A stretch of DNA of 64,000 nt from an uncultured Bacteroidales bacterium (lineage in GTDB: Bacteria; Bacteroidota; Bacteroidia; Bacteroidales; Bacteroidaceae). The notes beneath the pieces are model-generated. The model made no database searches and was not told the origin of the DNA. It worked only from the letters and a program-made list of their open reading frames with translations. A program made the position numbers and the translations under genes. Each line of letters opens with the position of its first letter. Positions within the stretch are counted from its first letter, which is position 1. The stretch spans positions 73,434 through 137,433 of the forward strand of contig CADCHQ010000013.1 in assembly GCA_902801325.1 (NCBI GenBank), written 5' to 3'. Shown here in pieces: positions 1 to 64,000 of the stretch.

Positions 1-523
1 TGTCGGGGTTCTTGTCGTAGGCAATGGTGAGCTTACGTTCGTTCATGTTGGGGATGGTGAATTCGAATCCATCCTCGGGGAAACTACCACTCTGGATGGG
101 GTCGACATCGTCCTTCGTGCCGTCGAGAATACTGTTGTAAACAATAATCTTCTGAATGGAGTCGAGGGTGCGATCGTCGGGGAATCCATCCCATGAGGGT
201 TCGGAGATGATGCCCTTGGCGCAAAGTGTATCCAGATAGTTGTGGATGGCTTTGTTGGTGGGGGCAAACATCGTGTATTTACCACGTGCCGACATCAACT
301 GGAATACAGTGGACTTGGAACGGTGGCTGATCTTTACTTTCTGCAGCAAGTCAATGTACTCGCTGTAGGTGGTGTCATGCTCTGTCAGGTAGCTGGCAAT
401 GGTGTACTCCTTGAAGGTGTAGCGGTCGGACATGTCGATGTCCTCCTTACAACCCTGCAGGAACCCCAGTGCTATTGCCAACAGAGGCAGAAACGCATAT
501 TTTGTCAGATTATTCTTTTTCAT
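1..523 (-). CDS. Fasciclin (FAS1) domain lipoprotein, C-terminal part lost at window edge
   Basis: Absent from the ORF track because it runs off the edge. My translation from the ATG at 521-523 gives MKKNNLTKYAFLPLLAIALGFLQGCKEDIDM... (lipoprotein signal plus Cys) and the FAS1 motif TMFAPTNKAIHNYL. It starts 21 nt after the SusD-like stop. Confidence 0.7.
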   Translation of the reverse strand, partial: MKKNNLTKYAFLPLLAIALGFLQGCKEDIDMSDRYTFKEYTIASYLTEHDTTYSEYIDLLQKVKISHRSKSTVFQLMSARGKYTMFAPTNKAIHNYLDTLCAKGIISEPSWDGFPDDRTLDSIQKIIVYNSILDGTKDDVDPIQSGSFPEDGFEFTIPNMNERKLTIAYDKNPD

Positions 524-544
524 GACTTAGTTCCTCCTTTCGAC

Positions 545-2527
545 TTAATCATACAGAGATTTGTTCCATACGGGATTCTGCTCCAGATTGCCGTTGGAGG
601 CCTGAATCTCTTTATAATATATAAGATTGTACAACCCGTAGCGGTTTTTCATGCGATTGATGAGGGTCTTACGCTTTTCTGTGCTGTATTCGCCTGTCAT
701 CAGGTCGTTGACCATTGCCTTCACACCGGCAAGACCGCTGTTGATGTTGTTCTCCTCTGTCCATTCGCGTGGGTCTTTGGTTCCATCGGGACCACCTGCG
801 TGGCGTTCGGCATAGCGTACAAGGTCGAACCAGCGTTTGCCTTCACCCAAGAACTCGAGTTGGCGTTCGTTGAGAACTGCTGTCTCATAGTTGTTGCGGG
901 TCTTGTCAGAAGATGCGATACCTGGGTCGATGGCATTACCCAGTGTTGCAGCATTGCTGGTAGAATAGAACTTCGTGCCATTGTCGTCGGTAACGCTTTC
1001 CAGAGGCTGTGAACTGTCGCTTCTGTCATCGTTGCAGAACCAACGGCGATGGAGGGCGTTGACATAACGCATGGCTTCGGCACCTTGTCCGAGAATTGCC
1101 ATAGCCTCGGCTTTCTGCAACATTACATCGCTGATGCGATAGATAATCCAGTTGCAATATTTCGAAGCATTGTTGGTGGAAACCTTAATGCTGCTGCACT
1201 GGTGGTCATCAGGCATCGACAACGAGAAATCGCCACCTGACCACTTGAAGCAGAAGTATCCGGGAAGAGCCATAGACTCACCAACGGCTTGATTCCATGC
1301 GGAGAACCACATGCGGGCATCGCGAGTACGTGAGACGGGGCTACCGGAATAGATGCGGGCCAAAGTACCATCACTTGCTGCCAGGTGGGTGTGGGTTGCA
1401 TAACCCCAGATGCCACCATTACCTCCACTCGTACCGTTCAGGTCATGTTCACGACCCTCGTTCTGGTTGAACTGCAACTCGAAGATGCTCTCCTCACTGT
1501 TGCCACCATAGATTTCACGGTAGGCAACCAGACTTGGAGTGTTACCACTGGAGAAGTTCTCGAAGCGGTTCTTGTAGAGAGTGACGTTCTCCAAACCATA
1601 GGTCAAGGTCTCGGACAATGATTCTCCATAACTTGCGTTTTTGCGATCGTTCTGGATAGCAAGTGTAGAAAGGGCAAGGTCGGCATAATCGATAGCCTTC
1701 TGATAGTCGCCACGAACGGTGTGGGCTACATAGCCAGTGCCTTTCTTAGGCTTATTGTTAATGTAAACGGTGTCCTCCTGATCGAGATTGTTGTATCTGC
1801 CGTGGCGAAGTGATGCACGCCAGAGATACATGTCGCTCAGCATGGCATAGAGGGCGGGGTTGGTGATGAGACCCTTGGTGTCCTTCTTCTGTGAGAAACG
1901 GTTGCGGGCCTGACCTGCGATTTCCTCAACATCGATGATAAGGGAGTCGAGGACCACCAACTGGTTGGTGGCGCCAAAGCGAACTACCTCGGAGTCATTG
2001 TTGATGACCTTCGTGGTGTAGGGAACATCCTTGAAGGCACGAATCAGATAGAAGTAGTTCAGGGCGCGAAGACCAGTGATCTCTGCCTTCATCTGCGTCC
2101 ACTCGGCATTGGTGAACTGTTTGTCTCTCTCCAATACCTCGGCACCGTGCTGCAGTACCTTATTACAATAGTTAATAGTCTTATAGAAGCCTTCCCAGTC
2201 GAAATAGCTGTTGGCGGAGTCGCGTTCGATGCTGGCTTCGCGGATTTCACGGTAAAGGCTCACAATAGCAGTAGCCTGGTCGCCACTGTACTGTGTGTAA
2301 GAGTCGGAACGGAGGTCGCCCCAGAGTGCCATGCGAGATACACAACTGCACATCTGCTTGTAGGCTGCATAGCGCACACCCTCAAGGTCGTTCTTGTCCT
2401 CCCAATAGTTTTCCTCGACAATCTTGTCTTGGGGATAGATGGTGAGCCAATCCTGACAGGATGATAACGTCCAGGCTACTAAGCCCAGGATGAGACCCAT
2501 CTTAATGGAATTATGATATCTTTTCAT
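545..2527 (-). CDS. SusD/RagB-family nutrient-binding outer-membrane lipoprotein
   Basis: 660 aa with lipoprotein signal ...AWTLSSCQDW. It has TPR-like SusD sequence character and sits 11 nt downstream of the SusC-like gene. Confidence 0.9.
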   Translation of the reverse strand: MKRYHNSIKMGLILGLVAWTLSSCQDWLTIYPQDKIVEENYWEDKNDLEGVRYAAYKQMCSCVSRMALWGDLRSDSYTQYSGDQATAIVSLYREIREASIERDSANSYFDWEGFYKTINYCNKVLQHGAEVLERDKQFTNAEWTQMKAEITGLRALNYFYLIRAFKDVPYTTKVINNDSEVVRFGATNQLVVLDSLIIDVEEIAGQARNRFSQKKDTKGLITNPALYAMLSDMYLWRASLRHGRYNNLDQEDTVYINNKPKKGTGYVAHTVRGDYQKAIDYADLALSTLAIQNDRKNASYGESLSETLTYGLENVTLYKNRFENFSSGNTPSLVAYREIYGGNSEESIFELQFNQNEGREHDLNGTSGGNGGIWGYATHTHLAASDGTLARIYSGSPVSRTRDARMWFSAWNQAVGESMALPGYFCFKWSGGDFSLSMPDDHQCSSIKVSTNNASKYCNWIIYRISDVMLQKAEAMAILGQGAEAMRYVNALHRRWFCNDDRSDSSQPLESVTDDNGTKFYSTSNAATLGNAIDPGIASSDKTRNNYETAVLNERQLEFLGEGKRWFDLVRYAERHAGGPDGTKDPREWTEENNINSGLAGVKAMVNDLMTGEYSTEKRKTLINRMKNRYGLYNLIYYKEIQASNGNLEQNPVWNKSLYD

Positions 2528-2538
2528 TGTAGTGCGTT

Positions 2539-5500
2539 TTAGAATCCAACATTAACACTGCAGGTAAACGAACGACGGACGGGGGTCTTACTTTCGTCAA
2601 TAGCAATACCAAAACCACCAGGACTAATTTCGGGGTCAACACCGGTGTACTTCGACCAGCAGAATATATTGTTGATGGTAGCGGAGAGGTAGAGCTGACG
2701 AACGCCAATCTTCTTCAGTTTCTTGGCATCGAAGTCATACTTCAGCTGGATGTACTGCAGACGCAGGTAGTTTCCATCCTCAATGTAGCGGTCTGATACA
2801 AGTGAGTTGTAACTTGCATAGTCGTTGACACCTGTCAGGGCACGAGGTATCTCTGTGATGTCGCCGTTCTTACGCCAGCGCCATGTGGTGGCATAGCTCT
2901 GGTTGGTGATGGTACGCATGCTTTCGTAACGGCTCTTTGCCAAGTTCAGAATCTGGTTACCCAGACGGAAGTTGAAGGAGGCGTTCAGAGAGAAACGTCC
3001 ATAGAAGAGGTTGATACCGAAACCACCATAGAGTTTGGGGTTGGAGTTACCCAGGTATACAACGTCGTATCGGTCGATAGATCCGTCATGGTTGATGTCC
3101 TCGTAGATGGCATCACCACCTTGGAACTGATAGCGGCTACCTTCGCTGTAGCAGTAGTACATGGGCAGGGGGTTACCCTTGGCATCGGTTAGCATGTTGC
3201 CGTTGGCATCGAATGCCAGGGGGCAGGTTGCATCCTCACCACGGCGCTGTGCTGCAGCAGCGGTGTTGATGGCAAAGTCGCGATACCACTTGCCATTGGC
3301 ATCCTGGCTGTAGTGATAACCATCACCCAGGGCTCTGGCTTCGTCAGCGGTCTCTGCATTGCGATAGCCTCCGTTTCCGTTGGGTACGCTTTCAGCATAT
3401 CCGTAGGCCTTGAAGGTAGCGTTGTCATATCCGTTGTGATTGTAGTCGTAGCGGTAAACACCCTTTGACTTCAAACCATAGATGGAACCCAGTGCATTGT
3501 GAATCTGCACACGGGTCTGGTAAGCAAAGTTAGTGGGATTCCAGGTGTCGTCGCCATTCAGGTTCTCGAGCAACAGGGGATCCATTTCCTCAACCTCGTT
3601 GAAGTTCTGTGATACGTTACCACGCAACTTCATTGAGAACTTGCCAACCTTGGCAAACTTGGCAGTAGAGCCATTCAACTCCCAACCCTTGTTACGCATA
3701 ACACCGCCGTTGACCCATGACAGGCTGGAGAATCCGTTGGCACTGGGGATGCGGAGGCCTGACATCAGCAGGTCGGTAGTCTTCTTGTTATATACCTCAA
3801 ACTCGAAGGTGAACAAGTCGTCGAGCAGACCTAAGTTGAAACCGAGGTTCCACTGTGCTGTCTTTTCCCACTTCAGCTCGGGCAGAGAAAGGTTCTCAGG
3901 GATAACGATGGTGTGTCCGTTGTAGTAACCACCCGATGCATAACGGTTGTACTGGTTGCCACCTGCGCCACCGACGTTACCTGTCATACCCCATGTGGGA
4001 CGGAAGGATAACATGCTGATGACTTTACGTGTCTTCTCCATGAACTTTTCGTCGCAGATGTTCCAACGAGCTCCGATGGAGGGGAAGGTTCCGTACTTGT
4101 GGGAACGTCCGAAGTTGGTGCGTCCGTCGGTACGTACTGTCAAGTCGAGTGAGTATTTACTCTTGTAGGAGTAGTGCAACTGCTCGAAGAAGCTGTGACT
4201 GCGCCACTCGCTGTTTGATGCACTGGCAGCATCGAGAAGAGCCACAACGGTGGGGTCGGTGATGCCGTTAGGAACGTTCCAAAGACCCATGTTCTGACGA
4301 GAACTGTTACCTGTGCTCAATTCGAAGCGGAACATACCGGAGAGGCTGTGGTCTGAATTCTTGAAGTGAGAGTAGTAGCGCAAGTCGTGACGGGTGTGGA
4401 ACTCCAGTGACTTATATTCATTATTAGTAACTACATTACGCTGGTTGCTGGTGAGTCTGGTTTTGTTATCGCCACCCCAAACCCAAGGCATGGTGTGCAG
4501 CTCTGCAGGAACATAGGTGTCATCGCTGGTGTTGTTGATGTTCAGCTGTACGTCGCCCACATAGTTCAACTGATGCTGGTCGTTGTCCTTGCCCCACAAC
4601 TTGTAGGTGACATCGAACTGCGGCGTCAAACTGTATTGCTTCTTCTCGTGCCATGCGAGCTTCGACCATGCTACGGGGTTACCGTTGGTGAACATCTGGC
4701 GCAATTCCCAAGAGGTCATTGTTCCATCGTTAGTAATTCCGCTAGTGCTAGTGTTACTCCAATTAGCTGCCAGAGGAAGCATGTTGAAGTAGTTTCCTGT
4801 CAGGTTACCCATAGCGTCGTACTCATAGATGCTCATGTTTGGCATGGCATTGTAGGCACGGTCCATGGGGTTGGTTTCAGCGTTCTGGTGGTTTGTGGTA
4901 AATGTCATACCCATTGTGGCGCGGAACTGGATACGGTCGCTGACGTTGTAGTCAAGTGTCGTGGACTCGGTGAACTGATCCATCTTCTGTCCGATAACGA
5001 CACCCGTCGACTTGTTGTATCCAGCACCAATACGGAATGTGGCTTTCTCACCACCACCATCGAGACCGATGTAGTAGCGGTGTTCCTTACCGAACTGCTT
5101 CACTGCATCCAGCCAATCGGTGTTGTGGCTATAGTGATTATAGATGTAGGGAACTTCGGTGTTGTAGTCCAACTCGTAGATGTTGGTCTGGCGCTGAGTG
5201 GGATTGAAGAAGGCTTCCTTCTGCATCATGGTGTATCCGTCACCATTCAGCATCTTGTATCCGTCAGGCTGCCAGGTTCCGTTGAACTTGTACATGAAGT
5301 TGACGCGGGTAGGACCACGATGACCTCTGCGTAACTTAATTTCGATGACACCATTGGAACCACGCACACCCCACTTGGCCGATGATGCGGCGTCCTTCAG
5401 TACGGTGATGCTTTCGATATCCTCGGGGTTAACGTTCAGCAGGGTAGAGAACTGTTCCTCGTTGTCCATGTCCTCGAATTTGACGGGCTGGGCATCGTCG

Positions 5501-6099
5501 GGAAGTTCAAAGATGTGGTCGTTCACAACAATCAGAGGTTGTGCATTACCATTAATGGTGGAAGTACCGCGAAGACGCATGGTGGTACCTGAACCCAGGT
5601 TACCGGAGTTGGCAACAATATCAAGACCGGCAATCTGTCCTTGCAGGGCTTGGTCGACAGACTCGAATGCCAAACCTTCCAGGTCATCCATCTTCATGGA
5701 GCTGACGGCACCGGCATATTCACGCTGTGGAATGTCGAGACCCGTAGTGGGGGCTTTCTTCTTAGCTGTGATGACAGCTTCCTTCATGACTTTCACAGCT
5801 TCTGCCATATTCACCTTAAAGACAGTCTTGTTAATGGGGTATGTCTTATCGGTGTAGCCCATACCGTGGAAGACCAGCTTGTTCTTCTGGTTCTTCACTG
5901 TCATGGTGAAGTTACCATTGGCGTCGGTGATGGCACTGCTGACGATACGATTGTTGCTATCCATTTCCTTGACCTGAATGCCAGGGATGCCACCGAACTC
6001 GTCAGAAACCGTACCGCTAATACGACTTATCTGTGCGCTTGCAGGCAGTGAGAATAGGACAACTGCCCAAAGCATTATGACTTTGATATATTTATTCAT
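2539..6099 (-). CDS. SusC/RagA-family TonB-dependent outer-membrane transporter
   Basis: 1186 aa with a signal peptide and an N-terminal carboxypeptidase-regulatory-like domain (ISGTVSDEFGGIPGIQV). It has a plug region (NVNPEDIESITVLKDA), a long beta-barrel and a terminal F. Confidence 0.95.
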   Translation of the reverse strand: MNKYIKVIMLWAVVLFSLPASAQISRISGTVSDEFGGIPGIQVKEMDSNNRIVSSAITDANGNFTMTVKNQKNKLVFHGMGYTDKTYPINKTVFKVNMAEAVKVMKEAVITAKKKAPTTGLDIPQREYAGAVSSMKMDDLEGLAFESVDQALQGQIAGLDIVANSGNLGSGTTMRLRGTSTINGNAQPLIVVNDHIFELPDDAQPVKFEDMDNEEQFSTLLNVNPEDIESITVLKDAASSAKWGVRGSNGVIEIKLRRGHRGPTRVNFMYKFNGTWQPDGYKMLNGDGYTMMQKEAFFNPTQRQTNIYELDYNTEVPYIYNHYSHNTDWLDAVKQFGKEHRYYIGLDGGGEKATFRIGAGYNKSTGVVIGQKMDQFTESTTLDYNVSDRIQFRATMGMTFTTNHQNAETNPMDRAYNAMPNMSIYEYDAMGNLTGNYFNMLPLAANWSNTSTSGITNDGTMTSWELRQMFTNGNPVAWSKLAWHEKKQYSLTPQFDVTYKLWGKDNDQHQLNYVGDVQLNINNTSDDTYVPAELHTMPWVWGGDNKTRLTSNQRNVVTNNEYKSLEFHTRHDLRYYSHFKNSDHSLSGMFRFELSTGNSSRQNMGLWNVPNGITDPTVVALLDAASASNSEWRSHSFFEQLHYSYKSKYSLDLTVRTDGRTNFGRSHKYGTFPSIGARWNICDEKFMEKTRKVISMLSFRPTWGMTGNVGGAGGNQYNRYASGGYYNGHTIVIPENLSLPELKWEKTAQWNLGFNLGLLDDLFTFEFEVYNKKTTDLLMSGLRIPSANGFSSLSWVNGGVMRNKGWELNGSTAKFAKVGKFSMKLRGNVSQNFNEVEEMDPLLLENLNGDDTWNPTNFAYQTRVQIHNALGSIYGLKSKGVYRYDYNHNGYDNATFKAYGYAESVPNGNGGYRNAETADEARALGDGYHYSQDANGKWYRDFAINTAAAAQRRGEDATCPLAFDANGNMLTDAKGNPLPMYYCYSEGSRYQFQGGDAIYEDINHDGSIDRYDVVYLGNSNPKLYGGFGINLFYGRFSLNASFNFRLGNQILNLAKSRYESMRTITNQSYATTWRWRKNGDITEIPRALTGVNDYASYNSLVSDRYIEDGNYLRLQYIQLKYDFDAKKLKKIGVRQLYLSATINNIFCWSKYTGVDPEISPGGFGIAIDESKTPVRRSFTCSVNVGF

Positions 6100-6111
6100 G
6101 GCTTGTCGGTT

Positions 6112-9099
6112 TTAGTGGATTGCAAAACGTGTCATATACTTCTTAGCCTCGCCTGAGTTCCCGAAGTCGGGAATGTCGGCATGATAGAGTGCTGTAGGAA
6201 TCTGATGGATGACAGCAAAGCTTGATCCATCGATGGTGATTCCATTCATAGTTGTCTGCTTGGCAGGTGTCTTACTACATGACACATCACGTGCGAGGAT
6301 GTTGACATTGCCTTCAGCCGTGATCCAGTCGCCGCCATTGGCGTCTTTAACTTGCAGGACACCAGATTGTGGACGTTGCATGTTGATCTTGCAGAACAGA
6401 CCCTTCACGTTGTCGTAACTTGCGGTAACGAACTCTGTGCTGGGAACGATGCTGTTATCAACAAACATGCTGTTGTCGGCAAAGTGGTAACGAATGAAGT
6501 TGATAAGGTAAGTGATCTTGGCTTGCAGACGCAGGCTGTCGGCAGTGTTGAGCAGGTGCATGTCGGCAGAATCCTTATCGCATTCCTCATAGTCGGCAGC
6601 AATCTCATCCCAAGTGGGCAGACCCTTCGCAATGGCATCATTAACTGCTTCGTTGGTGGGAGCCAGGATGGTGTAGCGATAGTTGTTGAAGAACTGGATG
6701 TTGAAGTCAGGTCCCTTGTCGTCGATAAAGATCTGGTACTTCTTCAGCTCTGCCTTCTGCTGTGTCTGTGACAAGTGGGTCTCGTCCACCAGACCGCAAG
6801 CACGAATGATTTCTTCATTTACCTCGCACAATTCGTAGAATTTGTTATAGGCATAGTCCTCTTCATAGTTCCCGTCGTTGGTGAAGATGCTGTATACACT
6901 GTGGCTTGCAGGAACAACGGGGCTATCGAGAATGTAGGTGGTACCGTTCGACATGTTTTGTTCGTCGGTAACAATGTTCTTCTGTACTCCGTGAAGTTCA
7001 GTGTAAGCGTTCTTGTTAGCTGCGCTGATACTTCCTTCGATACCTGCTTCCTCGTTCTCAAGCTGGAATCCACCTTGTACGCTTACGATGTGTCCTCCTT
7101 CGCGATAAACCTTCACGGGAGAACCGTTCTTGGCGAGATACCATTCGTCGACTCCACTGTTGATTTCATCAACGCCGTCGAGCACAACGGTGTGGCTCTC
7201 CAGAATGTCCTTCAGACGGTTGGTGATTTCACCGTTAGCCATCTTCTCAAGGTTGAATTCTTGTGCGAGTTCGCCAATCGTAGCATTGTAGCTATACATC
7301 TTATAAGAGATGGGGAATGAACCACTCTTGTAATAGAGCTGCAACATACGGCTCTTCTGGCTCTTGAAGCTGGTGGGGTCGTAGTAGTATTTCATACCCT
7401 CGTCGCTGGGCAAGAAGAATGCGAAGCGGCTCTGCATGGCCTTCAGGTAGGCGTAGTAGTTCAAACCCATGTAGTCGGTAGCACTGGTAGAACCGTTGTA
7501 GATGGCCCAGCGCAATACCAGGTTTGTATTAGAAATGTAAGCGGGGGCAGCAACAGAGGTGTAGTCGGCAGGACCATATACCTTGTCTGTCACGTAGATC
7601 ATACCATTGGTAGCCAACATGGTACCGGTGATGTGATCGACGTCCTCGGGATAGAAAATCTGCTCCTGGGCATCGTCACGCAACGATGACATCTTGCTGG
7701 GAACGGAACCCGTGAAACTTGGGAACATCACTACGTTGAGCAAAGAACGCAACGTGGAGATGGGAATTTGGTCGATCTGCTTGTACAGTTCTTCCAAGTT
7801 TGTGGGTCGAACGTATGGAATCTCTTGTGGAGTACCTTCCTTCATGTAGTAGGTGCGGATGAGCTGCCATCCACCACCGCCTTCAGTGAAGTACTTCCAC
7901 ATGGTGTCGTCGTCGGGAACGAACATGGCTGCCATGTCGTATTGGGGTGCTGTAGCGGCACTGTTACTCCAATGCGAGTCGTCGAAAGCATAGGCATTCC
8001 ATGCGGGGTCGAACTTCAGCGTAACATCCGTACTGGCTGCATCACGGAACTTCTCACCATTGGGGTCGGTGTTCAAAGCCCTATGTCCATAGCTGAGGTC
8101 GGAGAAGTAGCGCTTGCTGAAGATGGAGTCGGTCCAAGTGATACCGCGGGAAGCCATCAGGTTCTTGTAGGCTTCTGTTACCGTGTTGTTGTAGAAGGGA
8201 GCACTCCAACGATCGAGCATGTGGCTGAAGATGTTTGTCTTGCCATTGGTGCGAAGCAACTCTGCCATGTTGGGAAGAGGCTTAACCACCTTCTCGGTCT
8301 TGTTGATGTAACCATTCTCTGCAACACCGTCCTTCTCCAGCAGCAATGCGTCGTAGATGTGTACGTCGCTGGTCTTGCGCTCACGTCCCATGAATATGGC
8401 GAAGTCCTCGTCGGTGACGTTGTTCTTCGTCAAATGTTCATTGGTGAAGTGAAGCATCATGGTCAGCGAAGAGTCGTTCACCAGATACAGACCTTTACCG
8501 CCATTTTCGCTACGGAAGCGCCACCAGTAGTCTTTCTCCTGATTGCCTACATTGTAGTTCACGGGCAGTGAGTTGCCATCAAGGTAGGTGATGGTGTCAG
8601 TTGCCTCTACATCGGTGTAGCGACGCATGAAATCACCTCGTGAACTGATGTCGCTTGTACTCGAGGAGAGGTTCTCCATTACGATGGCGTTGTTGAGCAT
8701 GCTGGTGTGAATCAGCAGCTTCTTTTGGCTCACACTCAGGTTTTCGTAGCTTGTAGCCGTGTGCCATGGGTCGGTCTCGGGCAACTTCGCGTTTTGCTCG
8801 AAGAAGGCCTTCCAGGCATCGTCATCGGCAACGAACACTGTTTTTGAACCAGTTCGTGACAGCACCTCAGTGAGGGGGCGCGCATTAGTGGGATTGACAT
8901 CAGGGTCGCCGAGCAGACGAAGGTAGTTGGTGTACTTACCAGTACTTTCCAGACCTTCGTAAATGCTGGTCGTTAGCCACGAAGGCTTTTCGTCGTCCAG
9001 CGTGTACTCGTCCTTACACGATGATGTCAGACCGCAGGCTGCCAGCAGAAATAGACCAAAAGTGGCCTTCCTACTCATTTTGCTTAAACGGTTTTCCAT
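6112..9099 (-). CDS. Large multi-FAS1 (fasciclin) domain lipoprotein
   Basis: 995 aa with lipoprotein signal LLAACGLTSSCKDEY. The true start could be the second Met at 9078. FAS1-type motifs are KTVFVADDDAWKAFF and YTILAPTNEAVNDAIAKG. It sits directly upstream of SusC. Confidence 0.75.
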   Translation of the reverse strand: MENRLSKMSRKATFGLFLLAACGLTSSCKDEYTLDDEKPSWLTTSIYEGLESTGKYTNYLRLLGDPDVNPTNARPLTEVLSRTGSKTVFVADDDAWKAFFEQNAKLPETDPWHTATSYENLSVSQKKLLIHTSMLNNAIVMENLSSSTSDISSRGDFMRRYTDVEATDTITYLDGNSLPVNYNVGNQEKDYWWRFRSENGGKGLYLVNDSSLTMMLHFTNEHLTKNNVTDEDFAIFMGRERKTSDVHIYDALLLEKDGVAENGYINKTEKVVKPLPNMAELLRTNGKTNIFSHMLDRWSAPFYNNTVTEAYKNLMASRGITWTDSIFSKRYFSDLSYGHRALNTDPNGEKFRDAASTDVTLKFDPAWNAYAFDDSHWSNSAATAPQYDMAAMFVPDDDTMWKYFTEGGGGWQLIRTYYMKEGTPQEIPYVRPTNLEELYKQIDQIPISTLRSLLNVVMFPSFTGSVPSKMSSLRDDAQEQIFYPEDVDHITGTMLATNGMIYVTDKVYGPADYTSVAAPAYISNTNLVLRWAIYNGSTSATDYMGLNYYAYLKAMQSRFAFFLPSDEGMKYYYDPTSFKSQKSRMLQLYYKSGSFPISYKMYSYNATIGELAQEFNLEKMANGEITNRLKDILESHTVVLDGVDEINSGVDEWYLAKNGSPVKVYREGGHIVSVQGGFQLENEEAGIEGSISAANKNAYTELHGVQKNIVTDEQNMSNGTTYILDSPVVPASHSVYSIFTNDGNYEEDYAYNKFYELCEVNEEIIRACGLVDETHLSQTQQKAELKKYQIFIDDKGPDFNIQFFNNYRYTILAPTNEAVNDAIAKGLPTWDEIAADYEECDKDSADMHLLNTADSLRLQAKITYLINFIRYHFADNSMFVDNSIVPSTEFVTASYDNVKGLFCKINMQRPQSGVLQVKDANGGDWITAEGNVNILARDVSCSKTPAKQTTMNGITIDGSSFAVIHQIPTALYHADIPDFGNSGEAKKYMTRFAIH

Positions 9100-9236
9100 A
9101 CATTTAGTAATTTAGGTTTAATTGTTAGTTTTTCTCTGTTTTCATCCAGTAATGGCTGATGCCATATATGTGCAAATTGGCGTGGATACATGGTTCCGCA
9201 CACCAAAAATCGCATTTTTCAGCGGTATACACCCTA

Positions 9237-9244
9237 CAAATATA
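9237..9244 (-). promoter_or_regulatory. Candidate Bacteroidota -7 box (TATATTTG) for the FAS1-SusC-SusD operon
   Basis: The reverse complement of caaatata matches TAnnTTTG. No well-spaced -33 TTTG was seen, and it lies about 140 nt upstream of the ATG at 9099. Confidence 0.35.
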
Positions 9245-9454
9245 AACCAAATTTCATAATAATTAAGACTTGCAAAGCTTGAAACTTGCCGTAATTAACA
9301 CAAATTAACAAATAAAGTCTTTAGAAATGTTAAAATCGATTTATGTTGCGTTTAATCTATGGTCAAATCCCGTCTTCCGACACAATAATTAAGGTTAACG
9401 CACGCGCGTGACATTCTTTCATCCATTTCTTGTCCGATTTACTTGTTTCCCGAA

Positions 9455-9491
9455 CAAAAAAAATGCCCCCATGGCAGAACCATGAGAGCAT
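9455..9491 (-). terminator. Rho-independent terminator after the GH-A/T9SS gene
   Basis: On the minus strand the sequence is AUGCUCUCAUGG-UUCUG-CCAUGGGGGCAU. This is a 12-bp stem with 2 G-U pairs, followed by U8. Confidence 0.65.
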
Positions 9492-9514
9492 GTTTGAGTC
9501 GGTGTCCGTAAGTC

Positions 9515-12265
9515 TTATTTCACCCTTACTTTCATGTGCTGTTTTCCATTGGTGACGATGTACACGCCAGCAGGAAGGGGCTGGCCCATTCTCACCTGTG
9601 CTCCACTGGTAGAGTAGGCTTTCAGACCTTTGCCTTCGGCATAGATGGCATGGTTGAGTACACTAACGGAGAATCCCAGATTCTTCTTGACCCCTTCGAT
9701 ACCCGTTGGAACGATGATGGGTTCTTCGTCACCCGTTCCGTTAGGATCGTCACTAATGATGAACCAACCTATGTAGTCACCATTGGCTTTTGCGTTATTC
9801 GTGGTAGTGCTTGTGCTGGTTCCATCAACCTGACGACGGATGCTTGCAGAGTGTACACCCTTGCCTTCGTCGACAGTGCTGTGCATGCGGAACACACTTG
9901 CCTTGTCGTAGTTGTCGGTCTGCGATGCAGCGATGATGAAAGGATTGATGAAGAACAGAGAATCGCCGGCTTCATTGCGGAATGTTACCGTTTGGCGTGC
10001 GACTCCGCCGACAGGCGTTTCTTTGTCAATACCCACAGTGAGCAGTTTACCGTCACCGATTGCAATCTGTCCGGGTGTTGCAGCAAAGTAGTTTACGTTT
10101 TGTGCGTTAAAGGTAGTTGTCACTCCCTCTTGTCGTACAAGCTTTACTTTGAAGCCCGTGTTAGATACTCCATAAACCTTGACGGTAACAGGAGGATAGG
10201 TTGCGATGCTGGTGTTCTGCTGAGCTACTACTACAGGTGTTACACCTGCGGGGAAGGCTTCCGGGAAGGTGACTTCCACCTCGTCGCCCTTGATGCTTCC
10301 GGCTTTCTGGGAAATAATCATCATGTTGTCACTGAGGTGATAAACCGTGTCGGGAGGAAGAATCAGATAGCTGACAGTCTCGGCAGCATTGAATGCCACA
10401 GGAGCCGTCAACTGCCAGGGGTAAAAACGGAACTTGAAGCTCGTCTTACCGAGGCTTTGTATCTGATTGGTGATACCATTGCCTGCGTTCTTGTTCGAAA
10501 CCATTCCCATCACCACGTATGGTGCTTCGTCCTGAGTGGCAATGTCAGTTGTTACACTCTCCGTGTTGGCAATCTTCAACTCTCCATATTGCAGAGAGCC
10601 GACGGCATTAGCTGCAGAAATGGTAACCGTGGTTTCCCCCGTGGTAAACTTCTTGCCTTCGTAATATTCGGTGGCACGATAGTAGTAGATGCCGGGGTCG
10701 GAAATGTTATCATTAAAGGTATAGGCGATATCCTCACCACTGGTCTTGTCCTTAGGATCTACGTTGCCGCATTTTACCCATTTGGTCGTGTTGGGCAATT
10801 TGCATTCAACGATAATGCTGTCCAGCATGTCACCGTTGGGGTCACGCCATACAATGGTTGCCTGCTTCTTGACCTTGTTGTATGTGGCACTGATGCCATA
10901 AGGGGCCTTATAGACGACTTTGGGGATGTAGTCGTACTTCTTGTTGTATCCAAGTCCAGTTTCCATATCAGCATAATACTGACCCAGCGATGTCACCTTT
11001 CCATTTTCGTAGATGTGTCCTTTCGACTCCGAGTTCCAGTAGAAGTATCTCTCTACGCGTGGGTTGTTGTTTAGGGTGGTCAGGATGTTCTTGGTAGTGC
11101 TCAGGATTTGGTCGTTGGTGACGCCACTTCCGAAGCAGCCGTTTTTGTTCCACGATGCACCCCAAATCCATTCCGATATCCAGATGGGACGGCCCTTGCC
11201 ATAGTTGTCGCTATACCAGTTGAGGTTGTCGAATCCGCCGGACCAATAGCAATGGAGGTCCAAAATGTCGCAGCGCCAACCACGTGCGTCAATGCTGTCC
11301 ATGAATGATTTCAGGTGGCTCCAACTGCCGTCATGGGATGACTCGGAGCAGAGACGCATACCGGTACGCATCAAGTTCTGCCAGTTGGCAAGCACATCGT
11401 CTACCGATTGTGGACGGTCGTCGGCAGAGTTGCCTGGTTCGTTGTTGGTCTTCATGTGGCACGAATAAGTTACGCCACCACATTCCGATGCCGAAGGCCA
11501 GTCTTCATAAATGTGATGAGGGATGCACTCGGTGTCGGGATAGCGATTCTCGCCTTTTCCAAAGGAGTAGCAGCCTGTCACGTTGAGTGCCTGCGTGGGT
11601 TCGTAGCGGGTGTCGTTGGCAATGGCTTTCTTGTCAAAGTTACACCACTTAAAGATGCGATAGCTTGAGATGCGTCCGTCAAGCACATGGGGTAGGGTAG
11701 CCAGTTCCAGGTCCTCGTTGTCGGCAATGAAGCAACGGCTATATCCCCAACCACCGGTACCGACAGCAAAGGTAACCATGTATCCGCGTTTCAGTTTGAA
11801 ACTGCGAATCTGGTTGTTCAGCTGCTTGGCTGTCAACGTATTCATGAAACCGCTTGAACTGTTCAGGCTGTACGTGTTGTATGACTCGCCTCCAAAGTTT
11901 TGCTCGGTATAGCATGTCAGGGGCTTAATGGTTCTGCTGTATGGCATTACGATGGCACCCTGGGCATAAATCTTTACCTGACAGTTGACATCGTTCTTGG
12001 CAGGTTCGCCATTGATGAATATGTTGCCCATCAGTTGGCTAATGACTTTGCTTGGCCGGATGTTTTTGAAAATCAGCACAGCGTGCTCCGTATTCTGAAT
12101 GTCAACACTCCCAGCTGTGGCAAAAGGTGTCGTGCTCGTCACCACATAATCAACATCGGTGGTCAGTGTCACTCCACTTGTAACCTGAGTGACCTGCGTG
12201 ATTGTGTTTCCTGCTAACGCCGTTGATGATACCAGCAACGCCGCTAAGAATGCTTTCAGTTTCAT
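9515..12265 (-). CDS. Secreted clan GH-A type glycoside hydrolase (Glyco_hydro_cc/GH128-like core, tentative) with Ig-like domains and a T9SS C-terminal sorting domain
   Basis: 916 aa with a signal peptide. NEP-type acid/base motif (KTNNEPGNSADD) and nucleophile-type motif (RPIWISEWIW). C-terminus ...LPAGVYIVTNGKQHMKVRVK is typical of a T9SS CTD. Confidence 0.65.
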   Translation of the reverse strand: MKLKAFLAALLVSSTALAGNTITQVTQVTSGVTLTTDVDYVVTSTTPFATAGSVDIQNTEHAVLIFKNIRPSKVISQLMGNIFINGEPAKNDVNCQVKIYAQGAIVMPYSRTIKPLTCYTEQNFGGESYNTYSLNSSSGFMNTLTAKQLNNQIRSFKLKRGYMVTFAVGTGGWGYSRCFIADNEDLELATLPHVLDGRISSYRIFKWCNFDKKAIANDTRYEPTQALNVTGCYSFGKGENRYPDTECIPHHIYEDWPSASECGGVTYSCHMKTNNEPGNSADDRPQSVDDVLANWQNLMRTGMRLCSESSHDGSWSHLKSFMDSIDARGWRCDILDLHCYWSGGFDNLNWYSDNYGKGRPIWISEWIWGASWNKNGCFGSGVTNDQILSTTKNILTTLNNNPRVERYFYWNSESKGHIYENGKVTSLGQYYADMETGLGYNKKYDYIPKVVYKAPYGISATYNKVKKQATIVWRDPNGDMLDSIIVECKLPNTTKWVKCGNVDPKDKTSGEDIAYTFNDNISDPGIYYYRATEYYEGKKFTTGETTVTISAANAVGSLQYGELKIANTESVTTDIATQDEAPYVVMGMVSNKNAGNGITNQIQSLGKTSFKFRFYPWQLTAPVAFNAAETVSYLILPPDTVYHLSDNMMIISQKAGSIKGDEVEVTFPEAFPAGVTPVVVAQQNTSIATYPPVTVKVYGVSNTGFKVKLVRQEGVTTTFNAQNVNYFAATPGQIAIGDGKLLTVGIDKETPVGGVARQTVTFRNEAGDSLFFINPFIIAASQTDNYDKASVFRMHSTVDEGKGVHSASIRRQVDGTSTSTTTNNAKANGDYIGWFIISDDPNGTGDEEPIIVPTGIEGVKKNLGFSVSVLNHAIYAEGKGLKAYSTSGAQVRMGQPLPAGVYIVTNGKQHMKVRVK

Positions 12266-12270
12266 ATCTC

Positions 12271-13410
12271 TTATTTTAGGAATTTCTGAATAATCTTGGC
12301 TTGAGCCTTATAGGCCTTAGCAGAGGCTTTTCCTTTCAGCACTTGTTGAGTCTTGTCGAGTAAAGCCTTGCGTCCGTCGAGTTGCTCCAGTGTGAAGGTG
12401 GGGGTAGTGCGAGAACGCAACTCCTGATTGGCCTGCATGAGAGCATCCCATGCCTGCAGCAGCTCCAGTTCGTCCTTCGTGATGGCAATAACCGTGCCGT
12501 GACGAGGAGTGAAGGCACCTGTGGTTTGTGTGTCTTGTACTTGCTTGAAGGTACGCAGGTCTGTCGATTTGCAGAACTGGTAGTGTCCGCTGGTGTAGCA
12601 GTCATACATGAGAACCCATGTGCCGTCGAACAGGCGGAATACTCCGCTACCCTCTACGGCCTTATTGGTGTCCTGGCACATGCCGGGTTGCAGTTCCCAT
12701 TTCGACTTGTCGTGCAGGACGGGGGTGATGAATTGCTTAATGCCTTTCTGCCGTTGGCCTTCGGTCTTGAAGAAGACGTGGTACAGACCATCGTCGTCAC
12801 GCACAATATCGGTGTCGATGCTGGCATTCTCTACGTCGAAGAGCACTTTCGGTTCACCTTCCAGGTCGCTGAAGTCGCTGTTGGCATAAGCGTAGTAAAC
12901 GCGATCGTAAGGGCATGAGCCATCGTCGGTGAGAATGGAGAAATAAACCATATACTTGCCAGCCTCTTTGTCGAAGATGGTCTGGGGCGCCCACACGCGT
13001 GTCACGTGTTCAAACATGGTACCCTTGTAACGTTCGGGGAAGTGGATGGTGTGGTGTTGCCAGTGAATGAGGTCGCGACTGCGCAGGAGTACCATGCCGC
13101 GGTTGCTGCTCCATCCCAGGCTCGAACGCATGTCGGTCACAACCTGATAGAACCATCCGTCCTCGCCACGCAGGATGTGAGGGTCGCGAACGCACTTGGT
13201 CAGTGCTATGGTATCGCTGGCAATCACGGGAAGCCCGTTGTTCATGGGAGTATAGTTCCATCCGTCGCTGCTCAGGGCATAGCAAATCTGCTCGTGCTCG
13301 GGCGCATTACCTGTAAAATAGGTAAAGAGGTAGGCAACATAGTTCTTGTTGGAAGCTGCGTTGCACAACATGCTTAGCAACAGGGCTAGGGTAAAGGTAA
13401 ATTTTCTCAT
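12271..13410 (-). CDS. GH43-like five-bladed beta-propeller glycoside hydrolase (subfamily not assignable by eye)
   Basis: 379 aa with a signal peptide. Motifs AYLFTYFTGN, CVRDPHILRGEDGWFY and VWAPQ. Its stop lies 5 nt upstream of the next gene's start. Confidence 0.65.
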   Translation of the reverse strand: MRKFTFTLALLLSMLCNAASNKNYVAYLFTYFTGNAPEHEQICYALSSDGWNYTPMNNGLPVIASDTIALTKCVRDPHILRGEDGWFYQVVTDMRSSLGWSSNRGMVLLRSRDLIHWQHHTIHFPERYKGTMFEHVTRVWAPQTIFDKEAGKYMVYFSILTDDGSCPYDRVYYAYANSDFSDLEGEPKVLFDVENASIDTDIVRDDDGLYHVFFKTEGQRQKGIKQFITPVLHDKSKWELQPGMCQDTNKAVEGSGVFRLFDGTWVLMYDCYTSGHYQFCKSTDLRTFKQVQDTQTTGAFTPRHGTVIAITKDELELLQAWDALMQANQELRSRTTPTFTLEQLDGRKALLDKTQQVLKGKASAKAYKAQAKIIQKFLK

Positions 13411-13469
13411 TGTAGGTTATGTTTTTTAGTTTGATATCTGACAGTTAGGTCTAAGGCATATTTCGACTA

Positions 13470-13500
13470 CAAATATAATAATATTTGTTGGAATGGCAAA
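13470..13500 (-). promoter_or_regulatory. Bacteroidota sigma-A type promoter for the GH43/GH-A genes
   Basis: Minus-strand TATATTTG (13470-13477) and TTTG (13497-13500) with a 19-nt gap. It lies about 60 nt upstream of the ATG at 13410. Confidence 0.55.
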
Positions 13501-13557
13501 ACAATCTTCTCTTTTTTTATTTAATTAAGGTAAGTTCTTCCTTGGGAGTGTCTCGCT

Positions 13558-13784
13558 AATGTGACAATGTGACATGTGACATGTGACATTTAGCTTTTTC
13601 GTAGTTTGGAGAGGGGTTACAATCAGTAATTTCTTTTCCGTAGAGATTTATAAATTATAAGGATTATAATTTATATTATATATTATAATTTATTATAATA
13701 TATAATATACTTTTTAGTCTCAAGTTCCCATCCCATAAATGCAAAACATCAAATGTCACATGTCAAATGTCACATGTCACATTT
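13558..13784. repeat. Hairpin element: inverted arrays of the word GTGACAT flanking an AT-rich core
   Basis: Left arm aatgtgacaatgtgacatgtgacatgtgacattt (13558-13591). Right arm aaatgtcacatgtcaaatgtcacatgtcacattt (13750-13784). The core contains tataaattataaggattataatttatattatatattataatttattataatatataatatac. Confidence 0.85.
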
Positions 13785-13794
13785 GATGTGAGTC

Positions 13795-13829
13795 GGGAAA
13801 ACGAAAGGAGAGCCTTTGTGAGACTCTCC
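13795..13829 (-). terminator. Candidate terminator after PBP1A
   Basis: Stem ggagagcct/agactctcc is 9 bp with 1 mismatch, and the loop is ttgtg. On the minus strand it is followed by TTTCGTTTTCCC. Confidence 0.5.
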
Positions 13830-13849
13830 TAACTTGTTGAATTTCAGTA

Positions 13850-16294
13850 TTATTCTTCCACCGCCGAACTGACGGGCTCAACGGGCTGTTGAGTGCCAGA
13901 CGGTGCTACCTCGTCGGTAATTTCTCCGTCGTCGTCCGCTTCGTCGTCGTCGTCTTCTTCGTCATCCAGCGCAGGACGGCGATAATAAGAACCCACGCAC
14001 GACCAACATTGCGGATCGATTTCCTCCTTTGGAGCATCGAATTTGCGATAGTATTTTGCAAAATGAGCATCCTTGAGCAGTGATTGAATGAAGTATCCAA
14101 AGATGGGTAAGGCCGTGCGACTACCTTGTCCCAAAGCACCCGTGCGGAAGTGTATGCTTCGGTATTCACCACCTACCCATGCACCTGCCACCAAGCCTGG
14201 TGTTACACCCACAAACCACGCGTCGGAGTGGTTGTTGCTGGTACCAGTTTTTCCACCGAATTCAGTACGGTCGAGTACGGGATGGATGTATTGCCACAGG
14301 GCCGCGGTGGTGCCTCCAGGTTCGGTCAGACCGGCTCGCAACATCTGTTGCATGAGGTAGGCAGAACGGTATGGAATGGCTTGTTCCTTCTTGAGTTTCG
14401 GTTCATAGATGACCTTGCCATCGCGGTTCTCGATGCGAGTGATGAGAACGGGCATGTTGTATATGCCATCGTCAATCACGGTACAGTAGGCATTGGTGAG
14501 TTCGAGTAGGTTCACGTCACAAGCTCCAAGACTAAGCGACGGAATGTTATCTAGTTTCGATTTGATACCCATCGCATGTGCCGTCTTGATGATGTTGGGA
14601 ATGCCACATTCAAATCCCAGTTTCACGGCAATGCTGTTGATACTCTGCGCGAAAGCCGTCTTCAGCGTCATGTTGGCGTGTGTGAAATAGCCATTGGCGT
14701 TGTGCGGCGCCCACATCTTCACCTTACCGTTCATCGTGTCGGGATAGGCCTTCCACTCATCGACCCTGCGGTCGCATGGGATAAGACCTTGGTTCATGGC
14801 CTCGGTATATACAAATAGTTTAAAGGTGGAACCAGGCTGGCGCATGGCGGTGACTTTGTCGTACTTCCAGGAGTTGTAGTCGACATCTCCCACCCATGCC
14901 TTCACTTGCCTTGTGTCGGGCTCTATAGCCACAAATCCGCAATGCATGAAGCTTACCATGTATCGGATGGAATCCATGACGCTGAGTTCGCGTGTCTCAG
15001 GGCCATCGTAGGTGAATACCTCTACAGGATGGGGCAGGTTCATGTAATACTCAATGGAATCGGCGTTGTTGTCGAACTTCTTTGCCAGATAGCGGTATTC
15101 CTGAGTCTGCTTGGCGATATTCTCTATGAAGTTGGGAATCTCCTTGTATTGTGCGTCACGCCACGGTGCAGTTGATCCCCAATGCTCCTTAAATCGTTTC
15201 TGGATGACACGCATTTGTTTCAGTGCCGCCTCCTCGGCATATTGCTGGATGCGTGTGTCGAGTGTAGTGTATATTTTCAGCCCGCTTACGTCCAAGTCGA
15301 GCATGTGCTGCGCGTTGAACCCTGGTATAAGTCCCCTGCGACAAAGGACTTCGACGTAATCCTTCAAGGCTTCGCGGAAGAAGGGTACAGGACCGAGTTG
15401 GTTGTGGCCCGAGGTTCGGCTGGAGGTTATCATAGGCAAGCGTTGCAGGCTATCGAGTTGTTGCTTCGTGGCAGGTTGCCCGTTGATGATCATCTGCCCG
15501 TAGTTATACAGGTTTGCCAAGACCACATTGCGCCGTTCCGTACTGTTCTTTGGGTTGCGTTTGGGATTGTACGTGCTGGTGGCTTTTAATAGGCCTACAA
15601 GCGTTGCTGCCTGCTCGTAGGTAAGATTGTCAGGCATGGTGGCAAAGTAGGTCTCACAGGCCGTTTTTATGCCGTAGGCGTTGTTTCCGAAGTCAACGGT
15701 GTTGAAGTACATGGTTAGGATCTCTTCCTTCGAGAAGAGCATCTCCAGCTTCGTTGCCACTATCCACTCTTTGAGTTTAATCGTAAGCATTCGTGTGGCA
15801 GGGAACTTGTCCAGGAGACCTGTCGAATATTCCTCTTTTGTACGTACGCGGAACAGGTTCTTTGCCAACTGCTGTGTGATGGTACTTGCTCCTCGTGCAT
15901 GTCCGCCGAACATATCTTTTATGGCGGCAAAGATGCCTTTGAAGTCGATGCCGTGATGATGATAGAACCGTTCGTCTTCGGTGGCAATGAGTGTGCGCAC
16001 CAGTATGGGACTGATTTCCTCAAAGGATACGGGAGTACGGTTCTCGTCGTAGAAGCGTCCTATAGGTACACTGTCGGCACTGATGATAATGCTTGCATCG
16101 TTGGTGACGGGGTTTTTGATGTCACTGAAGCCTGGCGAACGACCGAACAGCCACAGAAAGTTCATGTCAACAGCCCCGAGGAACAACAGGAACAACAGAA
16201 TGAGGGTGGCCATCCAAACCACTGTCCGCTTCCACCAAGGTCCACTATAGAGGTCCTTAAAGACGCTTTTCGTCTTATTCCAAAATGCTTTCAT
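13850..16294 (-). CDS. mrcA: Bifunctional class A penicillin-binding protein 1A (glycosyltransferase/transpeptidase)
   Basis: 814 aa with an N-terminal TM segment. GT51 motifs EDERFYHHHGID and RGASTITQQL. Transpeptidase motifs STFK and KTGTS. Acidic C-terminal tail DDEEDDDDEADDDGE. Confidence 0.9.
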   Translation of the reverse strand: MKAFWNKTKSVFKDLYSGPWWKRTVVWMATLILLFLLFLGAVDMNFLWLFGRSPGFSDIKNPVTNDASIIISADSVPIGRFYDENRTPVSFEEISPILVRTLIATEDERFYHHHGIDFKGIFAAIKDMFGGHARGASTITQQLAKNLFRVRTKEEYSTGLLDKFPATRMLTIKLKEWIVATKLEMLFSKEEILTMYFNTVDFGNNAYGIKTACETYFATMPDNLTYEQAATLVGLLKATSTYNPKRNPKNSTERRNVVLANLYNYGQMIINGQPATKQQLDSLQRLPMITSSRTSGHNQLGPVPFFREALKDYVEVLCRRGLIPGFNAQHMLDLDVSGLKIYTTLDTRIQQYAEEAALKQMRVIQKRFKEHWGSTAPWRDAQYKEIPNFIENIAKQTQEYRYLAKKFDNNADSIEYYMNLPHPVEVFTYDGPETRELSVMDSIRYMVSFMHCGFVAIEPDTRQVKAWVGDVDYNSWKYDKVTAMRQPGSTFKLFVYTEAMNQGLIPCDRRVDEWKAYPDTMNGKVKMWAPHNANGYFTHANMTLKTAFAQSINSIAVKLGFECGIPNIIKTAHAMGIKSKLDNIPSLSLGACDVNLLELTNAYCTVIDDGIYNMPVLITRIENRDGKVIYEPKLKKEQAIPYRSAYLMQQMLRAGLTEPGGTTAALWQYIHPVLDRTEFGGKTGTSNNHSDAWFVGVTPGLVAGAWVGGEYRSIHFRTGALGQGSRTALPIFGYFIQSLLKDAHFAKYYRKFDAPKEEIDPQCWSCVGSYYRRPALDDEEDDDDEADDDGEITDEVAPSGTQQPVEPVSSAVEE

Positions 16295-17189
16295 GTATCT
16301 TCCGATTTATATGTTCTTCTATTTGCGATATGTCGTCGGGATGGAACCAGGTGATGTCTTCGTCATGCTGGAACCAAGTCAGTTGTTTTTTGGCATACAC
16401 GCGGGTGTTCTTCTTTATTCTTTCCACCGCCATCTCCAAAGGCCATTCGCCATCGATTACGCGGAAGAGTTCTTTGTATCCAACGGTGTTCAGGGCGTTG
16501 CAATGGCGGTAGGGAATCAGCCTTCGCACTTCGTCCATCAGTCCTTCTTTCATCATCTGATCGACTCTGGCATTGATTCTGGCAAAGAGTTCCTCGCGGG
16601 GACGGTTCAGTCCTATCTTGATGATTTGGAAAGGTCTTTCCTTGTGTGTGTTGGTGCGGAATTCCGAGTAGGGGCGTCCGCTCATCAGACACACTTCGAG
16701 GGCATGAACAACCCTGCGTACGTTCTTCTTGTCGACGATGGCATAGTACTCGGGATCAAGGGTACGTAGTTCTTCCACCAATGGTTCTAGGCCTTCTTTG
16801 GCGAGACGTTCTTTGACGGCGGTTCGTATCTCATCGCTAATGGTGGGAATGTCGTCGATGCCCCGACAAACGGCGTCGATGTACATCATGCTTCCCCCCG
16901 ACAAGAGCAAGGTGTCGTGGGTTTTGAAGAGTTCGCTAGTCAGCTGGAGCACATCGGCCTCATACTGAGCGGCATTGTAGTAATCCTCCAACTTCAGTGT
17001 GCCAACGAAATAGTGCCTGACGCGTTGCAGTTGCTCGGGGGTAGGTGCAGCAGTGCCAATGCGCAGATCGGCAAACAGCTGACGACTGTCGCAGTTGATA
17101 ATGGGACTTCCAAGCATCTCTGCTAGAGAAAGGCTTAGTTCCGTCTTACCAACGGCAGTAGGGCCAAGCAATACTACAAGCGACTTCAT
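16275..17189 (-). CDS. miaA: tRNA dimethylallyltransferase
   Basis: 304 aa with P-loop GPTAVGKTELS and MiaA-like sequence throughout. Its 3' end overlaps the PBP1A start by 20 nt. Confidence 0.93.
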   Translation of the reverse strand: MKSLVVLLGPTAVGKTELSLSLAEMLGSPIINCDSRQLFADLRIGTAAPTPEQLQRVRHYFVGTLKLEDYYNAAQYEADVLQLTSELFKTHDTLLLSGGSMMYIDAVCRGIDDIPTISDEIRTAVKERLAKEGLEPLVEELRTLDPEYYAIVDKKNVRRVVHALEVCLMSGRPYSEFRTNTHKERPFQIIKIGLNRPREELFARINARVDQMMKEGLMDEVRRLIPYRHCNALNTVGYKELFRVIDGEWPLEMAVERIKKNTRVYAKKQLTWFQHDEDITWFHPDDISQIEEHINRKIHESILE

Positions 17190-17243
17190 GAGGTTATGAG
17201 GTTATGAGGTTATGAGGTTTTGAGGTTATGAGGTTTTAAGGTT
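17188..17243. repeat. Tandem 8-nt word array (ATGAGGTT)n abutting the miaA start codon
   Basis: atgaggttatgaggttatgaggttatgaggttttgaggttatgaggttttaaggtt. The miaA ATG (17187-17189, minus strand) is itself part of the repeat phase. Confidence 0.9.
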
Positions 17244-17332
17244 CTTGCTCCGCTTTGCTACGCAAGCGTAGGACTTCGTCCGTCCGATTACTTGCTCCAG
17301 TTCCTTACGCAAGCGTCCCTTGGGGCCGAGCG
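17242..17332 (+). repeat. Dispersed element, two-module copy (TTCTTGCTCC-N7-TACGCAAGCGT ... CGTCCGATTAC + TTGCTCC-N7-TACGCAAGCGT ... GCCGAGCG)
   Basis: Same two-module architecture as 49644-49739. Single modules occur at 20331, 42473 and 53327 (reverse complement). Confidence 0.85.
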
Positions 17333-17392
17333 ATGAGGTTTGGGCCAATTGTTTGACCTTACAACCTTACCAGCGCAGCGACCTTACATTTT

Positions 17393-17923
17393 TCAATCCA
17401 AGATGTCGAAGCCTTCCATGTCGAGGTCTTCCTCCTCGAATCCGTCCTCGCCATAAAACTCTTCTTCCAGTTCCTCGGAGATGACAATGGGCGTTATCTC
17501 TTCGTCGTCTTGCAGCAGTTGTGGAGGGGCTTCGCCGTGACGGCGCGTGAGTATGCCTTCCGGAGCTACTGGGTCGCCGAATGACGTTTCGGTGAGTTCT
17601 ATGAGGAACATGCGACGGTCTTCAGGGTCGAAACGATAGGTGACGTGCTGGCCTTCGTCCTCAAGGAACTCTCCCAAGTCGGTGTCGGACATCAAGTATA
17701 CGTCCTCGTCGATGCTCACATTGTCCTCGTCGCTAAGGAGTATGCGTTGGATGGGCTTCCAGTGTTCGTCGCATATAAAGAACCGTTGGCCCTGCATCTC
17801 CTTGTATCCACAATGGTGAAGAATCAGCTTGTGGAGGTCGGCAAACGAGGAGTCGGCGTCAATCTTAAATTCGAGGATGAAATCCTCTACTTCATTGCTT
17901 ATGAGTGTCAGTCGTAATGTCAT
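17393..17923 (-). CDS. Conserved hypothetical acidic protein (possibly pRiA4b ORF-3-like fold, tentative)
   Basis: 176 aa with no signal peptide. Very acidic C-terminus EELEEEFYGEDGFEEEDLDMEGFDILD. It sits downstream of lpxA on the same strand. Confidence 0.45.
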   Translation of the reverse strand: MTLRLTLISNEVEDFILEFKIDADSSFADLHKLILHHCGYKEMQGQRFFICDEHWKPIQRILLSDEDNVSIDEDVYLMSDTDLGEFLEDEGQHVTYRFDPEDRRMFLIELTETSFGDPVAPEGILTRRHGEAPPQLLQDDEEITPIVISEELEEEFYGEDGFEEEDLDMEGFDILD

Positions 17924-17950
17924 GTTGATTTAAGATTAGGTTTTATTACG

Positions 17951-18718
17951 TTAACGGATGAATCCGCGTTTCTCGGTGTCTTTTATGAAGTCCAGGATGT
18001 ACTCCGTCTCAGGTGTCATTCCTATTTCTTCCTTCACGCGTGCAACCTTGTCGGCAAGCAGACCTTCGCCCATGATGATGTTGAAGGCACGATGCAGTAG
18101 AGCGATGGTTTCAGGCGTGAAGCCTCTGCGACGCAGACCTACCAGATTGAGGCCGCAATAGCTTGCCGGTTCGCGAGCCGTCATGGTGTAGGGAAGGATG
18201 TTCTGATTGATTTTTGAACCTCCGCCCACCATGGTGTAACCACCGATTCGGCAGAACTGATGCACCAGCACGTGTGCGCTGAGGATGGCGTTGTCGTCGA
18301 TAACCACTTCGCCTGCCAGTTTTGAGCCGTTGCCGATGATGCAGCCATTACCCACGATGACATCGTGGGCCACGTGCATGCCCTCCATGAGGAGATTGTT
18401 GCTGCCCACCACCGTCTTGCCTTTGGCCTTTGTACCGCGGTTGACGGTGACGTTCTCGCGAATCTTGTTGTTGTCGCCTATTTCGGCCGTAGTCTCTTCG
18501 CCCACAAACTTCAGGTCTTGGGGAATGGCACTAATGACAGCACCGGGGAAGAAGATGTTGCCGTTGCCTATGCGTGCGCCGTAGAGCACGGTCACGCTAT
18601 TCATCAGGGTATTGTTGTCGCCAATGACGACATTCTTGTCAATGTAGCAGAAGGGGCCTATCTCACAGTTCTCACCAATAATGGCCTCGGGATGGATGTA
18701 TGCTAATGGACTGATCAT
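17951..18718 (-). CDS. lpxA: Acyl-ACP--UDP-N-acetylglucosamine O-acyltransferase
   Basis: 255 aa with left-handed beta-helix hexapeptide repeats and an LpxA-like C-terminal helical domain. It lies in an lpxD / lpxC-fabZ / lpxA cluster. Confidence 0.93.
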   Translation of the reverse strand: MISPLAYIHPEAIIGENCEIGPFCYIDKNVVIGDNNTLMNSVTVLYGARIGNGNIFFPGAVISAIPQDLKFVGEETTAEIGDNNKIRENVTVNRGTKAKGKTVVGSNNLLMEGMHVAHDVIVGNGCIIGNGSKLAGEVVIDDNAILSAHVLVHQFCRIGGYTMVGGGSKINQNILPYTMTAREPASYCGLNLVGLRRRGFTPETIALLHRAFNIIMGEGLLADKVARVKEEIGMTPETEYILDFIKDTEKRGFIR

Positions 18719-18719
18719 T

Positions 18720-18756
18720 AAATTAAAAATTAAAAGTTAAAAATTAAAAGTTAATT
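18720..18756. repeat. AT-rich word array directly upstream of the lpxA start
   Basis: aaattaaaaattaaaagttaaaaattaaaagttaatt. It is 36/37 identical to 42435-42471, upstream of the ACT gene. Confidence 0.9.
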
Positions 18757-18788
18757 CCTCCTCCCCTCGGGGAGGACGGAAGGGGGCC
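18757..18788 (+). repeat. G/C-rich palindromic REP-like element, copy R1
   Basis: cctcctcccctcggggagg-acgg-aagggggcc. It consists of hairpin CCTCCCC/GGGGAGG plus a G-box, between the lpxC-fabZ stop and the lpxA start. Confidence 0.85.
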
Positions 18789-18792
18789 TTCT

Positions 18793-20181
18793 TTACTTAT
18801 TCTTAATCACTTGCGCCATGAAGGTTGCCTCTGCCACACATTCCTCGCCCACGAAGGCATAGCCTTGCATGGTGGCGATGTTATGGGAGAGGGGAGCCAG
18901 CAACTCGCACTTCATGATTAGGGTATCGCCTGGCACCACTTTCTGACGGAAACGGGCGTTGTCGATTCGGAGGAAGTAGGTGCTGTAGCGCTCGGGCTCG
19001 TCGAGCAGACTCAGGATGTAGAGGCCTCCCGTCTGCGCCATAGCTTCGAGCTGAAGCACGCCAGGCATCACGGGCTCTTGTGGGAAGTGACCTTGGAAGA
19101 AGGGCTCGTTGGCAGTGACGTTCTTGATGGCCACGACACTCTTTTCCTTCAGTTCAATCACCTTGTCCACCAACTGGAACGGATAACGGTGTGGCAACAA
19201 TTCCTTGATGCGGTTGTTGTCCATGACCGGCAGTTTGGAGGGGTTGTAAACAGGGGCTTGCACGTCGAACTTGCGTATCTTCTTACGCATGAGCCGGGCA
19301 AATTTGTTGTTGATGGTGTGTCCGGGTCGCGTTGCGATGATGCGTCCCTTGATGGGTCGGCCTATCAGTGCCATATCGCCAATGATGTCGAGCAACTTGT
19401 GGCGGGCAGGTTCGTTGTCCCAGACGAGGGGTTTGTGCTGGATGTATCCCAGCACGTTGGCGTCGCGGTGTTCCACACCCGTCTTGTCACAAAGCTTGTC
19501 GAGGGCTTCCTGTGTGGTTTGCCTTTCGTAGATGACGATGGCGTTGTCGAGGTCGCCTCCCTTCACCAGTCCTGCCATGAGCAGGGGTTCTATCTCGCGA
19601 ACGAAGACGAAGGTGCGAGCAGCAGCAATCTCTGTCTCGAAGTCCTCCATGCTGTCGAGCGTGGCAAACTGACTGCTGATGAACTTCGACTGGAAGTCGA
19701 TCATCGTCGTAAGGGAGAAATCCTCGTCAGGCAAGAGTGTGATGCAAGAACCCGATTCTTCGTCCTTGATTTCTGTCTTGCTCGTGATGATATAGTAGTT
19801 CTTTGCCGCATCCTGTTCCTTGATGCCCACGCGACGAATCTCTTTCACGTAGGTCTCCGAACTACCGTCGAGGATGGGGAACTCGGGACCATCGACCTGA
19901 ATGAGTACGTTGTCGACACCCAGTGCATAGAGGGCTGCCATACCGTGTTCGATGGTGCTTACCTTGATGTCCTTCTTTCCGAGTACCGTGCCTCGGGTGG
20001 TCTCGATGACATTCTCTGCCACTGCCTCAAGGACGGGTTGCTCGGGCAAGTCGATACGCTGTATCTTATACCCGTGGTTCTCTGGGGCGGGATTGAACGT
20101 CACAGTCAGGTTCAATCCCGTGTGTAAGCCTTTTCCGCTAAGGGAGAAACTCTCGTTCAGCGTGCATTGCTTATTTGTCAT
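18793..20181 (-). CDS. lpxC: Bifunctional UDP-3-O-acyl-GlcNAc deacetylase / 3-hydroxyacyl-ACP dehydratase
   Basis: 462 aa. The N-terminal half is LpxC-like (SGKGLHTGL...). The C-terminal half is FabZ (FFQGHFPQEPVMPGVL). This fusion is typical of Bacteroidota. Confidence 0.95.
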   Translation of the reverse strand: MTNKQCTLNESFSLSGKGLHTGLNLTVTFNPAPENHGYKIQRIDLPEQPVLEAVAENVIETTRGTVLGKKDIKVSTIEHGMAALYALGVDNVLIQVDGPEFPILDGSSETYVKEIRRVGIKEQDAAKNYYIITSKTEIKDEESGSCITLLPDEDFSLTTMIDFQSKFISSQFATLDSMEDFETEIAAARTFVFVREIEPLLMAGLVKGGDLDNAIVIYERQTTQEALDKLCDKTGVEHRDANVLGYIQHKPLVWDNEPARHKLLDIIGDMALIGRPIKGRIIATRPGHTINNKFARLMRKKIRKFDVQAPVYNPSKLPVMDNNRIKELLPHRYPFQLVDKVIELKEKSVVAIKNVTANEPFFQGHFPQEPVMPGVLQLEAMAQTGGLYILSLLDEPERYSTYFLRIDNARFRQKVVPGDTLIMKCELLAPLSHNIATMQGYAFVGEECVAEATFMAQVIKNK

Positions 20182-20236
20182 AATCGTTAGTATTTGTTCT
20201 TGTTATCTTTTATCTTTATGGTCTCTTGCCAGAGGG

Positions 20237-20293
20237 CTTAGGTTCGATGATTTTGCACCTTAGGCTCGATGATTTTGCACCTTAGGTTCGAGG
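20237..20293. repeat. 22-bp tandem repeat (cttaggYtcgatgattttgcac x2.6)
   Basis: It shares the TTTGCACCTTAGG core with the 33560-33734 array. Inverted partner cgaaccttagg lies at 20386-20396. Confidence 0.85.
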
Positions 20294-20330
20294 CGCATCG
20301 AACCTATATATAATTGACCTCGAACCTATG

Positions 20331-20376
20331 TTCTTGCTCCATTGCATTACGCAAGCGTAGCTTCGCGTCCGATTAC
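20331..20376 (+). repeat. Dispersed element, single module (TTCTTGCTCC-attgcat-TACGCAAGCGTAG...CGTCCGATTAC)
   Basis: Flanked by imperfect direct repeats aattgacctcgaacctatg (20312-20330) and aattgacttcgaaccttagg (20377-20396). Confidence 0.85.
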
Positions 20377-20399
20377 AATTGACTTCGAACCTTAGGCCT

Positions 20400-21449
20400 T
20401 CATTGCAGAGCCGCTAATTGCTTCTTCAGTTCTTCTATTTCTTTCTCCATCTGATAGATTTGCTTGCTCAAGTCGGGCAAGTTCTTGAAGACAGCACTCG
20501 ACTTCCAGAAGTTGCGATACTCGAGGGCGGGATAGCCCATGAGGGTAGTTCCTTCCTTCTTCACGCTGTTGGGAATGCCCGACTGCGCCCCCACATTCGT
20601 CTTGCTGGCAATGGTGGCGTGACCTGCTATACCTACCTGTCCGCCAAACATGCACCATTCGCCCACCTTCGTGCTTCCTGCTACGCCGACTTGTGCACTC
20701 ATGACGGTGTGTGCCCCAATGTCGTCGTTGTGGGCAATCTGCACCAGGTTGTCGAGTTTCACGCCCTTGCGGACGTAGGTCGAACCCATCGTGGAACGGT
20801 CGACACAGGTGTTTGCCCCGATTTCCACATTATCTTCGATGGTGACGATACCTATCTGCGGAATCTTCTCGTATCCCTCCTCAGAAGGAGCAAAGCCGAA
20901 TCCGTCGGCACCGATGACGCATCCTGCATGCAGAATGCAGTTGTTGCCCACCTTGCAATCGTGATAAACGACGGCATTGCTGTATATCTCCGTGTTGTCT
21001 CCCACAGTTGCCTTTGCACCGATGGTCACATGGGGATGCAGCACGCAGCCTTTACCTATCACTGCACCCTCGCCAATGGCAACGAAGGGACCTATGTAAC
21101 AGTCCTCGCCAATGGTTGCAGTCGGGTCGATGAAAGCAAGTGAGTCGATGCCCTTCTTCTTGGGTTTCATGCTATCGTAGAGGGTAAGCAGCTTGGCAAC
21201 GGTCTCATAGGCGTTGTCCACCCTGATTAGGGTTGCCTTTGTCTCTCCCTCCAGCTGGAAGTCCTTGTTCACGAGTACGATACTGCTCTTAGTCTCATAG
21301 AGATAGTGTGCATACTTGGGATTGGCAAGGAACGAGATGCAACCGGGGCGGCCTTCCTCAATCTTCGCAAAATCATTAATCTTCACTCCGGGGTCTCCCT
21401 CGATAGTACCTCCCACGAGGCCTGCTATTTGTTGTGCTGAAAATTCCAT
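20400..21449 (-). CDS. lpxD: UDP-3-O-(3-hydroxyacyl)glucosamine N-acyltransferase
   Basis: 349 aa with N-terminus [18 protein letters not shown], a long hexapeptide-repeat beta-helix and a C-terminal coiled tail. Confidence 0.93.
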
Positions 21450-21506
21450 CTTATTTAATTCATAATTTATAATTCATAATCTTTTTGTCCTCAATCTCTC
21501 ATCCTC

Positions 21507-22394
21507 TCATTTTCTCAATTTCTCAATCTCTTTCGCCATTTGCTGTTGCACCTTATGTGCTTCCTCACCTGCTCGCAGGGCAAAGTCCTCGCCGTTGGAG
21601 GCATAGATGATGGCACGACTGGAGTTGACGATGAGGCCGCAATCCTTCGTCATTCCGTAACGGCAAACCTCCTCCAAGCTGCCTCCCTGTGCGCCTATAC
21701 CAGGCACCAACAGGAAGTGGTTGGGAACTATCTTGCGAATGTCCTCGAAGGCGCGTCCTTGCGTTGCACCAACGACGTACATCATTTGGTCTTCATCGGC
21801 CCATTCCTGACTCTTGCGCAATACTCTCTCATACAGTTTTTCAGAGGATGGTTCCTCCCCCTCGGGGGAGTTAGAGAGGGGTCGCGTCTGGAAGTCTTGA
21901 CTTCCTTTATTACTGGTGAGCGCAAGAAGAATCACCCAATGCTGTCTATGCTTCTCCTTCCCCTCGGGGGAGGTTGGGAGAGGGGTCTCCAGGAAGGGCG
22001 TAACGCTGTCCTCACCCATGTATGGGGCCACGGTGACGGCATCCACGTCCAGTGTCTCGAAGAACGTGCGTGCATAGAGTTTCGACGTATTACCTATGTC
22101 GCCGCGCTTGGCATCGGCAATGATGAATTGGTCGGGATAGTTCGAGCGGATGTATTCCACCGTCTTCTCGAAGGCAATCCACCCCTTCACACCCATAGCC
22201 TCGTAGAAGGCCAGATTGGGTTTGTAGGCAATGCAGTAGGGCGCCGTGGCATCGATGATGGCCTTGTTGAACGCAAAGATAGGGTCTTCCTCCGTGAGCA
22301 GGTGCTCGGGAATCTTTTGTATGTCGGTGTCGAGTCCTACGCAGAGGAAACTCTTCTTCCTTCGTATGTTTGCTATTAATTCTTGTCTTGTCAT
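21507..22394 (-). CDS. pyrF: Orotidine-5'-phosphate decarboxylase (type 2) carrying two in-frame repeat-derived inserts
   Basis: 295 aa with motifs FLCVGLDT and [12 protein letters not shown]. The segments [12 protein letters not shown] and [11 protein letters not shown] are encoded by repeat copies R3 and R2. Confidence 0.9.
21854..21883 (+). repeat. REP-like element copy R2, inside the pyrF coding sequence
   Basis: cctccccctcgggggag-ttag-agaggggtc. On the coding strand it reads [11 protein letters not shown] in frame. Confidence 0.85.
21956..21990 (+). repeat. REP-like element copy R3, inside the pyrF coding sequence
   Basis: ccttcccctcgggggagg-ttgg-gagaggggtctcc. On the coding strand it reads [11 protein letters not shown] in frame. 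Confidence 0.85.
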
Positions 22395-22639
22395 TTCTTT
22401 ATCTTTCTTTTAATTCCTAAAACCATAGCTATTACAACGCAGGCAAGCAGGAATATCACCATTTGTACCAGGAAGAACATCAAGGTGCTGTCAGTCTTTC
22501 CCATCCATCTCAGGCAGGGCTGTGTCAGAAGTGCTGCTATGGCAACGGCGATAATAATCGGCCATTCTTCCTTCATTGACTTCTTGAAGCCTTCCCATGT
22601 CCATTCTTCCTTGATATCTTTGAGTAGTCCCATAGTCAA
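22391..22639 (-). CDS. Small two-TM membrane protein, hypothetical
   Basis: 82 aa with two hydrophobic segments and a basic tail KRKIKK. Its stop overlaps the pyrF ATG (ATGA), and its start is 7 nt after the upstream stop. Confidence 0.5.
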
Positions 22640-22646
22640 TTTTGCT

Positions 22647-24341
22647 TTATTTTGTGAATAAGTATCCGTTCGTGTTTATGTTGTATTTGCTGAAGTAAAA
22701 ATAGGTCATGTAATAAGCGCAGTTGCCTTGTTTCGTCTTCAGTTCAATGGGGTAGAGCATTTTCTTGTCGAGTTTTTTCAGGGCATCGAGATTAACCCTC
22801 AGGGTGTCGATGTTGTTCCCTTCGTTGTCGTTGACGGGGATGTCGATGAAGCCACTCTTTTTCTCCAAGGTTACGGAAAGGTCCTTTTCCTCCACCTTGC
22901 TGTATCCCTCGGGTATATCTATTTGCTTGGTCTCGGCAAAGTTGCTGTATGAGAAATACTTTTCTTGCTTTTCCTCTTCTTCTTTGTTGACGTATGTGAG
23001 GAAGGGGATGCCTTCGTTCTCTTGGTTTACGAGGGATTCTATCGACTCCCGGTTGAATGTGCCTTCCAAGTAGGAAAGTTTGGCGCTGATGGCCGAAGCC
23101 TCGTCCTTCGGTAATGCCTTCATCAACTTGTCATATCCGCTTGCGTCCAGAGGACTTGTCACTTGGTGGTCCTTAAGCGTGTGGCGTACTTCGCGCAACA
23201 ATTGACGGCGGGTGAAATTCGTGAAATTGAAGGGCAAGGCCGATGTCAGGAGGAAGAGCGCTGCAAAGGAGATGCTAATCCACTTGATGCGACGTGCACG
23301 AGTCAGGAAGAGGGTGATGCAAACGGCATAGAACCAGAGATTGAGCAGGACAAGATAGAGGCGATGAATCGTGATGCCGTAGTCGCTCAGTCGGCGATAT
23401 ATGCCTATGCTCATCAGCAGTATCAAGGGGATGAGCAGGAGAGGCAGATAGCGTGCCACATTCTCGTCGTACTTGCGTCCTTCGCGTTTACGGACTGGGT
23501 AAAGTCCAAACTCAATGGCGATGCATCCTATCATGGACGCAATCACGAGCCACGACACGTGTCCGTTGGGCAATTCCCAATGGAAGAGAATCTTCAGGGC
23601 ATAGATGTATAGCACCAGCAGATATAATCCCTCGAGAGGTACGAAGATGTATCGCATTACGTTGCCAAGGAAGGCTGTCTGCAAGGGTTCTCTCTTGTGC
23701 TTCTCCTCGCCCTTAGGTATGCGGCCGAGGAACAACAGTGTCGGCAGGTATAAGGCGCAGAGCGTACCCATCACCAAATACCATTTTATATCGAGATCGA
23801 TAGAGAACAGCAGTTTGAGGGAAAACAAAAGAATGCTGACGCCTCCCCATAGCACGAAGCCTATGAGGAAGGTAATGAAGAGGTTGACCAGTATGGAAAG
23901 CGTAAAGTTCCAGGAGGCGATGTCGTCGCGTTCTCTTCCAAAGGAAAGGAAGAAAATGCTCAGAACCAACGCAAAGATTGCCGAAGCATGCATGAGAAAG
24001 ACTTCCCACCCGTTGCCAACGCCGAAATTGATGTTGTACAGATAAATGGTGTCGGCCAACAGGATGGCGTATGACACGATTTGAATGGTGTCGGTTCGCC
24101 GGTTCTCCTCCTGCTCTTCCGTCCAAAGCGCAAGGGTGAGGGAGAGCACAAGGCCAACGGAGAGGAAATAGCTCAGTGCCTTTATCAGTTGTTCATAGGG
24201 CCTAACCTGGTCGGATGCAACGATGATATAGATAAGAAACAGAGCCAGCGCCGTAGCAAATGCCATTGGTGAAGGGAAGCGCTTCGCACAAGTGTGGAAC
24301 GCCGTCGTCACAAATCTCAAGTTCTTTTGTATCCTATTCAT
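22647..24341 (-). CDS. Polytopic inner-membrane protein (DUF4153-like, tentative) with a soluble C-terminal domain
   Basis: 564 aa. About 10 or more hydrophobic helices span the first 400 aa or so, followed by a hydrophilic C-terminal region. Confidence 0.55.
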   Translation of the reverse strand: MNRIQKNLRFVTTAFHTCAKRFPSPMAFATALALFLIYIIVASDQVRPYEQLIKALSYFLSVGLVLSLTLALWTEEQEENRRTDTIQIVSYAILLADTIYLYNINFGVGNGWEVFLMHASAIFALVLSIFFLSFGRERDDIASWNFTLSILVNLFITFLIGFVLWGGVSILLFSLKLLFSIDLDIKWYLVMGTLCALYLPTLLFLGRIPKGEEKHKREPLQTAFLGNVMRYIFVPLEGLYLLVLYIYALKILFHWELPNGHVSWLVIASMIGCIAIEFGLYPVRKREGRKYDENVARYLPLLLIPLILLMSIGIYRRLSDYGITIHRLYLVLLNLWFYAVCITLFLTRARRIKWISISFAALFLLTSALPFNFTNFTRRQLLREVRHTLKDHQVTSPLDASGYDKLMKALPKDEASAISAKLSYLEGTFNRESIESLVNQENEGIPFLTYVNKEEEEKQEKYFSYSNFAETKQIDIPEGYSKVEEKDLSVTLEKKSGFIDIPVNDNEGNNIDTLRVNLDALKKLDKKMLYPIELKTKQGNCAYYMTYFYFSKYNINTNGYLFTK

Positions 24342-24349
24342 TATCTTTT

Positions 24350-24393
24350 AATCGTCCAATCGTGAAATTGTGAAATCGTGAAATTGTCAAATC
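24350..24393. repeat. Tandem 8-nt word array (AATCGTGA/AATTGTGA) filling the prfA-to-next-gene spacer
   Basis: aatcgtccaatcgtgaaattgtgaaatcgtgaaattgtcaaatc. It occupies nearly the whole 52-nt spacer between the prfA stop (24394) and the downstream ATG (24341). Confidence 0.9.
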
Positions 24394-25494
24394 TCAAAGC
24401 GCTGCTTCCTTCATTCTTTCAGCATTCTCCGCCACGATGAGGTGGTCGATGCAGTCCTGTATGTCTCCGTCCATGAAGGCGGCAAGGTTGTAGATGGTGT
24501 ATCCAATGCGGTGGTCGGTGATGCGTCCTTGTGGATAGTTGTAGGTACGTATCTTTGCCGAACGGTCGCCGGTGGAGACCATCGTCTTGCGTCTGCTGGC
24601 GATGTCGTCGATGTACTTCTGATGCTCCTTGTCGTAGATGAAGGTACGCAGGCGAGCCAAAGCCCTTTCCTTGTTCTTCGGCTGGTCGCGAGTCTCGGTG
24701 CACTCCACGAGTATCTCCTCCGTTTCGCCAGTGTTGGGGTTTGTCCACATGTAGCGGGCACGCACACCCGACTCCACCTTGTTCACATTCTGTCCGCCGG
24801 CACCACTGCTTCGGAAGGTGTCCCACTTGATGGCGCCTTCGTTGATTTCCACGTCGAACTCCTCGGCTTCGGGCAATACGGCAACGGTGGCTGCACTGGT
24901 GTGTACTCGGCCTTGTGTCTCCGTAACGGGTACTCGCTGAACGCGATGCACACCTGATTCGTATTTCAGTATACCATATGCTCCTTCGCCAGTCACACTG
25001 AAGACGATTTCCTTGTAACCACCCGATGCACCCTCGCTAAAGCTGGAAACGGAAGTCTTCCAACCCTTCGTCTCGCAATATTTCGAGTACATGCGGAACA
25101 GGTCGCCAGCAAAGAGAGCGGCTTCGTCGCCTCCCGTTCCTCCGCGTATTTCCATGATGACATTCTTGTCGTCTTCAGGATCGGCAGGGATGAGGAGCAG
25201 TTTGATTTCCTCCTCCAACTCGGGCAATCTTTGTTCACTTGCCGCCAGTTCCTCGCGCAGCATTTCCTTCGTCTCGGGGTCATCCTCCAGTGCCAGCATC
25301 TCCTTAGCATCCTGCACATTCTGAAGGTGTCCCATATATTCCTTCCGCGCCTCCATGATACGTCCCAAGTCCTTGTATTCCTTGGTCAGCTTCACGTAGC
25401 GTTTTTGGTCGGCTATCACACTCGGGTCGGTAATCAGCGTCGACACTTCCTCGTATCGTGCTACCAGGCCTTCCAGTTTATTTAATAGATCCAT
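24394..25494 (-). CDS. prfA: Peptide chain release factor 1
   Basis: GGQ motif (SSGAGGQNVNKVES) and RF1 PVT tripeptide (RVPVTETQG). I place the start at MDLLNKLEGL (ATG 25492-25494). The ORF-track extension to 25557 is read through repeat R4. Confidence 0.92.
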   Translation of the reverse strand: MDLLNKLEGLVARYEEVSTLITDPSVIADQKRYVKLTKEYKDLGRIMEARKEYMGHLQNVQDAKEMLALEDDPETKEMLREELAASEQRLPELEEEIKLLLIPADPEDDKNVIMEIRGGTGGDEAALFAGDLFRMYSKYCETKGWKTSVSSFSEGASGGYKEIVFSVTGEGAYGILKYESGVHRVQRVPVTETQGRVHTSAATVAVLPEAEEFDVEINEGAIKWDTFRSSGAGGQNVNKVESGVRARYMWTNPNTGETEEILVECTETRDQPKNKERALARLRTFIYDKEHQKYIDDIASRRKTMVSTGDRSAKIRTYNYPQGRITDHRIGYTIYNLAAFMDGDIQDCIDHLIVAENAERMKEAAL

Positions 25495-25508
25495 AATTCT
25501 ATCTAAAG

Positions 25509-25547
25509 ACCCTCTCCCCAAACCCTCTCCCTTAAGGGCGAGGGAGG
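25509..25547 (-). repeat. REP-like element copy R4 (reverse orientation, TTAAGG-loop variant)
   Basis: gaccctctcccc-aaa-ccctctcccttaagggcgagggagg. Its reverse complement resembles R6. Confidence 0.8.
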
Positions 25548-25597
25548 TAATCTTCAACTTTCAATCTTACTTTTTATATTTAACTTGCCTTCTTTTC

Positions 25598-25623
25598 TCT
25601 CCCCTCGGGGAGTCGGAGGGGGC
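25598..25623 (+). repeat. REP-like element copy R5
   Basis: ctctcccctcggggag-tcgg-agggggc, immediately after the esterase stop codon (25625). Confidence 0.85.
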
Positions 25624-25624
25624 T

Positions 25625-26479
25625 TTACTTAAAATTCCTCGATACGAAGGGCAGACATAGGCGCAGGGCGTTGTGCCAGTATTCCCAAGAATGTCCTCCG
25701 TCACGAACACGTAGCTGGGCATCGAAACGCTTCAGGCGCAGTTTCTTGTACAACTCGATGTTGTTGTCGAAGAGGAAATCATCGTCACCACAATCGATGA
25801 AGAACTTTATCTGGCGCAGGGTGCTTAGTTCCGCCTCACTGGCGTTGTCCAGCTTGTCGAACGGATTACGTTTTGCCACAGCATTGGTCACCTGTGCCAC
25901 TTTGTCATCGAGTGGAGCATCAGCACGTGCTTGGGCATTTAGCCAGGCACTCATGGGGTAGCAGGCGCAGAACATGTCGGGATGTCCCAGGGCATAGCCT
26001 ACGCTGCCGCCTCCGCCCATCGACAGGCCTGCCACGGCGCGTTGTCCGCGACTGCCTCCGGCTCGGTATTTCTGCTCCACGGCAGGCAGGAGTTCCTGGA
26101 AGAAGTGGTCTTCGTAGGCCCAGCCGGGCATGTTGAAGTATCCGTTCCAGACGTTCTTCGTGTCGGGGCCTCCGGCACAGGGCATGACGATGACCATCTT
26201 CTGTGCCTCGCCGGTGGCCATCAGTTCGTCGGCCACGCGGTCCATTTGTCCCTTGTCCTGCCACGAGCGTTCGTCGTCGGTGAATCCGTGCAATAGGTAG
26301 AGGACGGGGTAGTGACGGTCTGTCTCTCTCTGGAAACCAGCGGGCAGATACACCATGAAGTAGCGCTGAACGCCCAGTACTTCACTCTTAATGGAGTCGC
26401 GGATGACAGCGGCGTCTGCCTGCAGGGCAAACATCAGGCTGATTAGTAAGCAAAATGCTTTTTGGATGGTCTTTTTCAT
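25625..26479 (-). CDS. Secreted alpha/beta-hydrolase, esterase D / CE1-like putative esterase
   Basis: 284 aa with a signal peptide. Motifs YPVLYLLHG and nucleophile elbow GLSMGGGGS. Confidence 0.8.
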   Translation of the reverse strand: MKKTIQKAFCLLISLMFALQADAAVIRDSIKSEVLGVQRYFMVYLPAGFQRETDRHYPVLYLLHGFTDDERSWQDKGQMDRVADELMATGEAQKMVIVMPCAGGPDTKNVWNGYFNMPGWAYEDHFFQELLPAVEQKYRAGGSRGQRAVAGLSMGGGGSVGYALGHPDMFCACYPMSAWLNAQARADAPLDDKVAQVTNAVAKRNPFDKLDNASEAELSTLRQIKFFIDCGDDDFLFDNNIELYKKLRLKRFDAQLRVRDGGHSWEYWHNALRLCLPFVSRNFK

Positions 26480-26528
26480 ATTATATCAATTCAAAATTCA
26501 AAAATAATCATTCTCAACTGTTTTTATG

Positions 26529-26563
26529 CCTCGCCCTTTAAGGGAGAGGAAGGGAGAGGGTCC
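26529..26563 (+). repeat. REP-like element copy R6
   Basis: cctcgccctttaagggagagg-aa-gggagagggtcc, between the purM stop and the esterase start. Confidence 0.85.
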
Positions 26564-26565
26564 TC

Positions 26566-27732
26566 TTAGTACTCAAACGTCCCAAATTCACTCTTGATAG
26601 TCAGACTCTTTCGTCCTTCTTCGATGCGGCCGATGACTTGTGCATCGATGTTGAAGGAACGACTTATCTCGATGACGCGATCTGCATCCTCGGGAGAGAG
26701 GTAAACCTCCAGTCGATGGCCCATGTTGAACACCTTGTAGGCTTCGCTGTAGTCGGTCCCGCTTTCCTTTATGATGGCTTTGAAGAGGGGAGGAACGGGG
26801 AACATGTTGTCCTTTATGACGCGACAGTTCTCACCCACGAAGTGCAACACCTTTGTCTGTGCTCCACCTGTGCAGTGTACCATTCCGTGTATCTTCGGAC
26901 GCAGCTCGTCGAGCAGTTTCTTCACTACCGGAGCATAGGTGCGAGTGGGGGAGAGGACGAGTTTGCCAGCGTTGATGGGCGAACCCTCAACTGGGTCTGT
27001 CAGTTTGTACGAACCACTGTACACGAGTTCCTCAGGCACGGCCTTGTCATAGCTCTCGGGATATTTCTCGGCCAAGTATTTGCTGAAGACGTCGTGTCGG
27101 GCGCTGGTAAGTCCGTTCGAACCCATTCCGCCGTTGTACTCCTTCTCGTAGGTGGCCTGTCCAAAGCTTGCGAGGCCCACGATGACGTCGCCCGGACGGA
27201 TGTTCTTGTTGTCAATCACGTCACTACGCTTCATGCGGCAGGTAACCGTAGAGTCCACGATGATGGTACGAACGAGATCGCCCACGTCGGCCGTCTCTCC
27301 GCCAGTGGCATAGATGCCGATACCCATGTCGCGCATCTGCTGCAGCAGTTCGTCGGTACCGTTAATGATGGCAGAAATCACCTCGCCCGGGATGAGCATC
27401 TTGTTGCGGCCTATGGTGCTGCTGACCAAGATGTTGTCCGTAGCACCCACGCACAGCAGGTCGTCGGTATTCATGATCAGGGCATCCTGTGCGATACCTT
27501 TCCACACCGAGAGGTCGCCCGTCTCTTTCCAGTACATATAAGCCAGGCTCGACTTCGTTCCAGCCCCGTCGGCATGCATGATGTTGCACCATTCGGGGTC
27601 GCCGCCCAGTATGTCGGGAATAATCTTGCAGAAAGCCTGCGGGAAGAGGCCTTTGTCGATGTTCTTGATGGCGTTGTGCACGTCCTCCTTAGCTGCCGAC
27701 ACGCCCCTCAGCATGTAACGTTGATTTTCCAT
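26566..27732 (-). CDS. purM: Phosphoribosylformylglycinamidine cyclo-ligase (AIR synthetase)
   Basis: Motif MHADGAGTKSSLAY with the PurM fold throughout. I place the start at MENQRYMLRGVSA (ATG 27730-27732). The 35-codon upstream extension in the ORF track looks non-coding. Confidence 0.92.
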   Translation of the reverse strand: MENQRYMLRGVSAAKEDVHNAIKNIDKGLFPQAFCKIIPDILGGDPEWCNIMHADGAGTKSSLAYMYWKETGDLSVWKGIAQDALIMNTDDLLCVGATDNILVSSTIGRNKMLIPGEVISAIINGTDELLQQMRDMGIGIYATGGETADVGDLVRTIIVDSTVTCRMKRSDVIDNKNIRPGDVIVGLASFGQATYEKEYNGGMGSNGLTSARHDVFSKYLAEKYPESYDKAVPEELVYSGSYKLTDPVEGSPINAGKLVLSPTRTYAPVVKKLLDELRPKIHGMVHCTGGAQTKVLHFVGENCRVIKDNMFPVPPLFKAIIKESGTDYSEAYKVFNMGHRLEVYLSPEDADRVIEISRSFNIDAQVIGRIEEGRKSLTIKSEFGTFEY

Positions 27733-27895
27733 TCTTCGTATGCTCTTTTTTACTAGTCGGGCGTAAAGATACGAAGAATTATCGAGTTGGCAAAATCTTG
27801 CGCGCGCGATTTGCCCCTTTTGTGTGAAAAGGGACATCTTTTGTTACGTACGGGTGTGTAACAATTGAGGAAATACAGTAGTATTAAACCCTACA

Positions 27896-29884
27896 TTATA
27901 AAGAACGTACGCTGAGGTTGGTGACGGCACTCTTGAAGTTTCCAGCTTGTCTGAGCGGGAAGAACAGTGTGGGGACGTAGAACATGCGCCTGCCCGTGGA
28001 GAAAACGGTGGGGCGGAAGGGGGCGTTGGTGGCCAGGTGGTCGACGCGGTTATCCTCCGTGATGACATAGACGGGCTGTGTGCTGAGCACCTGGCGGCGG
28101 CGTCCGTTGACGAAGAGGCGCGTCTCCTTGTTTGTGCCCTCGATGCGTATGTTCACCCTGCCCGACGACGGGAGTGTGTAGTTGAATTCGTTGATGTATC
28201 CGTCGCGCTCGAAGGCTAAGCACCCGTTCTGCGGACTGCTGAGGTAGAATGTGGCGTAGGGGCTCTGGGTGAGGATGGTGCCTTTCTGCTCGGGCTGGCA
28301 GTCGATGTCGAAGGAGACGGCATAGTCGAAGCCGACGTCGTCGAGGCCGATGTTCAGGGGCTTTCCACTTTCCACCTTTGCGAGTTTCAGTTCGCCCGTT
28401 CTCAAGCGTCCCAGCTCGTTCACCCCTGGGGCTTCGCTCAAGAGGGTGCGCATCTTGTCATATTCGGCATAGGGCAGGGTGGTCTTCTGCCCCGTCCAGC
28501 ACTTTGTGGATATCGTCTGCATGGCAGGGAAGAGGCGGTGGTGTATGTCCTTCGTTGCGATGCCGTTGCCGTAGTGGTCGTTCCATACGGCAAACATGCC
28601 ACCCTCCACCTGCGGATGCTGCTCGGGGAAGGTCTTGTTGCCCATCACGGCTGGCGTCCAGTGCTGATAGAGGTATTCGCAGTTGAGATAGTCGTAGTAG
28701 TAGCCTGCTGCGGGCACGATGTAGACGAGCCCGTCGGGGATGGAGATGAGCTGGTAGCCCAGTGTGGCCATGGAGTCGGGCTGGGCATAGTCGGTCGACC
28801 AACAGGCCATCAGCACGCCCTCGTGGCGGATGGGCGTGGTGCCTCGGGCATGGGTCAGCGAGCCCCACAGGAGGGGTTGCTTGCCATACTGCTGCATCAG
28901 TGCCAGATAGTGGTCGGTGAAGGCGCGAAACTGTTCCACCACCTGCTGGTCGCGGTTGGAGTATTCGTCGGTGCCGATGTTTACCCTGGGGCCACGGAAG
29001 ACGGGTTCCTTGCCCGAGAGGTATTCGTGGAAGAGACTGTCCATGAAGGTGTAGACGGCGGGGTTGGAGAGGTTGAAGTGGTCCATGCCGTACTCCTCGG
29101 AGCCGAGTTCAGGCCTGTACTGCGTGAAGGCCAGCACATGGGCCGGGGCGTCTATCTCGGGTATGATTTCCACGTGCAGCCGTTCGGCCAGCCGTTGCAG
29201 TTCGATGAATTCCTGCTTCGTGTAATGGCCGTCTTTGGCCGTCAGTCCGGGGTAGGTGTCGCACTCCAGACGGAAGGCTGAGGAGGTCTTGTTCCAGTCG
29301 TTCTGGAAGTATTGTTTGAAGCCGTTGTCGTTGAGGTGCAGTTGCAGGGTATTCATCTTGTAGTAGGCCATCACGCGCACCAGATTCCGCAGGTAGCCGA
29401 TGGGTATGAACTTGCGGCCGACGTCGAGCATGAATCCACGCAGACGATATTGTGGCACGTCCATGGCCTCGCCCTTGGGCAGCGGTCCTTGCTCGAGCAG
29501 TTGCAGCAGCGTCTGCGTGCCCCAGAAGGCCCCGATTGCGGCAGGAGCATCGATTTCCACTTTCTCGCCAATCTTCAGCCGATACCCTTCGCTGGGCGTG
29601 TTGTCCAACTTCTTGCATGTCAGCACGATGTCGCCCTCGCGCTCCTTGCCTGTGACGACGGTGAGTTTCTTGCCATTGAAGAGTAGGGCATAGTCGCTTG
29701 CTAGCTGGTCGGCAGCGGGGCGCAGTTGTTTGCTTCTGACCACGATGCGGCCGCTTGGCGTGAGTGTGCCGGTGGAACCTTCCCAGCTTGTCAGCTCGGG
29801 TATGGTAAAGGGGCGCTGATTCTTTTCGGCCCATGTTGTGGTCCCGATGAGGAGCATCAGGATCAGGAGCAGGTGTTTCTTCAT
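27896..29884 (-). CDS. GH20 beta-N-acetylhexosaminidase
   Basis: 662 aa with a signal peptide. Motifs HLNDNGFKQYF and IPEIDAPAHVLAF, plus the catalytic D-E pair in NIGTDEY. Confidence 0.88.
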   Translation of the reverse strand: MKKHLLLILMLLIGTTTWAEKNQRPFTIPELTSWEGSTGTLTPSGRIVVRSKQLRPAADQLASDYALLFNGKKLTVVTGKEREGDIVLTCKKLDNTPSEGYRLKIGEKVEIDAPAAIGAFWGTQTLLQLLEQGPLPKGEAMDVPQYRLRGFMLDVGRKFIPIGYLRNLVRVMAYYKMNTLQLHLNDNGFKQYFQNDWNKTSSAFRLECDTYPGLTAKDGHYTKQEFIELQRLAERLHVEIIPEIDAPAHVLAFTQYRPELGSEEYGMDHFNLSNPAVYTFMDSLFHEYLSGKEPVFRGPRVNIGTDEYSNRDQQVVEQFRAFTDHYLALMQQYGKQPLLWGSLTHARGTTPIRHEGVLMACWSTDYAQPDSMATLGYQLISIPDGLVYIVPAAGYYYDYLNCEYLYQHWTPAVMGNKTFPEQHPQVEGGMFAVWNDHYGNGIATKDIHHRLFPAMQTISTKCWTGQKTTLPYAEYDKMRTLLSEAPGVNELGRLRTGELKLAKVESGKPLNIGLDDVGFDYAVSFDIDCQPEQKGTILTQSPYATFYLSSPQNGCLAFERDGYINEFNYTLPSSGRVNIRIEGTNKETRLFVNGRRRQVLSTQPVYVITEDNRVDHLATNAPFRPTVFSTGRRMFYVPTLFFPLRQAGNFKSAVTNLSVRSL

Positions 29885-30099
29885 TTTCTCAGTAGTCTTA
29901 ATGGTTTTTTTGCTTTGGCCACAAAGTTAGAGATAAATGTTGGAGCACACAAGTTTTTGGAGTAGTTTCTCTCCACTGCTTGCGGTCTTTTGGTTTGGAT
30001 GTACGCAGGCTTCTCGGTGGATGCCTTTCCCATCGCAATGTGTAACGAGATTCGCCTGACTCTAAAATGCCTTGTAGAAGAGAGAGAGTTTCAGCATAC

Positions 30100-30257
30100 C
30101 AGTCTCAGTCTCAGTCTCAGTTTAAAAAATAGTCACAATTAACATCGAAACTATCTCTTTTAGACTATATAACTTATTAATAATTAGATAGATAGATATA
30201 GAATAGTGAGATGTGTATATGACTTAAAAAACAACTGAGACTCTGAGACTGAGACTG
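30100..30257. repeat. Hairpin element: inverted arrays of the word CAGTCT/AGACTG flanking an AT-rich core
   Basis: Left arm cagtctcagtctcagtctcag (30100-30120). Right arm ctgagactctgagactgagactg (30235-30257). The 114-nt AT-rich core includes gatagatagatata. Confidence 0.85.
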
Positions 30258-30754
30258 CAAGAACACGAATAGCAACATTAAATAACCATTTAACTTCCTA
30301 TAAAGCAATGAATTACAACTTTTTTGGAAACACCGCTCAAGCGATGCCCCGACCTGAAAAAGGCACAAAATGCATCAAATTGCTCCTCTCACAGGCCTCA
30401 AAAGACATGCGTTAACCCCTTGTTCCGATGTTTTTCCCAACTTTTGTGATATATTTAGTGCTTCGGAAAAATAGCACATTTAACTCATTTGGGAGGTGTT
30501 TTGTGACCAAATGACTATCCACGTTGCAGAAAATGGGGGTAACAAGTGCCATTTGGCACCCATAATGCGACAAATTTTGATTCTATTGGAGACCATAATG
30601 CAAGAGCAGTAGCGCGGCTCTTGGTTTAGCTATTGTCCATTGCCGCGAAAGTACAGGCGTTGTGCCTTGGTTGTAATTCCTTGAGGTCTTGCTTGGGCAA
30701 GTCTGCAACCCAATAAGTGTAATATGGTGACTCGGGGAAGGGGCGAATCGGGCA

Positions 30755-31648
30755 CTATGCCTCCTGACGCCTTGCGTGTTTCGCCTCTTGCCTTTCTGCC
30801 CTGGCTTTTGCCGAGAGGGCTTGGCGTGCTTTGTTGCGCCCTATAGCGATGATGCGTTCCGACTTGTCGTAGTCGAAGCTGTCGATGTTGTGCATCTTGA
30901 TATCGACGAGAATGTCGGGCCGCATGAGTTCGGTCATCAGTCGGGAGTTTTGCCTGATCATGATGCTGCTGCTGCGCGAGAGCAGGGTGAAATAATTGAA
31001 GTCGGCATGCTCGGGCGTGAGTTTGTCGATGATAATCTGGCTCAGCGACTTTTGCTTCTTCCTCCGTTCCTCTGCCTCTTGCTGAATCTTTGTCTTCACC
31101 TCGTAGTCTTGTCCGCTTACGTCAACGCCCACCAGCATGTCTCCTTCCCGCCGTACGACGCGATTGAGGGGTAGCGGGTTGGTCACTCCGCCGTCGATCA
31201 GAATCATGTCGTCACGTCGAACGGGACTGAAGAAGGAAGGCAGGGAGATGCTGGCGCGAATGGCCTTGAACAGACTCCCTTGGCGAAATACGACCTCGCG
31301 TCCCGTGGCCCAGTCGGTGGCTACGGCACAATAGGGAATGGGCAGGTCTTCGATGGGGATGTCGGGGACAATCTGCATGATGGCCTCGATGATGCGTTCG
31401 CCCTTGACAAGGTGATTGATGCTGAAGGAGAGGTCGATGAGGTCGCGCATCTTGTGCCGGTCGATGGTTTTCATCCATTCGCGATACTCCCGCAGTTTGC
31501 CTGCGGCATAAATGCCTCCGATGAGTGCTCCCATAGAACACCCTGCAACGGAGGTTATGCGGTGGCCCTGTGCCTCCAGTTCCTCTATGACTCCGATGTG
31601 TGCCAACCCACGGGCGCTACCGCTCGAAAGGACTAGTGCTATGTCCAT
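30755..31648 (-). CDS. Patatin-like phospholipase
   Basis: 297 aa with oxyanion motif SSGSARG, nucleophile GCSMG and DGG in LIDGGVTNPLP. Confidence 0.88.
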   Translation of the reverse strand: MDIALVLSSGSARGLAHIGVIEELEAQGHRITSVAGCSMGALIGGIYAAGKLREYREWMKTIDRHKMRDLIDLSFSINHLVKGERIIEAIMQIVPDIPIEDLPIPYCAVATDWATGREVVFRQGSLFKAIRASISLPSFFSPVRRDDMILIDGGVTNPLPLNRVVRREGDMLVGVDVSGQDYEVKTKIQQEAEERRKKQKSLSQIIIDKLTPEHADFNYFTLLSRSSSIMIRQNSRLMTELMRPDILVDIKMHNIDSFDYDKSERIIAIGRNKARQALSAKARAERQEAKHARRQEA

Positions 31649-31675
31649 GATTCCTCAGTTCGTGTATTTCCTTCC

Positions 31676-32650
31676 TCACACCGTTGCTGTCAGCAAGGTG
31701 GCATTCCCTTCGATGTCGAGTTTGTTGGCGCAAGCTGGTACTAATAGTGTCTCACCACGGTGCGCTTCGATTCCGTTCACTTCAACTTTGCCTTCGAGGC
31801 ACATGACGATGACGAAAGAATCGCAATGGTAGTCGATGGTGGTCTCTCCACACACATTTTCCCGACGAACGGTAAAATAGGGGCAGGCAACCAGTTCGGT
31901 AGAAGGTTTTTCTTTATCGTAAGGCGTGCGATACTCGGGATAGACGGTATAGTCGATGGCTTTCTTGGCTTGCTGGATGTGCAGTTCGCGCGGGTGGCCG
32001 TCGGCATCTTTCCTACCATAGTCATAGACGCGATAGGTGATGTCGCTCGTTTGCTGAATCTCGGCTAGCAGATTGCCTGCTCCGATGGCGTGGAGACGAC
32101 CTGCGGGCAAGAAGAAACAGTCGCCGGGATGGCTCTCGTAATTGGCCATGATGTCGGCAAAGGGGTTGTGACCTTCCTTTGCTTCGGACAGCGCCAGTTG
32201 CTCGTACGCTTCGGGAGTAATTTGTTTCTTTAGTCCTACATGTATCCTAGCACCCTCCTCGGCTTGGATGATATACCACATCTCGGTCTTTCCTGCACAG
32301 TTGTGGCGCTGGCGAGCCAACTCGTCATTGGGATGCACCTGTATGCTCAAGTCTTGACGCGAGTCTATGATCTTTATGAGTAGGGGGAAGGTGGCGCCAA
32401 AGCGTTCGTATACATGCTTACCCAACAACTTTTCCCTATACTTTCCGATAAGTTGGAACAGGGTGAGGCCTTTGTCCTTGTCGTTGTCCAAACCTCTGTC
32501 GGTGCATACGCTTTCGTGTCCTGGCACTCCGCTTATTTCCCAACTCTCTCCGATGTTCTCTTTGTCGGTGTTGATGCCTTTGAACGGAGCAATTTTATCG
32601 CCGCCCCAGATGACGGTTTTCAGATAGGGTTTGAATTTGTAGGGCTTCAT
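31676..32650 (-). CDS. manA: Mannose-6-phosphate isomerase, class I
   Basis: Motifs ESWEISG, SIQVHPND and YRVYDYGR. The start is set at ATG 32648-32650 (MKPYKFKPYLK). The ORF-track start at 32668 is a TTG inside a word array. Confidence 0.88.
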   Translation of the reverse strand: MKPYKFKPYLKTVIWGGDKIAPFKGINTDKENIGESWEISGVPGHESVCTDRGLDNDKDKGLTLFQLIGKYREKLLGKHVYERFGATFPLLIKIIDSRQDLSIQVHPNDELARQRHNCAGKTEMWYIIQAEEGARIHVGLKKQITPEAYEQLALSEAKEGHNPFADIMANYESHPGDCFFLPAGRLHAIGAGNLLAEIQQTSDITYRVYDYGRKDADGHPRELHIQQAKKAIDYTVYPEYRTPYDKEKPSTELVACPYFTVRRENVCGETTIDYHCDSFVIVMCLEGKVEVNGIEAHRGETLLVPACANKLDIEGNATLLTATV

Positions 32651-32656
32651 TGGGAT

Positions 32657-32690
32657 GTCAAATGTCAAATGTTAAATATTGAATGTTAAG
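32657..32690. repeat. Tandem 7-nt word array (GTCAAAT) upstream of manA
   Basis: gtcaaatgtcaaatgttaaatattgaatgttaag. The word is related to the arms of the 13558-13784 element. It is followed by the shared 15-mer aaggctgcgattgag (reverse complement of CTCAATCGCAGCCTT, also at 53297). Confidence 0.85.
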
Positions 32691-32769
32691 GCTGCGATTG
32701 AGCGAGAGAAGAGCCAAACTTGTTTGAGCTATTCCAAGCGTGAGCAGACTCGAGACGCAGTTTTAAATG

Positions 32770-33519
32770 TCAAACTTTTTCGTTCCATATCTCCCAGCTT
32801 GCAAGGGCTTGCAGGTGCAGCATCTCCAGTCCGTTTTTTGTGGTTGCGCCTTGTTCGGCGCCATGTTTCAGGAAGAGCGTCTCTTCGGGATTGTACACGA
32901 GGTCGAAAAGTAGGTGGTTCTCGGTTAGCGCTTCGTAGGGTAGAGATGGTGCTTCGTCGATGTGCGGAAACATACCAACGGGTGAACAGTTAACGATGAT
33001 CTGGTATTGCTTTAGTAGGGCTGGAGTGATGTCCTCGTAACACAATATACCTGGGTGCGAACTGCGACTGACATACGTCCAGTTTATGCCCATGTGAGTT
33101 AAGGCTACCCGTACGGCTTGCGATGCTCCACCTGTGCCGAGAATCAGTGCGTTACGATGCGTTGGTTTAAGTAAAGGTTTAATACTTTCCTTGAAACCGA
33201 TATAGTCGGAATTGAATCCTTCCAGTGTGCATCCTCCATCATCTTTCCTACGGATTCGTATCACGTTGACAGCGCCAATCTCCCGTGCTTCGTCCGATAT
33301 CGAGTCGAGCATGGGCATGATGGCCCGCTTGTGGGGAATCGTGCAATTTAGTCCTCGCAGTTCTGGATTCTGTTTGACCACGTCCAACAACATACGGGCA
33401 TCGGCTATCTCATAGTTGTCATAGACGGCGTTGATGCCCTCGCGCAAGAATTTCTCGGTAAAGAATCGCTTGCTGAAACTATGTCCTAAAGGATAACCGA
33501 TAAGTCCGTATTTGTCCAT
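32770..33519 (-). CDS. aroE: Shikimate dehydrogenase
   Basis: 249 aa with N-terminus YGLIGYPLGHSFSKRFF and the NADP-binding motif LGTGGASQAV. Confidence 0.9.
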   Translation of the reverse strand: MDKYGLIGYPLGHSFSKRFFTEKFLREGINAVYDNYEIADARMLLDVVKQNPELRGLNCTIPHKRAIMPMLDSISDEAREIGAVNVIRIRRKDDGGCTLEGFNSDYIGFKESIKPLLKPTHRNALILGTGGASQAVRVALTHMGINWTYVSRSSHPGILCYEDITPALLKQYQIIVNCSPVGMFPHIDEAPSLPYEALTENHLLFDLVYNPEETLFLKHGAEQGATTKNGLEMLHLQALASWEIWNEKV

Positions 33520-33559
33520 ATTTTTTAAATTAATTGTATGCTTTCGAATGCCCCTTTGC

Positions 33560-33734
33560 CTTCCGATTTTGCACCTTAGGTCTTCCGCGTTTGCGCCTTA
33601 GGTCTTCCGCGTTTGCACCTTAGGTCTTCCGCATTTGCGCCTTAGGTCTTCCGCGTTTGCACCTCAGGTCTTCCGCGTTTGCGCCTTAGGTCTTCCGCGT
33701 TTGCACCTCAGGTGCTCGGCGTTTGTGCCTTAGG
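33560..33734. repeat. Tandem array of eight 22-bp units (tcttccgcgtttgcRccttagg) with 44-bp higher-order alternation
   Basis: Unit boundaries are at 33560, 33581, 33603, 33625, 33647, 33669, 33691 and 33713. Units alternate between gcGcc and gcAcc variants and abut directly without spacers. Confidence 0.92.
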
Positions 33735-33778
33735 CCTTCGTCGCTAGGGCAAGCGTGCTCTGCCAATCCTATAATTGA

Positions 33779-34729
33779 TTACTTTCTGTTGGCAAGCCAT
33801 TCGGTAACGTTCCTGCTGATGCGTTTTTCCAAGTCGCCCTCGGTGTCGGCAGGCACGAACTTCTCACCAATGATGTGTTCGTAAAGCTCGATGTAACGTT
33901 CGCTTACACTTTGTGCATATTCGTCAGTAATCTCGGGCATTACCTGTCCGGGTTGGTTCATGAAGTTGTGTTCGATGAGCCATTGGCGTACAAATTCTTT
34001 GGAGAGTTGGCGCTGGGGTTCGCCTTTTGCGAAACGTTCCTCATAACCGTCGGCATAGAAATAACGGCTAGAGTCGGGGGTGTGTATCTCGTCAATGAGG
34101 ATAACCTTGCCGTCGCGCTTGCCAAACTCATATTTGGTGTCAACCAAGATGAGGCCTTTGCTTGCTGCAATCTCTGTACCGCGCTGGAAGAGCAGGCGGG
34201 TGTATTTGACCATCGTCTCCCAATCCTCCTTGCTGACTAGTCCCTGACGTACGATTTCCTCGGCAGAGATGTTTTCGTCGTGTCCTTCTTCGGCCTTAGT
34301 AGTAGGGGTGATAATGGGTTCGGGGAAACGTTCGTTTTCACGCATGCCGTCGGGCAGTTTTACGCCGCACAACTCGCGGCATCCCTGCTTATATTCGCGC
34401 CAAGCCGAACCTGTCAGGTAACCACGAATGATCATCTCCACACGGAATCCTTCAGCCTTCAGACCGATGGTGACCATGGGGTCGGGAGTGGCTAGTTTCC
34501 AGTTGGGAACGATGTCTGCTGTCAGGTCCAAGAACGAGGCGGCAATCTGGTTCAGCACCTGTCCCTTATAGGGAATGCCCTTGGGCAAGATGACATCGAA
34601 GGCCGATATGCGGTCGGTTGCTACCATTACCATCAGGTCGTCGTTGATGTTGTATACATCACGAACCTTACCATGATACACACTCTTCTGCCCAGGCAGA
34701 TTCAACTCAGTTTTTGTTAATGCTTTCAT
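33779..34729 (-). CDS. purC: Phosphoribosylaminoimidazole-succinocarboxamide synthase
   Basis: 316 aa, SAICAR synthetase-like throughout (GKVRDVY..., [11 protein letters not shown]). Confidence 0.93.
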
Positions 34730-34743
34730 CTTGAAATATATTT

Positions 34744-34797
34744 ATTTGACGATTTGACGATTTGACGATTTCACAACTTTCAACTCTCAACTGTCAC
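34744..34797. repeat. Tandem 8-nt word array (ATTTGACG)3 followed by degenerate words
   Basis: atttgacgatttgacgatttgacgatttcacaactttcaactctcaactgtcac. It lies upstream of the purC ATG and overlaps the phoH stop. The same word recurs at 45311-45353. Confidence 0.85.
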
Positions 34798-35730
34798 CTC
34801 TTTCTGTTTCTCGTATGCTTCCACAATGCGGGTTACGAGCTTGTGACGCACGATGTCGCCTTTGTCCGTTTCTATGAACGAGATACCCTTCACATCCTTC
34901 AGTATCTTTATGGCATTCACCAAACCCGATTGAGTGGAGTGGGGGAGATCTATCTGGGTCATGTCGCCTGTAATAATCATCTTACAATTCATGCCCATGC
35001 GCGTGAGAAACATCTTTAATTGTGGTATGGTGGTGTTCTGTGCTTCGTCGAGAACTACTACCGCATCATTTAACGTTCGTCCGCGCATAAAGGCAAGCGG
35101 GGCTATCTGTATGATTTTCTGCTCCATCATCTCCTGTAGTTTGGCTGCAGGAATCATGTCCTCCAGGGCATCGTACAAGGGTTGCAGATAGGGGTCAATC
35201 TTGTCTTTCATATCACCAGGAAGAAATCCCAGTTTCTCGCCAGCCTCTACGGCAGGACGTGAGAGGATGATTTTGCGAACGGCTTTCTGTTTTAATGCCT
35301 GAACGGCAAGGGCAATGCCCGTGTATGTCTTTCCGCTTCCCGCTGGTCCTATGGCAAACACCATGTCGTCCTTGTGGAAAGCCTCCACCATGCGTTGCTG
35401 GTTCTTTGTGCGAGCCATGATGGGCCTTCCTGAGGTGCTGTAAACGATGACGCCCTGCACGCCCTCCTTGTTCGTCTTCTCGCCTCTCATGATTTGCAGG
35501 ATCTCTTCCTCCGTCAGGCTGTTGTAGGTAAGGCAATGGCGTTGCAGTTGGCTAGTCTTCTCTTCAAACTCGGCCATCACATCCTCGTCTCCCATAACAT
35601 GCATAACATTGCCACGAGCCACGATCCTCAGTTTGGGGTACAGCGCCTTAATGATTTGCAGGTTTGCATTATTTGCCCCATAGAAAACGATGGGGTCGAC
35701 GTCTTCAAGTACAATATGTTTTTCTATCAT
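34780..35730 (-). CDS. phoH: PhoH-family ATPase
   Basis: Walker A GPAGSGKTY with PhoH-like sequence. The start is set at MIEKHIVLED (ATG 35728-35730). Confidence 0.9.
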   Translation of the reverse strand: MIEKHIVLEDVDPIVFYGANNANLQIIKALYPKLRIVARGNVMHVMGDEDVMAEFEEKTSQLQRHCLTYNSLTEEEILQIMRGEKTNKEGVQGVIVYSTSGRPIMARTKNQQRMVEAFHKDDMVFAIGPAGSGKTYTGIALAVQALKQKAVRKIILSRPAVEAGEKLGFLPGDMKDKIDPYLQPLYDALEDMIPAAKLQEMMEQKIIQIAPLAFMRGRTLNDAVVVLDEAQNTTIPQLKMFLTRMGMNCKMIITGDMTQIDLPHSTQSGLVNAIKILKDVKGISFIETDKGDIVRHKLVTRIVEAYEKQKEVTVES

Positions 35731-35746
35731 AGTTTTAATTTCGCCA

Positions 35747-35754
35747 CAAAGATA
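35747..35754 (-). promoter_or_regulatory. Candidate -7 box TATCTTTG for phoH
   Basis: Reverse complement of caaagata, 17 nt upstream of the ATG. The (ATGGCAA)4 array behind it offers TTTG at 7-nt phasing, with one at an 18-nt gap. Confidence 0.45.
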
Positions 35755-35761
35755 CAAATTT

Positions 35762-35790
35762 ATGGCAAATGGCAAATGGCAAATGGCAAA
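35762..35790. repeat. Tandem 7-nt array (ATGGCAA)4 in a divergent intergenic region
   Basis: atggcaaatggcaaatggcaaatggcaaat, between phoH (minus strand) and the M15-like gene (plus strand). Confidence 0.9.
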
Positions 35791-35813
35791 TATTTCTTAT
35801 ATTTGTGGTCGAA

Positions 35814-36548
35814 ATGCGTCGACTGAAGAAAAAAATATACTATGGGGCTTGTGCGGTAACTTTTGCCACGCTGGCTGTAGTGCGCCAATGCACCCATGTA
35901 CTTCCTGATGCCAATCCGACGGAGGAGGAAGTAGTGGTGGAAACGCCTCCACCTCCTACCCACACACCTGCCTCATTGCCGAAGGCTTCAGCCACACCGC
36001 ATCCTATTCGAAGCGTGCATAGCTATCAGGATTGTTTCCCTGATGTGCAAGACGTGCAAATCGTTGCCGCTCACCGATGGGGTGTTAGACCCGTTCGCGA
36101 TAGGGCTCAGGCCGAAGAACGAAAGAGCGAACTCGTGTTTATCGGTTCGAATCCTTATTATCAGATCGACCGTGGAATGTCGAGCAGCATTCCCTATCTG
36201 GTTCCTCGTGCGGCATTGTTGCTTCAAGATATTGGACGCTCATATCTCGATTCTCTTTTTGTGAAAGGTGTACCCTTGCATCGCATCATCATCACCAGTG
36301 TCCTGCGTAGTGAGGAAGATGTGCGCAATCTGCAGAAGCGTAATGGAAATGCAAGTCCGGAAAGTTGCCACAGGTTTGGCACTACGTTTGACATCGCCTA
36401 CAATCGTTATGCCCATGTCGATCGTCCTGTAACCAACGACACGCTGAAGTGGGTGCTCTCCGAAGTACTTCGCGACATACGCCAGCAAGGACGTTGCTAC
36501 ATCCGTTATGAGGTGAAGCAGGGATGCTTCCATATAACAACACGCTAA
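35814..36548 (+). CDS. Hypothetical secreted protein with an M15/VanY-like (LAS-fold) signature (DUF5715-like, tentative)
   Basis: Start set at MRRLKKKIYYGACAVTFATLAVV (signal/anchor). SCHRFGTTFDI resembles the SxHxxGxAxD motif of M15 peptidases. The ORF-track start at 35769 lies in the ATGGCAA array. Confidence 0.5.
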   Translation: MRRLKKKIYYGACAVTFATLAVVRQCTHVLPDANPTEEEVVVETPPPPTHTPASLPKASATPHPIRSVHSYQDCFPDVQDVQIVAAHRWGVRPVRDRAQAEERKSELVFIGSNPYYQIDRGMSSSIPYLVPRAALLLQDIGRSYLDSLFVKGVPLHRIIITSVLRSEEDVRNLQKRNGNASPESCHRFGTTFDIAYNRYAHVDRPVTNDTLKWVLSEVLRDIRQQGRCYIRYEVKQGCFHITTR

Positions 36549-36669
36549 AACTATATAATCAAAAATTTTTTTCATTTCCTTTTAAACCCTCATGCCTGAT
36601 GTGGGTCATATAGTCGTGTGAATTATTTTTGAGCTCAATTGTATTTAAATCATTTAAAAACTTAAAAAT

Positions 36670-37236
36670 ATGAAAAAGTTATTGGTATTGTCCTTAGTGA
36701 CTATTATGAGTATGAGCGCAATGGCTCAGCGTAATCAAGAGAACATGCAGGCTCGCCGTGCAGAGATGATTTCAACTATGGCCGATCGTGTTGCCAAAGA
36801 CTTGAATTTGAAAGACGAAGCAAAGACTCAGTTCGTTGCTACCTACAAGGCATATCAGGAAGAACTGTTTGGAACCTATCAGACTGGTCGTAATCAGGGT
36901 CAGCGTGGCGAACGCCAAAACGATAAGAAGTTGACTGACGAGGAAGCCCAGAAGCAAGTAGAACAATATTTCGAGCGTCAGGAACAGCAAATCAAACAGC
37001 AGCAGGCTCGCCTAGAGATCGAGAAGAAGTATCTGGCAGAGTTCCAGAAGACTCTCACTCCCCAGCAAGTTGCTAAGATCTTTGCTCAGCGCCAGCAGAT
37101 GGGTATGCGCCAAGGTGGCATGCAAGGCGGTCGTGGCTTTGGTGGCCAAGGCGGTATGCGTCCCGGCGGTGGCTTCGGTGGCGGTGGTTTCGGCGGTGGC
37201 CAGCCAGGTGGTGGCTTCGGCGGAGGCGATTTCTAA
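36670..37236 (+). CDS. Periplasmic Spy/CpxP-like LTXXQ protein with a Gly-rich tail (DUF4890-like, tentative)
   Basis: 188 aa with a signal peptide, a helical charged body, the LTPQQ motif and C-terminus GGMQGGRGFGGQGGMRPGGGFGGGGFGGGQPGGGFGGGDF. Confidence 0.5.
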   Translation: MKKLLVLSLVTIMSMSAMAQRNQENMQARRAEMISTMADRVAKDLNLKDEAKTQFVATYKAYQEELFGTYQTGRNQGQRGERQNDKKLTDEEAQKQVEQYFERQEQQIKQQQARLEIEKKYLAEFQKTLTPQQVAKIFAQRQQMGMRQGGMQGGRGFGGQGGMRPGGGFGGGGFGGGQPGGGFGGGDF

Positions 37237-37321
37237 CCGACACCCAAACCCTATAACTAGTACATTGTTTTTATTATATATTAGTTGTTAGTTAGTAAAT
37301 GAAGCGCGTGATGCGTTATGT

Positions 37322-37355
37322 AAGGCTGTAATGGGTTCCGTTACAGCCTTTTTTA
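37322..37355 (+). terminator. Rho-independent terminator
   Basis: aaggctgtaa-tgggttccg-ttacagcctt is a perfect 10-bp stem, followed by tttttat. Confidence 0.75.
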
Positions 37356-37413
37356 TGTCCAATCCCTACACATTATTTTTTTATTATCGATAAAACTTTT
37401 TTCATTTTTAATT

Positions 37414-37443
37414 TTTGTTTCTTGATTTATATTATTAACTTTG
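37414..37443 (+). promoter_or_regulatory. Bacteroidota promoter for the carboxynorspermidine dehydrogenase-recA unit
   Basis: TTTG (37414-37417) and TAACTTTG (37436-37443) with an 18-nt gap, about 40 nt upstream of the ATG at 37484. Confidence 0.5.
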
Positions 37444-37483
37444 TCCTCGTATGTACTTACAAAAATAATCATTCAAAAATATC

Positions 37484-38719
37484 ATGGGAAAAGTTTTAAT
37501 TATTGGCGCAGGTGGTGTCGCAACAGTAGCCGCTCATAAGGTTGCTCAGAAGCCACAAGTGTTTAACGAGGTAATGATTGCCAGCAGGACAAAGAGCAAA
37601 TGTGATCGCCTGGCAGAAGTCCTTAATAAGAAGTATGGAACAAATGTGCAGACGGCGCAAGTCGATGCCGATAGTGTGGAGCAGTTGGTGGAACTGTTGT
37701 CGAGCTATAAGCCAGACATCGTTATGAACCTTGCACTTCCGTATCAGGACTTGACCATCATGGAAGCATGTCTGCAGACGGGATGTAACTACCTCGACAC
37801 GGCCAACTACGAACCAAAGGACGAGGCACACTTCGAGTATTCGTGGCAGTGGGCTTATCGTGAGCGTTTCGAGAAGGCTGGTTTGACGGCAATTCTTGGT
37901 TGTGGCTTCGACCCGGGTGTAACAAGCATCTATACGGCATATGCGGCAAAGCACTATTTCGATGAGATTCATTATCTTGATATCGTCGATTGCAACGCCG
38001 GCAATCATCATAAGGCCTTCGCCACCAACTTCAACCCCGAAATCAATATTCGTGAGATTACGCAGAAGGGTCTTTATTATGAAGGAGGACAATGGATAGA
38101 GACCGAGCCGATGGAGATACATCAGACTCTGTACTATCCCAATATTGGTCCCAAGGAGAGTTATTTGCTCCATCACGAAGAATTGGAATCGCTTGTGCTG
38201 AACTATCCCACCATCCGTCGCGCACGTTTCTGGATGACTTTCGGTCAGCAGTACCTGAACTATCTCGATGTTATTCAGAACATCGGTATGGCTCGCATTG
38301 ATGAAGTGGAATACAAGGCTCCAAAGGCTGACGGTTCAGGCGATGCCGTGGTTAAGATTGTTCCTCTTCAGTTCTTGAAGGCAGTTCTGCCCAACCCACA
38401 GGATTTGGGTGAGAACTATGATGGAGAGACTTCTATCGGTTGTCGCATTCGTGGTATTAAGGACGGACAAGAGCGCACCTATTACGTTTATAACAACTGC
38501 TCTCATCAGGCGGCTTATGAGGAGACTGGTATGCAAGGCGTTTCCTACACGACGGGAGTGCCTGCCATGATAGGTGCCATGATGTTCCTCGAAGGAAAGT
38601 GGAGAAAGCCTGGCGTACATAACGTGGAGGAATTCGATCCCGATCCCTTCATGGAGCGTCTCAATCAGGATGGCCTTCCTTGGCACGAAATGTTTAATGT
38701 GGATCTTGAGTTTGATTGA
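37484..38719 (+). CDS. Saccharopine dehydrogenase-family carboxynorspermidine/carboxyspermidine dehydrogenase
   Basis: 411 aa with Rossmann motif VLIIGAGGVATVAAHK. Length and sequence are typical of polyamine-pathway CANSDH. Confidence 0.8.
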   Translation: MGKVLIIGAGGVATVAAHKVAQKPQVFNEVMIASRTKSKCDRLAEVLNKKYGTNVQTAQVDADSVEQLVELLSSYKPDIVMNLALPYQDLTIMEACLQTGCNYLDTANYEPKDEAHFEYSWQWAYRERFEKAGLTAILGCGFDPGVTSIYTAYAAKHYFDEIHYLDIVDCNAGNHHKAFATNFNPEINIREITQKGLYYEGGQWIETEPMEIHQTLYYPNIGPKESYLLHHEELESLVLNYPTIRRARFWMTFGQQYLNYLDVIQNIGMARIDEVEYKAPKADGSGDAVVKIVPLQFLKAVLPNPQDLGENYDGETSIGCRIRGIKDGQERTYYVYNNCSHQAAYEETGMQGVSYTTGVPAMIGAMMFLEGKWRKPGVHNVEEFDPDPFMERLNQDGLPWHEMFNVDLEFD

Positions 38720-38753
38720 TAATTAGTATGTTAATTAATAAATAAGTAAAAAT

Positions 38754-39830
38754 ATGGCAAAAAAAGTAGATGTAAATGTACCTGTCAATTCAGTTACTGA
38801 AAGACTGAAAGCGTTGCAGGCTGCAATGGCGAAGATAGAGAAGGACTTCGGCAAGGGTAGCATTATGAAGTTGGGAGATGAGAAAGTTGCAGACGTTGAA
38901 GTCATTCCCACTGGCAGTATATCCTTGAATGCAGCATTGGGCGTTGGTGGTTATCCTAAGGGACGCATAATCGAAATTTATGGTCCGGAATCATCTGGTA
39001 AAACAACACTGGCTATTCACGCCATTGCCGAAGCACAAAAACTTGGTGGTATAGCTGCTTTTATAGATGCAGAACATGCCTTCGACCGTTTCTATGCTCA
39101 GAAATTAGGTGTAGACATTGATAACTTGTTGGTTTCACAACCCGATAATGGTGAACAAGCTTTGGAGATTGCTGACCAACTCATTCGTTCTTCTGCAATC
39201 GACATCATCGTTGTCGACTCTGTTGCCGCTCTTACTCCAAAGGCTGAGATTGAAGGTGACATGGGTGACAATAAGGTGGGCCTGCAAGCTAGACTGATGA
39301 GCCAGGCATTACGTAAACTGACATCGACCATTAGCAAGACGAATACCACCTGCATCTTCATCAACCAGCTTCGTGAGAAGATTGGCGTGATGTTTGGCAA
39401 TCCCGAAACCACAACAGGTGGTAATGCTTTGAAATTCTACGCTTCTGTTCGACTCGATATCCGTAAGAGTTCTACAATAAAGGATGGTGACAACATTATT
39501 GGTAACCTAGTGAAGGTAAAGGTTGTGAAGAATAAAGTTGCGCCTCCATTCCGCAAGGCTGAATTTGAAATCATGTTTGGCGAAGGCATTAGCCGTATAG
39601 GTGAGATTGTCGACCTCGGTGTGGAATACGATATCATCAAGAAGAGTGGTTCGTGGTTCAGTTTCGATAACTCACGTTTGGCACAAGGTCGCGATGCAAC
39701 AAAGGCACTTTTAAAGGATAATCCTGAACTTTGCGAAGAGATTACCAATCGCATTACAGCTGCAATGGCAAGCATGCCCGCTTCGCAAGTTGCTCAGAAG
39801 GAAGAGGAAAAAGAAGCTACAGAAGACTGA
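38754..39830 (+). CDS. recA: Recombinase A
   Basis: 358 aa with Walker [10 protein letters not shown] and canonical RecA sequence. Confidence 0.97.
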
Positions 39831-39858
39831 TTTTGGCAGTCATACTGACATAATGTCG

Positions 39859-39899
39859 CGAGGAGAAGACTTTTTTTTAAGTTTTTTCCTCGTTTTTTT
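39859..39899 (+). terminator. Rho-independent terminator after recA
   Basis: cgaggagaagact / agttttttcctcg is a 13-bp stem with two G-U pairs, followed by T7. Confidence 0.65.
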
Positions 39900-39975
39900 G
39901 TACATTGGCACATACTTTGTTCAACATTAAGTGTGATTTTCAATCCGAAGTTAAACAAATTAAAAATATACTATT

Positions 39976-41916
39976 ATGGGAAAGATTATTGGAATCGACT
40001 TGGGTACCACTAACTCGTGTGTATCTGTTTTTGAGGGCAACGAGCCCGTAGTTATTGCCAACAGCGAAGGCAAGCGTACAACTCCTTCTGTTGTTGCATT
40101 TGTTGAAGGTGGCGAACGTAAGGTTGGTGATCCTGCCAAGCGTCAGGCTATCACAAATCCTAAAAAGACTATCTTCAGTATTAAGCGTTTCATGGGTGAA
40201 ACCTATGACCAGGTACAGAAGGAGATCTCACGTGTACCTTATAATGTAGTACGTGGTGACAACAACACTCCTCGTGTGGACATCGACGGTCGTCAGTACA
40301 CACCTCAGGAAATTTCTGCTATGATTCTGCAGAAGATGAAGAAGACTGCTGAGGACTATCTGGGTCAGGAGGTTACGGAAGCTGTTATCACTGTACCTGC
40401 ATACTTCAGCGACTCTCAGCGTCAGGCCACTAAGGAGGCTGGTCAGATTGCAGGTCTTGAGGTTAAGCGTATTGTCAACGAACCTACTGCAGCCGCTTTG
40501 GCATATGGTGTTGATAAGGCCAATAAGGATATGAAGATTGCTGTCTTCGACCTTGGTGGTGGTACGTTCGATATCTCAATACTGGAATTCGGTAGTGGCG
40601 TGTTCGAAGTACTGAGCACGAATGGTGATACTCACCTTGGTGGTGATGACTTCGACCAGGTTATCATCGATTGGTTGGCCAATGGTTTCAAGGCAGAGGA
40701 GGGTGTTGATCTGAAGCAAGATCCTATGGCTCTGCAACGTCTGAAGGAAGCCGCTGAGAAGGCAAAGATTGAACTCTCCAGCACAACTTCGACGGAGATC
40801 AACCTTCCTTATATCACTGCCGTTGGTGGTGTGCCTAAACACCTTGTTAAGACACTCACTCGTTCTGAGTTCGAGCGTTTGGCTGACAGCCTGATTCAGG
40901 CTTGTAAGGTTCCCTGCCAGAATGCCATGCGTGATGCAGGTCTTTCGAACAGCGATATCGACGAAGTTATCCTTGTAGGTGGTTCTACCCGTGTGCCTGC
41001 TGTACAGAAGATGGTTGCTGAATTCTTTGGTAAAGAGCCTTCAAAGGGTGTTAACCCCGATGAAGTTGTAGCCGTAGGTGCTAGCATCCAGGGTGCTGTG
41101 CTCACTGGTGACAAGAGCGATATCGTTCTGCTCGACGTAACACCTCTGTCTATGGGTATCGAAACACTGGGTGGTGTAATGACTAAGCTCATTGAAGCCA
41201 ATACCACCATTCCTTGCAAGAAGAGTGAAACATTCTCAACTGCTGCAGATAACCAGACGGCTGTTACCATCCATGTTCTGCAGGGCGAACGTCCTATGGC
41301 CGCCCAGAACAAGAGTGTTGGTCACTTCAACCTTGAAGGCATTGCTCCTGCACGTCGTGGTGTTCCTCAGATTGAGGTTACATTCGATATCGATGCCAAT
41401 GGTATCCTGAACGTAAGTGCAAAGGATAAGGCCACAGGTAAGGAGCAGAGCATTCGCATCGAGGCTTCTAGTGGCTTGTCGAAGGAGGAAATCGAGCGCA
41501 TGAAGGCTGAGGCTGAGGCTAATGCCGAGAGCGATAAGAAGGAACGTGAGAAGATTGATAAGCTGAATCAGGCCGATAGCATGATTTTCCAGACGGAGAA
41601 CATGCTGAAGGAAAACGGCGACAAACTTCCTGCTGGTGTTAAAGGCGAGGTAGAGGCCGCTCTTGATAAGCTTCGCAATGCTCACAAGGCACAGGACATT
41701 GCTGCAATCGATGCTGCTATTGCCGAACTCAACAATGCCGCCCAGAAGATGTATCAAGCCGCTCAACAGGCTGGTGCAGGTGCACAGCCAGGTCCTGACG
41801 CAGGCTTTGGTGGCGCAGGCTTCCAGGGTGGTCAGCAAGCTGGCCCTCAACCTGGTGCAAACCAAGGCGGTAAGGCCGACGACATCCAAGATGCCGACTT
41901 CGAGGAGGTAAAGTAA
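39976..41916 (+). CDS. dnaK: Molecular chaperone DnaK (Hsp70)
   Basis: 646 aa with [19 protein letters not shown] and the full Hsp70 architecture. Confidence 0.98.
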
Positions 41917-41935
41917 ATCAAAAGTTTAGATAAGA

Positions 41936-41973
41936 AAAGAGGACACTTCATTTGAGGTGTCCTCTTTTTTTTG
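41936..41973. terminator. Bidirectional terminator between dnaK (plus strand) and the ACT gene (minus strand)
   Basis: agaggacacttca-tt-tgaggtgtcctct is a long stem, flanked by an A-rich run upstream and T8 downstream. Confidence 0.8.
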
Positions 41974-41999
41974 TTATAGCAGTTGGCTCAGGCAAAGGA

Positions 42000-42428
42000 T
42001 TATGCCAACTGAGTGAGTGCGCTTTCGTCGATGCTCTTGAGGTTGTTGGCGTTGATGACGCTAATGGCCTTTTCACCATCATCAGTACGGAAAATGAGGA
42101 TGCCCTTGCCTCGCAACAAGAACGAATACATGTAAGTGATGCTGATGCCTGCCTCACTGAAGACCTTTACGGCTTCTGCAGCGCGACCGGGTTTGTCATC
42201 AATCTCAATGGCAAAAACGTCACTAAGTGCAACGGCTACATTAGCCTTCTTTAGCTCTTCGTAAGCACGCATGGGCTCACTGCAAATCAAACGATAGATA
42301 CCATACTCTGCGGTATCGGCAATGGTGGATGCAATGATCTGGATGTTTGCTTCCTTCAAAGCGTCGAGAACCTTTATGAGTGTACCGGAACGGTTCTCAA
42401 TGAAGATGGATAGTTGTGGAATAGTCAT
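42000..42428 (-). CDS. ACT-domain (tandem) small-molecule-binding regulatory protein
   Basis: 142 aa. MTIPQLSIFIENRSGTL... is typical of ACT proteins encoded next to phenylacetate-CoA ligases. Confidence 0.8.
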   Translation of the reverse strand: MTIPQLSIFIENRSGTLIKVLDALKEANIQIIASTIADTAEYGIYRLICSEPMRAYEELKKANVAVALSDVFAIEIDDKPGRAAEAVKVFSEAGISITYMYSFLLRGKGILIFRTDDGEKAISVINANNLKSIDESALTQLA

Positions 42429-42434
42429 ATTGTG

Positions 42435-42471
42435 AAATTAAAAATTAAAAGTTAAAAATTAAAAATTAATT
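42435..42471. repeat. AT-rich word array directly upstream of the ACT gene start
   Basis: aaattaaaaattaaaagttaaaaattaaaaattaatt, 36/37 identical to 18720-18756. Confidence 0.9.
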
Positions 42472-42472
42472 G

Positions 42473-42523
42473 TTCTTGCTCCGGCAAGCTACGCAAGCGT
42501 CACAGCTTCGCAGATGCCGAGCG
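42473..42523 (+). repeat. Dispersed element, single module (TTCTTGCTCC-ggcaagc-TACGCAAGCGT...GATGCCGAGCG)
   Basis: The first 29 nt are identical to the reverse complement of the 53327-53373 copy. It is flanked by aaaaattaatt and aaaaattagg. Confidence 0.85.
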
Positions 42524-42535
42524 AAAAATTAGGAA

Positions 42536-43843
42536 TTAGGAATAAACCTTTCGCTTGTCTACGACACGAACGGCCTTACCCTCACTGACAGGAAGTGAAC
42601 CGAGGGGAACGAGTTTGACGATAGGAGTGAGCAGAATCTCGTCCTTGAGTCGACGCCTGATTTCTTTTTCGAGTGTTTGTAGTTGCTTATAGTCGTCGGT
42701 GGGTTGTGCGAGTTCCACTTCAACCGTCATGTTGTCATTCTCTTCGTCTGTCGTGAGCGTGATGAGATAGTTGTTGGCAAGTTCGCTGAATTGCATCAGA
42801 ATCTTCTCGATCTGGATGGGGAAGATGTTCACGCCACGAAGCACCATCATGTCGTCGGAACGTCCCTTCATGCGGTCTAGGCGCACGTGATTGCGTCCAC
42901 AGGGGCACGAGCGTCCCAGAACGCGTGTCAAATCACGTGTGCGATAGCGCAGTAGAGGCATAGCTTCACGGCAGAGTGTTGTGAGCACTAACTCACCAAT
43001 CTCTCCGTCAGGCACGGGTTCTAGTGTCTCGGGATCTACAATCTCCACAATGTAATAGTCTTCCCAGAAGTGCATACCGTTCTGTTCGGGACATTCAAAG
43101 CCCACACCAGGACCACACATTTCACTCATACCGAAGGAGTTGTAGGCTTTCACACCCATCATGTCCTCGATGCGCTTGCGCTGTTCCTCACTGTGAGGTT
43201 CTGCACCAATGGCAAGCACCTTAAGTTTGGTGTCTCGTCGTGGGTCAACGCCTTCTGCCTTCATCACTTCGTAAAGACGTGTGACATAGCTAGGAACGGC
43301 GTGGATGGCTGTTGTTCCGAAGTCCTTGATGAACTTAATCTGACGCAGGGAATTACCTGCTGCGGCAGGAACTGTCAGCATACCCAGTTTCTCTGCACCA
43401 TACTGGAATCCCAAACCACCAGTGAACATACCATAACCGCTGGAATTTTGGAAGACATCGTCAGGACGAAGTCCCACCATCCAAAGGTTACGTGCCACCT
43501 GATTGGCCCATTCGTCGAGGTCTTTCTTCGTGTGCAGGATGACGGTAGGATTACCAGTTGTTCCGCTTGACGAATGCAGGCGGACACATTCCTTCAAAGG
43601 CACGCAAGACATTCCAAAGGGGTAGGTCTCACGCAAGTCTTGTTTGGTAGTGAAAGGCAATTTGCGTACGTCTGCCAATGACTTGATGTCATCGGGTGTA
43701 ATGCCTGCTTCTGCAAATTTCTTGCGATAGAACTCATTGCTCATGCAATGACGCACCGTCTTTTTCAGTCGTTCCAATTGGAGTGCCTCAATCTGTTCGC
43801 GAGACATCGTCTCCAATTCGGGGTCGAAAAATTGTGAATACAT
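42536..43843 (-). CDS. paaK: Phenylacetate--CoA ligase family protein (paralog 1)
   Basis: 435 aa with AMP-binding motif HSSSGTTGNPT and PaaK-like length and C-terminal domain. Confidence 0.88.
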   Translation of the reverse strand: MYSQFFDPELETMSREQIEALQLERLKKTVRHCMSNEFYRKKFAEAGITPDDIKSLADVRKLPFTTKQDLRETYPFGMSCVPLKECVRLHSSSGTTGNPTVILHTKKDLDEWANQVARNLWMVGLRPDDVFQNSSGYGMFTGGLGFQYGAEKLGMLTVPAAAGNSLRQIKFIKDFGTTAIHAVPSYVTRLYEVMKAEGVDPRRDTKLKVLAIGAEPHSEEQRKRIEDMMGVKAYNSFGMSEMCGPGVGFECPEQNGMHFWEDYYIVEIVDPETLEPVPDGEIGELVLTTLCREAMPLLRYRTRDLTRVLGRSCPCGRNHVRLDRMKGRSDDMMVLRGVNIFPIQIEKILMQFSELANNYLITLTTDEENDNMTVEVELAQPTDDYKQLQTLEKEIRRRLKDEILLTPIVKLVPLGSLPVSEGKAVRVVDKRKVYS

Positions 43844-43853
43844 TATTTTATTT

Positions 43854-43916
43854 AATTATGAATTAGAAATTACGAATTATGAATTACGAATTAGAAATTA
43901 CGAATTACGAATTATG
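43854..43916. repeat. Tandem 7-8-nt word array (AATTACG/AATTATG/AATTAGA)
   Basis: aattatgaattagaaattacgaattatgaattacgaattagaaattacgaattacgaattatg, upstream of the paaK paralog 1 start. A degenerate reverse copy of the dispersed element follows at about 43918-43960. Confidence 0.88.
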
Positions 43917-43965
43917 TAACCGGACGGCTGCAGGCCTACGCTTGGCTCGTCCAAGAATTACGTTT

Positions 43966-45273
43966 TTAGAGTTTACGTTTGTCTATGATGTGTGCACTCT
44001 TGCCTTGACTGCGTTCGATGGTACCTGGAGCCTTCAGTTGAACCTTTGCGGCAATGCTGAGCACGCTCTTGAGTTTCGAAGCCAGTTTCTTCTCCAGTTC
44101 GTCGATGGCGGCAGGTGTGTCGAAAGTAGCAGTGAAGTACTCCTGACGCAGTTCCACCTGAACCTGTAAGGTATCGAGGTTGTTGACGCGATCCACGACG
44201 AGCATATAGCGAGGAGCAAACTCGGGCATACTGAGCACAACGCTTTCGACCTGAGAGGGGAACACGTTGATACCGCGAATGATGAGCATGTCGTCGGAAC
44301 GTCCTTCTATGCGGCTCATGCGGATGCTGGTACGTCCGCAATCACACTGACCTGTCATCAGTGAGCAGAGGTCACGCGTACGATAGCGAAGCAGAGGCAT
44401 TCCCTCCTTCGTAAGGGTTGTGAAGACCAGCTCACCCGACTGACCGTTAGGCAAGGACTCAAGGGTTACGGGATTGATGATTTCGGGATAGAAGTGATCC
44501 TCGCAAATGTGCGAACCGTTCTGCTCTTGACATTCGTAACTCACGCAAGGTCCCATGATCTCGGAAAGACCATAGAGGTTATAGCCCTTCAGACCCAGTC
44601 GTTCTTCAATCTCCTGTCGCATGTGTTCGGTCCAAGGCTCTGCACCAAAAGCACCAACGCGCAATTTTATCTGCTCTTTTGTGATGCCCATTTTCTCCAT
44701 CGTCTCGGCCAGATACAGCGCATAGGATGGTGTGCAGGCAATACCCGTTATACCCAAGTCGCGGATGAGTTTCAGATGTTTCTCGGTGTTACCTGTTCCT
44801 GTGGGAATGCACGCTGCACCGATGTGCTCCACACCATAGTGTGCACCCAAGCCACCCGTGAACAAACCATAGCCGTATGCCACAGAGAAGGTGTCGTCTC
44901 GAGTGATGCCGTAGGCAGTCAGGCATCTGGCCATGCACTCACTCCACACACCGATGTCCTTGCGGGTGTAACCCACAATGGTGGGGTTTCCCGTGGTTCC
45001 ACTGGAGGCGTGCACGCGGATAATCTCGCTTTGTGGTGCGGCTTGTAGTCCGAAGGGATAGTTCTCGCGCAGGTCCTTCTTTGTGGTGAAAGGCAGTTTC
45101 TTAATGTCCTCGATGGTCTGTATGTCATCGGGGCGGATGTCCATTTCCTGCAATTTATGCCGGTAGAATGGGACATTATGATAGACGTATTCTACTATCT
45201 TATGTAGCCGCTTGCCTTGCAAGGCACTCATTTCGTCGCGGCTCATACATTCTTTATTAGGATTCCAGATCAT
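43966..45273 (-). CDS. paaK: Phenylacetate--CoA ligase family protein (paralog 2)
   Basis: 435 aa with motif HASSGTTGNPT. It is clearly paralogous to 42536-43843. Confidence 0.88.
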   Translation of the reverse strand: MIWNPNKECMSRDEMSALQGKRLHKIVEYVYHNVPFYRHKLQEMDIRPDDIQTIEDIKKLPFTTKKDLRENYPFGLQAAPQSEIIRVHASSGTTGNPTIVGYTRKDIGVWSECMARCLTAYGITRDDTFSVAYGYGLFTGGLGAHYGVEHIGAACIPTGTGNTEKHLKLIRDLGITGIACTPSYALYLAETMEKMGITKEQIKLRVGAFGAEPWTEHMRQEIEERLGLKGYNLYGLSEIMGPCVSYECQEQNGSHICEDHFYPEIINPVTLESLPNGQSGELVFTTLTKEGMPLLRYRTRDLCSLMTGQCDCGRTSIRMSRIEGRSDDMLIIRGINVFPSQVESVVLSMPEFAPRYMLVVDRVNNLDTLQVQVELRQEYFTATFDTPAAIDELEKKLASKLKSVLSIAAKVQLKAPGTIERSQGKSAHIIDKRKL

Positions 45274-45278
45274 GGGAT

Positions 45279-45353
45279 AATTTACGATTTACGGATTTAC
45301 GATTTACGATTTATTTGACGATTTTACAATTTTACGATTTGACGATTTATTTG
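45279..45353. repeat. Tandem 7-8-nt word array (ATTTACG / ATTTGACG)
   Basis: aatttacgatttacggatttacgatttacgatttatttgacgattttacaattttacgatttgacgatttatttg. It fills the spacer between the symporter stop and the paaK paralog 2 start. Confidence 0.88.
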
Positions 45354-46867
45354 TAACAATCGAACATCCGATCGACATCGGCAGCAGGAAGTTTCTTGGT
45401 AAACAAGCTAACCAAGAGAACAACGGGGAAACCGCCTACCATAGCAATGGCACCACAGTTGATGGGATTGATGGGGTTGCCCAGAAGCATGTTGGTCACG
45501 GTGAGTCCTACGCCCCAGATGAAGCAAGCCCAAACAGAGGCCGTAGTGATGCGCTTTGAGTAGAGTCCCAGCATGAATGGAGCAAGGAAGGCACCTGCCA
45601 AAGCTCCCCACGAAATGCCCATGAGTTGGGCAATGAAGGTGGGCGGGTTCAATGCTATCATCAGTGAGATAACGATGAAGAAGACGATGAGCACGCGCAT
45701 GACAACCACCTTGCGGCGTTCTACTTTCTCAGCCACGATGTCGTCGATAGAACCTTCCTCAACTTCGCCTGGCAACGATTTCTTGTCGCGGTAGATGAGG
45801 TCGAGCGTCATCGTGCTCGAACTGGTGAGAACCAGCGAAGCCAGTGTCGACATCGAAGCCGACAGCACGAGGAGCACTACGAGTGCGATGAGGATATTGG
45901 GCAGGGTTACGAGCATGGCTGGCACGATGGAGTCGAAAGCAATCTTGCCATTAGCGGCAATCACGGGCTCGTAGAGACGACCAAAACCACCCAAGAAATA
46001 GCAACCGCCTGCTACGATGAAAGCAAAGATGGTGCTGATGATGGTTCCACGTCGGATGGCGCTCTCGTCCGTAATGGAGTAGAACTTGCCCACCATCTGC
46101 GGAAGTCCCATCGTACCCAGTGAGGTCAGGATAACCACACCCAGCAATCCCCATGGATCAGGACCGAACCACGAGGCAAATCCACCGTTCACTGCAGGAT
46201 CGGCGTCCGAAGGAATCTGAGCCAGTTTGTCGACAGCAGTTGCCAGTCCTCCTTGTGCATTCAGCACGGCAATGATGACGGCCACAATGCCAAAGAGCAT
46301 GATGATGCCCTGGATGAAATCGTTCATGGCAGTGGCCTTGTAACCGCCCAGAATCACGTAGACGGCAGTCAGGATGGACATGATGACAACGCAGTATTCG
46401 TATGGAATGCCAAAGCCCATTTCGAAGAGTCGGGAGATGCCGCTATACACACCTGCCGTGTAAGGAATCAGAAAGACGAAGGCTATGACGGAAGCTGTCA
46501 CGCGCAGACCTTGGTCGCAGAAGCGTGTGCCAAAGAAGTCGGGCATCGTGCGGCTTTCAATGTGTTGGGTCATCTTCTTCGTACGCCGTCCTAGAATAAT
46601 CCAGGCTAAGAGCGAACCGATAACGGCATTGCCGATACCTATCCATGCACTGGAGAGTCCGTATCTCCAGCCAAACTGACCGGCATAGCCTACAAAAACG
46701 ACGGCGGAAAAATAGGATGTTCCGTAAGCAAAGGCTGTGAGCCAAGGCCCAACGGCGCGTCCGCCAAGTACAAATCCGTCAACACTGCTGGCTTGTTTGC
46801 GGGAGTACAATCCCACGCCCACCATTACGACCAGAAAGATAATGGTCAGAATAACTTTGATAAACAT
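45347..46867 (-). CDS. Sodium:solute symporter (SSF) family transporter
   Basis: 506 aa with about 13 TM helices and an SSF-like N-terminus (FVLGGRAVGPWLTAFAYGTSYFSAV). Confidence 0.82.
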   Translation of the reverse strand: MFIKVILTIIFLVVMVGVGLYSRKQASSVDGFVLGGRAVGPWLTAFAYGTSYFSAVVFVGYAGQFGWRYGLSSAWIGIGNAVIGSLLAWIILGRRTKKMTQHIESRTMPDFFGTRFCDQGLRVTASVIAFVFLIPYTAGVYSGISRLFEMGFGIPYEYCVVIMSILTAVYVILGGYKATAMNDFIQGIIMLFGIVAVIIAVLNAQGGLATAVDKLAQIPSDADPAVNGGFASWFGPDPWGLLGVVILTSLGTMGLPQMVGKFYSITDESAIRRGTIISTIFAFIVAGGCYFLGGFGRLYEPVIAANGKIAFDSIVPAMLVTLPNILIALVVLLVLSASMSTLASLVLTSSSTMTLDLIYRDKKSLPGEVEEGSIDDIVAEKVERRKVVVMRVLIVFFIVISLMIALNPPTFIAQLMGISWGALAGAFLAPFMLGLYSKRITTASVWACFIWGVGLTVTNMLLGNPINPINCGAIAMVGGFPVVLLVSLFTKKLPAADVDRMFDCYK

Positions 46868-46915
46868 GATGATATTACGTTATATCGTTATTACGTTGTT
46901 TCGAATTTTCTCTGC

Positions 46916-48019
46916 TTAATTGAAGCGAACCTGCAGTTGGCACATGAGGGAGTGACTGTTGTCGCGGACAAAGACGCCCTTTGCCACATAAGCACTCTTA
47001 TAGACATATTGCAACTGCACACGGCACTTCCCGTAAAACCAGTATTGTATGCCCGCTATGGCCTTGTGCTGGTCCATGCTCAGTTTGGTGTTGAAGTTGA
47101 AGAAGTCGTACGACCCCACGAACTCCACTTCAGGTCTGCCCAGGGGAACTGACCCCGTCAGATAGCCACCGCGACTGGTCACGTCGCCGTCGTAGCCTTC
47201 CAGGTATTCGCCGTGCAGATTGAATTTACGCGATTTATAGCTAAAGCCCAGCGTCCAGCGATTGCGCTTGTAGTCGTCGCCCTTGCTGATGGTTGGGTTA
47301 TATACCGAACCGCCTGTTCCCGCAATGGAGTCTGCCACCGAGTGTCCACGGCCTATCTGGCCAGAAGCCACCAAGTTCAGTCCCTTCACGGGGCGGTATT
47401 CTATTCGTCCGATGATGTCTTTGAAATTGTTCCCGTCCTTCTTGTTGATGCCTTGTCCGTCCATCACTTGCAGTTCGTATCGCAACTTGGTGTCGTTGGT
47501 TTCGCCGTAAAGGGCCAGACCCAAGTCACGTCCGTATTGCACGCCCAGCAGCGGGTCGCTACCGCAACCGGTGAGGAACGTCACGCCTTCCGAATAGACG
47601 TCGATGGCTTCCATGGAAGTGGGGGAGAGGGGATTCTCGAGTGAGAGACCATTCTTAAACTGACCAATGCGAGCCACGAGGGCATTGTTCTTGGTAATGC
47701 GAAAGTCTGTGTAAAATTCCTGTACGACACTCGAGAAGTCGTGCATGAAGAGAAACGACCAGCGGTCGGTGATTTGTGCGTTTGCCCAGAAGAGCACGCG
47801 CTTTAGTTCGAAAGAGTTTGTGTGGGTGTTGCTGCGGTTGGTGTAAGCGTAACCGCCTTGTGCGTATCCATGCAACTGGATGTGCTCAGTGAGTTTGTCT
47901 AATACCTTTTTACCTTTGCTTGTTGCAGTAGAGTCTGATTGACCCATTGCCGCCGTGCTGCTGAAGATGGCCAGAGCCACAGCCAGCGTTGCCTTGGCGA
48001 AAAATGTTTTTTGTTTCAT
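46916..48019 (-). CDS. Outer-membrane porin (phosphate-selective porin O/P-like beta-barrel)
   Basis: 367 aa with a signal peptide, alternating beta-strand pattern, aromatic girdle residues and a C-terminal F. Confidence 0.7.
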   Translation of the reverse strand: MKQKTFFAKATLAVALAIFSSTAAMGQSDSTATSKGKKVLDKLTEHIQLHGYAQGGYAYTNRSNTHTNSFELKRVLFWANAQITDRWSFLFMHDFSSVVQEFYTDFRITKNNALVARIGQFKNGLSLENPLSPTSMEAIDVYSEGVTFLTGCGSDPLLGVQYGRDLGLALYGETNDTKLRYELQVMDGQGINKKDGNNFKDIIGRIEYRPVKGLNLVASGQIGRGHSVADSIAGTGGSVYNPTISKGDDYKRNRWTLGFSYKSRKFNLHGEYLEGYDGDVTSRGGYLTGSVPLGRPEVEFVGSYDFFNFNTKLSMDQHKAIAGIQYWFYGKCRVQLQYVYKSAYVAKGVFVRDNSHSLMCQLQVRFN

Positions 48020-48037
48020 TGTTTGATGGATTAGGGA

Positions 48038-49354
48038 TTATTGATTGTTCTGTTCGAATATGCCCATGCGTTCTTCCAACTGGGCATACTGATGGTCCTC
48101 GATGAAGGAGGTGCACACGCGCAGCCCTTCCTGATGCGAACCCGTGGTGATGAGGCAAATGGCGCTCACACCGTAGTACATCAGTTCGCGTGCCAACTCG
48201 CCGCTGGTCATTCCCGGATAGCCAATGGTGAAGTAGAATCCGTCGGCAACGGGCTTGTCCAAGTCCTTGTCATAAACGATGTGGAAACCATGACGCAGGA
48301 AGATTTCCTTCAGCTTATGGGCTCTTTCGCCATACACCTTCACCTCGTCGCGGAAGCGATATTCCCCGTCACAAGCCGCACGGAACATCGCCGCCAGCGC
48401 ATATTGTGCCGAATGACTTGTTCCCGACGACAGGGCGTAAAGCATGCGGGTGGAGAATACCAGTCCGAAGGGCAGACCCTCGTAGCGTGCACTCAGGTCG
48501 TCGTAGTGGCGGTGGAACAGCTTGTCGTTGATGCACACCACGCCAATGCGCTCGCCGGCGTAGCTGAAGGCCTTCGAACCGCTGATGAGCAACATGTAGT
48601 TGTCCGTATATCGGGCCACGGTCGGTTGATAAGGCGGTTGGAAGGGGACGCTCAAGTCCTCGCGGAAGTCCATAGCGAAGTATGCCAGATCCTCCATGAT
48701 GATGGTGTCGTACTGCGTGGCCAGTTCGCCTATGTCCTTCAACTCCTGTTCCGTCAGGCATATCCACGATGGATTGTTGGGATTGCTGTAAACGATGGCA
48801 CAGATGTTACCCTTCGAGAGGTAACTTTCCAACTTCGGACGCAGTTTCTCGCCACGATAGTCATAAACGTCGAAGGTCTCGTATTTCACGCCCAACACCT
48901 GTAACTGCATCTTCTGGACGGGGAATCCGGGGTCGATGAACAGCACCGTGTCCTTCTGTTTCGAAGCCTGCGAACAAGTCAGGAACGAGGCAAACGTACC
49001 TTGCATACTACCGCACACGGGCACGCAAGCCTCTGCCGCAATGTCCACACCGATGAACGCCTTCACGAATCGCGAAGCCTGCTTCTTCAGTTCGGGGTAG
49101 CCTTGAATGTCGGGGTAGGAGTGTGCTATGCCGTCCTGCAGAGCCTTAATCTGGGCGTCCACACCCACCTTTGCGGCAGGCAGACCAGGGATGCCCATCT
49201 CCATTTTTATGAATTCCACGCCGCTCTCTTTCTCTGCCATCGCAGCCACCTGCTTCACCTCGCGTATGGTCGCCTTCGCAAAGTCCTGAATGCCCAGCTG
49301 GGCTATCAGACCATCCACCACATCCTTCCCAATGGGAGTATCTTTTACCTTCAT
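48038..49354 (-). CDS. PLP-dependent aminotransferase, class I/II fold
   Basis: PLP-lysine context LLISGSKAFSYAG. The start is set at MKVKDTPIGKD (ATG 49352-49354). The 70 upstream codons in the ORF track are low-complexity leader sequence. Confidence 0.85.
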   Translation of the reverse strand: MKVKDTPIGKDVVDGLIAQLGIQDFAKATIREVKQVAAMAEKESGVEFIKMEMGIPGLPAAKVGVDAQIKALQDGIAHSYPDIQGYPELKKQASRFVKAFIGVDIAAEACVPVCGSMQGTFASFLTCSQASKQKDTVLFIDPGFPVQKMQLQVLGVKYETFDVYDYRGEKLRPKLESYLSKGNICAIVYSNPNNPSWICLTEQELKDIGELATQYDTIIMEDLAYFAMDFREDLSVPFQPPYQPTVARYTDNYMLLISGSKAFSYAGERIGVVCINDKLFHRHYDDLSARYEGLPFGLVFSTRMLYALSSGTSHSAQYALAAMFRAACDGEYRFRDEVKVYGERAHKLKEIFLRHGFHIVYDKDLDKPVADGFYFTIGYPGMTSGELARELMYYGVSAICLITTGSHQEGLRVCTSFIEDHQYAQLEERMGIFEQNNQ

Positions 49355-49643
49355 ACCTATCAAATTAATACAAATCGGTTGCAAATATACAAAATCTTTT
49401 ACGAATAAGCGAAGGAAAATAGAAGAATTGTAAAAACTCGTTCGTGCGAAGGGCTTTTCAGTTTTTTCTTTGATGATTAATAGGTTAAACAATAATTTAG
49501 TTTTGTGGGAGGAGAGAAGGGGTAAGGGGCAAGAGAATACGTTTGCCGACGGTGTATCTCTCAACAGGTCTTTGCAATTTGAACGCTTGTTCAGTGCCCT
49601 TCGAACAATTGTTTAATTATCATCGAGCCTGCTTTCGTTGAAC

Positions 49644-49739
49644 TTCTTGCTCCTCTTTGTTACGCAAGCGTAGACCCTTTGGGTCGTCCGATTACTTGCT
49701 CCTCTTCGTTACGCAAGCGTCTCCTATCGTCGCCGAGCG
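49644..49739 (+). repeat. Dispersed element, two-module copy
   Basis: ttcttgctcc-tctttgt-tacgcaagcgtag...cgtccgattac plus ttgctcc-tcttcgt-tacgcaagcgt...cgtcgccgagcg. The terminal gccgagcgcg can pair with cgcgactcggc about 12 nt downstream. Confidence 0.88.
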
Positions 49740-49865
49740 CGGTCTTCCTATGTCGCGACTCGGCATTGATGTACACATCATGACGCTCACAGTTCTATCG
49801 GTTCGGAAAATTGCAAATGTATTTGTATTTTCACTCGGTTTGCACTATCTTTGGCTTTGCCGAAA

Positions 49866-50042
49866 ATACTTACGCTCGTTGTGAAATACTTCAAAAGAAA
49901 AACATTGCGATATCGCAATTGTGCCTTCGGCGAGGAAGTTTTACATTCGCCCTGTAAACAAGTTTACGTGCGATTTCTCACTTTTCTTTCGTTTTTCTTT
50001 CCTTTTTTTGTTTTTTTCGTTCGCTTATTCGTATTTTTGTCC
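49866..50042 (+). promoter_or_regulatory. Promoter-bearing repeat module A (paralog of 54584-54769)
   Basis: -33 TTTG (50007-50010) and -7 TATTTTTG (50032-50039) with a 21-nt gap. Upstream palindromes are ttgcgatatcgcaa (49905-49918) and gtaaacaagtttac (49954-49967). Blocks of 32/36 and 19/21 identity match the reverse complement of module B. Confidence 0.6.
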
Positions 50043-50127
50043 TTCGATTTTAGATACCAACTATATCACGTTGAATGTGTTAGCAGATTTAAGCAGGGTG
50101 TAAAAGATAGCAAGTTTGTAGATTACG

Positions 50128-50730
50128 ATGAGAAAGATTATCATTACTTTATGGGCTGTGATGATTATGTTGCCGGCCTTCTCTCAAGAGAAGGACCTGA
50201 CAAAGGACGTCACAATGGTTTCTTATGAGCAAAGGAAGGGGGATGGCGAAGGAAAGCTTGCACTTAGGAACAACACTGAGGCGGTGATAATGGATGTCGT
50301 TTTCCAACTTACCTATTTTGATAAGTCGGGTACTCCCCTCGATAGCGCAGACTTTAAGGAATGGGTGTATGCTGATCCTGGAAAGACTGCGGTGCTTGAC
50401 ATTCCGGCTTATCAGATAGAACGTGATGATTACAAGTCTGGGAATAACTCCAGCGATTCTCTTGACTTCAAAGTTGAATTTGAACTGAAGGATTATAATA
50501 CCGATTCGTTTGCCGTTAAAGGGTCTGACAAGGCTTCGCTTGTTTCATTCTTGGTGACTATATTTATAATAGTTTCTGTACTTGCGATATGGATAGTCTT
50601 GTATTACCTTGTTGCCGTGATGGCCATAAAACGAAACCGTAGTGTGATAAAATGGCTTTTGTTGAGTATCCTCATCACGCCTCTTCTCGCCGCTTTAATT
50701 CTTCTTGTAGTGGGGGAAAAGGGGGTGTAA
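50128..50730 (+). CDS. Hypothetical membrane protein (signal peptide, about 130-aa extracytoplasmic domain, two C-terminal TM helices)
   Basis: 200 aa with lower G+C than its neighbours. I recognise no family. Confidence 0.5.
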   Translation: MRKIIITLWAVMIMLPAFSQEKDLTKDVTMVSYEQRKGDGEGKLALRNNTEAVIMDVVFQLTYFDKSGTPLDSADFKEWVYADPGKTAVLDIPAYQIERDDYKSGNNSSDSLDFKVEFELKDYNTDSFAVKGSDKASLVSFLVTIFIIVSVLAIWIVLYYLVAVMAIKRNRSVIKWLLLSILITPLLAALILLVVGEKGV

Positions 50731-50806
50731 AAGTTTAAAGTTTAACGGTTAACGGGTTAAAAGTTTAAAAGGTTAAAAGTTTAAGGGTTAAAGGGTTAAA
50801 GGGTTA
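50729..50806. repeat. Tandem word array (AAAGTTTAA / AAGGGTTAA)
   Basis: aaaagtttaaagtttaacggttaacgggttaaaagtttaaaaggttaaaagtttaagggttaaagggttaaagggttag. It shares its leading words with 53209-53245. Confidence 0.88.
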
Positions 50807-50818
50807 GACTACGATTTA

Positions 50819-50855
50819 CGCTCGGCATCTGCTGAAGATACCGAGCGTTTTTTTT
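50819..50855 (+). terminator. Rho-independent terminator (also placed to stop iorB from the other side)
   Basis: cgctcggcatct-gctga-agataccgagcg followed by T8. The arm CGCTCGGCAT is the same motif that ends the dispersed element. Confidence 0.8.
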
Positions 50856-50880
50856 CTTTAATAAAAATGATTTCTTAAAT

Positions 50881-51513
50881 TCAGGCTTGTTCCCGTCCGA
50901 TGGAGAGGGCCTTGATGTTAGCCTCGACGATGGCGTCACCCTTGCGAGAGAAGACGCGACGAACGGCCTGTTCCATCTTCTCGTAGGCAATGCCGAGGGC
51001 CTTCTGGGCAGCACCTAGGAGGATGACGTTGGCCGAACGGGGCACACCGTTGTCCTTGGCCAGTTGCTCGATGTCGATGGCAATGACGTGCTTCACACTT
51101 GCCAGTTCGGCCTTGATGCCCTCCAGATCGGGATAGTTGGGAATGTTCACAAACGGTGCGCTGGACGTGATGATCCATCCGTCCTTATGGAGGTAGGGGA
51201 GGTAGCGCAGGGCTTCCATCGGTTCCATGGAGATGATGACGTCGGCACCACCCAGGGCTATCAGGTCGCTGGCAATGGGGTCGCTGCTGATGCGGAGATT
51301 CGACTGCACGTCGCCGCCTCGCTGACTCATGCCGTGAACTTCGGCCTGCTTGATGTATAAGTTCTCGTTCATGGCGGCCTCACCAATGATGGTTGCTATC
51401 GAGAGGATGCCTTGTCCTCCTACGCCGCAGAGGATTATGTCACACTTCAGACTCACCCCCGACCCCTCTCTTGTAGCGAGGGGAGTGGTTACTGTTGAAT
51501 TGTTAGTATTCAT
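50881..51513 (-). CDS. iorB: Indolepyruvate:ferredoxin oxidoreductase, beta subunit
   Basis: DIILCGVGGQGILS with an IorB-like sequence. The first 19 or so codons of the ATG-initiated ORF are repeat R7. A GTG at 51454-51456 is an alternative start. Confidence 0.88.
   Translation of the reverse strand: MNTNNSTVTTPLATREGSGVSLKCDIILCGVGGQGILSIATIIGEAAMNENLYIKQAEVHGMSQRGGDVQSNLRISSDPIASDLIALGGADVIISMEPMEALRYLPYLHKDGWIITSSAPFVNIPNYPDLEGIKAELASVKHVIAIDIEQLAKDNGVPRSANVILLGAAQKALGIAYEKMEQAVRRVFSRKGDAIVEANIKALSIGREQA
51454..51487 (-). repeat. REP-like element copy R7 (reverse orientation)
   Basis: caccccc-gacccctctcttgtagcgaggggagtgg. The reverse complement gives hairpin CTCCCCTCGC..AGAGAGGGG plus a G-box. 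Confidence 0.75.
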
Positions 51514-51555
51514 TATTTATATGTTTTTTTTGTTGCTATTCTTGAAAAGAAACTG

Positions 51556-51592
51556 CCCCCCTCCTTAACAGGGAGGGGTTTGGGGGAGAGTC
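51556..51592 (+). repeat. REP-like element copy R8, overlapping the 3' end of iorA
   Basis: cccccctccttaacagggagggg-tttgg-gggagagtc. It encodes the last residues TLPQTPPC and carries the TAA stop (51565-51567) in its loop. Confidence 0.8.
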
Positions 51593-53199
51593 TTCTTCTC
51601 CTTTGCGTGTCTTTTGAAAGTCTGTATGCACTCGCGCTGGGGAATAATCACCGAAACGCCTTTGTATTCAATCTCCTGACGCATGACGCGTTTGATTTCC
51701 TCCATGTTCTTTGGCAGGGGAATGACAACGTGCAGATGTTCGCGTTCTACGCCCAAGGCCAGACAGATGGCTTCGTACTTATGAGTTCCTGCAGAGTCCT
51801 GTCCGCCCGTCATGGCAGTGGTCAGGTTGTCGCTGATGATGACGGTGATGGAAGCGTGGTCGTTGACGGCATCCAGCAAGCCCGTCATGCCTGAATGGGT
51901 GAAGGTGGAATCGCCAATGACGGCAATGGCAGGATGGACACCAGCATCGGACGCACCCTTGGCCATCGTTATCGATGCACCCATGTCCACACAACTGTCG
52001 ATTGCTTGATAAGGGGGAAGAGCACCCAGTGTGTAGCAACCGATGTCGCCGAAGACGCGAGCCGTGGGGTAGTCCTTCAGCACTTCGTTGAGTGCGGAAT
52101 AAACGTCGCGATGACCGCATCCCTGACACAACTGAGGAGGACGTGCGGCAAGGTTCAGTGCCTTTTCGTAAGCTATCTCATTCTTCTTTCCAAAGGCCTC
52201 TGCCACATTGTCGGGATTCAGTTCGCCTGTTCGAGGCAAGCGACCTGTCATGCGTCCGCTAACGGGATAGTCGGCAGAAAGCAGTGTGCGAACTTGCTCT
52301 TCGACGAAGGGTTGTCCGTCTTCTACCACCAGTATCTCGGAGCACCGGCTTGCCATTGCGCAAATCTTTTCGGCGGGCAGTGGATACTGAGAAACCTTCA
52401 ACAAAACAGTGTTCTCTGGTTTGGCTTCGAGTACGTAGTTATAGCCAATTCCGCATGCAATAACACCCAGAGTTTCAGATGAATTACCTTCTTTCTGTTC
52501 ATCAAGTGCTTCAAGTCTATTAAAGGCTGACTCTTCGGCAGATTTCTTGATCTCCGTTTGCTTCTCGATGAGACTTGCATACTGTCGCTTGGCATTGCCT
52601 GGAAGCAGAACCCAGTGCGTGCGTTGGTTGTCGGGATTCAGTTCGTTGACGGCTGTCGGTTCGCCTACTTCTACGGAAGCACGCGAATGAGCCAATCGGG
52701 TAACGATGCGCATCAGGACGGGCAACTTCAAGGCCTCGCTCAGGGCGTAGGCTTTCTGCATCATGTCGTAGGCCTCCTGTTGGTTGGAGGGCTCCATGAT
52801 GGGGATCATCGCAAACTTGCCATAGAAGCGCGAGTCCTGTTCGTTCTGACTGGAGTGCATCGAGGGGTCGTCGGCAGCTACCACAACCAAACCTCCGTTT
52901 ACGCCTGTTATGGCAGCATTGACGAAGGCATCGGCACATACGTTCATGCCCACGTGCTTCATGCATACCAAAGCTCGCTTGCCGGCATACGACATGCCCA
53001 ATGCAGCCTCCATTGCCGTCTTCTCATTGGTGCACCAACGGCTGTGGACACAGCGTTCCTTGGCCAGAGGGTGGTGCTGAATGTATTCGGTGATTTCCGT
53101 CGATGGCGTGCCGGGATAGGCATAAACGCCAGATAGCCCTGCATGCAGCGCACCCAGAGCTATCGCTTCGTCGCCTAAGAGTAAAAGATGGTTGTTCAT
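51565..53199 (-). CDS. iorA: Indolepyruvate:ferredoxin oxidoreductase, alpha subunit
   Basis: 544 aa with a TPP-enzyme N-terminus LLLLGDEAIALGALHAG, AADDPSMHSSQNEQDSR and cysteine motif CQGCGH. Confidence 0.92.
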   Translation of the reverse strand: MNNHLLLLGDEAIALGALHAGLSGVYAYPGTPSTEITEYIQHHPLAKERCVHSRWCTNEKTAMEAALGMSYAGKRALVCMKHVGMNVCADAFVNAAITGVNGGLVVVAADDPSMHSSQNEQDSRFYGKFAMIPIMEPSNQQEAYDMMQKAYALSEALKLPVLMRIVTRLAHSRASVEVGEPTAVNELNPDNQRTHWVLLPGNAKRQYASLIEKQTEIKKSAEESAFNRLEALDEQKEGNSSETLGVIACGIGYNYVLEAKPENTVLLKVSQYPLPAEKICAMASRCSEILVVEDGQPFVEEQVRTLLSADYPVSGRMTGRLPRTGELNPDNVAEAFGKKNEIAYEKALNLAARPPQLCQGCGHRDVYSALNEVLKDYPTARVFGDIGCYTLGALPPYQAIDSCVDMGASITMAKGASDAGVHPAIAVIGDSTFTHSGMTGLLDAVNDHASITVIISDNLTTAMTGGQDSAGTHKYEAICLALGVEREHLHVVIPLPKNMEEIKRVMRQEIEYKGVSVIIPQRECIQTFKRHAKEKKTLPQTPPC

Positions 53200-53208
53200 A
53201 TATGTGAT

Positions 53209-53245
53209 AAAAGTTTAACGTTTAAAGTTTAACGGTAAATGTTTA
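53209..53245. repeat. Tandem word array (AAAGTTTAA) upstream of iorA
   Basis: aaaagtttaacgtttaaagtttaacggtaaatgttta, a direct-orientation relative of 50729-50806. Confidence 0.85.
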
Positions 53246-53326
53246 TTGCTCAATGATCCGCTCGGCATAATCGAAGTAAACTTCATTCTGCTCTCACTCA
53301 ATCGCAGCCTTCAATCTTCAATGTTC

Positions 53327-53373
53327 CGCTCGGCGACGTCAGGAGACGCTTGCGTAGCTTGCCGGAGCAAGAA
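53327..53373 (-). repeat. Dispersed element, single module in reverse orientation
   Basis: The reverse complement is ttcttgctccggcaagctacgcaagcgtctcctgacgtcgccgagcg. It is flanked by cttcaatcttcaatgtt (53309-53325) and aatgttcaatcttcaatcttcaat (53372-53395). Confidence 0.88.
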
Positions 53374-53376
53374 TGT

Positions 53377-54165
53377 TCAATCTTCAATCTTCAATAAAAA
53401 ACTTTCTGCGTCGCGAAGGACGGGGAATTTCTTTCGGAAGGAAGTGAGAGCATCTATGTCCAGTGCAGCCGTGGTGAGACATTTCTTGTCTCGTTCACAT
53501 TCGACGATGGCGCGTCCGTATGGGTCTATCATTGCCGATGCACCGCAATACTGGCAATTCTGGTCTTGTCCGATGCGGTTCACGCCCACCACATAGCATT
53601 GGTTCTCGATGGCTCGAGCACGAAGCAGGGTGTTCCATACTTCAATGCGCGAAGTAGGCCAGTTGGCGACATAGAGTATGGCGTCATATTCCGCCTCTCC
53701 ACTATCCTTGTCCACGTGGTTTCTGCTCCACACGGGAAAGCGCAGGTCGTAGCACACTTCCAGCAGAAAGCGTACGCCTCGCCATTCCACAACTACACGA
53801 CTATCGCCTTGTGTGAGGTGCTTATCCTCAGCGCCATAAGAGAAGAGGTGACGTTTATCGTAGTAGTTGAAACTCCCATCGGGTTTAACAAAATAAAAAC
53901 GGTTGAAGTATCGTCCGTCCTCTTTTGTGGCAATGCTTCCGGCAAAGGCGGCATTATGCTGGTGGGACATGCGTATCATCCAATCAAGCGATTCCTTGTT
54001 CTCCTCTGCAACACCCTCGGGATCGGTGGCAAACCCCGTCGACCACATCTCGCAAAGGACAAAGAGGTCGGCCTCAGGGTGCTGTTCCAACAAGCACTCC
54101 AGATGCTTGGCATTCTTTTCAGGCGATGCCCAATAGATATCGTGTTGAATGATAGCAATTTCCAT
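53377..54165 (-). CDS. Carbon-nitrogen hydrolase family amidohydrolase (YafV/omega-amidase-like)
   Basis: 262 aa with the Glu-Lys-Cys triad context (LCEMWSTGF, EVCYDLRFP). The last codons (LKIED) are written by the tcaatct word array. Confidence 0.82.
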   Translation of the reverse strand: MEIAIIQHDIYWASPEKNAKHLECLLEQHPEADLFVLCEMWSTGFATDPEGVAEENKESLDWMIRMSHQHNAAFAGSIATKEDGRYFNRFYFVKPDGSFNYYDKRHLFSYGAEDKHLTQGDSRVVVEWRGVRFLLEVCYDLRFPVWSRNHVDKDSGEAEYDAILYVANWPTSRIEVWNTLLRARAIENQCYVVGVNRIGQDQNCQYCGASAMIDPYGRAIVECERDKKCLTTAALDIDALTSFRKKFPVLRDAESFLLKIED

Positions 54166-54183
54166 AACAGCCTTATTTCGGCT

Positions 54184-54558
54184 TTATCTTATGGCGTTAA
54201 GGATGCCTTGAATCACACCCTTCAGTTCATTATAAAATGCATGAGCCTTATCGAAGACCCCCTGTCGCATGCCGTTGGCCATATAGCCGGCACACTTGCC
54301 TTCGAGTTCACCTATCTCGGCCTTCTCTGCAGGAGTGTAATCCAGTTCGTGCTTGGCAATGCGTTTGCGAATCTTCACAAACTTCTTACCTGCCTTTTCC
54401 CAGTCTCTGACAGAGTATTGAGCACTGTTGTCGCGGAGTTCGTAGGAAAAGTTTTCGAGCTGATTGATAGCATGCTCTTTTGTAGCACATGATGAGGTGC
54501 TAAGGGCCACCACAATGGCAAAAGTTGCCAAGCCCAATAACTTACTTAACGCTTTCAT
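54184..54558 (-). CDS. Small hypothetical lipoprotein
   Basis: 124 aa with lipobox ALSTSSC and a helical charged body. I recognise no family. Confidence 0.55.
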   Translation of the reverse strand: MKALSKLLGLATFAIVVALSTSSCATKEHAINQLENFSYELRDNSAQYSVRDWEKAGKKFVKIRKRIAKHELDYTPAEKAEIGELEGKCAGYMANGMRQGVFDKAHAFYNELKGVIQGILNAIR

Positions 54559-54583
54559 ATCGTTCGTCTTATGTTCTTCGAGG

Positions 54584-54769
54584 GGTCAAAGATACGAATA
54601 AGCGAGTGAAATACCAAAAAAGAGAAGAAAAAACAAAGAAAAAAACAAAAGATGCTTGTAAGCTCGCTTACAAAAGCATATCGAGTTTTTGCGATTGCCT
54701 TTTGGCAATCTGTTACGATAGCGACGTTTTATCTTCTCTTTTGAGGTATCTCACAACGAGCGGAAGTAT
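54584..54769 (-). promoter_or_regulatory. Promoter-bearing repeat module B (paralog of 49866-50042)
   Basis: Minus-strand -7 TATCTTTG (54587-54594) and -33 TTTG (54615-54618) with a 20-nt gap. Palindromes are gtaagctcgcttac (54658-54671) and gattgccttttggcaatc (54693-54710). A partial internal duplicate lies at 54781-54812. Confidence 0.6.
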
Positions 54770-54977
54770 CTAAGACCGAAGGTCAAAGTACGAAAAAAAC
54801 GAGCGAAATGCCAAATCATTTTGAACTTTTCACGTGAGAGTATCTAAGACCTCATTCTTTCTCATTGTCTTATGCCATTCTTTCGCTTTAAGGCAGAAAT
54901 GTGAAACATTATTGCATCCATTTGTGAAATAATTAGTACCTTTGCTCCGATAGAGCAATTACGATATTAATTAAGCG

Positions 54978-57233
54978 ATGAAAAAACTTTTATTTAGTAT
55001 GCTGGCTCTCATGCTGGCAACGATGATGATGGCCGTGCCAGCAAAGCGCGGCGTGTGGAAGACTTTGACGTTGGCCGATGGTCGTGAGGTAAGAGCCCAA
55101 TTGGTGGGTGACGAACATGCCCATGCCTGGCGCATGGAAGACGGAGGCCTTCTGAAGAAAGAAAAAGGTTCGATGCACTATGCTCCGATGAAGCGTGCTG
55201 CTTTCCGTATGAATGCCGTAAAGCATATGAAGGCTTCGCAAGCACGAAGGGCTGCACGACGTCAAACGGGAAAGTTTGTAGGTGCAAAGCGTGGACTTGT
55301 CATCCTTGTGAACTTCTGCAAGATCACGTTCCAGTCGGCCCACAACCAAGCGTTGTATAATGATATCCTGAATAAAGAAAACTACACGAACACAACGTAT
55401 GGTTTTAAGGGTTCTGTACGCGATTACTTTAAGGCACAGAGTCAGGGTGTTTTTGACCTGCAGTTCGATGTTGTAGGTCCTGTGACGTTAAGCAAAACTC
55501 AGGCTTACTATGGTGGCAATGACGAAGAGGGCAATGACAGTTGTGTTGCCGTTATGGCGGCAGAGGCCTGTAAGTTGGTGGACAAGGATGTCGATTTCTC
55601 GAAGTATGACTGGAGTGGTGATGGAGAAGTCGACCAGGTGTATATAGTCTATGCTGGTAAGGGTGAGGCTGATTCGGGTATAGAAGATACGGTTTGGCCT
55701 CACGAGTGGACGCTTTCTGAAGGATATGAGATGGGTGATGGCGACGGACCTTTGAAACTCGACGGAGTCACCATCGACACCTATGCTTGTGGTAGTGAGG
55801 TGGATGCCTATAATAAGATAGAAGGTATAGGCACATTCTGCCACGAGTTCAGTCATTGCCTGGGTTATCCCGATATGTACGACACCGACTATGCCGGCTA
55901 TTATGGTATGGGTGACTTCGACCTTATGTGTGGCGGTTCGTATAACGGAAATGGTTTTGTTCCTGCTGGTTACACGGCTTGGGAGAAATGGACTGCTGGA
56001 TGGCTTGAACCCACTGAACTCAATGATGAAGACCTCAGTGTGGACAACTTGAAAGCCATAAGCGATGGCGGAGGTGCATACATTATTTATAATCAAGGAC
56101 ATCGTGATGAGTATTTCTTGATAGAGAACCGCCAGAAGACGGGTTGGGACGTTCAGTTGCCAGCACGCGGACTGATGGTGACTCATGTCGATTACGATGC
56201 CGATAAGTTTGCCATGAACCTTGTGAATACGGTTTATCCTGAGAAGGAAGCCTATCAGGACGCTTATGACTACTATAGCCAGTACGTCGATATGGGCTAT
56301 ATCACTGAGGCAGAGTGTGAGGCATATTGTCAGGAGTATGTGGAAGAATACGGCAACGACAACGAGAGAATGGCAATCCTGCATGCCGATAACGACGATG
56401 ACCGTTCGTATTGGAATGCCAGCAGGGGTACTTACTCGAAGACAACGGTTACCACAGACCTCTATCCTTATCTGGCCAATGACAGCATCACGAATTACTC
56501 TCGTCCGGCATTCACGCTGTACCATCCCAATGCCGATGGCGGCAAGTACCTGAATCATGGCATCTTTGGCATTTCGCAGAACAGCGACGGGACGGTAAGT
56601 TTCCGTTATCAGGCAGTGGTAACACCGAAGGGTGGTGGACAGACTGGTGACTATCTGTTCTACGAATCTTTTGACGAATGTGACGGCACAGGAGGAAACG
56701 ACGGATTGTGGAGCGGACAAGTGGCCAGTGGCAGTTTCTTGCCCGACAATGAAGGTTGGGAATCGGAAAAGGCATTTGGTGCAAACCAGTGTGCCAAGTT
56801 TGGCACGAGCAGTGTTGCAGGTGAGGTTACGACTCCCGAATTCAACCTCCAGGGTGAGGCTACGCTCTCATTTATGGTTGGTGCCTGGAACGCAAAGAAC
56901 GATAAAGAGGCACTAACTATCACGGCAGAAGGCGGTAGCATAGACCCCGCTTCATTCACCATGACAAAGGGCGAGTGGACGGAGTTCACTGCAAAGTTGA
57001 CGGGTACGGGTACGATGAGACTGACCTTCACTTCCGCTGCTGGCCGTTTCTTCCTCGATGAAGTAAAGATTGTGAAGGCTAATGCCGATGGCATTGAATC
57101 AATTCCCAATTCACAAATCTCAATTCATCATGAGACAGACGCAATATTTGACCTTACAGGTCGTCAAATGGTAAATGGTAAATTACCACGCGGCCTTTAC
57201 ATTAAGAATGGGAAAAAAGTAATGGTTCGATAA
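54978..57233 (+). CDS. M6-family (immune inhibitor A-like) zinc metalloprotease with a T9SS C-terminal sorting domain
   Basis: 751 aa with a signal peptide and zinc motif HEFSHCLGYPDMYD. C-terminus AIFDLTGRQMVNGKLPRGLYIKNGKKVMVR is typical of a T9SS CTD. Confidence 0.85.
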   Translation: MKKLLFSMLALMLATMMMAVPAKRGVWKTLTLADGREVRAQLVGDEHAHAWRMEDGGLLKKEKGSMHYAPMKRAAFRMNAVKHMKASQARRAARRQTGKFVGAKRGLVILVNFCKITFQSAHNQALYNDILNKENYTNTTYGFKGSVRDYFKAQSQGVFDLQFDVVGPVTLSKTQAYYGGNDEEGNDSCVAVMAAEACKLVDKDVDFSKYDWSGDGEVDQVYIVYAGKGEADSGIEDTVWPHEWTLSEGYEMGDGDGPLKLDGVTIDTYACGSEVDAYNKIEGIGTFCHEFSHCLGYPDMYDTDYAGYYGMGDFDLMCGGSYNGNGFVPAGYTAWEKWTAGWLEPTELNDEDLSVDNLKAISDGGGAYIIYNQGHRDEYFLIENRQKTGWDVQLPARGLMVTHVDYDADKFAMNLVNTVYPEKEAYQDAYDYYSQYVDMGYITEAECEAYCQEYVEEYGNDNERMAILHADNDDDRSYWNASRGTYSKTTVTTDLYPYLANDSITNYSRPAFTLYHPNADGGKYLNHGIFGISQNSDGTVSFRYQAVVTPKGGGQTGDYLFYESFDECDGTGGNDGLWSGQVASGSFLPDNEGWESEKAFGANQCAKFGTSSVAGEVTTPEFNLQGEATLSFMVGAWNAKNDKEALTITAEGGSIDPASFTMTKGEWTEFTAKLTGTGTMRLTFTSAAGRFFLDEVKIVKANADGIESIPNSQISIHHETDAIFDLTGRQMVNGKLPRGLYIKNGKKVMVR

Positions 57234-57582
57234 GCCAGGCATAAGGCCTGCGATGCTGCAAGTAGTCAGGTTCGCTCGCATGCCGATAGGCTTCTCTTTC
57301 GAAAAACATCTGGGCGTAGGCATCATTAAGGTGGTGCCTACGTTCTTTTTTATCGACATAGGGTAGGGTGGCAATCTTCCCCATCAGGCGTATAAACCAC
57401 TCGCAGATGTACCAAATGTAGAAAGGTAGGAACAGCATTTCGCACATCTGACGGGTGTGTATGCGTTCGTGTCGCAACACCTCGTCATCCACCTTCACGT
57501 CGTGACGCACCAACAGCAATCCGAAGAGGTTGATGGCGGCGAAGCCTGGCAAAGGCAACAGATGATTGCGAATGACTTTCAT
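57202..57582 (-). CDS. Small hydrophobic HExxH-motif protein, hypothetical
   Basis: 126 aa with HERIHTRQ (HExxHxxQ) followed by a hydrophobic segment and FEREAY. Its 3' end overlaps the convergent M6 protease gene by 32 nt. Confidence 0.5.
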   Translation of the reverse strand: MKVIRNHLLPLPGFAAINLFGLLLVRHDVKVDDEVLRHERIHTRQMCEMLFLPFYIWYICEWFIRLMGKIATLPYVDKKERRHHLNDAYAQMFFEREAYRHASEPDYLQHRRPYAWLIEPLLFSHS

Positions 57583-57627
57583 GTTACTTGGGCGTTCTGA
57601 TTACGCTGATTGGGTAGACGACGCAGA

Positions 57628-64000
<6,373 letters not shown>

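Follow-up and report, generated by a model that had tools for sequence, protein, structure and literature searches.

Among the features of a 64-kb stretch of rumen Bacteroidales DNA (hereafter the window, meaning the whole stretch that was analysed), eight short G/C-rich palindromes raise the question of what they are, and of how they came to lie at the junctions and inside the reading frames of conserved genes. The original prediction had described them as REP- or RPE-like. We find instead that the eight copies fit the BoxC/PIT/TMECO family of intrastrand-triplex motifs, a kinship which that assignment had overlooked together with the link of the elements to DUF559 genes. On balance, we lean towards regarding the copies as selfish DNA of the BoxC family, namely as non-autonomous remnants of a mobile unit carrying a DUF559 gene. 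What goes beyond the prior descriptions of the family is the gain and loss of elements at orthologous junctions, the existence of in-frame copies and the DUF559 link.

All eight palindromes were verified at their coordinates (Table 1), and they have the shared plan formerly ascribed to them, that is a C-rich arm, a loop, a G-rich arm, 0-5 nt and a G-run box. A structural scan of both strands of the 64 kb (pyrimidine arm of 6-8 nt, loop of 2-10 nt, complementary arm, at most 7 nt, G-rich 9-mer) returned these eight copies and zero others, whereas 60 dinucleotide-preserving shuffles averaged 0.28 hits and never exceeded 2. The copies are thus more than chance would give, although the excess is somewhat inflated because the pattern was composed with the copies already known. 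The motifs GGGAGAGGGGTC (10 occurrences vs 4.5) and CCCCTCGGGGAGG (6 vs 1.0) are also enriched when at most two mismatches are allowed. In each unit, a tag AG[C/A]C precedes a pyrimidine box, and 1-3 nt further on lies a hairpin (C-arm, loop, G-arm); read on the opposite strand, the same unit is a C-stem, a G-stem and a mirror-image G-stem. Solo ends occur, and so do inverted doublets whose boxes face outward; units measure 30-45 nt and doublets 60-180 nt, and there are 2 such doublets in the window and 38 in metagenome loci. The eight copies do exist, but they are not eight independent ones, since R5/R4 and R8/R7 form inverted doublets. No consistent direct repeat (target-site duplication) was found flanking the doublets, the flanks of orthologous sites diverging too fast, and no clear fixed target sequence for their insertion. 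Two extra fragments had been suggested: the one at 13606-13618 is a G-box alone, and the one at 30730-30754 is a C-box and a C-arm beside a stop codon, which, with its G-arm missing, is a truncated relic at best. A separate family of the window, CTTGCTCC..TACGCAAGCGT, is a better REP candidate than the eight palindromes.

Table 1. Elements, doublet spacers and host genes in the window; for the parts of the elements, the strand given is that on which C-stem, G-stem and G-box run 5' to 3'.
Feature	Position	Strand	Description
R1	18755..18792	+	solo; directly after the lpxC-fabZ stop codon 18793-18795
pyrF (OMP decarboxylase)	21507..22394	-	295 aa; hosts R2 and R3
R2	21854..21887	+	solo, in frame in pyrF, site 2
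R3	21956..21990	+	solo, in frame in pyrF, site 1
R4	25505..25547	-	downstream end of doublet D1; the prfA ATG (25494) follows after ~10 nt
D1 spacer	25548..25597	.	AT-rich, 50 nt, esterase/prfA junction
R5	25598..25624	+	upstream end of doublet D1; on the mRNA, begins where the esterase stop codon 25625-25627 ends
R6	26529..26565	+	solo; directly after the purM stop codon 26566-26568
iorB (POR gamma-type subunit)	50881..51513	-	extended ORF
R7	51452..51487	-	downstream end of doublet D2; in frame in the iorB N-terminal extension (TTPLATREGSGV)
D2 spacer	51488..51555	.	contains the ATG 51511-51513 (- strand) of the extended iorB
R8	51556..51596	+	upstream end of doublet D2; codes for the C-terminal tail of IorA

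The family membership rests on the order of the blocks and on their sequence. BoxC/PIT/TMECO elements are known systems (Hoyne and Maher 2000; Holder et al. 2015, PMC4666352), and the TMECO pattern, CCCTCNCCC N3-6 GGGNGAGGG N3 GGGNGAGGG, has the block order of the window elements and nearly the same sequence. R4 (CCCTCGCCC TTAA GGGAGAGGG TTTG GGGAGAGGG) fits the published pattern with 0 substitutions when the second loop is allowed 4 nt, the TMECO-like R6 fits it with 4 substitutions, and the other six copies have the TMECO block order with variant stems (CTCCCC/GGGGAG, CCCCTCC/GGAGGGG). The E. coli BoxC next to fabI has stems as in the window elements, and its G.A stem mismatch is common to R6 and R4. 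A third block that pairs as a triplex strand has to mirror the stem next to it, and the G-box is indeed the mirror of the G-arm rather than its direct repeat in 195 vs 50 of 361 asymmetric elements (Wilcoxon p ~1e-16), a test made on elements across the loci, the window sample alone being too small. Actual triplex formation has been demonstrated in vitro for the E. coli sequence alone (PMC4666352). Like the known elements, those of the window are dispersed, sit at gene junctions and vary in presence between strains or relatives. They differ from them in that BoxC/PIT/TMECO are described as always intergenic, whereas R2, R3, R7 and R8 lie in coding sequence; in that TMECO is described only from proteobacterial genomes and has no associated mobility gene, whereas the present host is a rumen Bacteroidales and the ends bracket DUF559 genes; and in that inverted doublets are common here, unlike in the described systems.

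The REP-like label implies a different engine, with REP/REPIN-type elements being mobilised in trans by a RAYT (an HUH Y1 transposase) whose gene lies at another place in the genome. The likeness is real, as REPs too are short palindromes of imperfect symmetry that often form inverted doublets and follow stop codons, and REP/BIME/REPIN elements also share with ours their size and occasional in-frame copies; REPs within ORFs are known (PMC3733652), REP/REPIN systems likewise have a single-copy protein gene flanked by repeats, and the RAYT subclasses 2.4 and 2.6 are found in Bacteroidetes with 'atypical' flanking structures (PMC6006769). However, 31 aligned copies conserve the tag AG[C/A]C and not GT[AG]G/CGTC, the REPs tabulated for REPtrons in PMC6006769 include none that resembles the element, a third mirror block is present, and the gene inside or next to the elements encodes a PD-(D/E)XK nuclease (DUF559) and not a Y1 transposase. 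A regular-expression search for the HUH...Y motif in 2.35 Mb (window and loci) gave no candidate except one long putative ORF (L114). With neither the tag, nor a RAYT in the 2.35 Mb, nor a match in the REPtron table, the proposed REP membership lacks support, and we hold a RAYT-driven origin to be very improbable. The RPE likeness fares better in one respect: as RPEs do, the elements constitute palindromic selfish DNA in frame in housekeeping genes, at surface loops and with varying presence, and the copies in pyrF bear this out. The length does not agree (30-45 nt vs 100-150), and RPEs are 100-150 bp elements known only from Rickettsia, without a known associated gene. We know of no sequence relationship between the window elements and RPE-1 to RPE-8.

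The junctions of the window were thought to hold, in intergenic spacers, every copy outside pyrF; this is right for R1, R5 and R6 but not for R7, which lies in the iorB extension, nor for R8, which lies in the iorA tail. On the mRNA, R1 (- strand) reads TAA-AGAAGG-CCCCCTTCC-GT-CCTCCCC-GA-GGGGAGG and R5 reads TAA-AGCCCCCTCCGACTCCCCGAGGGGAGAG, and at least 10 copies across genomes begin 1-12 nt past a stop codon in sense orientation. This position would suit host-selected cis elements that are not selfish, be they mRNA hairpins (stability, coupling, attenuation) or DNA sites for nucleoid or replication factors, the more so as the two ends of a doublet lie on either side of an operon junction, where long-range pairing would be feasible. 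Cis-acting roles of this kind are known for the REPs of E. coli. Yet no U-run follows the hairpin on the mRNA strand at R1, R5, R6 or R8, as it would in an intrinsic terminator, the hairpin energies are no better than those of dinucleotide shuffles (z +0.08 to -2.1), the elements have no Rfam match, and copies are tolerated in frame in pyrF, MetH, iorA and iorB, which leaves little of the role as intercistronic RNA hairpins or terminators once suggested. For E. coli PIT elements, earlier studies cited in PMC4666352 detected neither promoter nor terminator activity. Selection by the host is thus improbable in our view, particularly since the orthologous junctions of close relatives work without elements. 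The R1 spacer is filled in one relative (L090) and empty in two others (L089, L091); the esterase/prfA junction spans 130 nt here vs 56 in L090 and 68 in L091, and the purM junction with R6 spans 86 nt vs 19 and 36 in the same two relatives, both of which are devoid of elements at these two sites. Element presence at orthologous junctions thus varies among relatives whose pyrF is 83-91% identical, a behaviour that upholds the idea of selfish palindromes, also voiced in the original prediction. In what we regard as the best explanation, the window copies most likely pad three operon junctions. The elements also create false ORF starts, such as the spurious TTG-started prfA ORF in which R4 lies.

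The in-frame copies can be followed most closely in pyrF. R2 encodes approximately residues 171-181 of PyrF (net +24 nt vs empty alleles) and R3 approximately residues 136-146 (net +36 nt), and the protein has 295 aa vs 273-275 aa in most Bacteroidales. In the predicted model, the product of R2 is a coil with pLDDT <50, between helices 163-170 and 187-198. Every filled/empty combination of sites 1-3 (net insertions of +36, +24 and +24 nt) was found among 120 homologues of at least 75% identity, with different element sequence variants at one and the same site in different lineages, and with partial deletions of copies (e.g. ETPLPTS--KQH in P0036 and P0042). At the ior junction, the IorA tail TLPQTPPC comes from R8, whose hairpin loop contains the stop codon 51565-51567. 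The canonical start Met of iorB is replaced by Leu (SLKCD), and with its loss translation must begin at the element-linked ATG at 51513 or at a GTG inside R7. This extension is present in about half of the close homologues listed, the others beginning at MKTDIILCGVGGQG, and its MNTNN... resembles the MNTNIN... of the korB extension. Another in-frame case, in relatives, is an element-bracketed DUF559 unit inside MetH.

This last case leads to the gene associated with the elements. In the 2.35 Mb of loci picked by the element pattern, there are 3 DUF559 ORFs and 3/3 are bracketed by elements, one of them being the ORF in frame inside MetH; in loci picked by DUF559 homology, the gene is bracketed at kor and arg junctions in Prevotella/Bacteroidaceae. 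Ends bracket DUF559 in L172, L212-L227, L232, L233 and L104, and the flanking inverted-repeat score is above that of all 130 control genes in 11 of 16 DUF559 loci, while 4 of the 16 have an element on one side only. Elements flank DUF559 by eye in six genera and four phyla, and, again by eye, the DUF559 gene ycjD of E. coli, which BoxC adjoins. The BoxC adjoining ycjD/fabI is presumably the original one, BoxC having reportedly been first described near envM by Bergler in 1992 and by Bachellier. Among PDB entries, DUF559 matches 3hrl (E 7e-19), and there is a weak match (E 0.011) to the intron-encoded protein 3r3p. A regular-expression search found no DUF559 (PF04480) ORF in the 64-kb window, which contains solo ends and doublets only. 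The D2 spacer aligns with the DUF559 3' end and the right inner flank of the units of relatives, and doublets have terminal inverted repeats in common with the longer DUF559-carrying unit, as MITEs do with their longer relatives. The doublets of the window look like internally deleted DUF559 units, and we infer that DUF559 mobilises the elements. Several points temper this link. With a single exception, the Prevotella-type DUF559 loci retrieved occupy one and the same kor junction, a pattern suggestive of a single ancient insertion passed on vertically and not of mobility today; as the elements favour gene ends anyway, some bracketing of a small gene could be coincidence; and in E. coli, phylogeny confounds the relation of copy number to the ycjD locus. 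Most of the DUF559 homologues listed are on contigs of just 0.5-2 kb, and the elements probably break metagenome assemblies.

The DUF559 genes could also be mere passengers, or repair nickases retained beside such sequences, if structure-prone DNA spreads and rearranges with no enzyme of its own, whether by stalled replication, by template switching or by the repair of breaks where the DNA forms a triplex or a hairpin. Holder et al. (PMC4666352) connect TM motifs with instability of the genome around them and describe the E. coli copies as having no mobility genes nearby, the mirror-repeat geometry fits triplex formation, and the partial deletions seen in P0036 and P0042 as well as collapsed 'double-foot' forms (L042, L091, L127) point in the same direction. 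Such a process accounts poorly for a terminal tag and a block order that are conserved across phyla, for doublets with long near-identical arms (e.g. L034 7378-7482), and for the whole unit of left end, DUF559 and right end found at the kor junction, at the arg junction and inside MetH, since its presence at unrelated sites argues for the movement of a defined unit. We therefore consider enzyme-free spread unlikely.

If the copies are remnants of a DUF559-carrying unit, as we prefer, the full unit would comprise a left end, the gene of DUF559 (a Vsr-like PD-(D/E)XK endonuclease) and a right end, from which solo ends and internally deleted copies would descend. The endonuclease would start the copying of the unit into new sites, at or in genes, and insertions would survive only where the harm is small, which may be directly past stop codons, just ahead of start codons or in in-frame surface loops. 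The left end could give a short C-terminal tail and a stop codon, and the right inner flank an outward ATG reading through the right end into the downstream gene, so that operon expression would be kept. In the window, the effects would be a PyrF longer by two loops, a new tail for IorA and a new start for IorB. A nuclease alone leaves the insertion into non-homologous sites unexplained, which counts against the DUF559 model. Free-standing homing endonucleases (T4 seg/mob, 'intronless homing') offer a parallel, their small nuclease genes wedging into or splitting conserved operon genes as DUF559 does, and the homing endonuclease I-Bth0305I (Vsr-like, EDxHD; PDB 3r3p) belongs to the same fold family; those homing genes, however, have no G/C-rich triplex-type terminal repeats and no dispersed miniature derivatives. 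The mobile GC clusters of yeast mitochondria are short G/C-rich palindromes in an AT-rich setting, and some lie beside free-standing endonuclease-like ORFs that continue the frame of an upstream gene. Being organellar, unrelated in sequence and without the triplex block order, they serve as an analogy only.

More tentatively, and with somewhat less than even confidence, DUF559 may be the missing partner of the BoxC/PIT/triplex-motif repeats across bacteria. The autonomous unit, of ~0.5 kb, would then consist of tag, box and hairpin, a DUF559 nickase gene, and hairpin, box and tag, and its own outward stop and start signals would let it reside between essential genes, or within them, with no polar effect. 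Copying would start once the Vsr-like nuclease recognises the extruded hairpin or triplex, perhaps at the conserved G.A mismatch, and the solo ends and doublets found from E. coli to Prevotella and cyanobacteria would be decay products. For the hosts, the elements lengthen a range of proteins (PyrF, IorA, IorB, KorA, KorB, ArgG, MetH), and the three pyrF sites form a clean natural series on the tolerance of loop insertions. As for the repeats themselves, the BoxC/PIT/TM elements of E. coli were already known in the 1990s and hundreds of genomes contain such repeats, with no origin, function or mobilising enzyme assigned to them, and DUF559 is a large family without an assigned function. Their reproducible physical link turns two unknowns into one question, that of whether a YcjD-type protein cuts or copies BoxC-type DNA.

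The eight short G/C-rich palindromes R1-R8 lie in a window of 50% G+C that comes from a rumen metagenome bin. They are found within a minus-strand run of co-directional genes (lpxA, lpxC-fabZ, lpxD, pyrF, a DUF4153 gene, prfA, an esterase gene and purM, with iorB and iorA further on), and all eight are present as the original prediction had described them. Because their variable loops are not aligned by MAFFT and a model of low-complexity C/G runs is unspecific, we chose a structural pattern and shuffled controls over a covariance model. This pattern, composed after the copies had been seen, consists of a pyrimidine arm, a loop, a complementary arm, at most 7 nt and a G-rich 9-mer, and on both strands of the window it recovers exactly R1-R8 and nothing else. 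On 60 dinucleotide-preserving shuffles of the window, the same scan averaged 0.28 matches and never gave more than 2, so the eight copies exceed chance, and simple motif counts are likewise enriched. Two further fragments that had been proposed both fail the structural scan: one is a G-box alone and no element, the other at best a truncated copy adjoining a stop codon. The window gave no Rfam match at gathering thresholds, and a tRNA scan found none.

Read in gene sense, six of the copies follow the order tag, C-box, C-arm, loop and G-arm. The intergenic placement initially proposed for all copies outside pyrF holds for R1, R5 and R6, which start 0-6 nt past the TAA of lpxC-fabZ, the esterase gene and purM, respectively, and for R4, which lies about 10 nt ahead of the prfA ATG. 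It does not hold for R8, which supplies the C-terminal residues of IorA (TLPQTPPC) and carries the stop codon within its loop, nor for R7, which falls in the portion of the iorB ORF that codes for the N-terminus. As R4 and R7 are in the opposite orientation to their partners, R5/R4 and R8/R7 are inverted doublets, in which the boxes face outward and the AT-rich spacer measures 50 or 68 nt. R2 and R3 are inside pyrF, each translated in frame as 11 residues. Translation of prfA most likely begins with the ATG at 25494; the longer form (387 aa vs 366 aa) was adopted by one gene caller in public data.

The elements had been proposed to act as intercistronic RNA hairpins or terminators. We dropped hairpin stability as a signal because the RNA hairpin energies of R1-R8 are no better than those of shuffles of the same C/G-rich composition, and no U-tract follows the elements, which argues against this role. 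Metatranscriptome contigs are from other species only and extend over conserved prfA and esterase segments, leaving the elements uncovered. The REP-like label is not supported either: the GTAG or CGTC tag is absent from the aligned copies, the suggested search for a RAYT (the transposase of REP elements) gave no convincing candidate by motif regex in the sequences scanned, and none of the REPs in the REPtron table (PMC6006769) resembles the element. In the openly accessible literature searched, we found no description of REP-like elements in Prevotella or Bacteroidales.

The window also contains other repeats (see the table). An intergenic family unrelated to R1-R8, CTTGCTCC-N7-TACGCAAGCGT, has 7 exact pattern matches vs 0 in shuffles and includes a small hairpin, TACGC-AA-GCGTA. 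Its style is reminiscent of the REPs given for RAYT subclass 2.6 of Bacteroidetes, which makes this family a stronger REP candidate than R1-R8. AT-rich tandem repeats with a unit of 7-8 nt (among them ATGAGGTT, AAATTAA, AATCGTGA, ATTTGACG and AATTACG) occupy many short co-directional gene spacers, immediately ahead of the following start codon, and their units differ in relatives at the corresponding junctions.

Coordinates in the window of the long prfA reading frame and of the other repeats
Feature	Position	Strand	Remarks
Longest prfA ORF	24394-25557	-	TTG start, reads through R4 (LKITSLALKGEGLGRGSLDRI-M...)
CTTGCTCC-N7-TACGCAAGCGT family	17244-17269, 17291-17316, 20333-20358, 42475-42500, 49646-49671, 49695-49720	+	
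CTTGCTCC-N7-TACGCAAGCGT family	53346-53371	-	
AT-rich tandem repeats	17188-17243, 18720-18754, 24350-24393, 34744-34771, 35762-35791, 42435-42469, 43854-43914, 45280-45349, 50723-50806, 53208-53245		
22-nt tandem array CTTCCGCGTTTGCACCTTAGGT	33560-33739		8.2 copies, in a 259-nt intergenic region
Related 22-mer array	20237-20291		2.5 copies, upstream of lpxC-fabZ

The elements are a real family of the BoxC/PIT/TM kind. In the consensus plan obtained by aligning copies from many genomes, the tag (A)AG[C/A]C is followed by a pyrimidine box (7-10 nt) and a linker (1-3 nt), which lead into a hairpin of C-arm, loop (2-9 nt) and G-arm. This plan matches the E. coli motif called BoxC, PIT or TMECO, written CCCTCNCCC N3-6 GGGNGAGGG N3 GGGNGAGGG and reported to be always intergenic in that species (Holder et al. 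2015, PMC4666352); according to this source, the motif forms an intrastrand triplex in vitro. R4 fits the TMECO pattern with 0 substitutions, provided that a second loop of 4 nt is allowed, and R6 is close to it. In E. coli, the copy that precedes fabI, at the site where we take BoxC to have been first described, has its stems and a G.A mismatch in common with the elements, and a genome of this species has this stretch at 19 places (median). Across 361 elements, the third block is a mirror image of the neighboring stem more often than a direct repeat of it (195 vs 50, p about 1e-16), and such a mirror image is the geometry required by a triplex.

Copies have been gained and lost at orthologous sites, in-frame ones included. 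PyrF is 295 aa long in the window vs 273-275 aa in most Bacteroidales, and its two insertions coincide exactly with R3 and R2. The 120 closest homologues (75-100% identity) reveal an additional, third insertion site; the occupied sites are none, 1, 2, 1+2, 1+3, 2+3 or 1+2+3, and partly deleted insertions are also present. When aligned by codon with three syntenic relatives, the insertions amount to a net +36, +24 and +24 nt. Site 1 is filled by differing sequence variants in different lineages, and the pyrF copy of one comparison locus (L023) is identical to intergenic copies in another (L034). In an AlphaFold model of PyrF (pLDDT 72, pTM 0.77), the two insertions fall in coil of low confidence that separates secondary-structure elements. 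The other contigs that share this pyrF (L001-L008) do not differ from the window and therefore provide no strain polymorphism; an apparent purM indel in L003 is a run of Ns at a scaffold gap and not a strain difference.

The gene junctions were compared with those of three other loci, L089, L090 and L091. Between purM and the esterase gene, the window has 86 nt with R6, and L090 and L091 have 19 and 36 nt without an element; between the esterase gene and prfA, it has 130 nt with R5 and R4, and the same two loci have 56 and 68 nt, again without an element (L089 has no entry for either). The junction of lpxC-fabZ with lpxA is filled in the window (R1) and in L090, and empty in L089 and L091. Among the matches listed, about half of the IorB homologues start at MKTDIILCGVGGQG, and the remaining ones have an element-encoded extension of 20-24 aa. 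The canonical Met is Leu in the window, so that iorB must start either at an ATG further upstream or at the GTG that R7 contains. No target-site duplication is evident at the elements.

The same ends bracket DUF559 genes, which encode putative Vsr-like endonucleases, in many lineages. A metagenome scan with the family pattern gave 120 loci from many habitats (G+C 0.29-0.73), 38 of which have doublets of the window design. The 2.35 Mb scanned contain only three DUF559 ORFs, all bracketed by elements: the L172 gene is inside a doublet, that of L127 is preceded by a compact element and has a C-terminal tail encoded by an element, and in L104 a DUF559 domain is inserted in frame in MetH with element-encoded peptides on both flanks. 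This MetH ORF (L104 3421-7683, minus strand, 1420 aa) holds the complete domain within its activation domain, and three more element-encoded peptide insertions elsewhere in the protein.

The link is also found when starting from DUF559 genes. The homologues of the L172 protein are annotated as Bacteroidaceae or Prevotella proteins, most of them on very short contigs, and those whose contig was examined share a common arrangement (8/8), seven of them being flanked by korA-like and korB-like genes and the eighth by an acetyltransferase gene and argG. The left end of these units codes for the tail and stop codon of the upstream protein, and the right end is an in-frame N-terminal extension of the downstream protein, with an ATG of the inner flank of the unit as its start codon (MNTNINSNSNYSSPSGEARWGAS-DYKKGQPRWCPGC). 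The R8/R7 spacer and the iorB extension of the window (MNTNNSTVTTPLATREGSGVS) resemble this flank in a different host operon, with alignment scores of 52-58 vs shuffle maxima of 35-43. By eye, the DUF559 genes at six plasmid or chromid loci (Sinorhizobium, Azospirillum, Neisseria, Sphingomonas, Deinococcus and Picosynechococcus) also have elements built in the same way next to them. In a pattern-free test that scores how well the flanks on either side of the gene form an inverted repeat, 11 of 16 DUF559 loci exceeded all 130 control genes. Pfam places DUF559 together with the Vsr family, and its structure matches are strong to PDB 3hrl and weak to the intron-encoded protein 3r3p. Judged by title and abstract, none of 25 openly accessible papers that mention DUF559 ties it to palindromic repeats. 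The Neisseria DUF559 protein is a close match to 3hrl, and within 10 kb of its gene N. gonorrhoeae has long tandem arrays (L231 800-3080 and 10490-11200) whose repeat unit is about 280 nt long, each with a TMECO-like motif, one array beginning about 150 nt downstream of the gene.

No mobility gene was found near the E. coli TMECO copies (PMC4666352). In this species, the DUF559 gene ycjD ends inside an element-like hairpin and is followed by BoxC. It was found in 3378 of 5426 complete genomes, and about 38% of complete E. coli genomes lack both the gene and its adjoining BoxC. Across a spread sample, BoxC-like places number 16-31 in chromosomes that have the ycjD locus and 2-23 in those without it, a suggestive association that is confounded by phylogroup. 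In K-12 (L228, NC_000913.3 1351100-1351460), the last ~40 nt of ycjD (GAGACGGTGCTGGAGAATATTC..CTGAACCG) recur about 100 nt downstream of the stop codon, and the 3' end of the gene seems to have been split or duplicated by an element-like hairpin.

The main rival explanation is that the elements spread without any enzyme because triplex-prone DNA is unstable, and that DUF559 is a passenger. We rather favor a spread driven by the putative DUF559 nuclease, in which the solo copies and doublets of the window would be decay products of DUF559 units. Copies would persist only where they are harmless, that is, past stop codons, ahead of start codons and in loops. Translation initiation in Bacteroidetes probably depends on unstructured leaders, a condition that would disfavor hairpins near start codons.

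Follow-up and report, generated by a model that had tools for sequence, protein, structure and literature searches.

Probable in-frame insertion of a dispersed, REP-like palindromic repeat in pyrF of a Prevotella-like Bacteroidales bacterium

Two segments of the pyrF gene analysed here belong, with a probability of roughly 0.8, to a REP-like family of dispersed DNA repeats about 27-40 nt long and were inserted in frame in short loops of the encoded protein. The gene lies in the window, i.e. the whole stretch of 64,000 nt of DNA that was analysed, which also carries two intergenic copies of the element. An earlier note on this DNA had described two palindromic copies in the same orientation and in frame in pyrF, about 35 codons apart, and these were confirmed at 21852-21884 and 21954-21989.

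Element copies in pyrF and in the intergenic spacers

The features of the window to which the following text refers are as follows.

21507..22394, minus strand: pyrF (orotidine-5'-phosphate decarboxylase), 295 aa, from the ORF list (Pfam OMPdecase, E = 4e-26)
21954..21989, minus strand: element copy at pyrF protein site 1, sense strand GAGACCCCTCTCCCAACCTCCCCCGAGGGGAAGGAG, in the order C-box, C-arm, loop, G-arm
21852..21884, minus strand: element copy at pyrF protein site 2, sense strand CGACCCCTCTCTAACTCCCCCGAGGGGGAGGAA, net gain of 24 nt
18756..18788, minus strand: intergenic copy (taken as R1 of the earlier note), TAA AGAAGG CCCCCTTCCGTCCTCCCCGAGGGGAGGAGGAA
25597..25623, minus strand: intergenic copy (taken as R5 of the earlier note), TAA AG CCCCCTCCGACTCCCCGAGGGGAGAGAA

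The element is about 27-40 nt long, with a stem of 6-9 pairs. On one strand it reads R-N-CCCCTC(Y)CC (C-box), a spacer of 2-5 nt, the C-arm CTCCCCC, a loop of 2-5 nt and the G-arm GGGGGAG-R-G, the G-arm being complementary to the C-box as well as to the C-arm. Each pyrF insert, as defined from the protein, contains a C/T-only arm that pairs with a purine arm (6-9 pairs) together with a C-box or a G-box, and the folding energies range from -12 to -25 kcal/mol. The stems fall into subtypes, CTCCCCC/GGGGGAG versus CCCTCTCC/GGAGAGGG, which differ by compensatory changes, and the hairpin is thus conserved through compensatory change.

The site-1 and site-2 copies have one orientation and an identical reading frame relative to the hairpin, and are 35 codons apart. 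The site-1 element (plus strand 21954-21989, CTCCTTCCCCTCGGGGGAGGTTGGGAGAGGGGTCTC) encodes residues 136-146 in frame, and the site-2 element (plus strand 21853-21884, TCCTCCCCCTCGGGGGAGTTAGAGAGGGGTCG) encodes residues 171-181, likewise in frame. The whole extra segment at site 1 is longer than the earlier note gave: it spans 21939-21989 (E136-H152), has 17 codons in place of 5 (net +36 nt) and includes 15-18 nt (..EKHRQH) outside the dispersed repeat consensus. Because the flanking codons have diverged too, the insert boundaries are not placeable to the base.

In the first intergenic copy, the C-run begins 6 nt past the TAA stop (18793-18795) of lpxC/fabZ, upstream of lpxA; in the second, it begins 2 nt past the TAA stop (25625-25627) of an esterase-family gene. 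The claim that the pyrF segments are the same element as that of the intergenic spacers is borne out by these two copies and by an intergenic copy in the lpxC spacer of the relative L081, GAGACACCTCTCCCAACCTCCCCCGAGGGGAAAGAGAA, which is almost identical to the site-1 copy of the window. Between the pyrF copy and intergenic copies, identity reaches about 33/35 nt. Among the relatives, L081, L084 (two copies) and L087 carry the element in the lpxC/fabZ-lpxA spacer, which is empty in L082, L083 and L085.

Copies were defined by explicit scans for the hairpin and the boxes, controlled by shuffling, blastn-short (word size 7) serving to spot candidates only. The three-box pattern occurs four times in the window, versus a shuffle mean of 0.25, and the hairpin with a G-box three times, versus 0.0 in shuffles. 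The 13-mer CCCCTCGGGGGAG occurs exactly twice (0.06 expected), a number that was reached in 0 of 100 shuffles. When the window was combined with loci L081-L087, 20 elements were counted versus 0-1 in shuffles, and the motif enrichment over shuffles is at least 16-fold. The similarity to intergenic copies, which had been set beforehand as a test, is therefore far above chance. Two further stretches in POR-family genes (51456-51471 and 51573-51590) are possible degenerate copies and lie outside the count of four.

No terminal inverted repeat and no target-site duplication were found when filled and empty sites were compared in pyrF and in the lpxC spacer. Of 98 copies, 14 had GTAG/CTAC and 3 had CGTC/GACG close to an end, which corresponds to the background level, i.e. 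there is no end tag. Rfam 15 gave no match in the window at the gathering score, and none at the elements when 18500-26000 was searched at E up to 5. A terminator scan detected no sense-strand terminator-like site and no U-tract at any of the four window copies.

The pyrF reading frame is unbroken and the DAKRGD catalytic motif is kept; D22, K58, D94, K96 and D99 are invariant in the protein alignment, and the gene product matches solved type-2 OMPDC structures (e.g. 3r89 and 4mjz). The insert-bearing enzyme presumably stays active. With 295 aa it exceeds insert-free orthologs (274-275 aa) by 20-21 aa, in agreement with the difference of ~20 aa estimated earlier. The gene had been called essential, which is correct conditionally, for de novo pyrimidine synthesis, but not absolutely. 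The window and L082 genes share 86.5% DNA identity and 91% protein identity and, to judge from these values, the host gene is under purifying selection. Both inserts are retained in strains that are 92-100% identical.

An AlphaFold model built from 78 close homologs (pLDDT 61) was used for secondary-structure context alone. In this weak model, both inserts lie in coil between predicted secondary-structure elements, and a Foldseek search still recognised the OMPDC fold, solved structures giving a TM of about 0.53. The inserts also coincide with gaps or variable stretches in alignments to solved OMPDCs. Their placement may correspond to surface loops away from the active site, the kind of position in which the peptides added by Rickettsia palindromic elements lie.

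Occupancy of the sites in relatives and distribution of the family

Short loops of 6, 9 and 6 aa are present at three sites in 69 of 82 parsed Bacteroidales pyrF genes, those with short loops spanning Bacteroides, Phocaeicola, Parabacteroides, Proteiniphilum and named Prevotella species. The short loops that the earlier note had given for Bacteroides type-2 PyrF were thus confirmed, and distant Bacteroidota orthologs have such loops instead of sharing the extra peptides. Among the matches listed in a scan of genome contigs, most were more remote orthologs that lack the inserts, with no more than 75% identity. Judged from these alignments, the ancestral pyrF sites were empty, i.e. the polarity of the change is that of insertion.

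In the DNA alignment, net gains at the three sites are +36, +24 and +27 nt, respectively. At site 3, which is filled in relatives and not in the window, the element is in the opposite orientation. Among close relatives, whose proteins are 75-100% identical to that of the window, seven of the eight possible combinations of occupancy were observed, the missing one being 'site 3 only'. The site-1 copy is missing in P0055/L081 and P0116/L083, which have GYEGK/GHEGK there, and the site-2 copy is missing in P0031/L082, L081, L085 and L086. A site-1 segment including ..R(Q/N)H is common to many relatives at 75-100% identity; because the conserved extra ..RQH lies outside the dispersed consensus, site 1 may represent one old event and not recurrent insertion.

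The pyrF genes of L082 and L085 are 92% identical, and 25 of their 69 differences fall in the 60 alignment columns that the site-1 element occupies; the element subtype has thus turned over at a fixed pyrF site. In P0039 (261 aa, on a 1.5-kb contig), exactly the stretch between both copies is absent. Within about 20 kb around pyrF, L086 and L087 carry copies inside pyrF only.

The family extends to many other genes. Inverted dimers of the element are present in purM of L026 and L083 and also downstream of lpxC in L084, and a MiaB-like gene contains one in-frame copy. A metagenome scan of contigs with <58% GC yielded 100 copies. Of these, 34 were intergenic, 16 lay close to ORF ends and 50 were intragenic, which means naively inside ORFs of at least 120 aa, with Pfam verification for the 20 largest ORFs only. 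Pfam domains were found in 17 of these 20 (FeoAB, MetRS, DnaG, QueA, QueG, class-V aminotransferase and others); with glycosidases and kinases also represented, the hosts amount to dozens of unrelated genes. The metagenome copies are read in all six frames, and 69 of 98 cores are stop-free in every frame. Among the 34 intergenic copies, 15 begin no more than 22 nt past a same-sense stop. Judged from these ORFs, one repeat family occupies many genes in frame.

The hosts of the element belong to a Prevotella-like Bacteroidaceae MAG lineage from rumen and gut. A census gave 243 matches in 2.09 Mb of low-GC DNA that had been selected for the motif. A phage-borne element was considered and rejected because only two matches were found in IMG/VR viral contigs. 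A Pfam scan of 41 window proteins detected no transposase or RAYT, and none of the ORFs between element pairs at ten loci looked HUH-like by eye.

Proposed origin and alternative readings

We propose that copies entered pyrF in a Prevotella-like lineage, in the window genome at two ancestral short-loop positions. In a needed gene, only additions of 3n bases without a stop codon would survive; since only such events would survive and most copies are stop-free, the inserts would simply be translated. They would then contribute 8-12 additional residues, peptides of the PLxxSPEGE type, to TIM-barrel loops, and are presumably harmless. Copies located past stop codons have a fixed orientation, like REP elements, and probably act as a 3' stem-loop in the mRNA. 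Copying may proceed from single-stranded hairpin DNA by a Y1 HUH (RAYT-like) enzyme and/or by gene conversion between copies.

Formation of the hairpins in place is an unlikely alternative to the arrival of a dispersed repeat. Under such a reading, they were made or homogenised locally, either through template switching at quasipalindromes in purine-rich loop codons or through gene conversion, and were spread by recombination and not by transposition. It would explain why terminal repeats, target duplications and a transposase were absent where looked for, and the ancestral codons are already G-arm-like (CAC GAA GGC AAA at site 1 and GAA GAC at site 2). The subtype swap at a fixed site in near-identical genes also fits, but conversion accounts for this turnover and not for the first arrival, and new sites would still need a copy-in step. 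Moreover, unrelated loci and genes share one sequence of at least 30 nt, which occurs in either orientation and in every frame. That the extra peptides are instead ancestral loops which this PyrF subfamily has kept and others have lost, and that they resemble intergenic sequences by compositional chance, is scarcely tenable. The site-1 segment with ..R(Q/N)H is widespread enough among relatives that it could be old; this reading is nevertheless already contradicted by the 6/9/6 loops in 69 of 82 pyrF genes over many genera, by the patchy occupancy among near-identical genes, and by the identity of about 33/35 nt to intergenic copies with the at least 16-fold enrichment of the motif.

We also regard it as very improbable that the intragenic hairpins are selected regulatory RNAs of nucleotide-synthesis genes, e.g. 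with C-runs in pyrF and purM mRNA that serve for pausing or attenuation in response to CTP/UTP. Such a role would agree with the hits in pyrF at three sites and in purM at one, with the confinement of the L086 and L087 copies to pyrF over about 20 kb, and with the compensatory conservation of the stem. However, the pyrF enrichment is subject to ascertainment bias because the loci were chosen through pyrF, and dozens of unrelated hosts (feoAB, dnaG, metG, glycosidases and kinases) carry the element; furthermore, site 3 is oppositely oriented, and neither a sense-strand U-tract or terminator context nor an Rfam match was found. An assembly or sequencing artefact, such as chimeric joins at G/C-rich hairpins, has a practically negligible probability: the P0039 deletion between copies could be a repeat collapse in assembly, but the same inserts recur in dozens of independent assemblies (ENA, NCBI, JGI and Logan), on contigs of up to 300 kb, with the frame kept every time.

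Beyond the preferred reading of dispersed-repeat insertion in pyrF, a broader proposal is put forward tentatively, with somewhat less than even odds. It holds that the element represents an undescribed, very abundant family of 27-40-nt hairpins in rumen and gut Prevotella-like Bacteroidales, open in six frames, of which roughly half of the copies are translated in ordinary proteins (pyrF, purM, queA, queG, dnaG, metG and feoAB), with up to about five per gene, and in which fixed copies switch subtype by compensatory change or gene conversion. If this is true, it would imply an active copy-and-convert machinery acting on DNA hairpins, and the family would be a major and continuing contributor to differences in loop length among the proteins of a dominant gut clade.

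The elements make proteins longer and create spurious antisense ORFs, and as direct repeats inside genes they are prone to recombination, as in the P0039 deletion; they can lead to errors of annotation, orthology assignment and assembly in Prevotella-like genomes.

Comparison with known palindromic and mobile elements

The element differs from several classes of short sequence with which it might be compared. MITEs have TIRs of 15-30 bp, a TSD and a length of 70-300 bp, whereas the element is <45 nt long, has a single central hairpin and shows no duplication when filled and empty sites are compared. Intrinsic terminators consist of a stem-loop followed by a U-tract; the element has no U-tract, and the pyrF copies are followed by coding sequence. 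The G/C-cluster palindromes of yeast mitochondria and the byp elements are likewise short G/C-rich hairpins; they are mobile and invade protein-coding genes in a genome that is otherwise less G/C-rich. Ribosomes bypass the byp elements, and many of the G/C clusters remain untranslated. In contrast, the Bacteroidales copies are in frame and stop-free, so that no recoding is needed, and the two biological systems are unrelated.

The Rickettsia palindromic elements RPE-1 to RPE-8 were reportedly described by Ogata et al. in 2000 and 2002, and we know of no enzyme that mobilises them. The likeness to these elements drawn in the earlier note holds for behaviour, as seen in the polymorphism at three pyrF sites and the in-frame copies in many real genes. 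Both are dispersed palindromic repeats with many in-frame copies in housekeeping genes that stay intact; in both, presence or absence is polymorphic between relatives and several copies per gene are possible. The pyrF element is, however, about 27-40 nt long, unlike RPE-1, which is said to be roughly 100-150 nt; it consists of three boxes of C and G runs, resides in Bacteroidales and not in Rickettsiales, and has a strong second habitat directly past stop codons. No sequence relationship to the RPEs was seen, and the element is set apart from them by length, C/G-run make-up and host. The RPEs are summarised in PMC3733652.

REP/REPIN-RAYT systems, tagged by GTAG or CGTC, include intragenic copies in Opitutus terrae, Thauera and R. 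conorii (PMC3733652, PMC3116915). Like REPs, the element is a G/C-rich imperfect palindrome of 20-40 nt that is repeated and occurs as singletons and inverted dimers; both tend to lie <20 bp past the ends of ORFs in one orientation, and both have some copies that are translated within genes. It differs in having no GTAG or CGTC tag at either end and in its additional C-box, a duplicate of the 5' arm. Of the copies sampled, about half are intragenic, unlike those of classical REPs, of which a small minority are. In REP systems, repeats flank a cognate RAYT (Y1 HUH) gene that is usually present once, and no such gene was found in the window or the loci scanned. A system in the same phylum has hairpin 'atypical structures' unlike canonical REPs, and the element resembles it in phylum and in its non-canonical hairpins. 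By this analogy, we hypothesize that the enzyme of that system would be the most plausible candidate copier; no gene for it was detected in the window or in the fetched loci.

General precedents for repeat elements are available (PMC3733652, PMC6006769, PMC2229807, PMC3184786), and no description of in-frame elements of Prevotella or other Bacteroidales was found in the full-text literature, which did not cover subscription journals. Translated palindromic repeats have so far mostly been seen as a peculiarity of Rickettsia and a few REP-rich species. The same behaviour is now seen in a clade of gut and rumen that is dominant, culturable in part and very heavily represented in public metagenomes, and filled and empty sites, subtype swaps and inter-copy deletions are therefore traceable in natural populations. 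Old questions thus become testable, namely what copies the elements, why they are in frame and whether new protein loops arise from them. Taken with the likenesses listed above, the evidence supports the placement of this family with the REP/RPE-like in-frame palindromic elements.

Element copies within pyrF

The pyrF gene of the window encodes a protein assigned to Pfam OMPdecase (E = 4e-26), to which solved type-2 orotidine-5'-phosphate decarboxylases, e.g. 3r89 and 4mjz, can be aligned. Two copies of a G/C-rich hairpin repeat, termed here the element, are present in this gene and both lie in frame, as the earlier note had claimed; two further copies are located in spacers.

21507..22394, minus strand: pyrF (295 aa)
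21853-21884, plus strand reading TCCTCCCCCTCGGGGGAGTTAGAGAGGGGTCG: element copy at site 2 of pyrF, residues 171-181 (11 aa)
21954-21989, plus strand reading CTCCTTCCCCTCGGGGGAGGTTGGGAGAGGGGTCTC: element copy at site 1 of pyrF, residues 136-146 (11 aa)
18756-18788: spacer copy after lpxC/fabZ, the sense-strand C-run beginning 6 nt 3' of the TAA stop
25597-25623: spacer copy after an esterase-family gene, the sense-strand C-run beginning 2 nt 3' of the TAA stop

Copies in the window exceed chance: the 13-mer common to both pyrF copies occurs twice versus 0.06 expected, the three-box pattern four times versus 0.25 in shuffles, and the hairpin plus G-box three times versus 0.0 in shuffles. On the coding strand, both pyrF copies have the order C-box, spacer, C-arm, loop, and G-arm, with an identical reading frame relative to the hairpin. 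Each insert delimited from the protein alignment alone contains a stem of 6-9 pairs between an all-pyrimidine arm and a purine arm, closed by a loop of 2-5 nt, as well as a second C-rich box upstream or, in reverse reading, a G-rich box downstream. Because the C-box duplicates the C-arm, both are able to pair with the G-arm; predicted RNA hairpin energies range from -12 to -25 kcal/mol. Subtypes differ by paired changes (CTCCCCC/GGGGGAG versus CCCTCTCC/GGAGAGGG) with the C-box shifting in step, a pattern that demonstrates, at the level of sequence, that the hairpin is kept via compensatory change.

A total of 82 pyrF genes were parsed, from the window, 80 species representatives (among the matches listed in the genome scan), and relatives obtained by exact protein look-up. 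Loop lengths at the three positions (sites 1, 2, and 3) were 6, 9, and 6 residues in 69 of them, including those of Bacteroides, Phocaeicola, Parabacteroides, Proteiniphilum, and named Prevotella species, versus 18, 17, and 6 residues in the window, in agreement with the earlier proposal that the inserts occupy short loops of related proteins. DNA alignment with relatives carrying none, one, or three inserts gave net additions of 36, 24, and 27 nt at sites 1, 2, and 3, respectively, the exact boundaries being approximate. The site 3 insert is found in relatives only and in the opposite orientation, and all combinations of occupancy except 'site 3 only' exist among proteins 75-100% identical to the window PyrF. 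As reconstructed from these alignments, the pyrF segments are insertions into ancestrally empty sites.

The pyrF genes of the window and a relative (L082) share 86.5% DNA and 91% protein identity, the catalytic DAKRGD motif is invariant in the PyrF alignment, and both inserts are retained by strains 92-100% identical, which together indicate that pyrF is under purifying selection. An antisense ORF of 279 aa (window 21540-22379, plus strand) spans the whole gene including both elements; such spurious long antisense ORFs are partly created by stop-free G/C-rich repeats.

AlphaFold, run on 78 close homologs, gave a weak model (mean pLDDT 61), with which OMPDC structures rank first in Foldseek (TM ~0.53). 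In this weak model, site 1 falls within coil, flanked by helix 128-136 and strand 154-158, site 2 is located between helix 162-170 and helix 187-198, and site 3 between helix 187-198 and strand 205-209. Helix-to-strand loops of a (βα)8 barrel are opposite the active-site face, and sites 1 and 3 would fit such a position. The stretch of the solved type-2 enzymes that corresponds to site 2 in the alignment is long and varies among them. The predicted positions are consistent with the inserts being tolerated surface loops.

The pyrF genes of L082 and a second relative, L085, are 92% identical and do not differ in DNA sequence at sites 2 and 3, both empty; site 1 contains different hairpin subtypes, and 25 of the 69 differences fall within those 60 columns. 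On the 3' side of site 1, conserved ..R(Q/N)H codons accompany every subtype. Site 1 would thus represent one old insertion, followed by either hairpin replacement or fast compensatory evolution, and gene conversion from other copies would be the simplest account of the subtype change. A PyrF variant of 261 aa (P0039) lacks exactly the 34 codons between two direct copies, including a 10-aa strand, and is either a product of recombination between direct repeats or an assembly collapse (1.5-kb contig).

The element outside pyrF

The spacer downstream of lpxC/fabZ is filled in the window and in relatives L081, L084 (two copies), and L087, and empty in L082, L083, and L085. The L081 copy (GAGACACCTCTCCCAACCTCCCCCGAGGGGAAAGAGAA) has almost the same sequence as the site 1 copy of the window, tying intragenic and intergenic copies at the DNA level. 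In purM, in-frame inverted dimers add 30 aa in L026 (7370-7490) and 15 aa in L083 (725-830), whereas purM of the window (26566..27837) and of L086 lack the element; one copy is present in a MiaB-like radical-SAM gene of L015. These flanking loci were chosen via pyrF, so that any impression of pyrF as a special target is biased.

A metagenome scan with the pattern CCCCTC N5-10 CTCCCCCGAGGGGGAG matched at least 120 loci. Among the matches listed, 100 copies on contigs of <58% GC were classified: 50 were inside ORFs of ≥120 aa, 16 were ≤45 nt from an ORF end, and 34 were intergenic, these ORF-context counts being naive save where Pfam was run. By Pfam, 17 of the 20 largest host ORFs among these matches are real genes, including those for FeoAB, MetRS, DnaG, QueA, QueG, class-V aminotransferase, CcsA/ResB, arabinofuranosidase, acyltransferase, and histidine kinase; a single QueG ORF (L129:1131-2348) contains about five copies. 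Among the same matches, intragenic copies occur in both orientations (28 versus 22) and all six frames are read, with peptides including LPLGGxGEG, SPSGExERG, and PPRGRxGEG, and 15 of the 34 intergenic copies begin ≤22 nt, mostly 1-6 nt, after a same-sense stop. The ends of 98 listed copies read R-N-CCCCTC … GGGGGAG-R-G, with no GTAG or CGTC tag, and in 69 of the 98 cores all six frames are free of stop codons. These copies form a repeat family that colonises genes in frame, in both orientations and all frames, with post-stop copies in a fixed orientation. It is lineage-restricted, being present in only ~6 of 80 species loci among the matches listed, all rumen or gut Prevotella-like MAGs, and nearly absent from viral contigs.

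A related-looking three-box repeat (CCCCTCACCCTGCCCTCTCCCCCGAGGGGGAG), often inside ORFs as well, was observed in the scan in contigs of 64-74% GC (L089, L091, L103, L116, L121, L126, L130, and others); the three-box architecture may be more widespread than Bacteroidales.

Other repeats in the window

Partial C-run/G-run motifs at 51456-51471, close to where a POR-family gene (50881..51513) starts, and at 51573-51590, where a TPP-enzyme gene (51565..53199) has its 3' end, may be decayed element copies. Other repeats are as follows.

17188-17243, 18720-18754, 24350-24393, 34744-34771, 35762-35791, 42435-42469, 43854-43914, 45280-45349, 50723-50806, 53208-53245: short tandem arrays of A/T-rich 7-8-nt units, e.g. 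ATGAGGTT x7, AAATTAA x5, and AATTACG x8.7
33560-33739: 22-nt tandem array CTTCCGCGTTTGCACCTTAGGT, ~8 copies, between the shikimate dehydrogenase gene and purC
20237-20291: related 22-mer CTTAGGTTCGATGATTTTGCAC, 2.5 copies, between lpxD and lpxC/fabZ
17241-17317, 20323-20371, 42472-42513, 49636-49733: second dispersed family of ~40 nt (GTTCTTGCTCC…TTACGCAAGCGTA…) including the palindrome TACGCAAGCGTA (families D4 and D8), all in spacers 3' of minus-strand genes

The A/T-rich arrays lie just upstream of many gene starts and may play a part in leaders or translation initiation in this lineage; orthologous spacers of L082 and L085 contain another unit, CTCTAAA.

Possible mechanism and comparison with known systems

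In needed genes, a selection filter would allow insertions that are stop-free and in multiples of three to survive; the C/G-run composition of the element would ease its passage, and inserts would appear in the protein as short loops. Copies outside genes would act as 3' stem-loops. The copying step is the least certain: recognition of single-stranded hairpins by a Y1 HUH enzyme is suggested by a design centred on the hairpin, by a placement like that of REPs, and by a Bacteroidetes-specific TnpA-REP subclass that is flanked by 'atypical secondary structures' (PMC6006769). No Y1 HUH gene was found among the 41 window proteins scanned or, as judged by eye, the ORFs between element pairs in the fetched loci, and neither a tag nor an intermediate was observed.

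With in-frame copies in pyrF, purM, and other genes, the behaviour of the element matches that of the Rickettsia palindromic elements (RPE), bearing out the parallel drawn in the earlier note, and that of the intragenic REPs on record for Opitutus terrae, Thauera, and R. conorii (PMC3733652). However, it is too short to belong to RPE-1, lacks the GTAG/CGTC tag of REPs, is about half intragenic (among the matches listed) whereas REPs are essentially extragenic, and has no MITE features; it is therefore outside the RPE and reported intragenic-REP families. No Rfam family matches the element, its copies have no terminator signature, and our literature search found no description of it in Prevotella or Bacteroidales, as the earlier note had supposed. 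On the basis of this shared behaviour, non-membership, and absence from Rfam and the literature searched, the element is a REP/RPE-like palindromic repeat that is translated inside genes.
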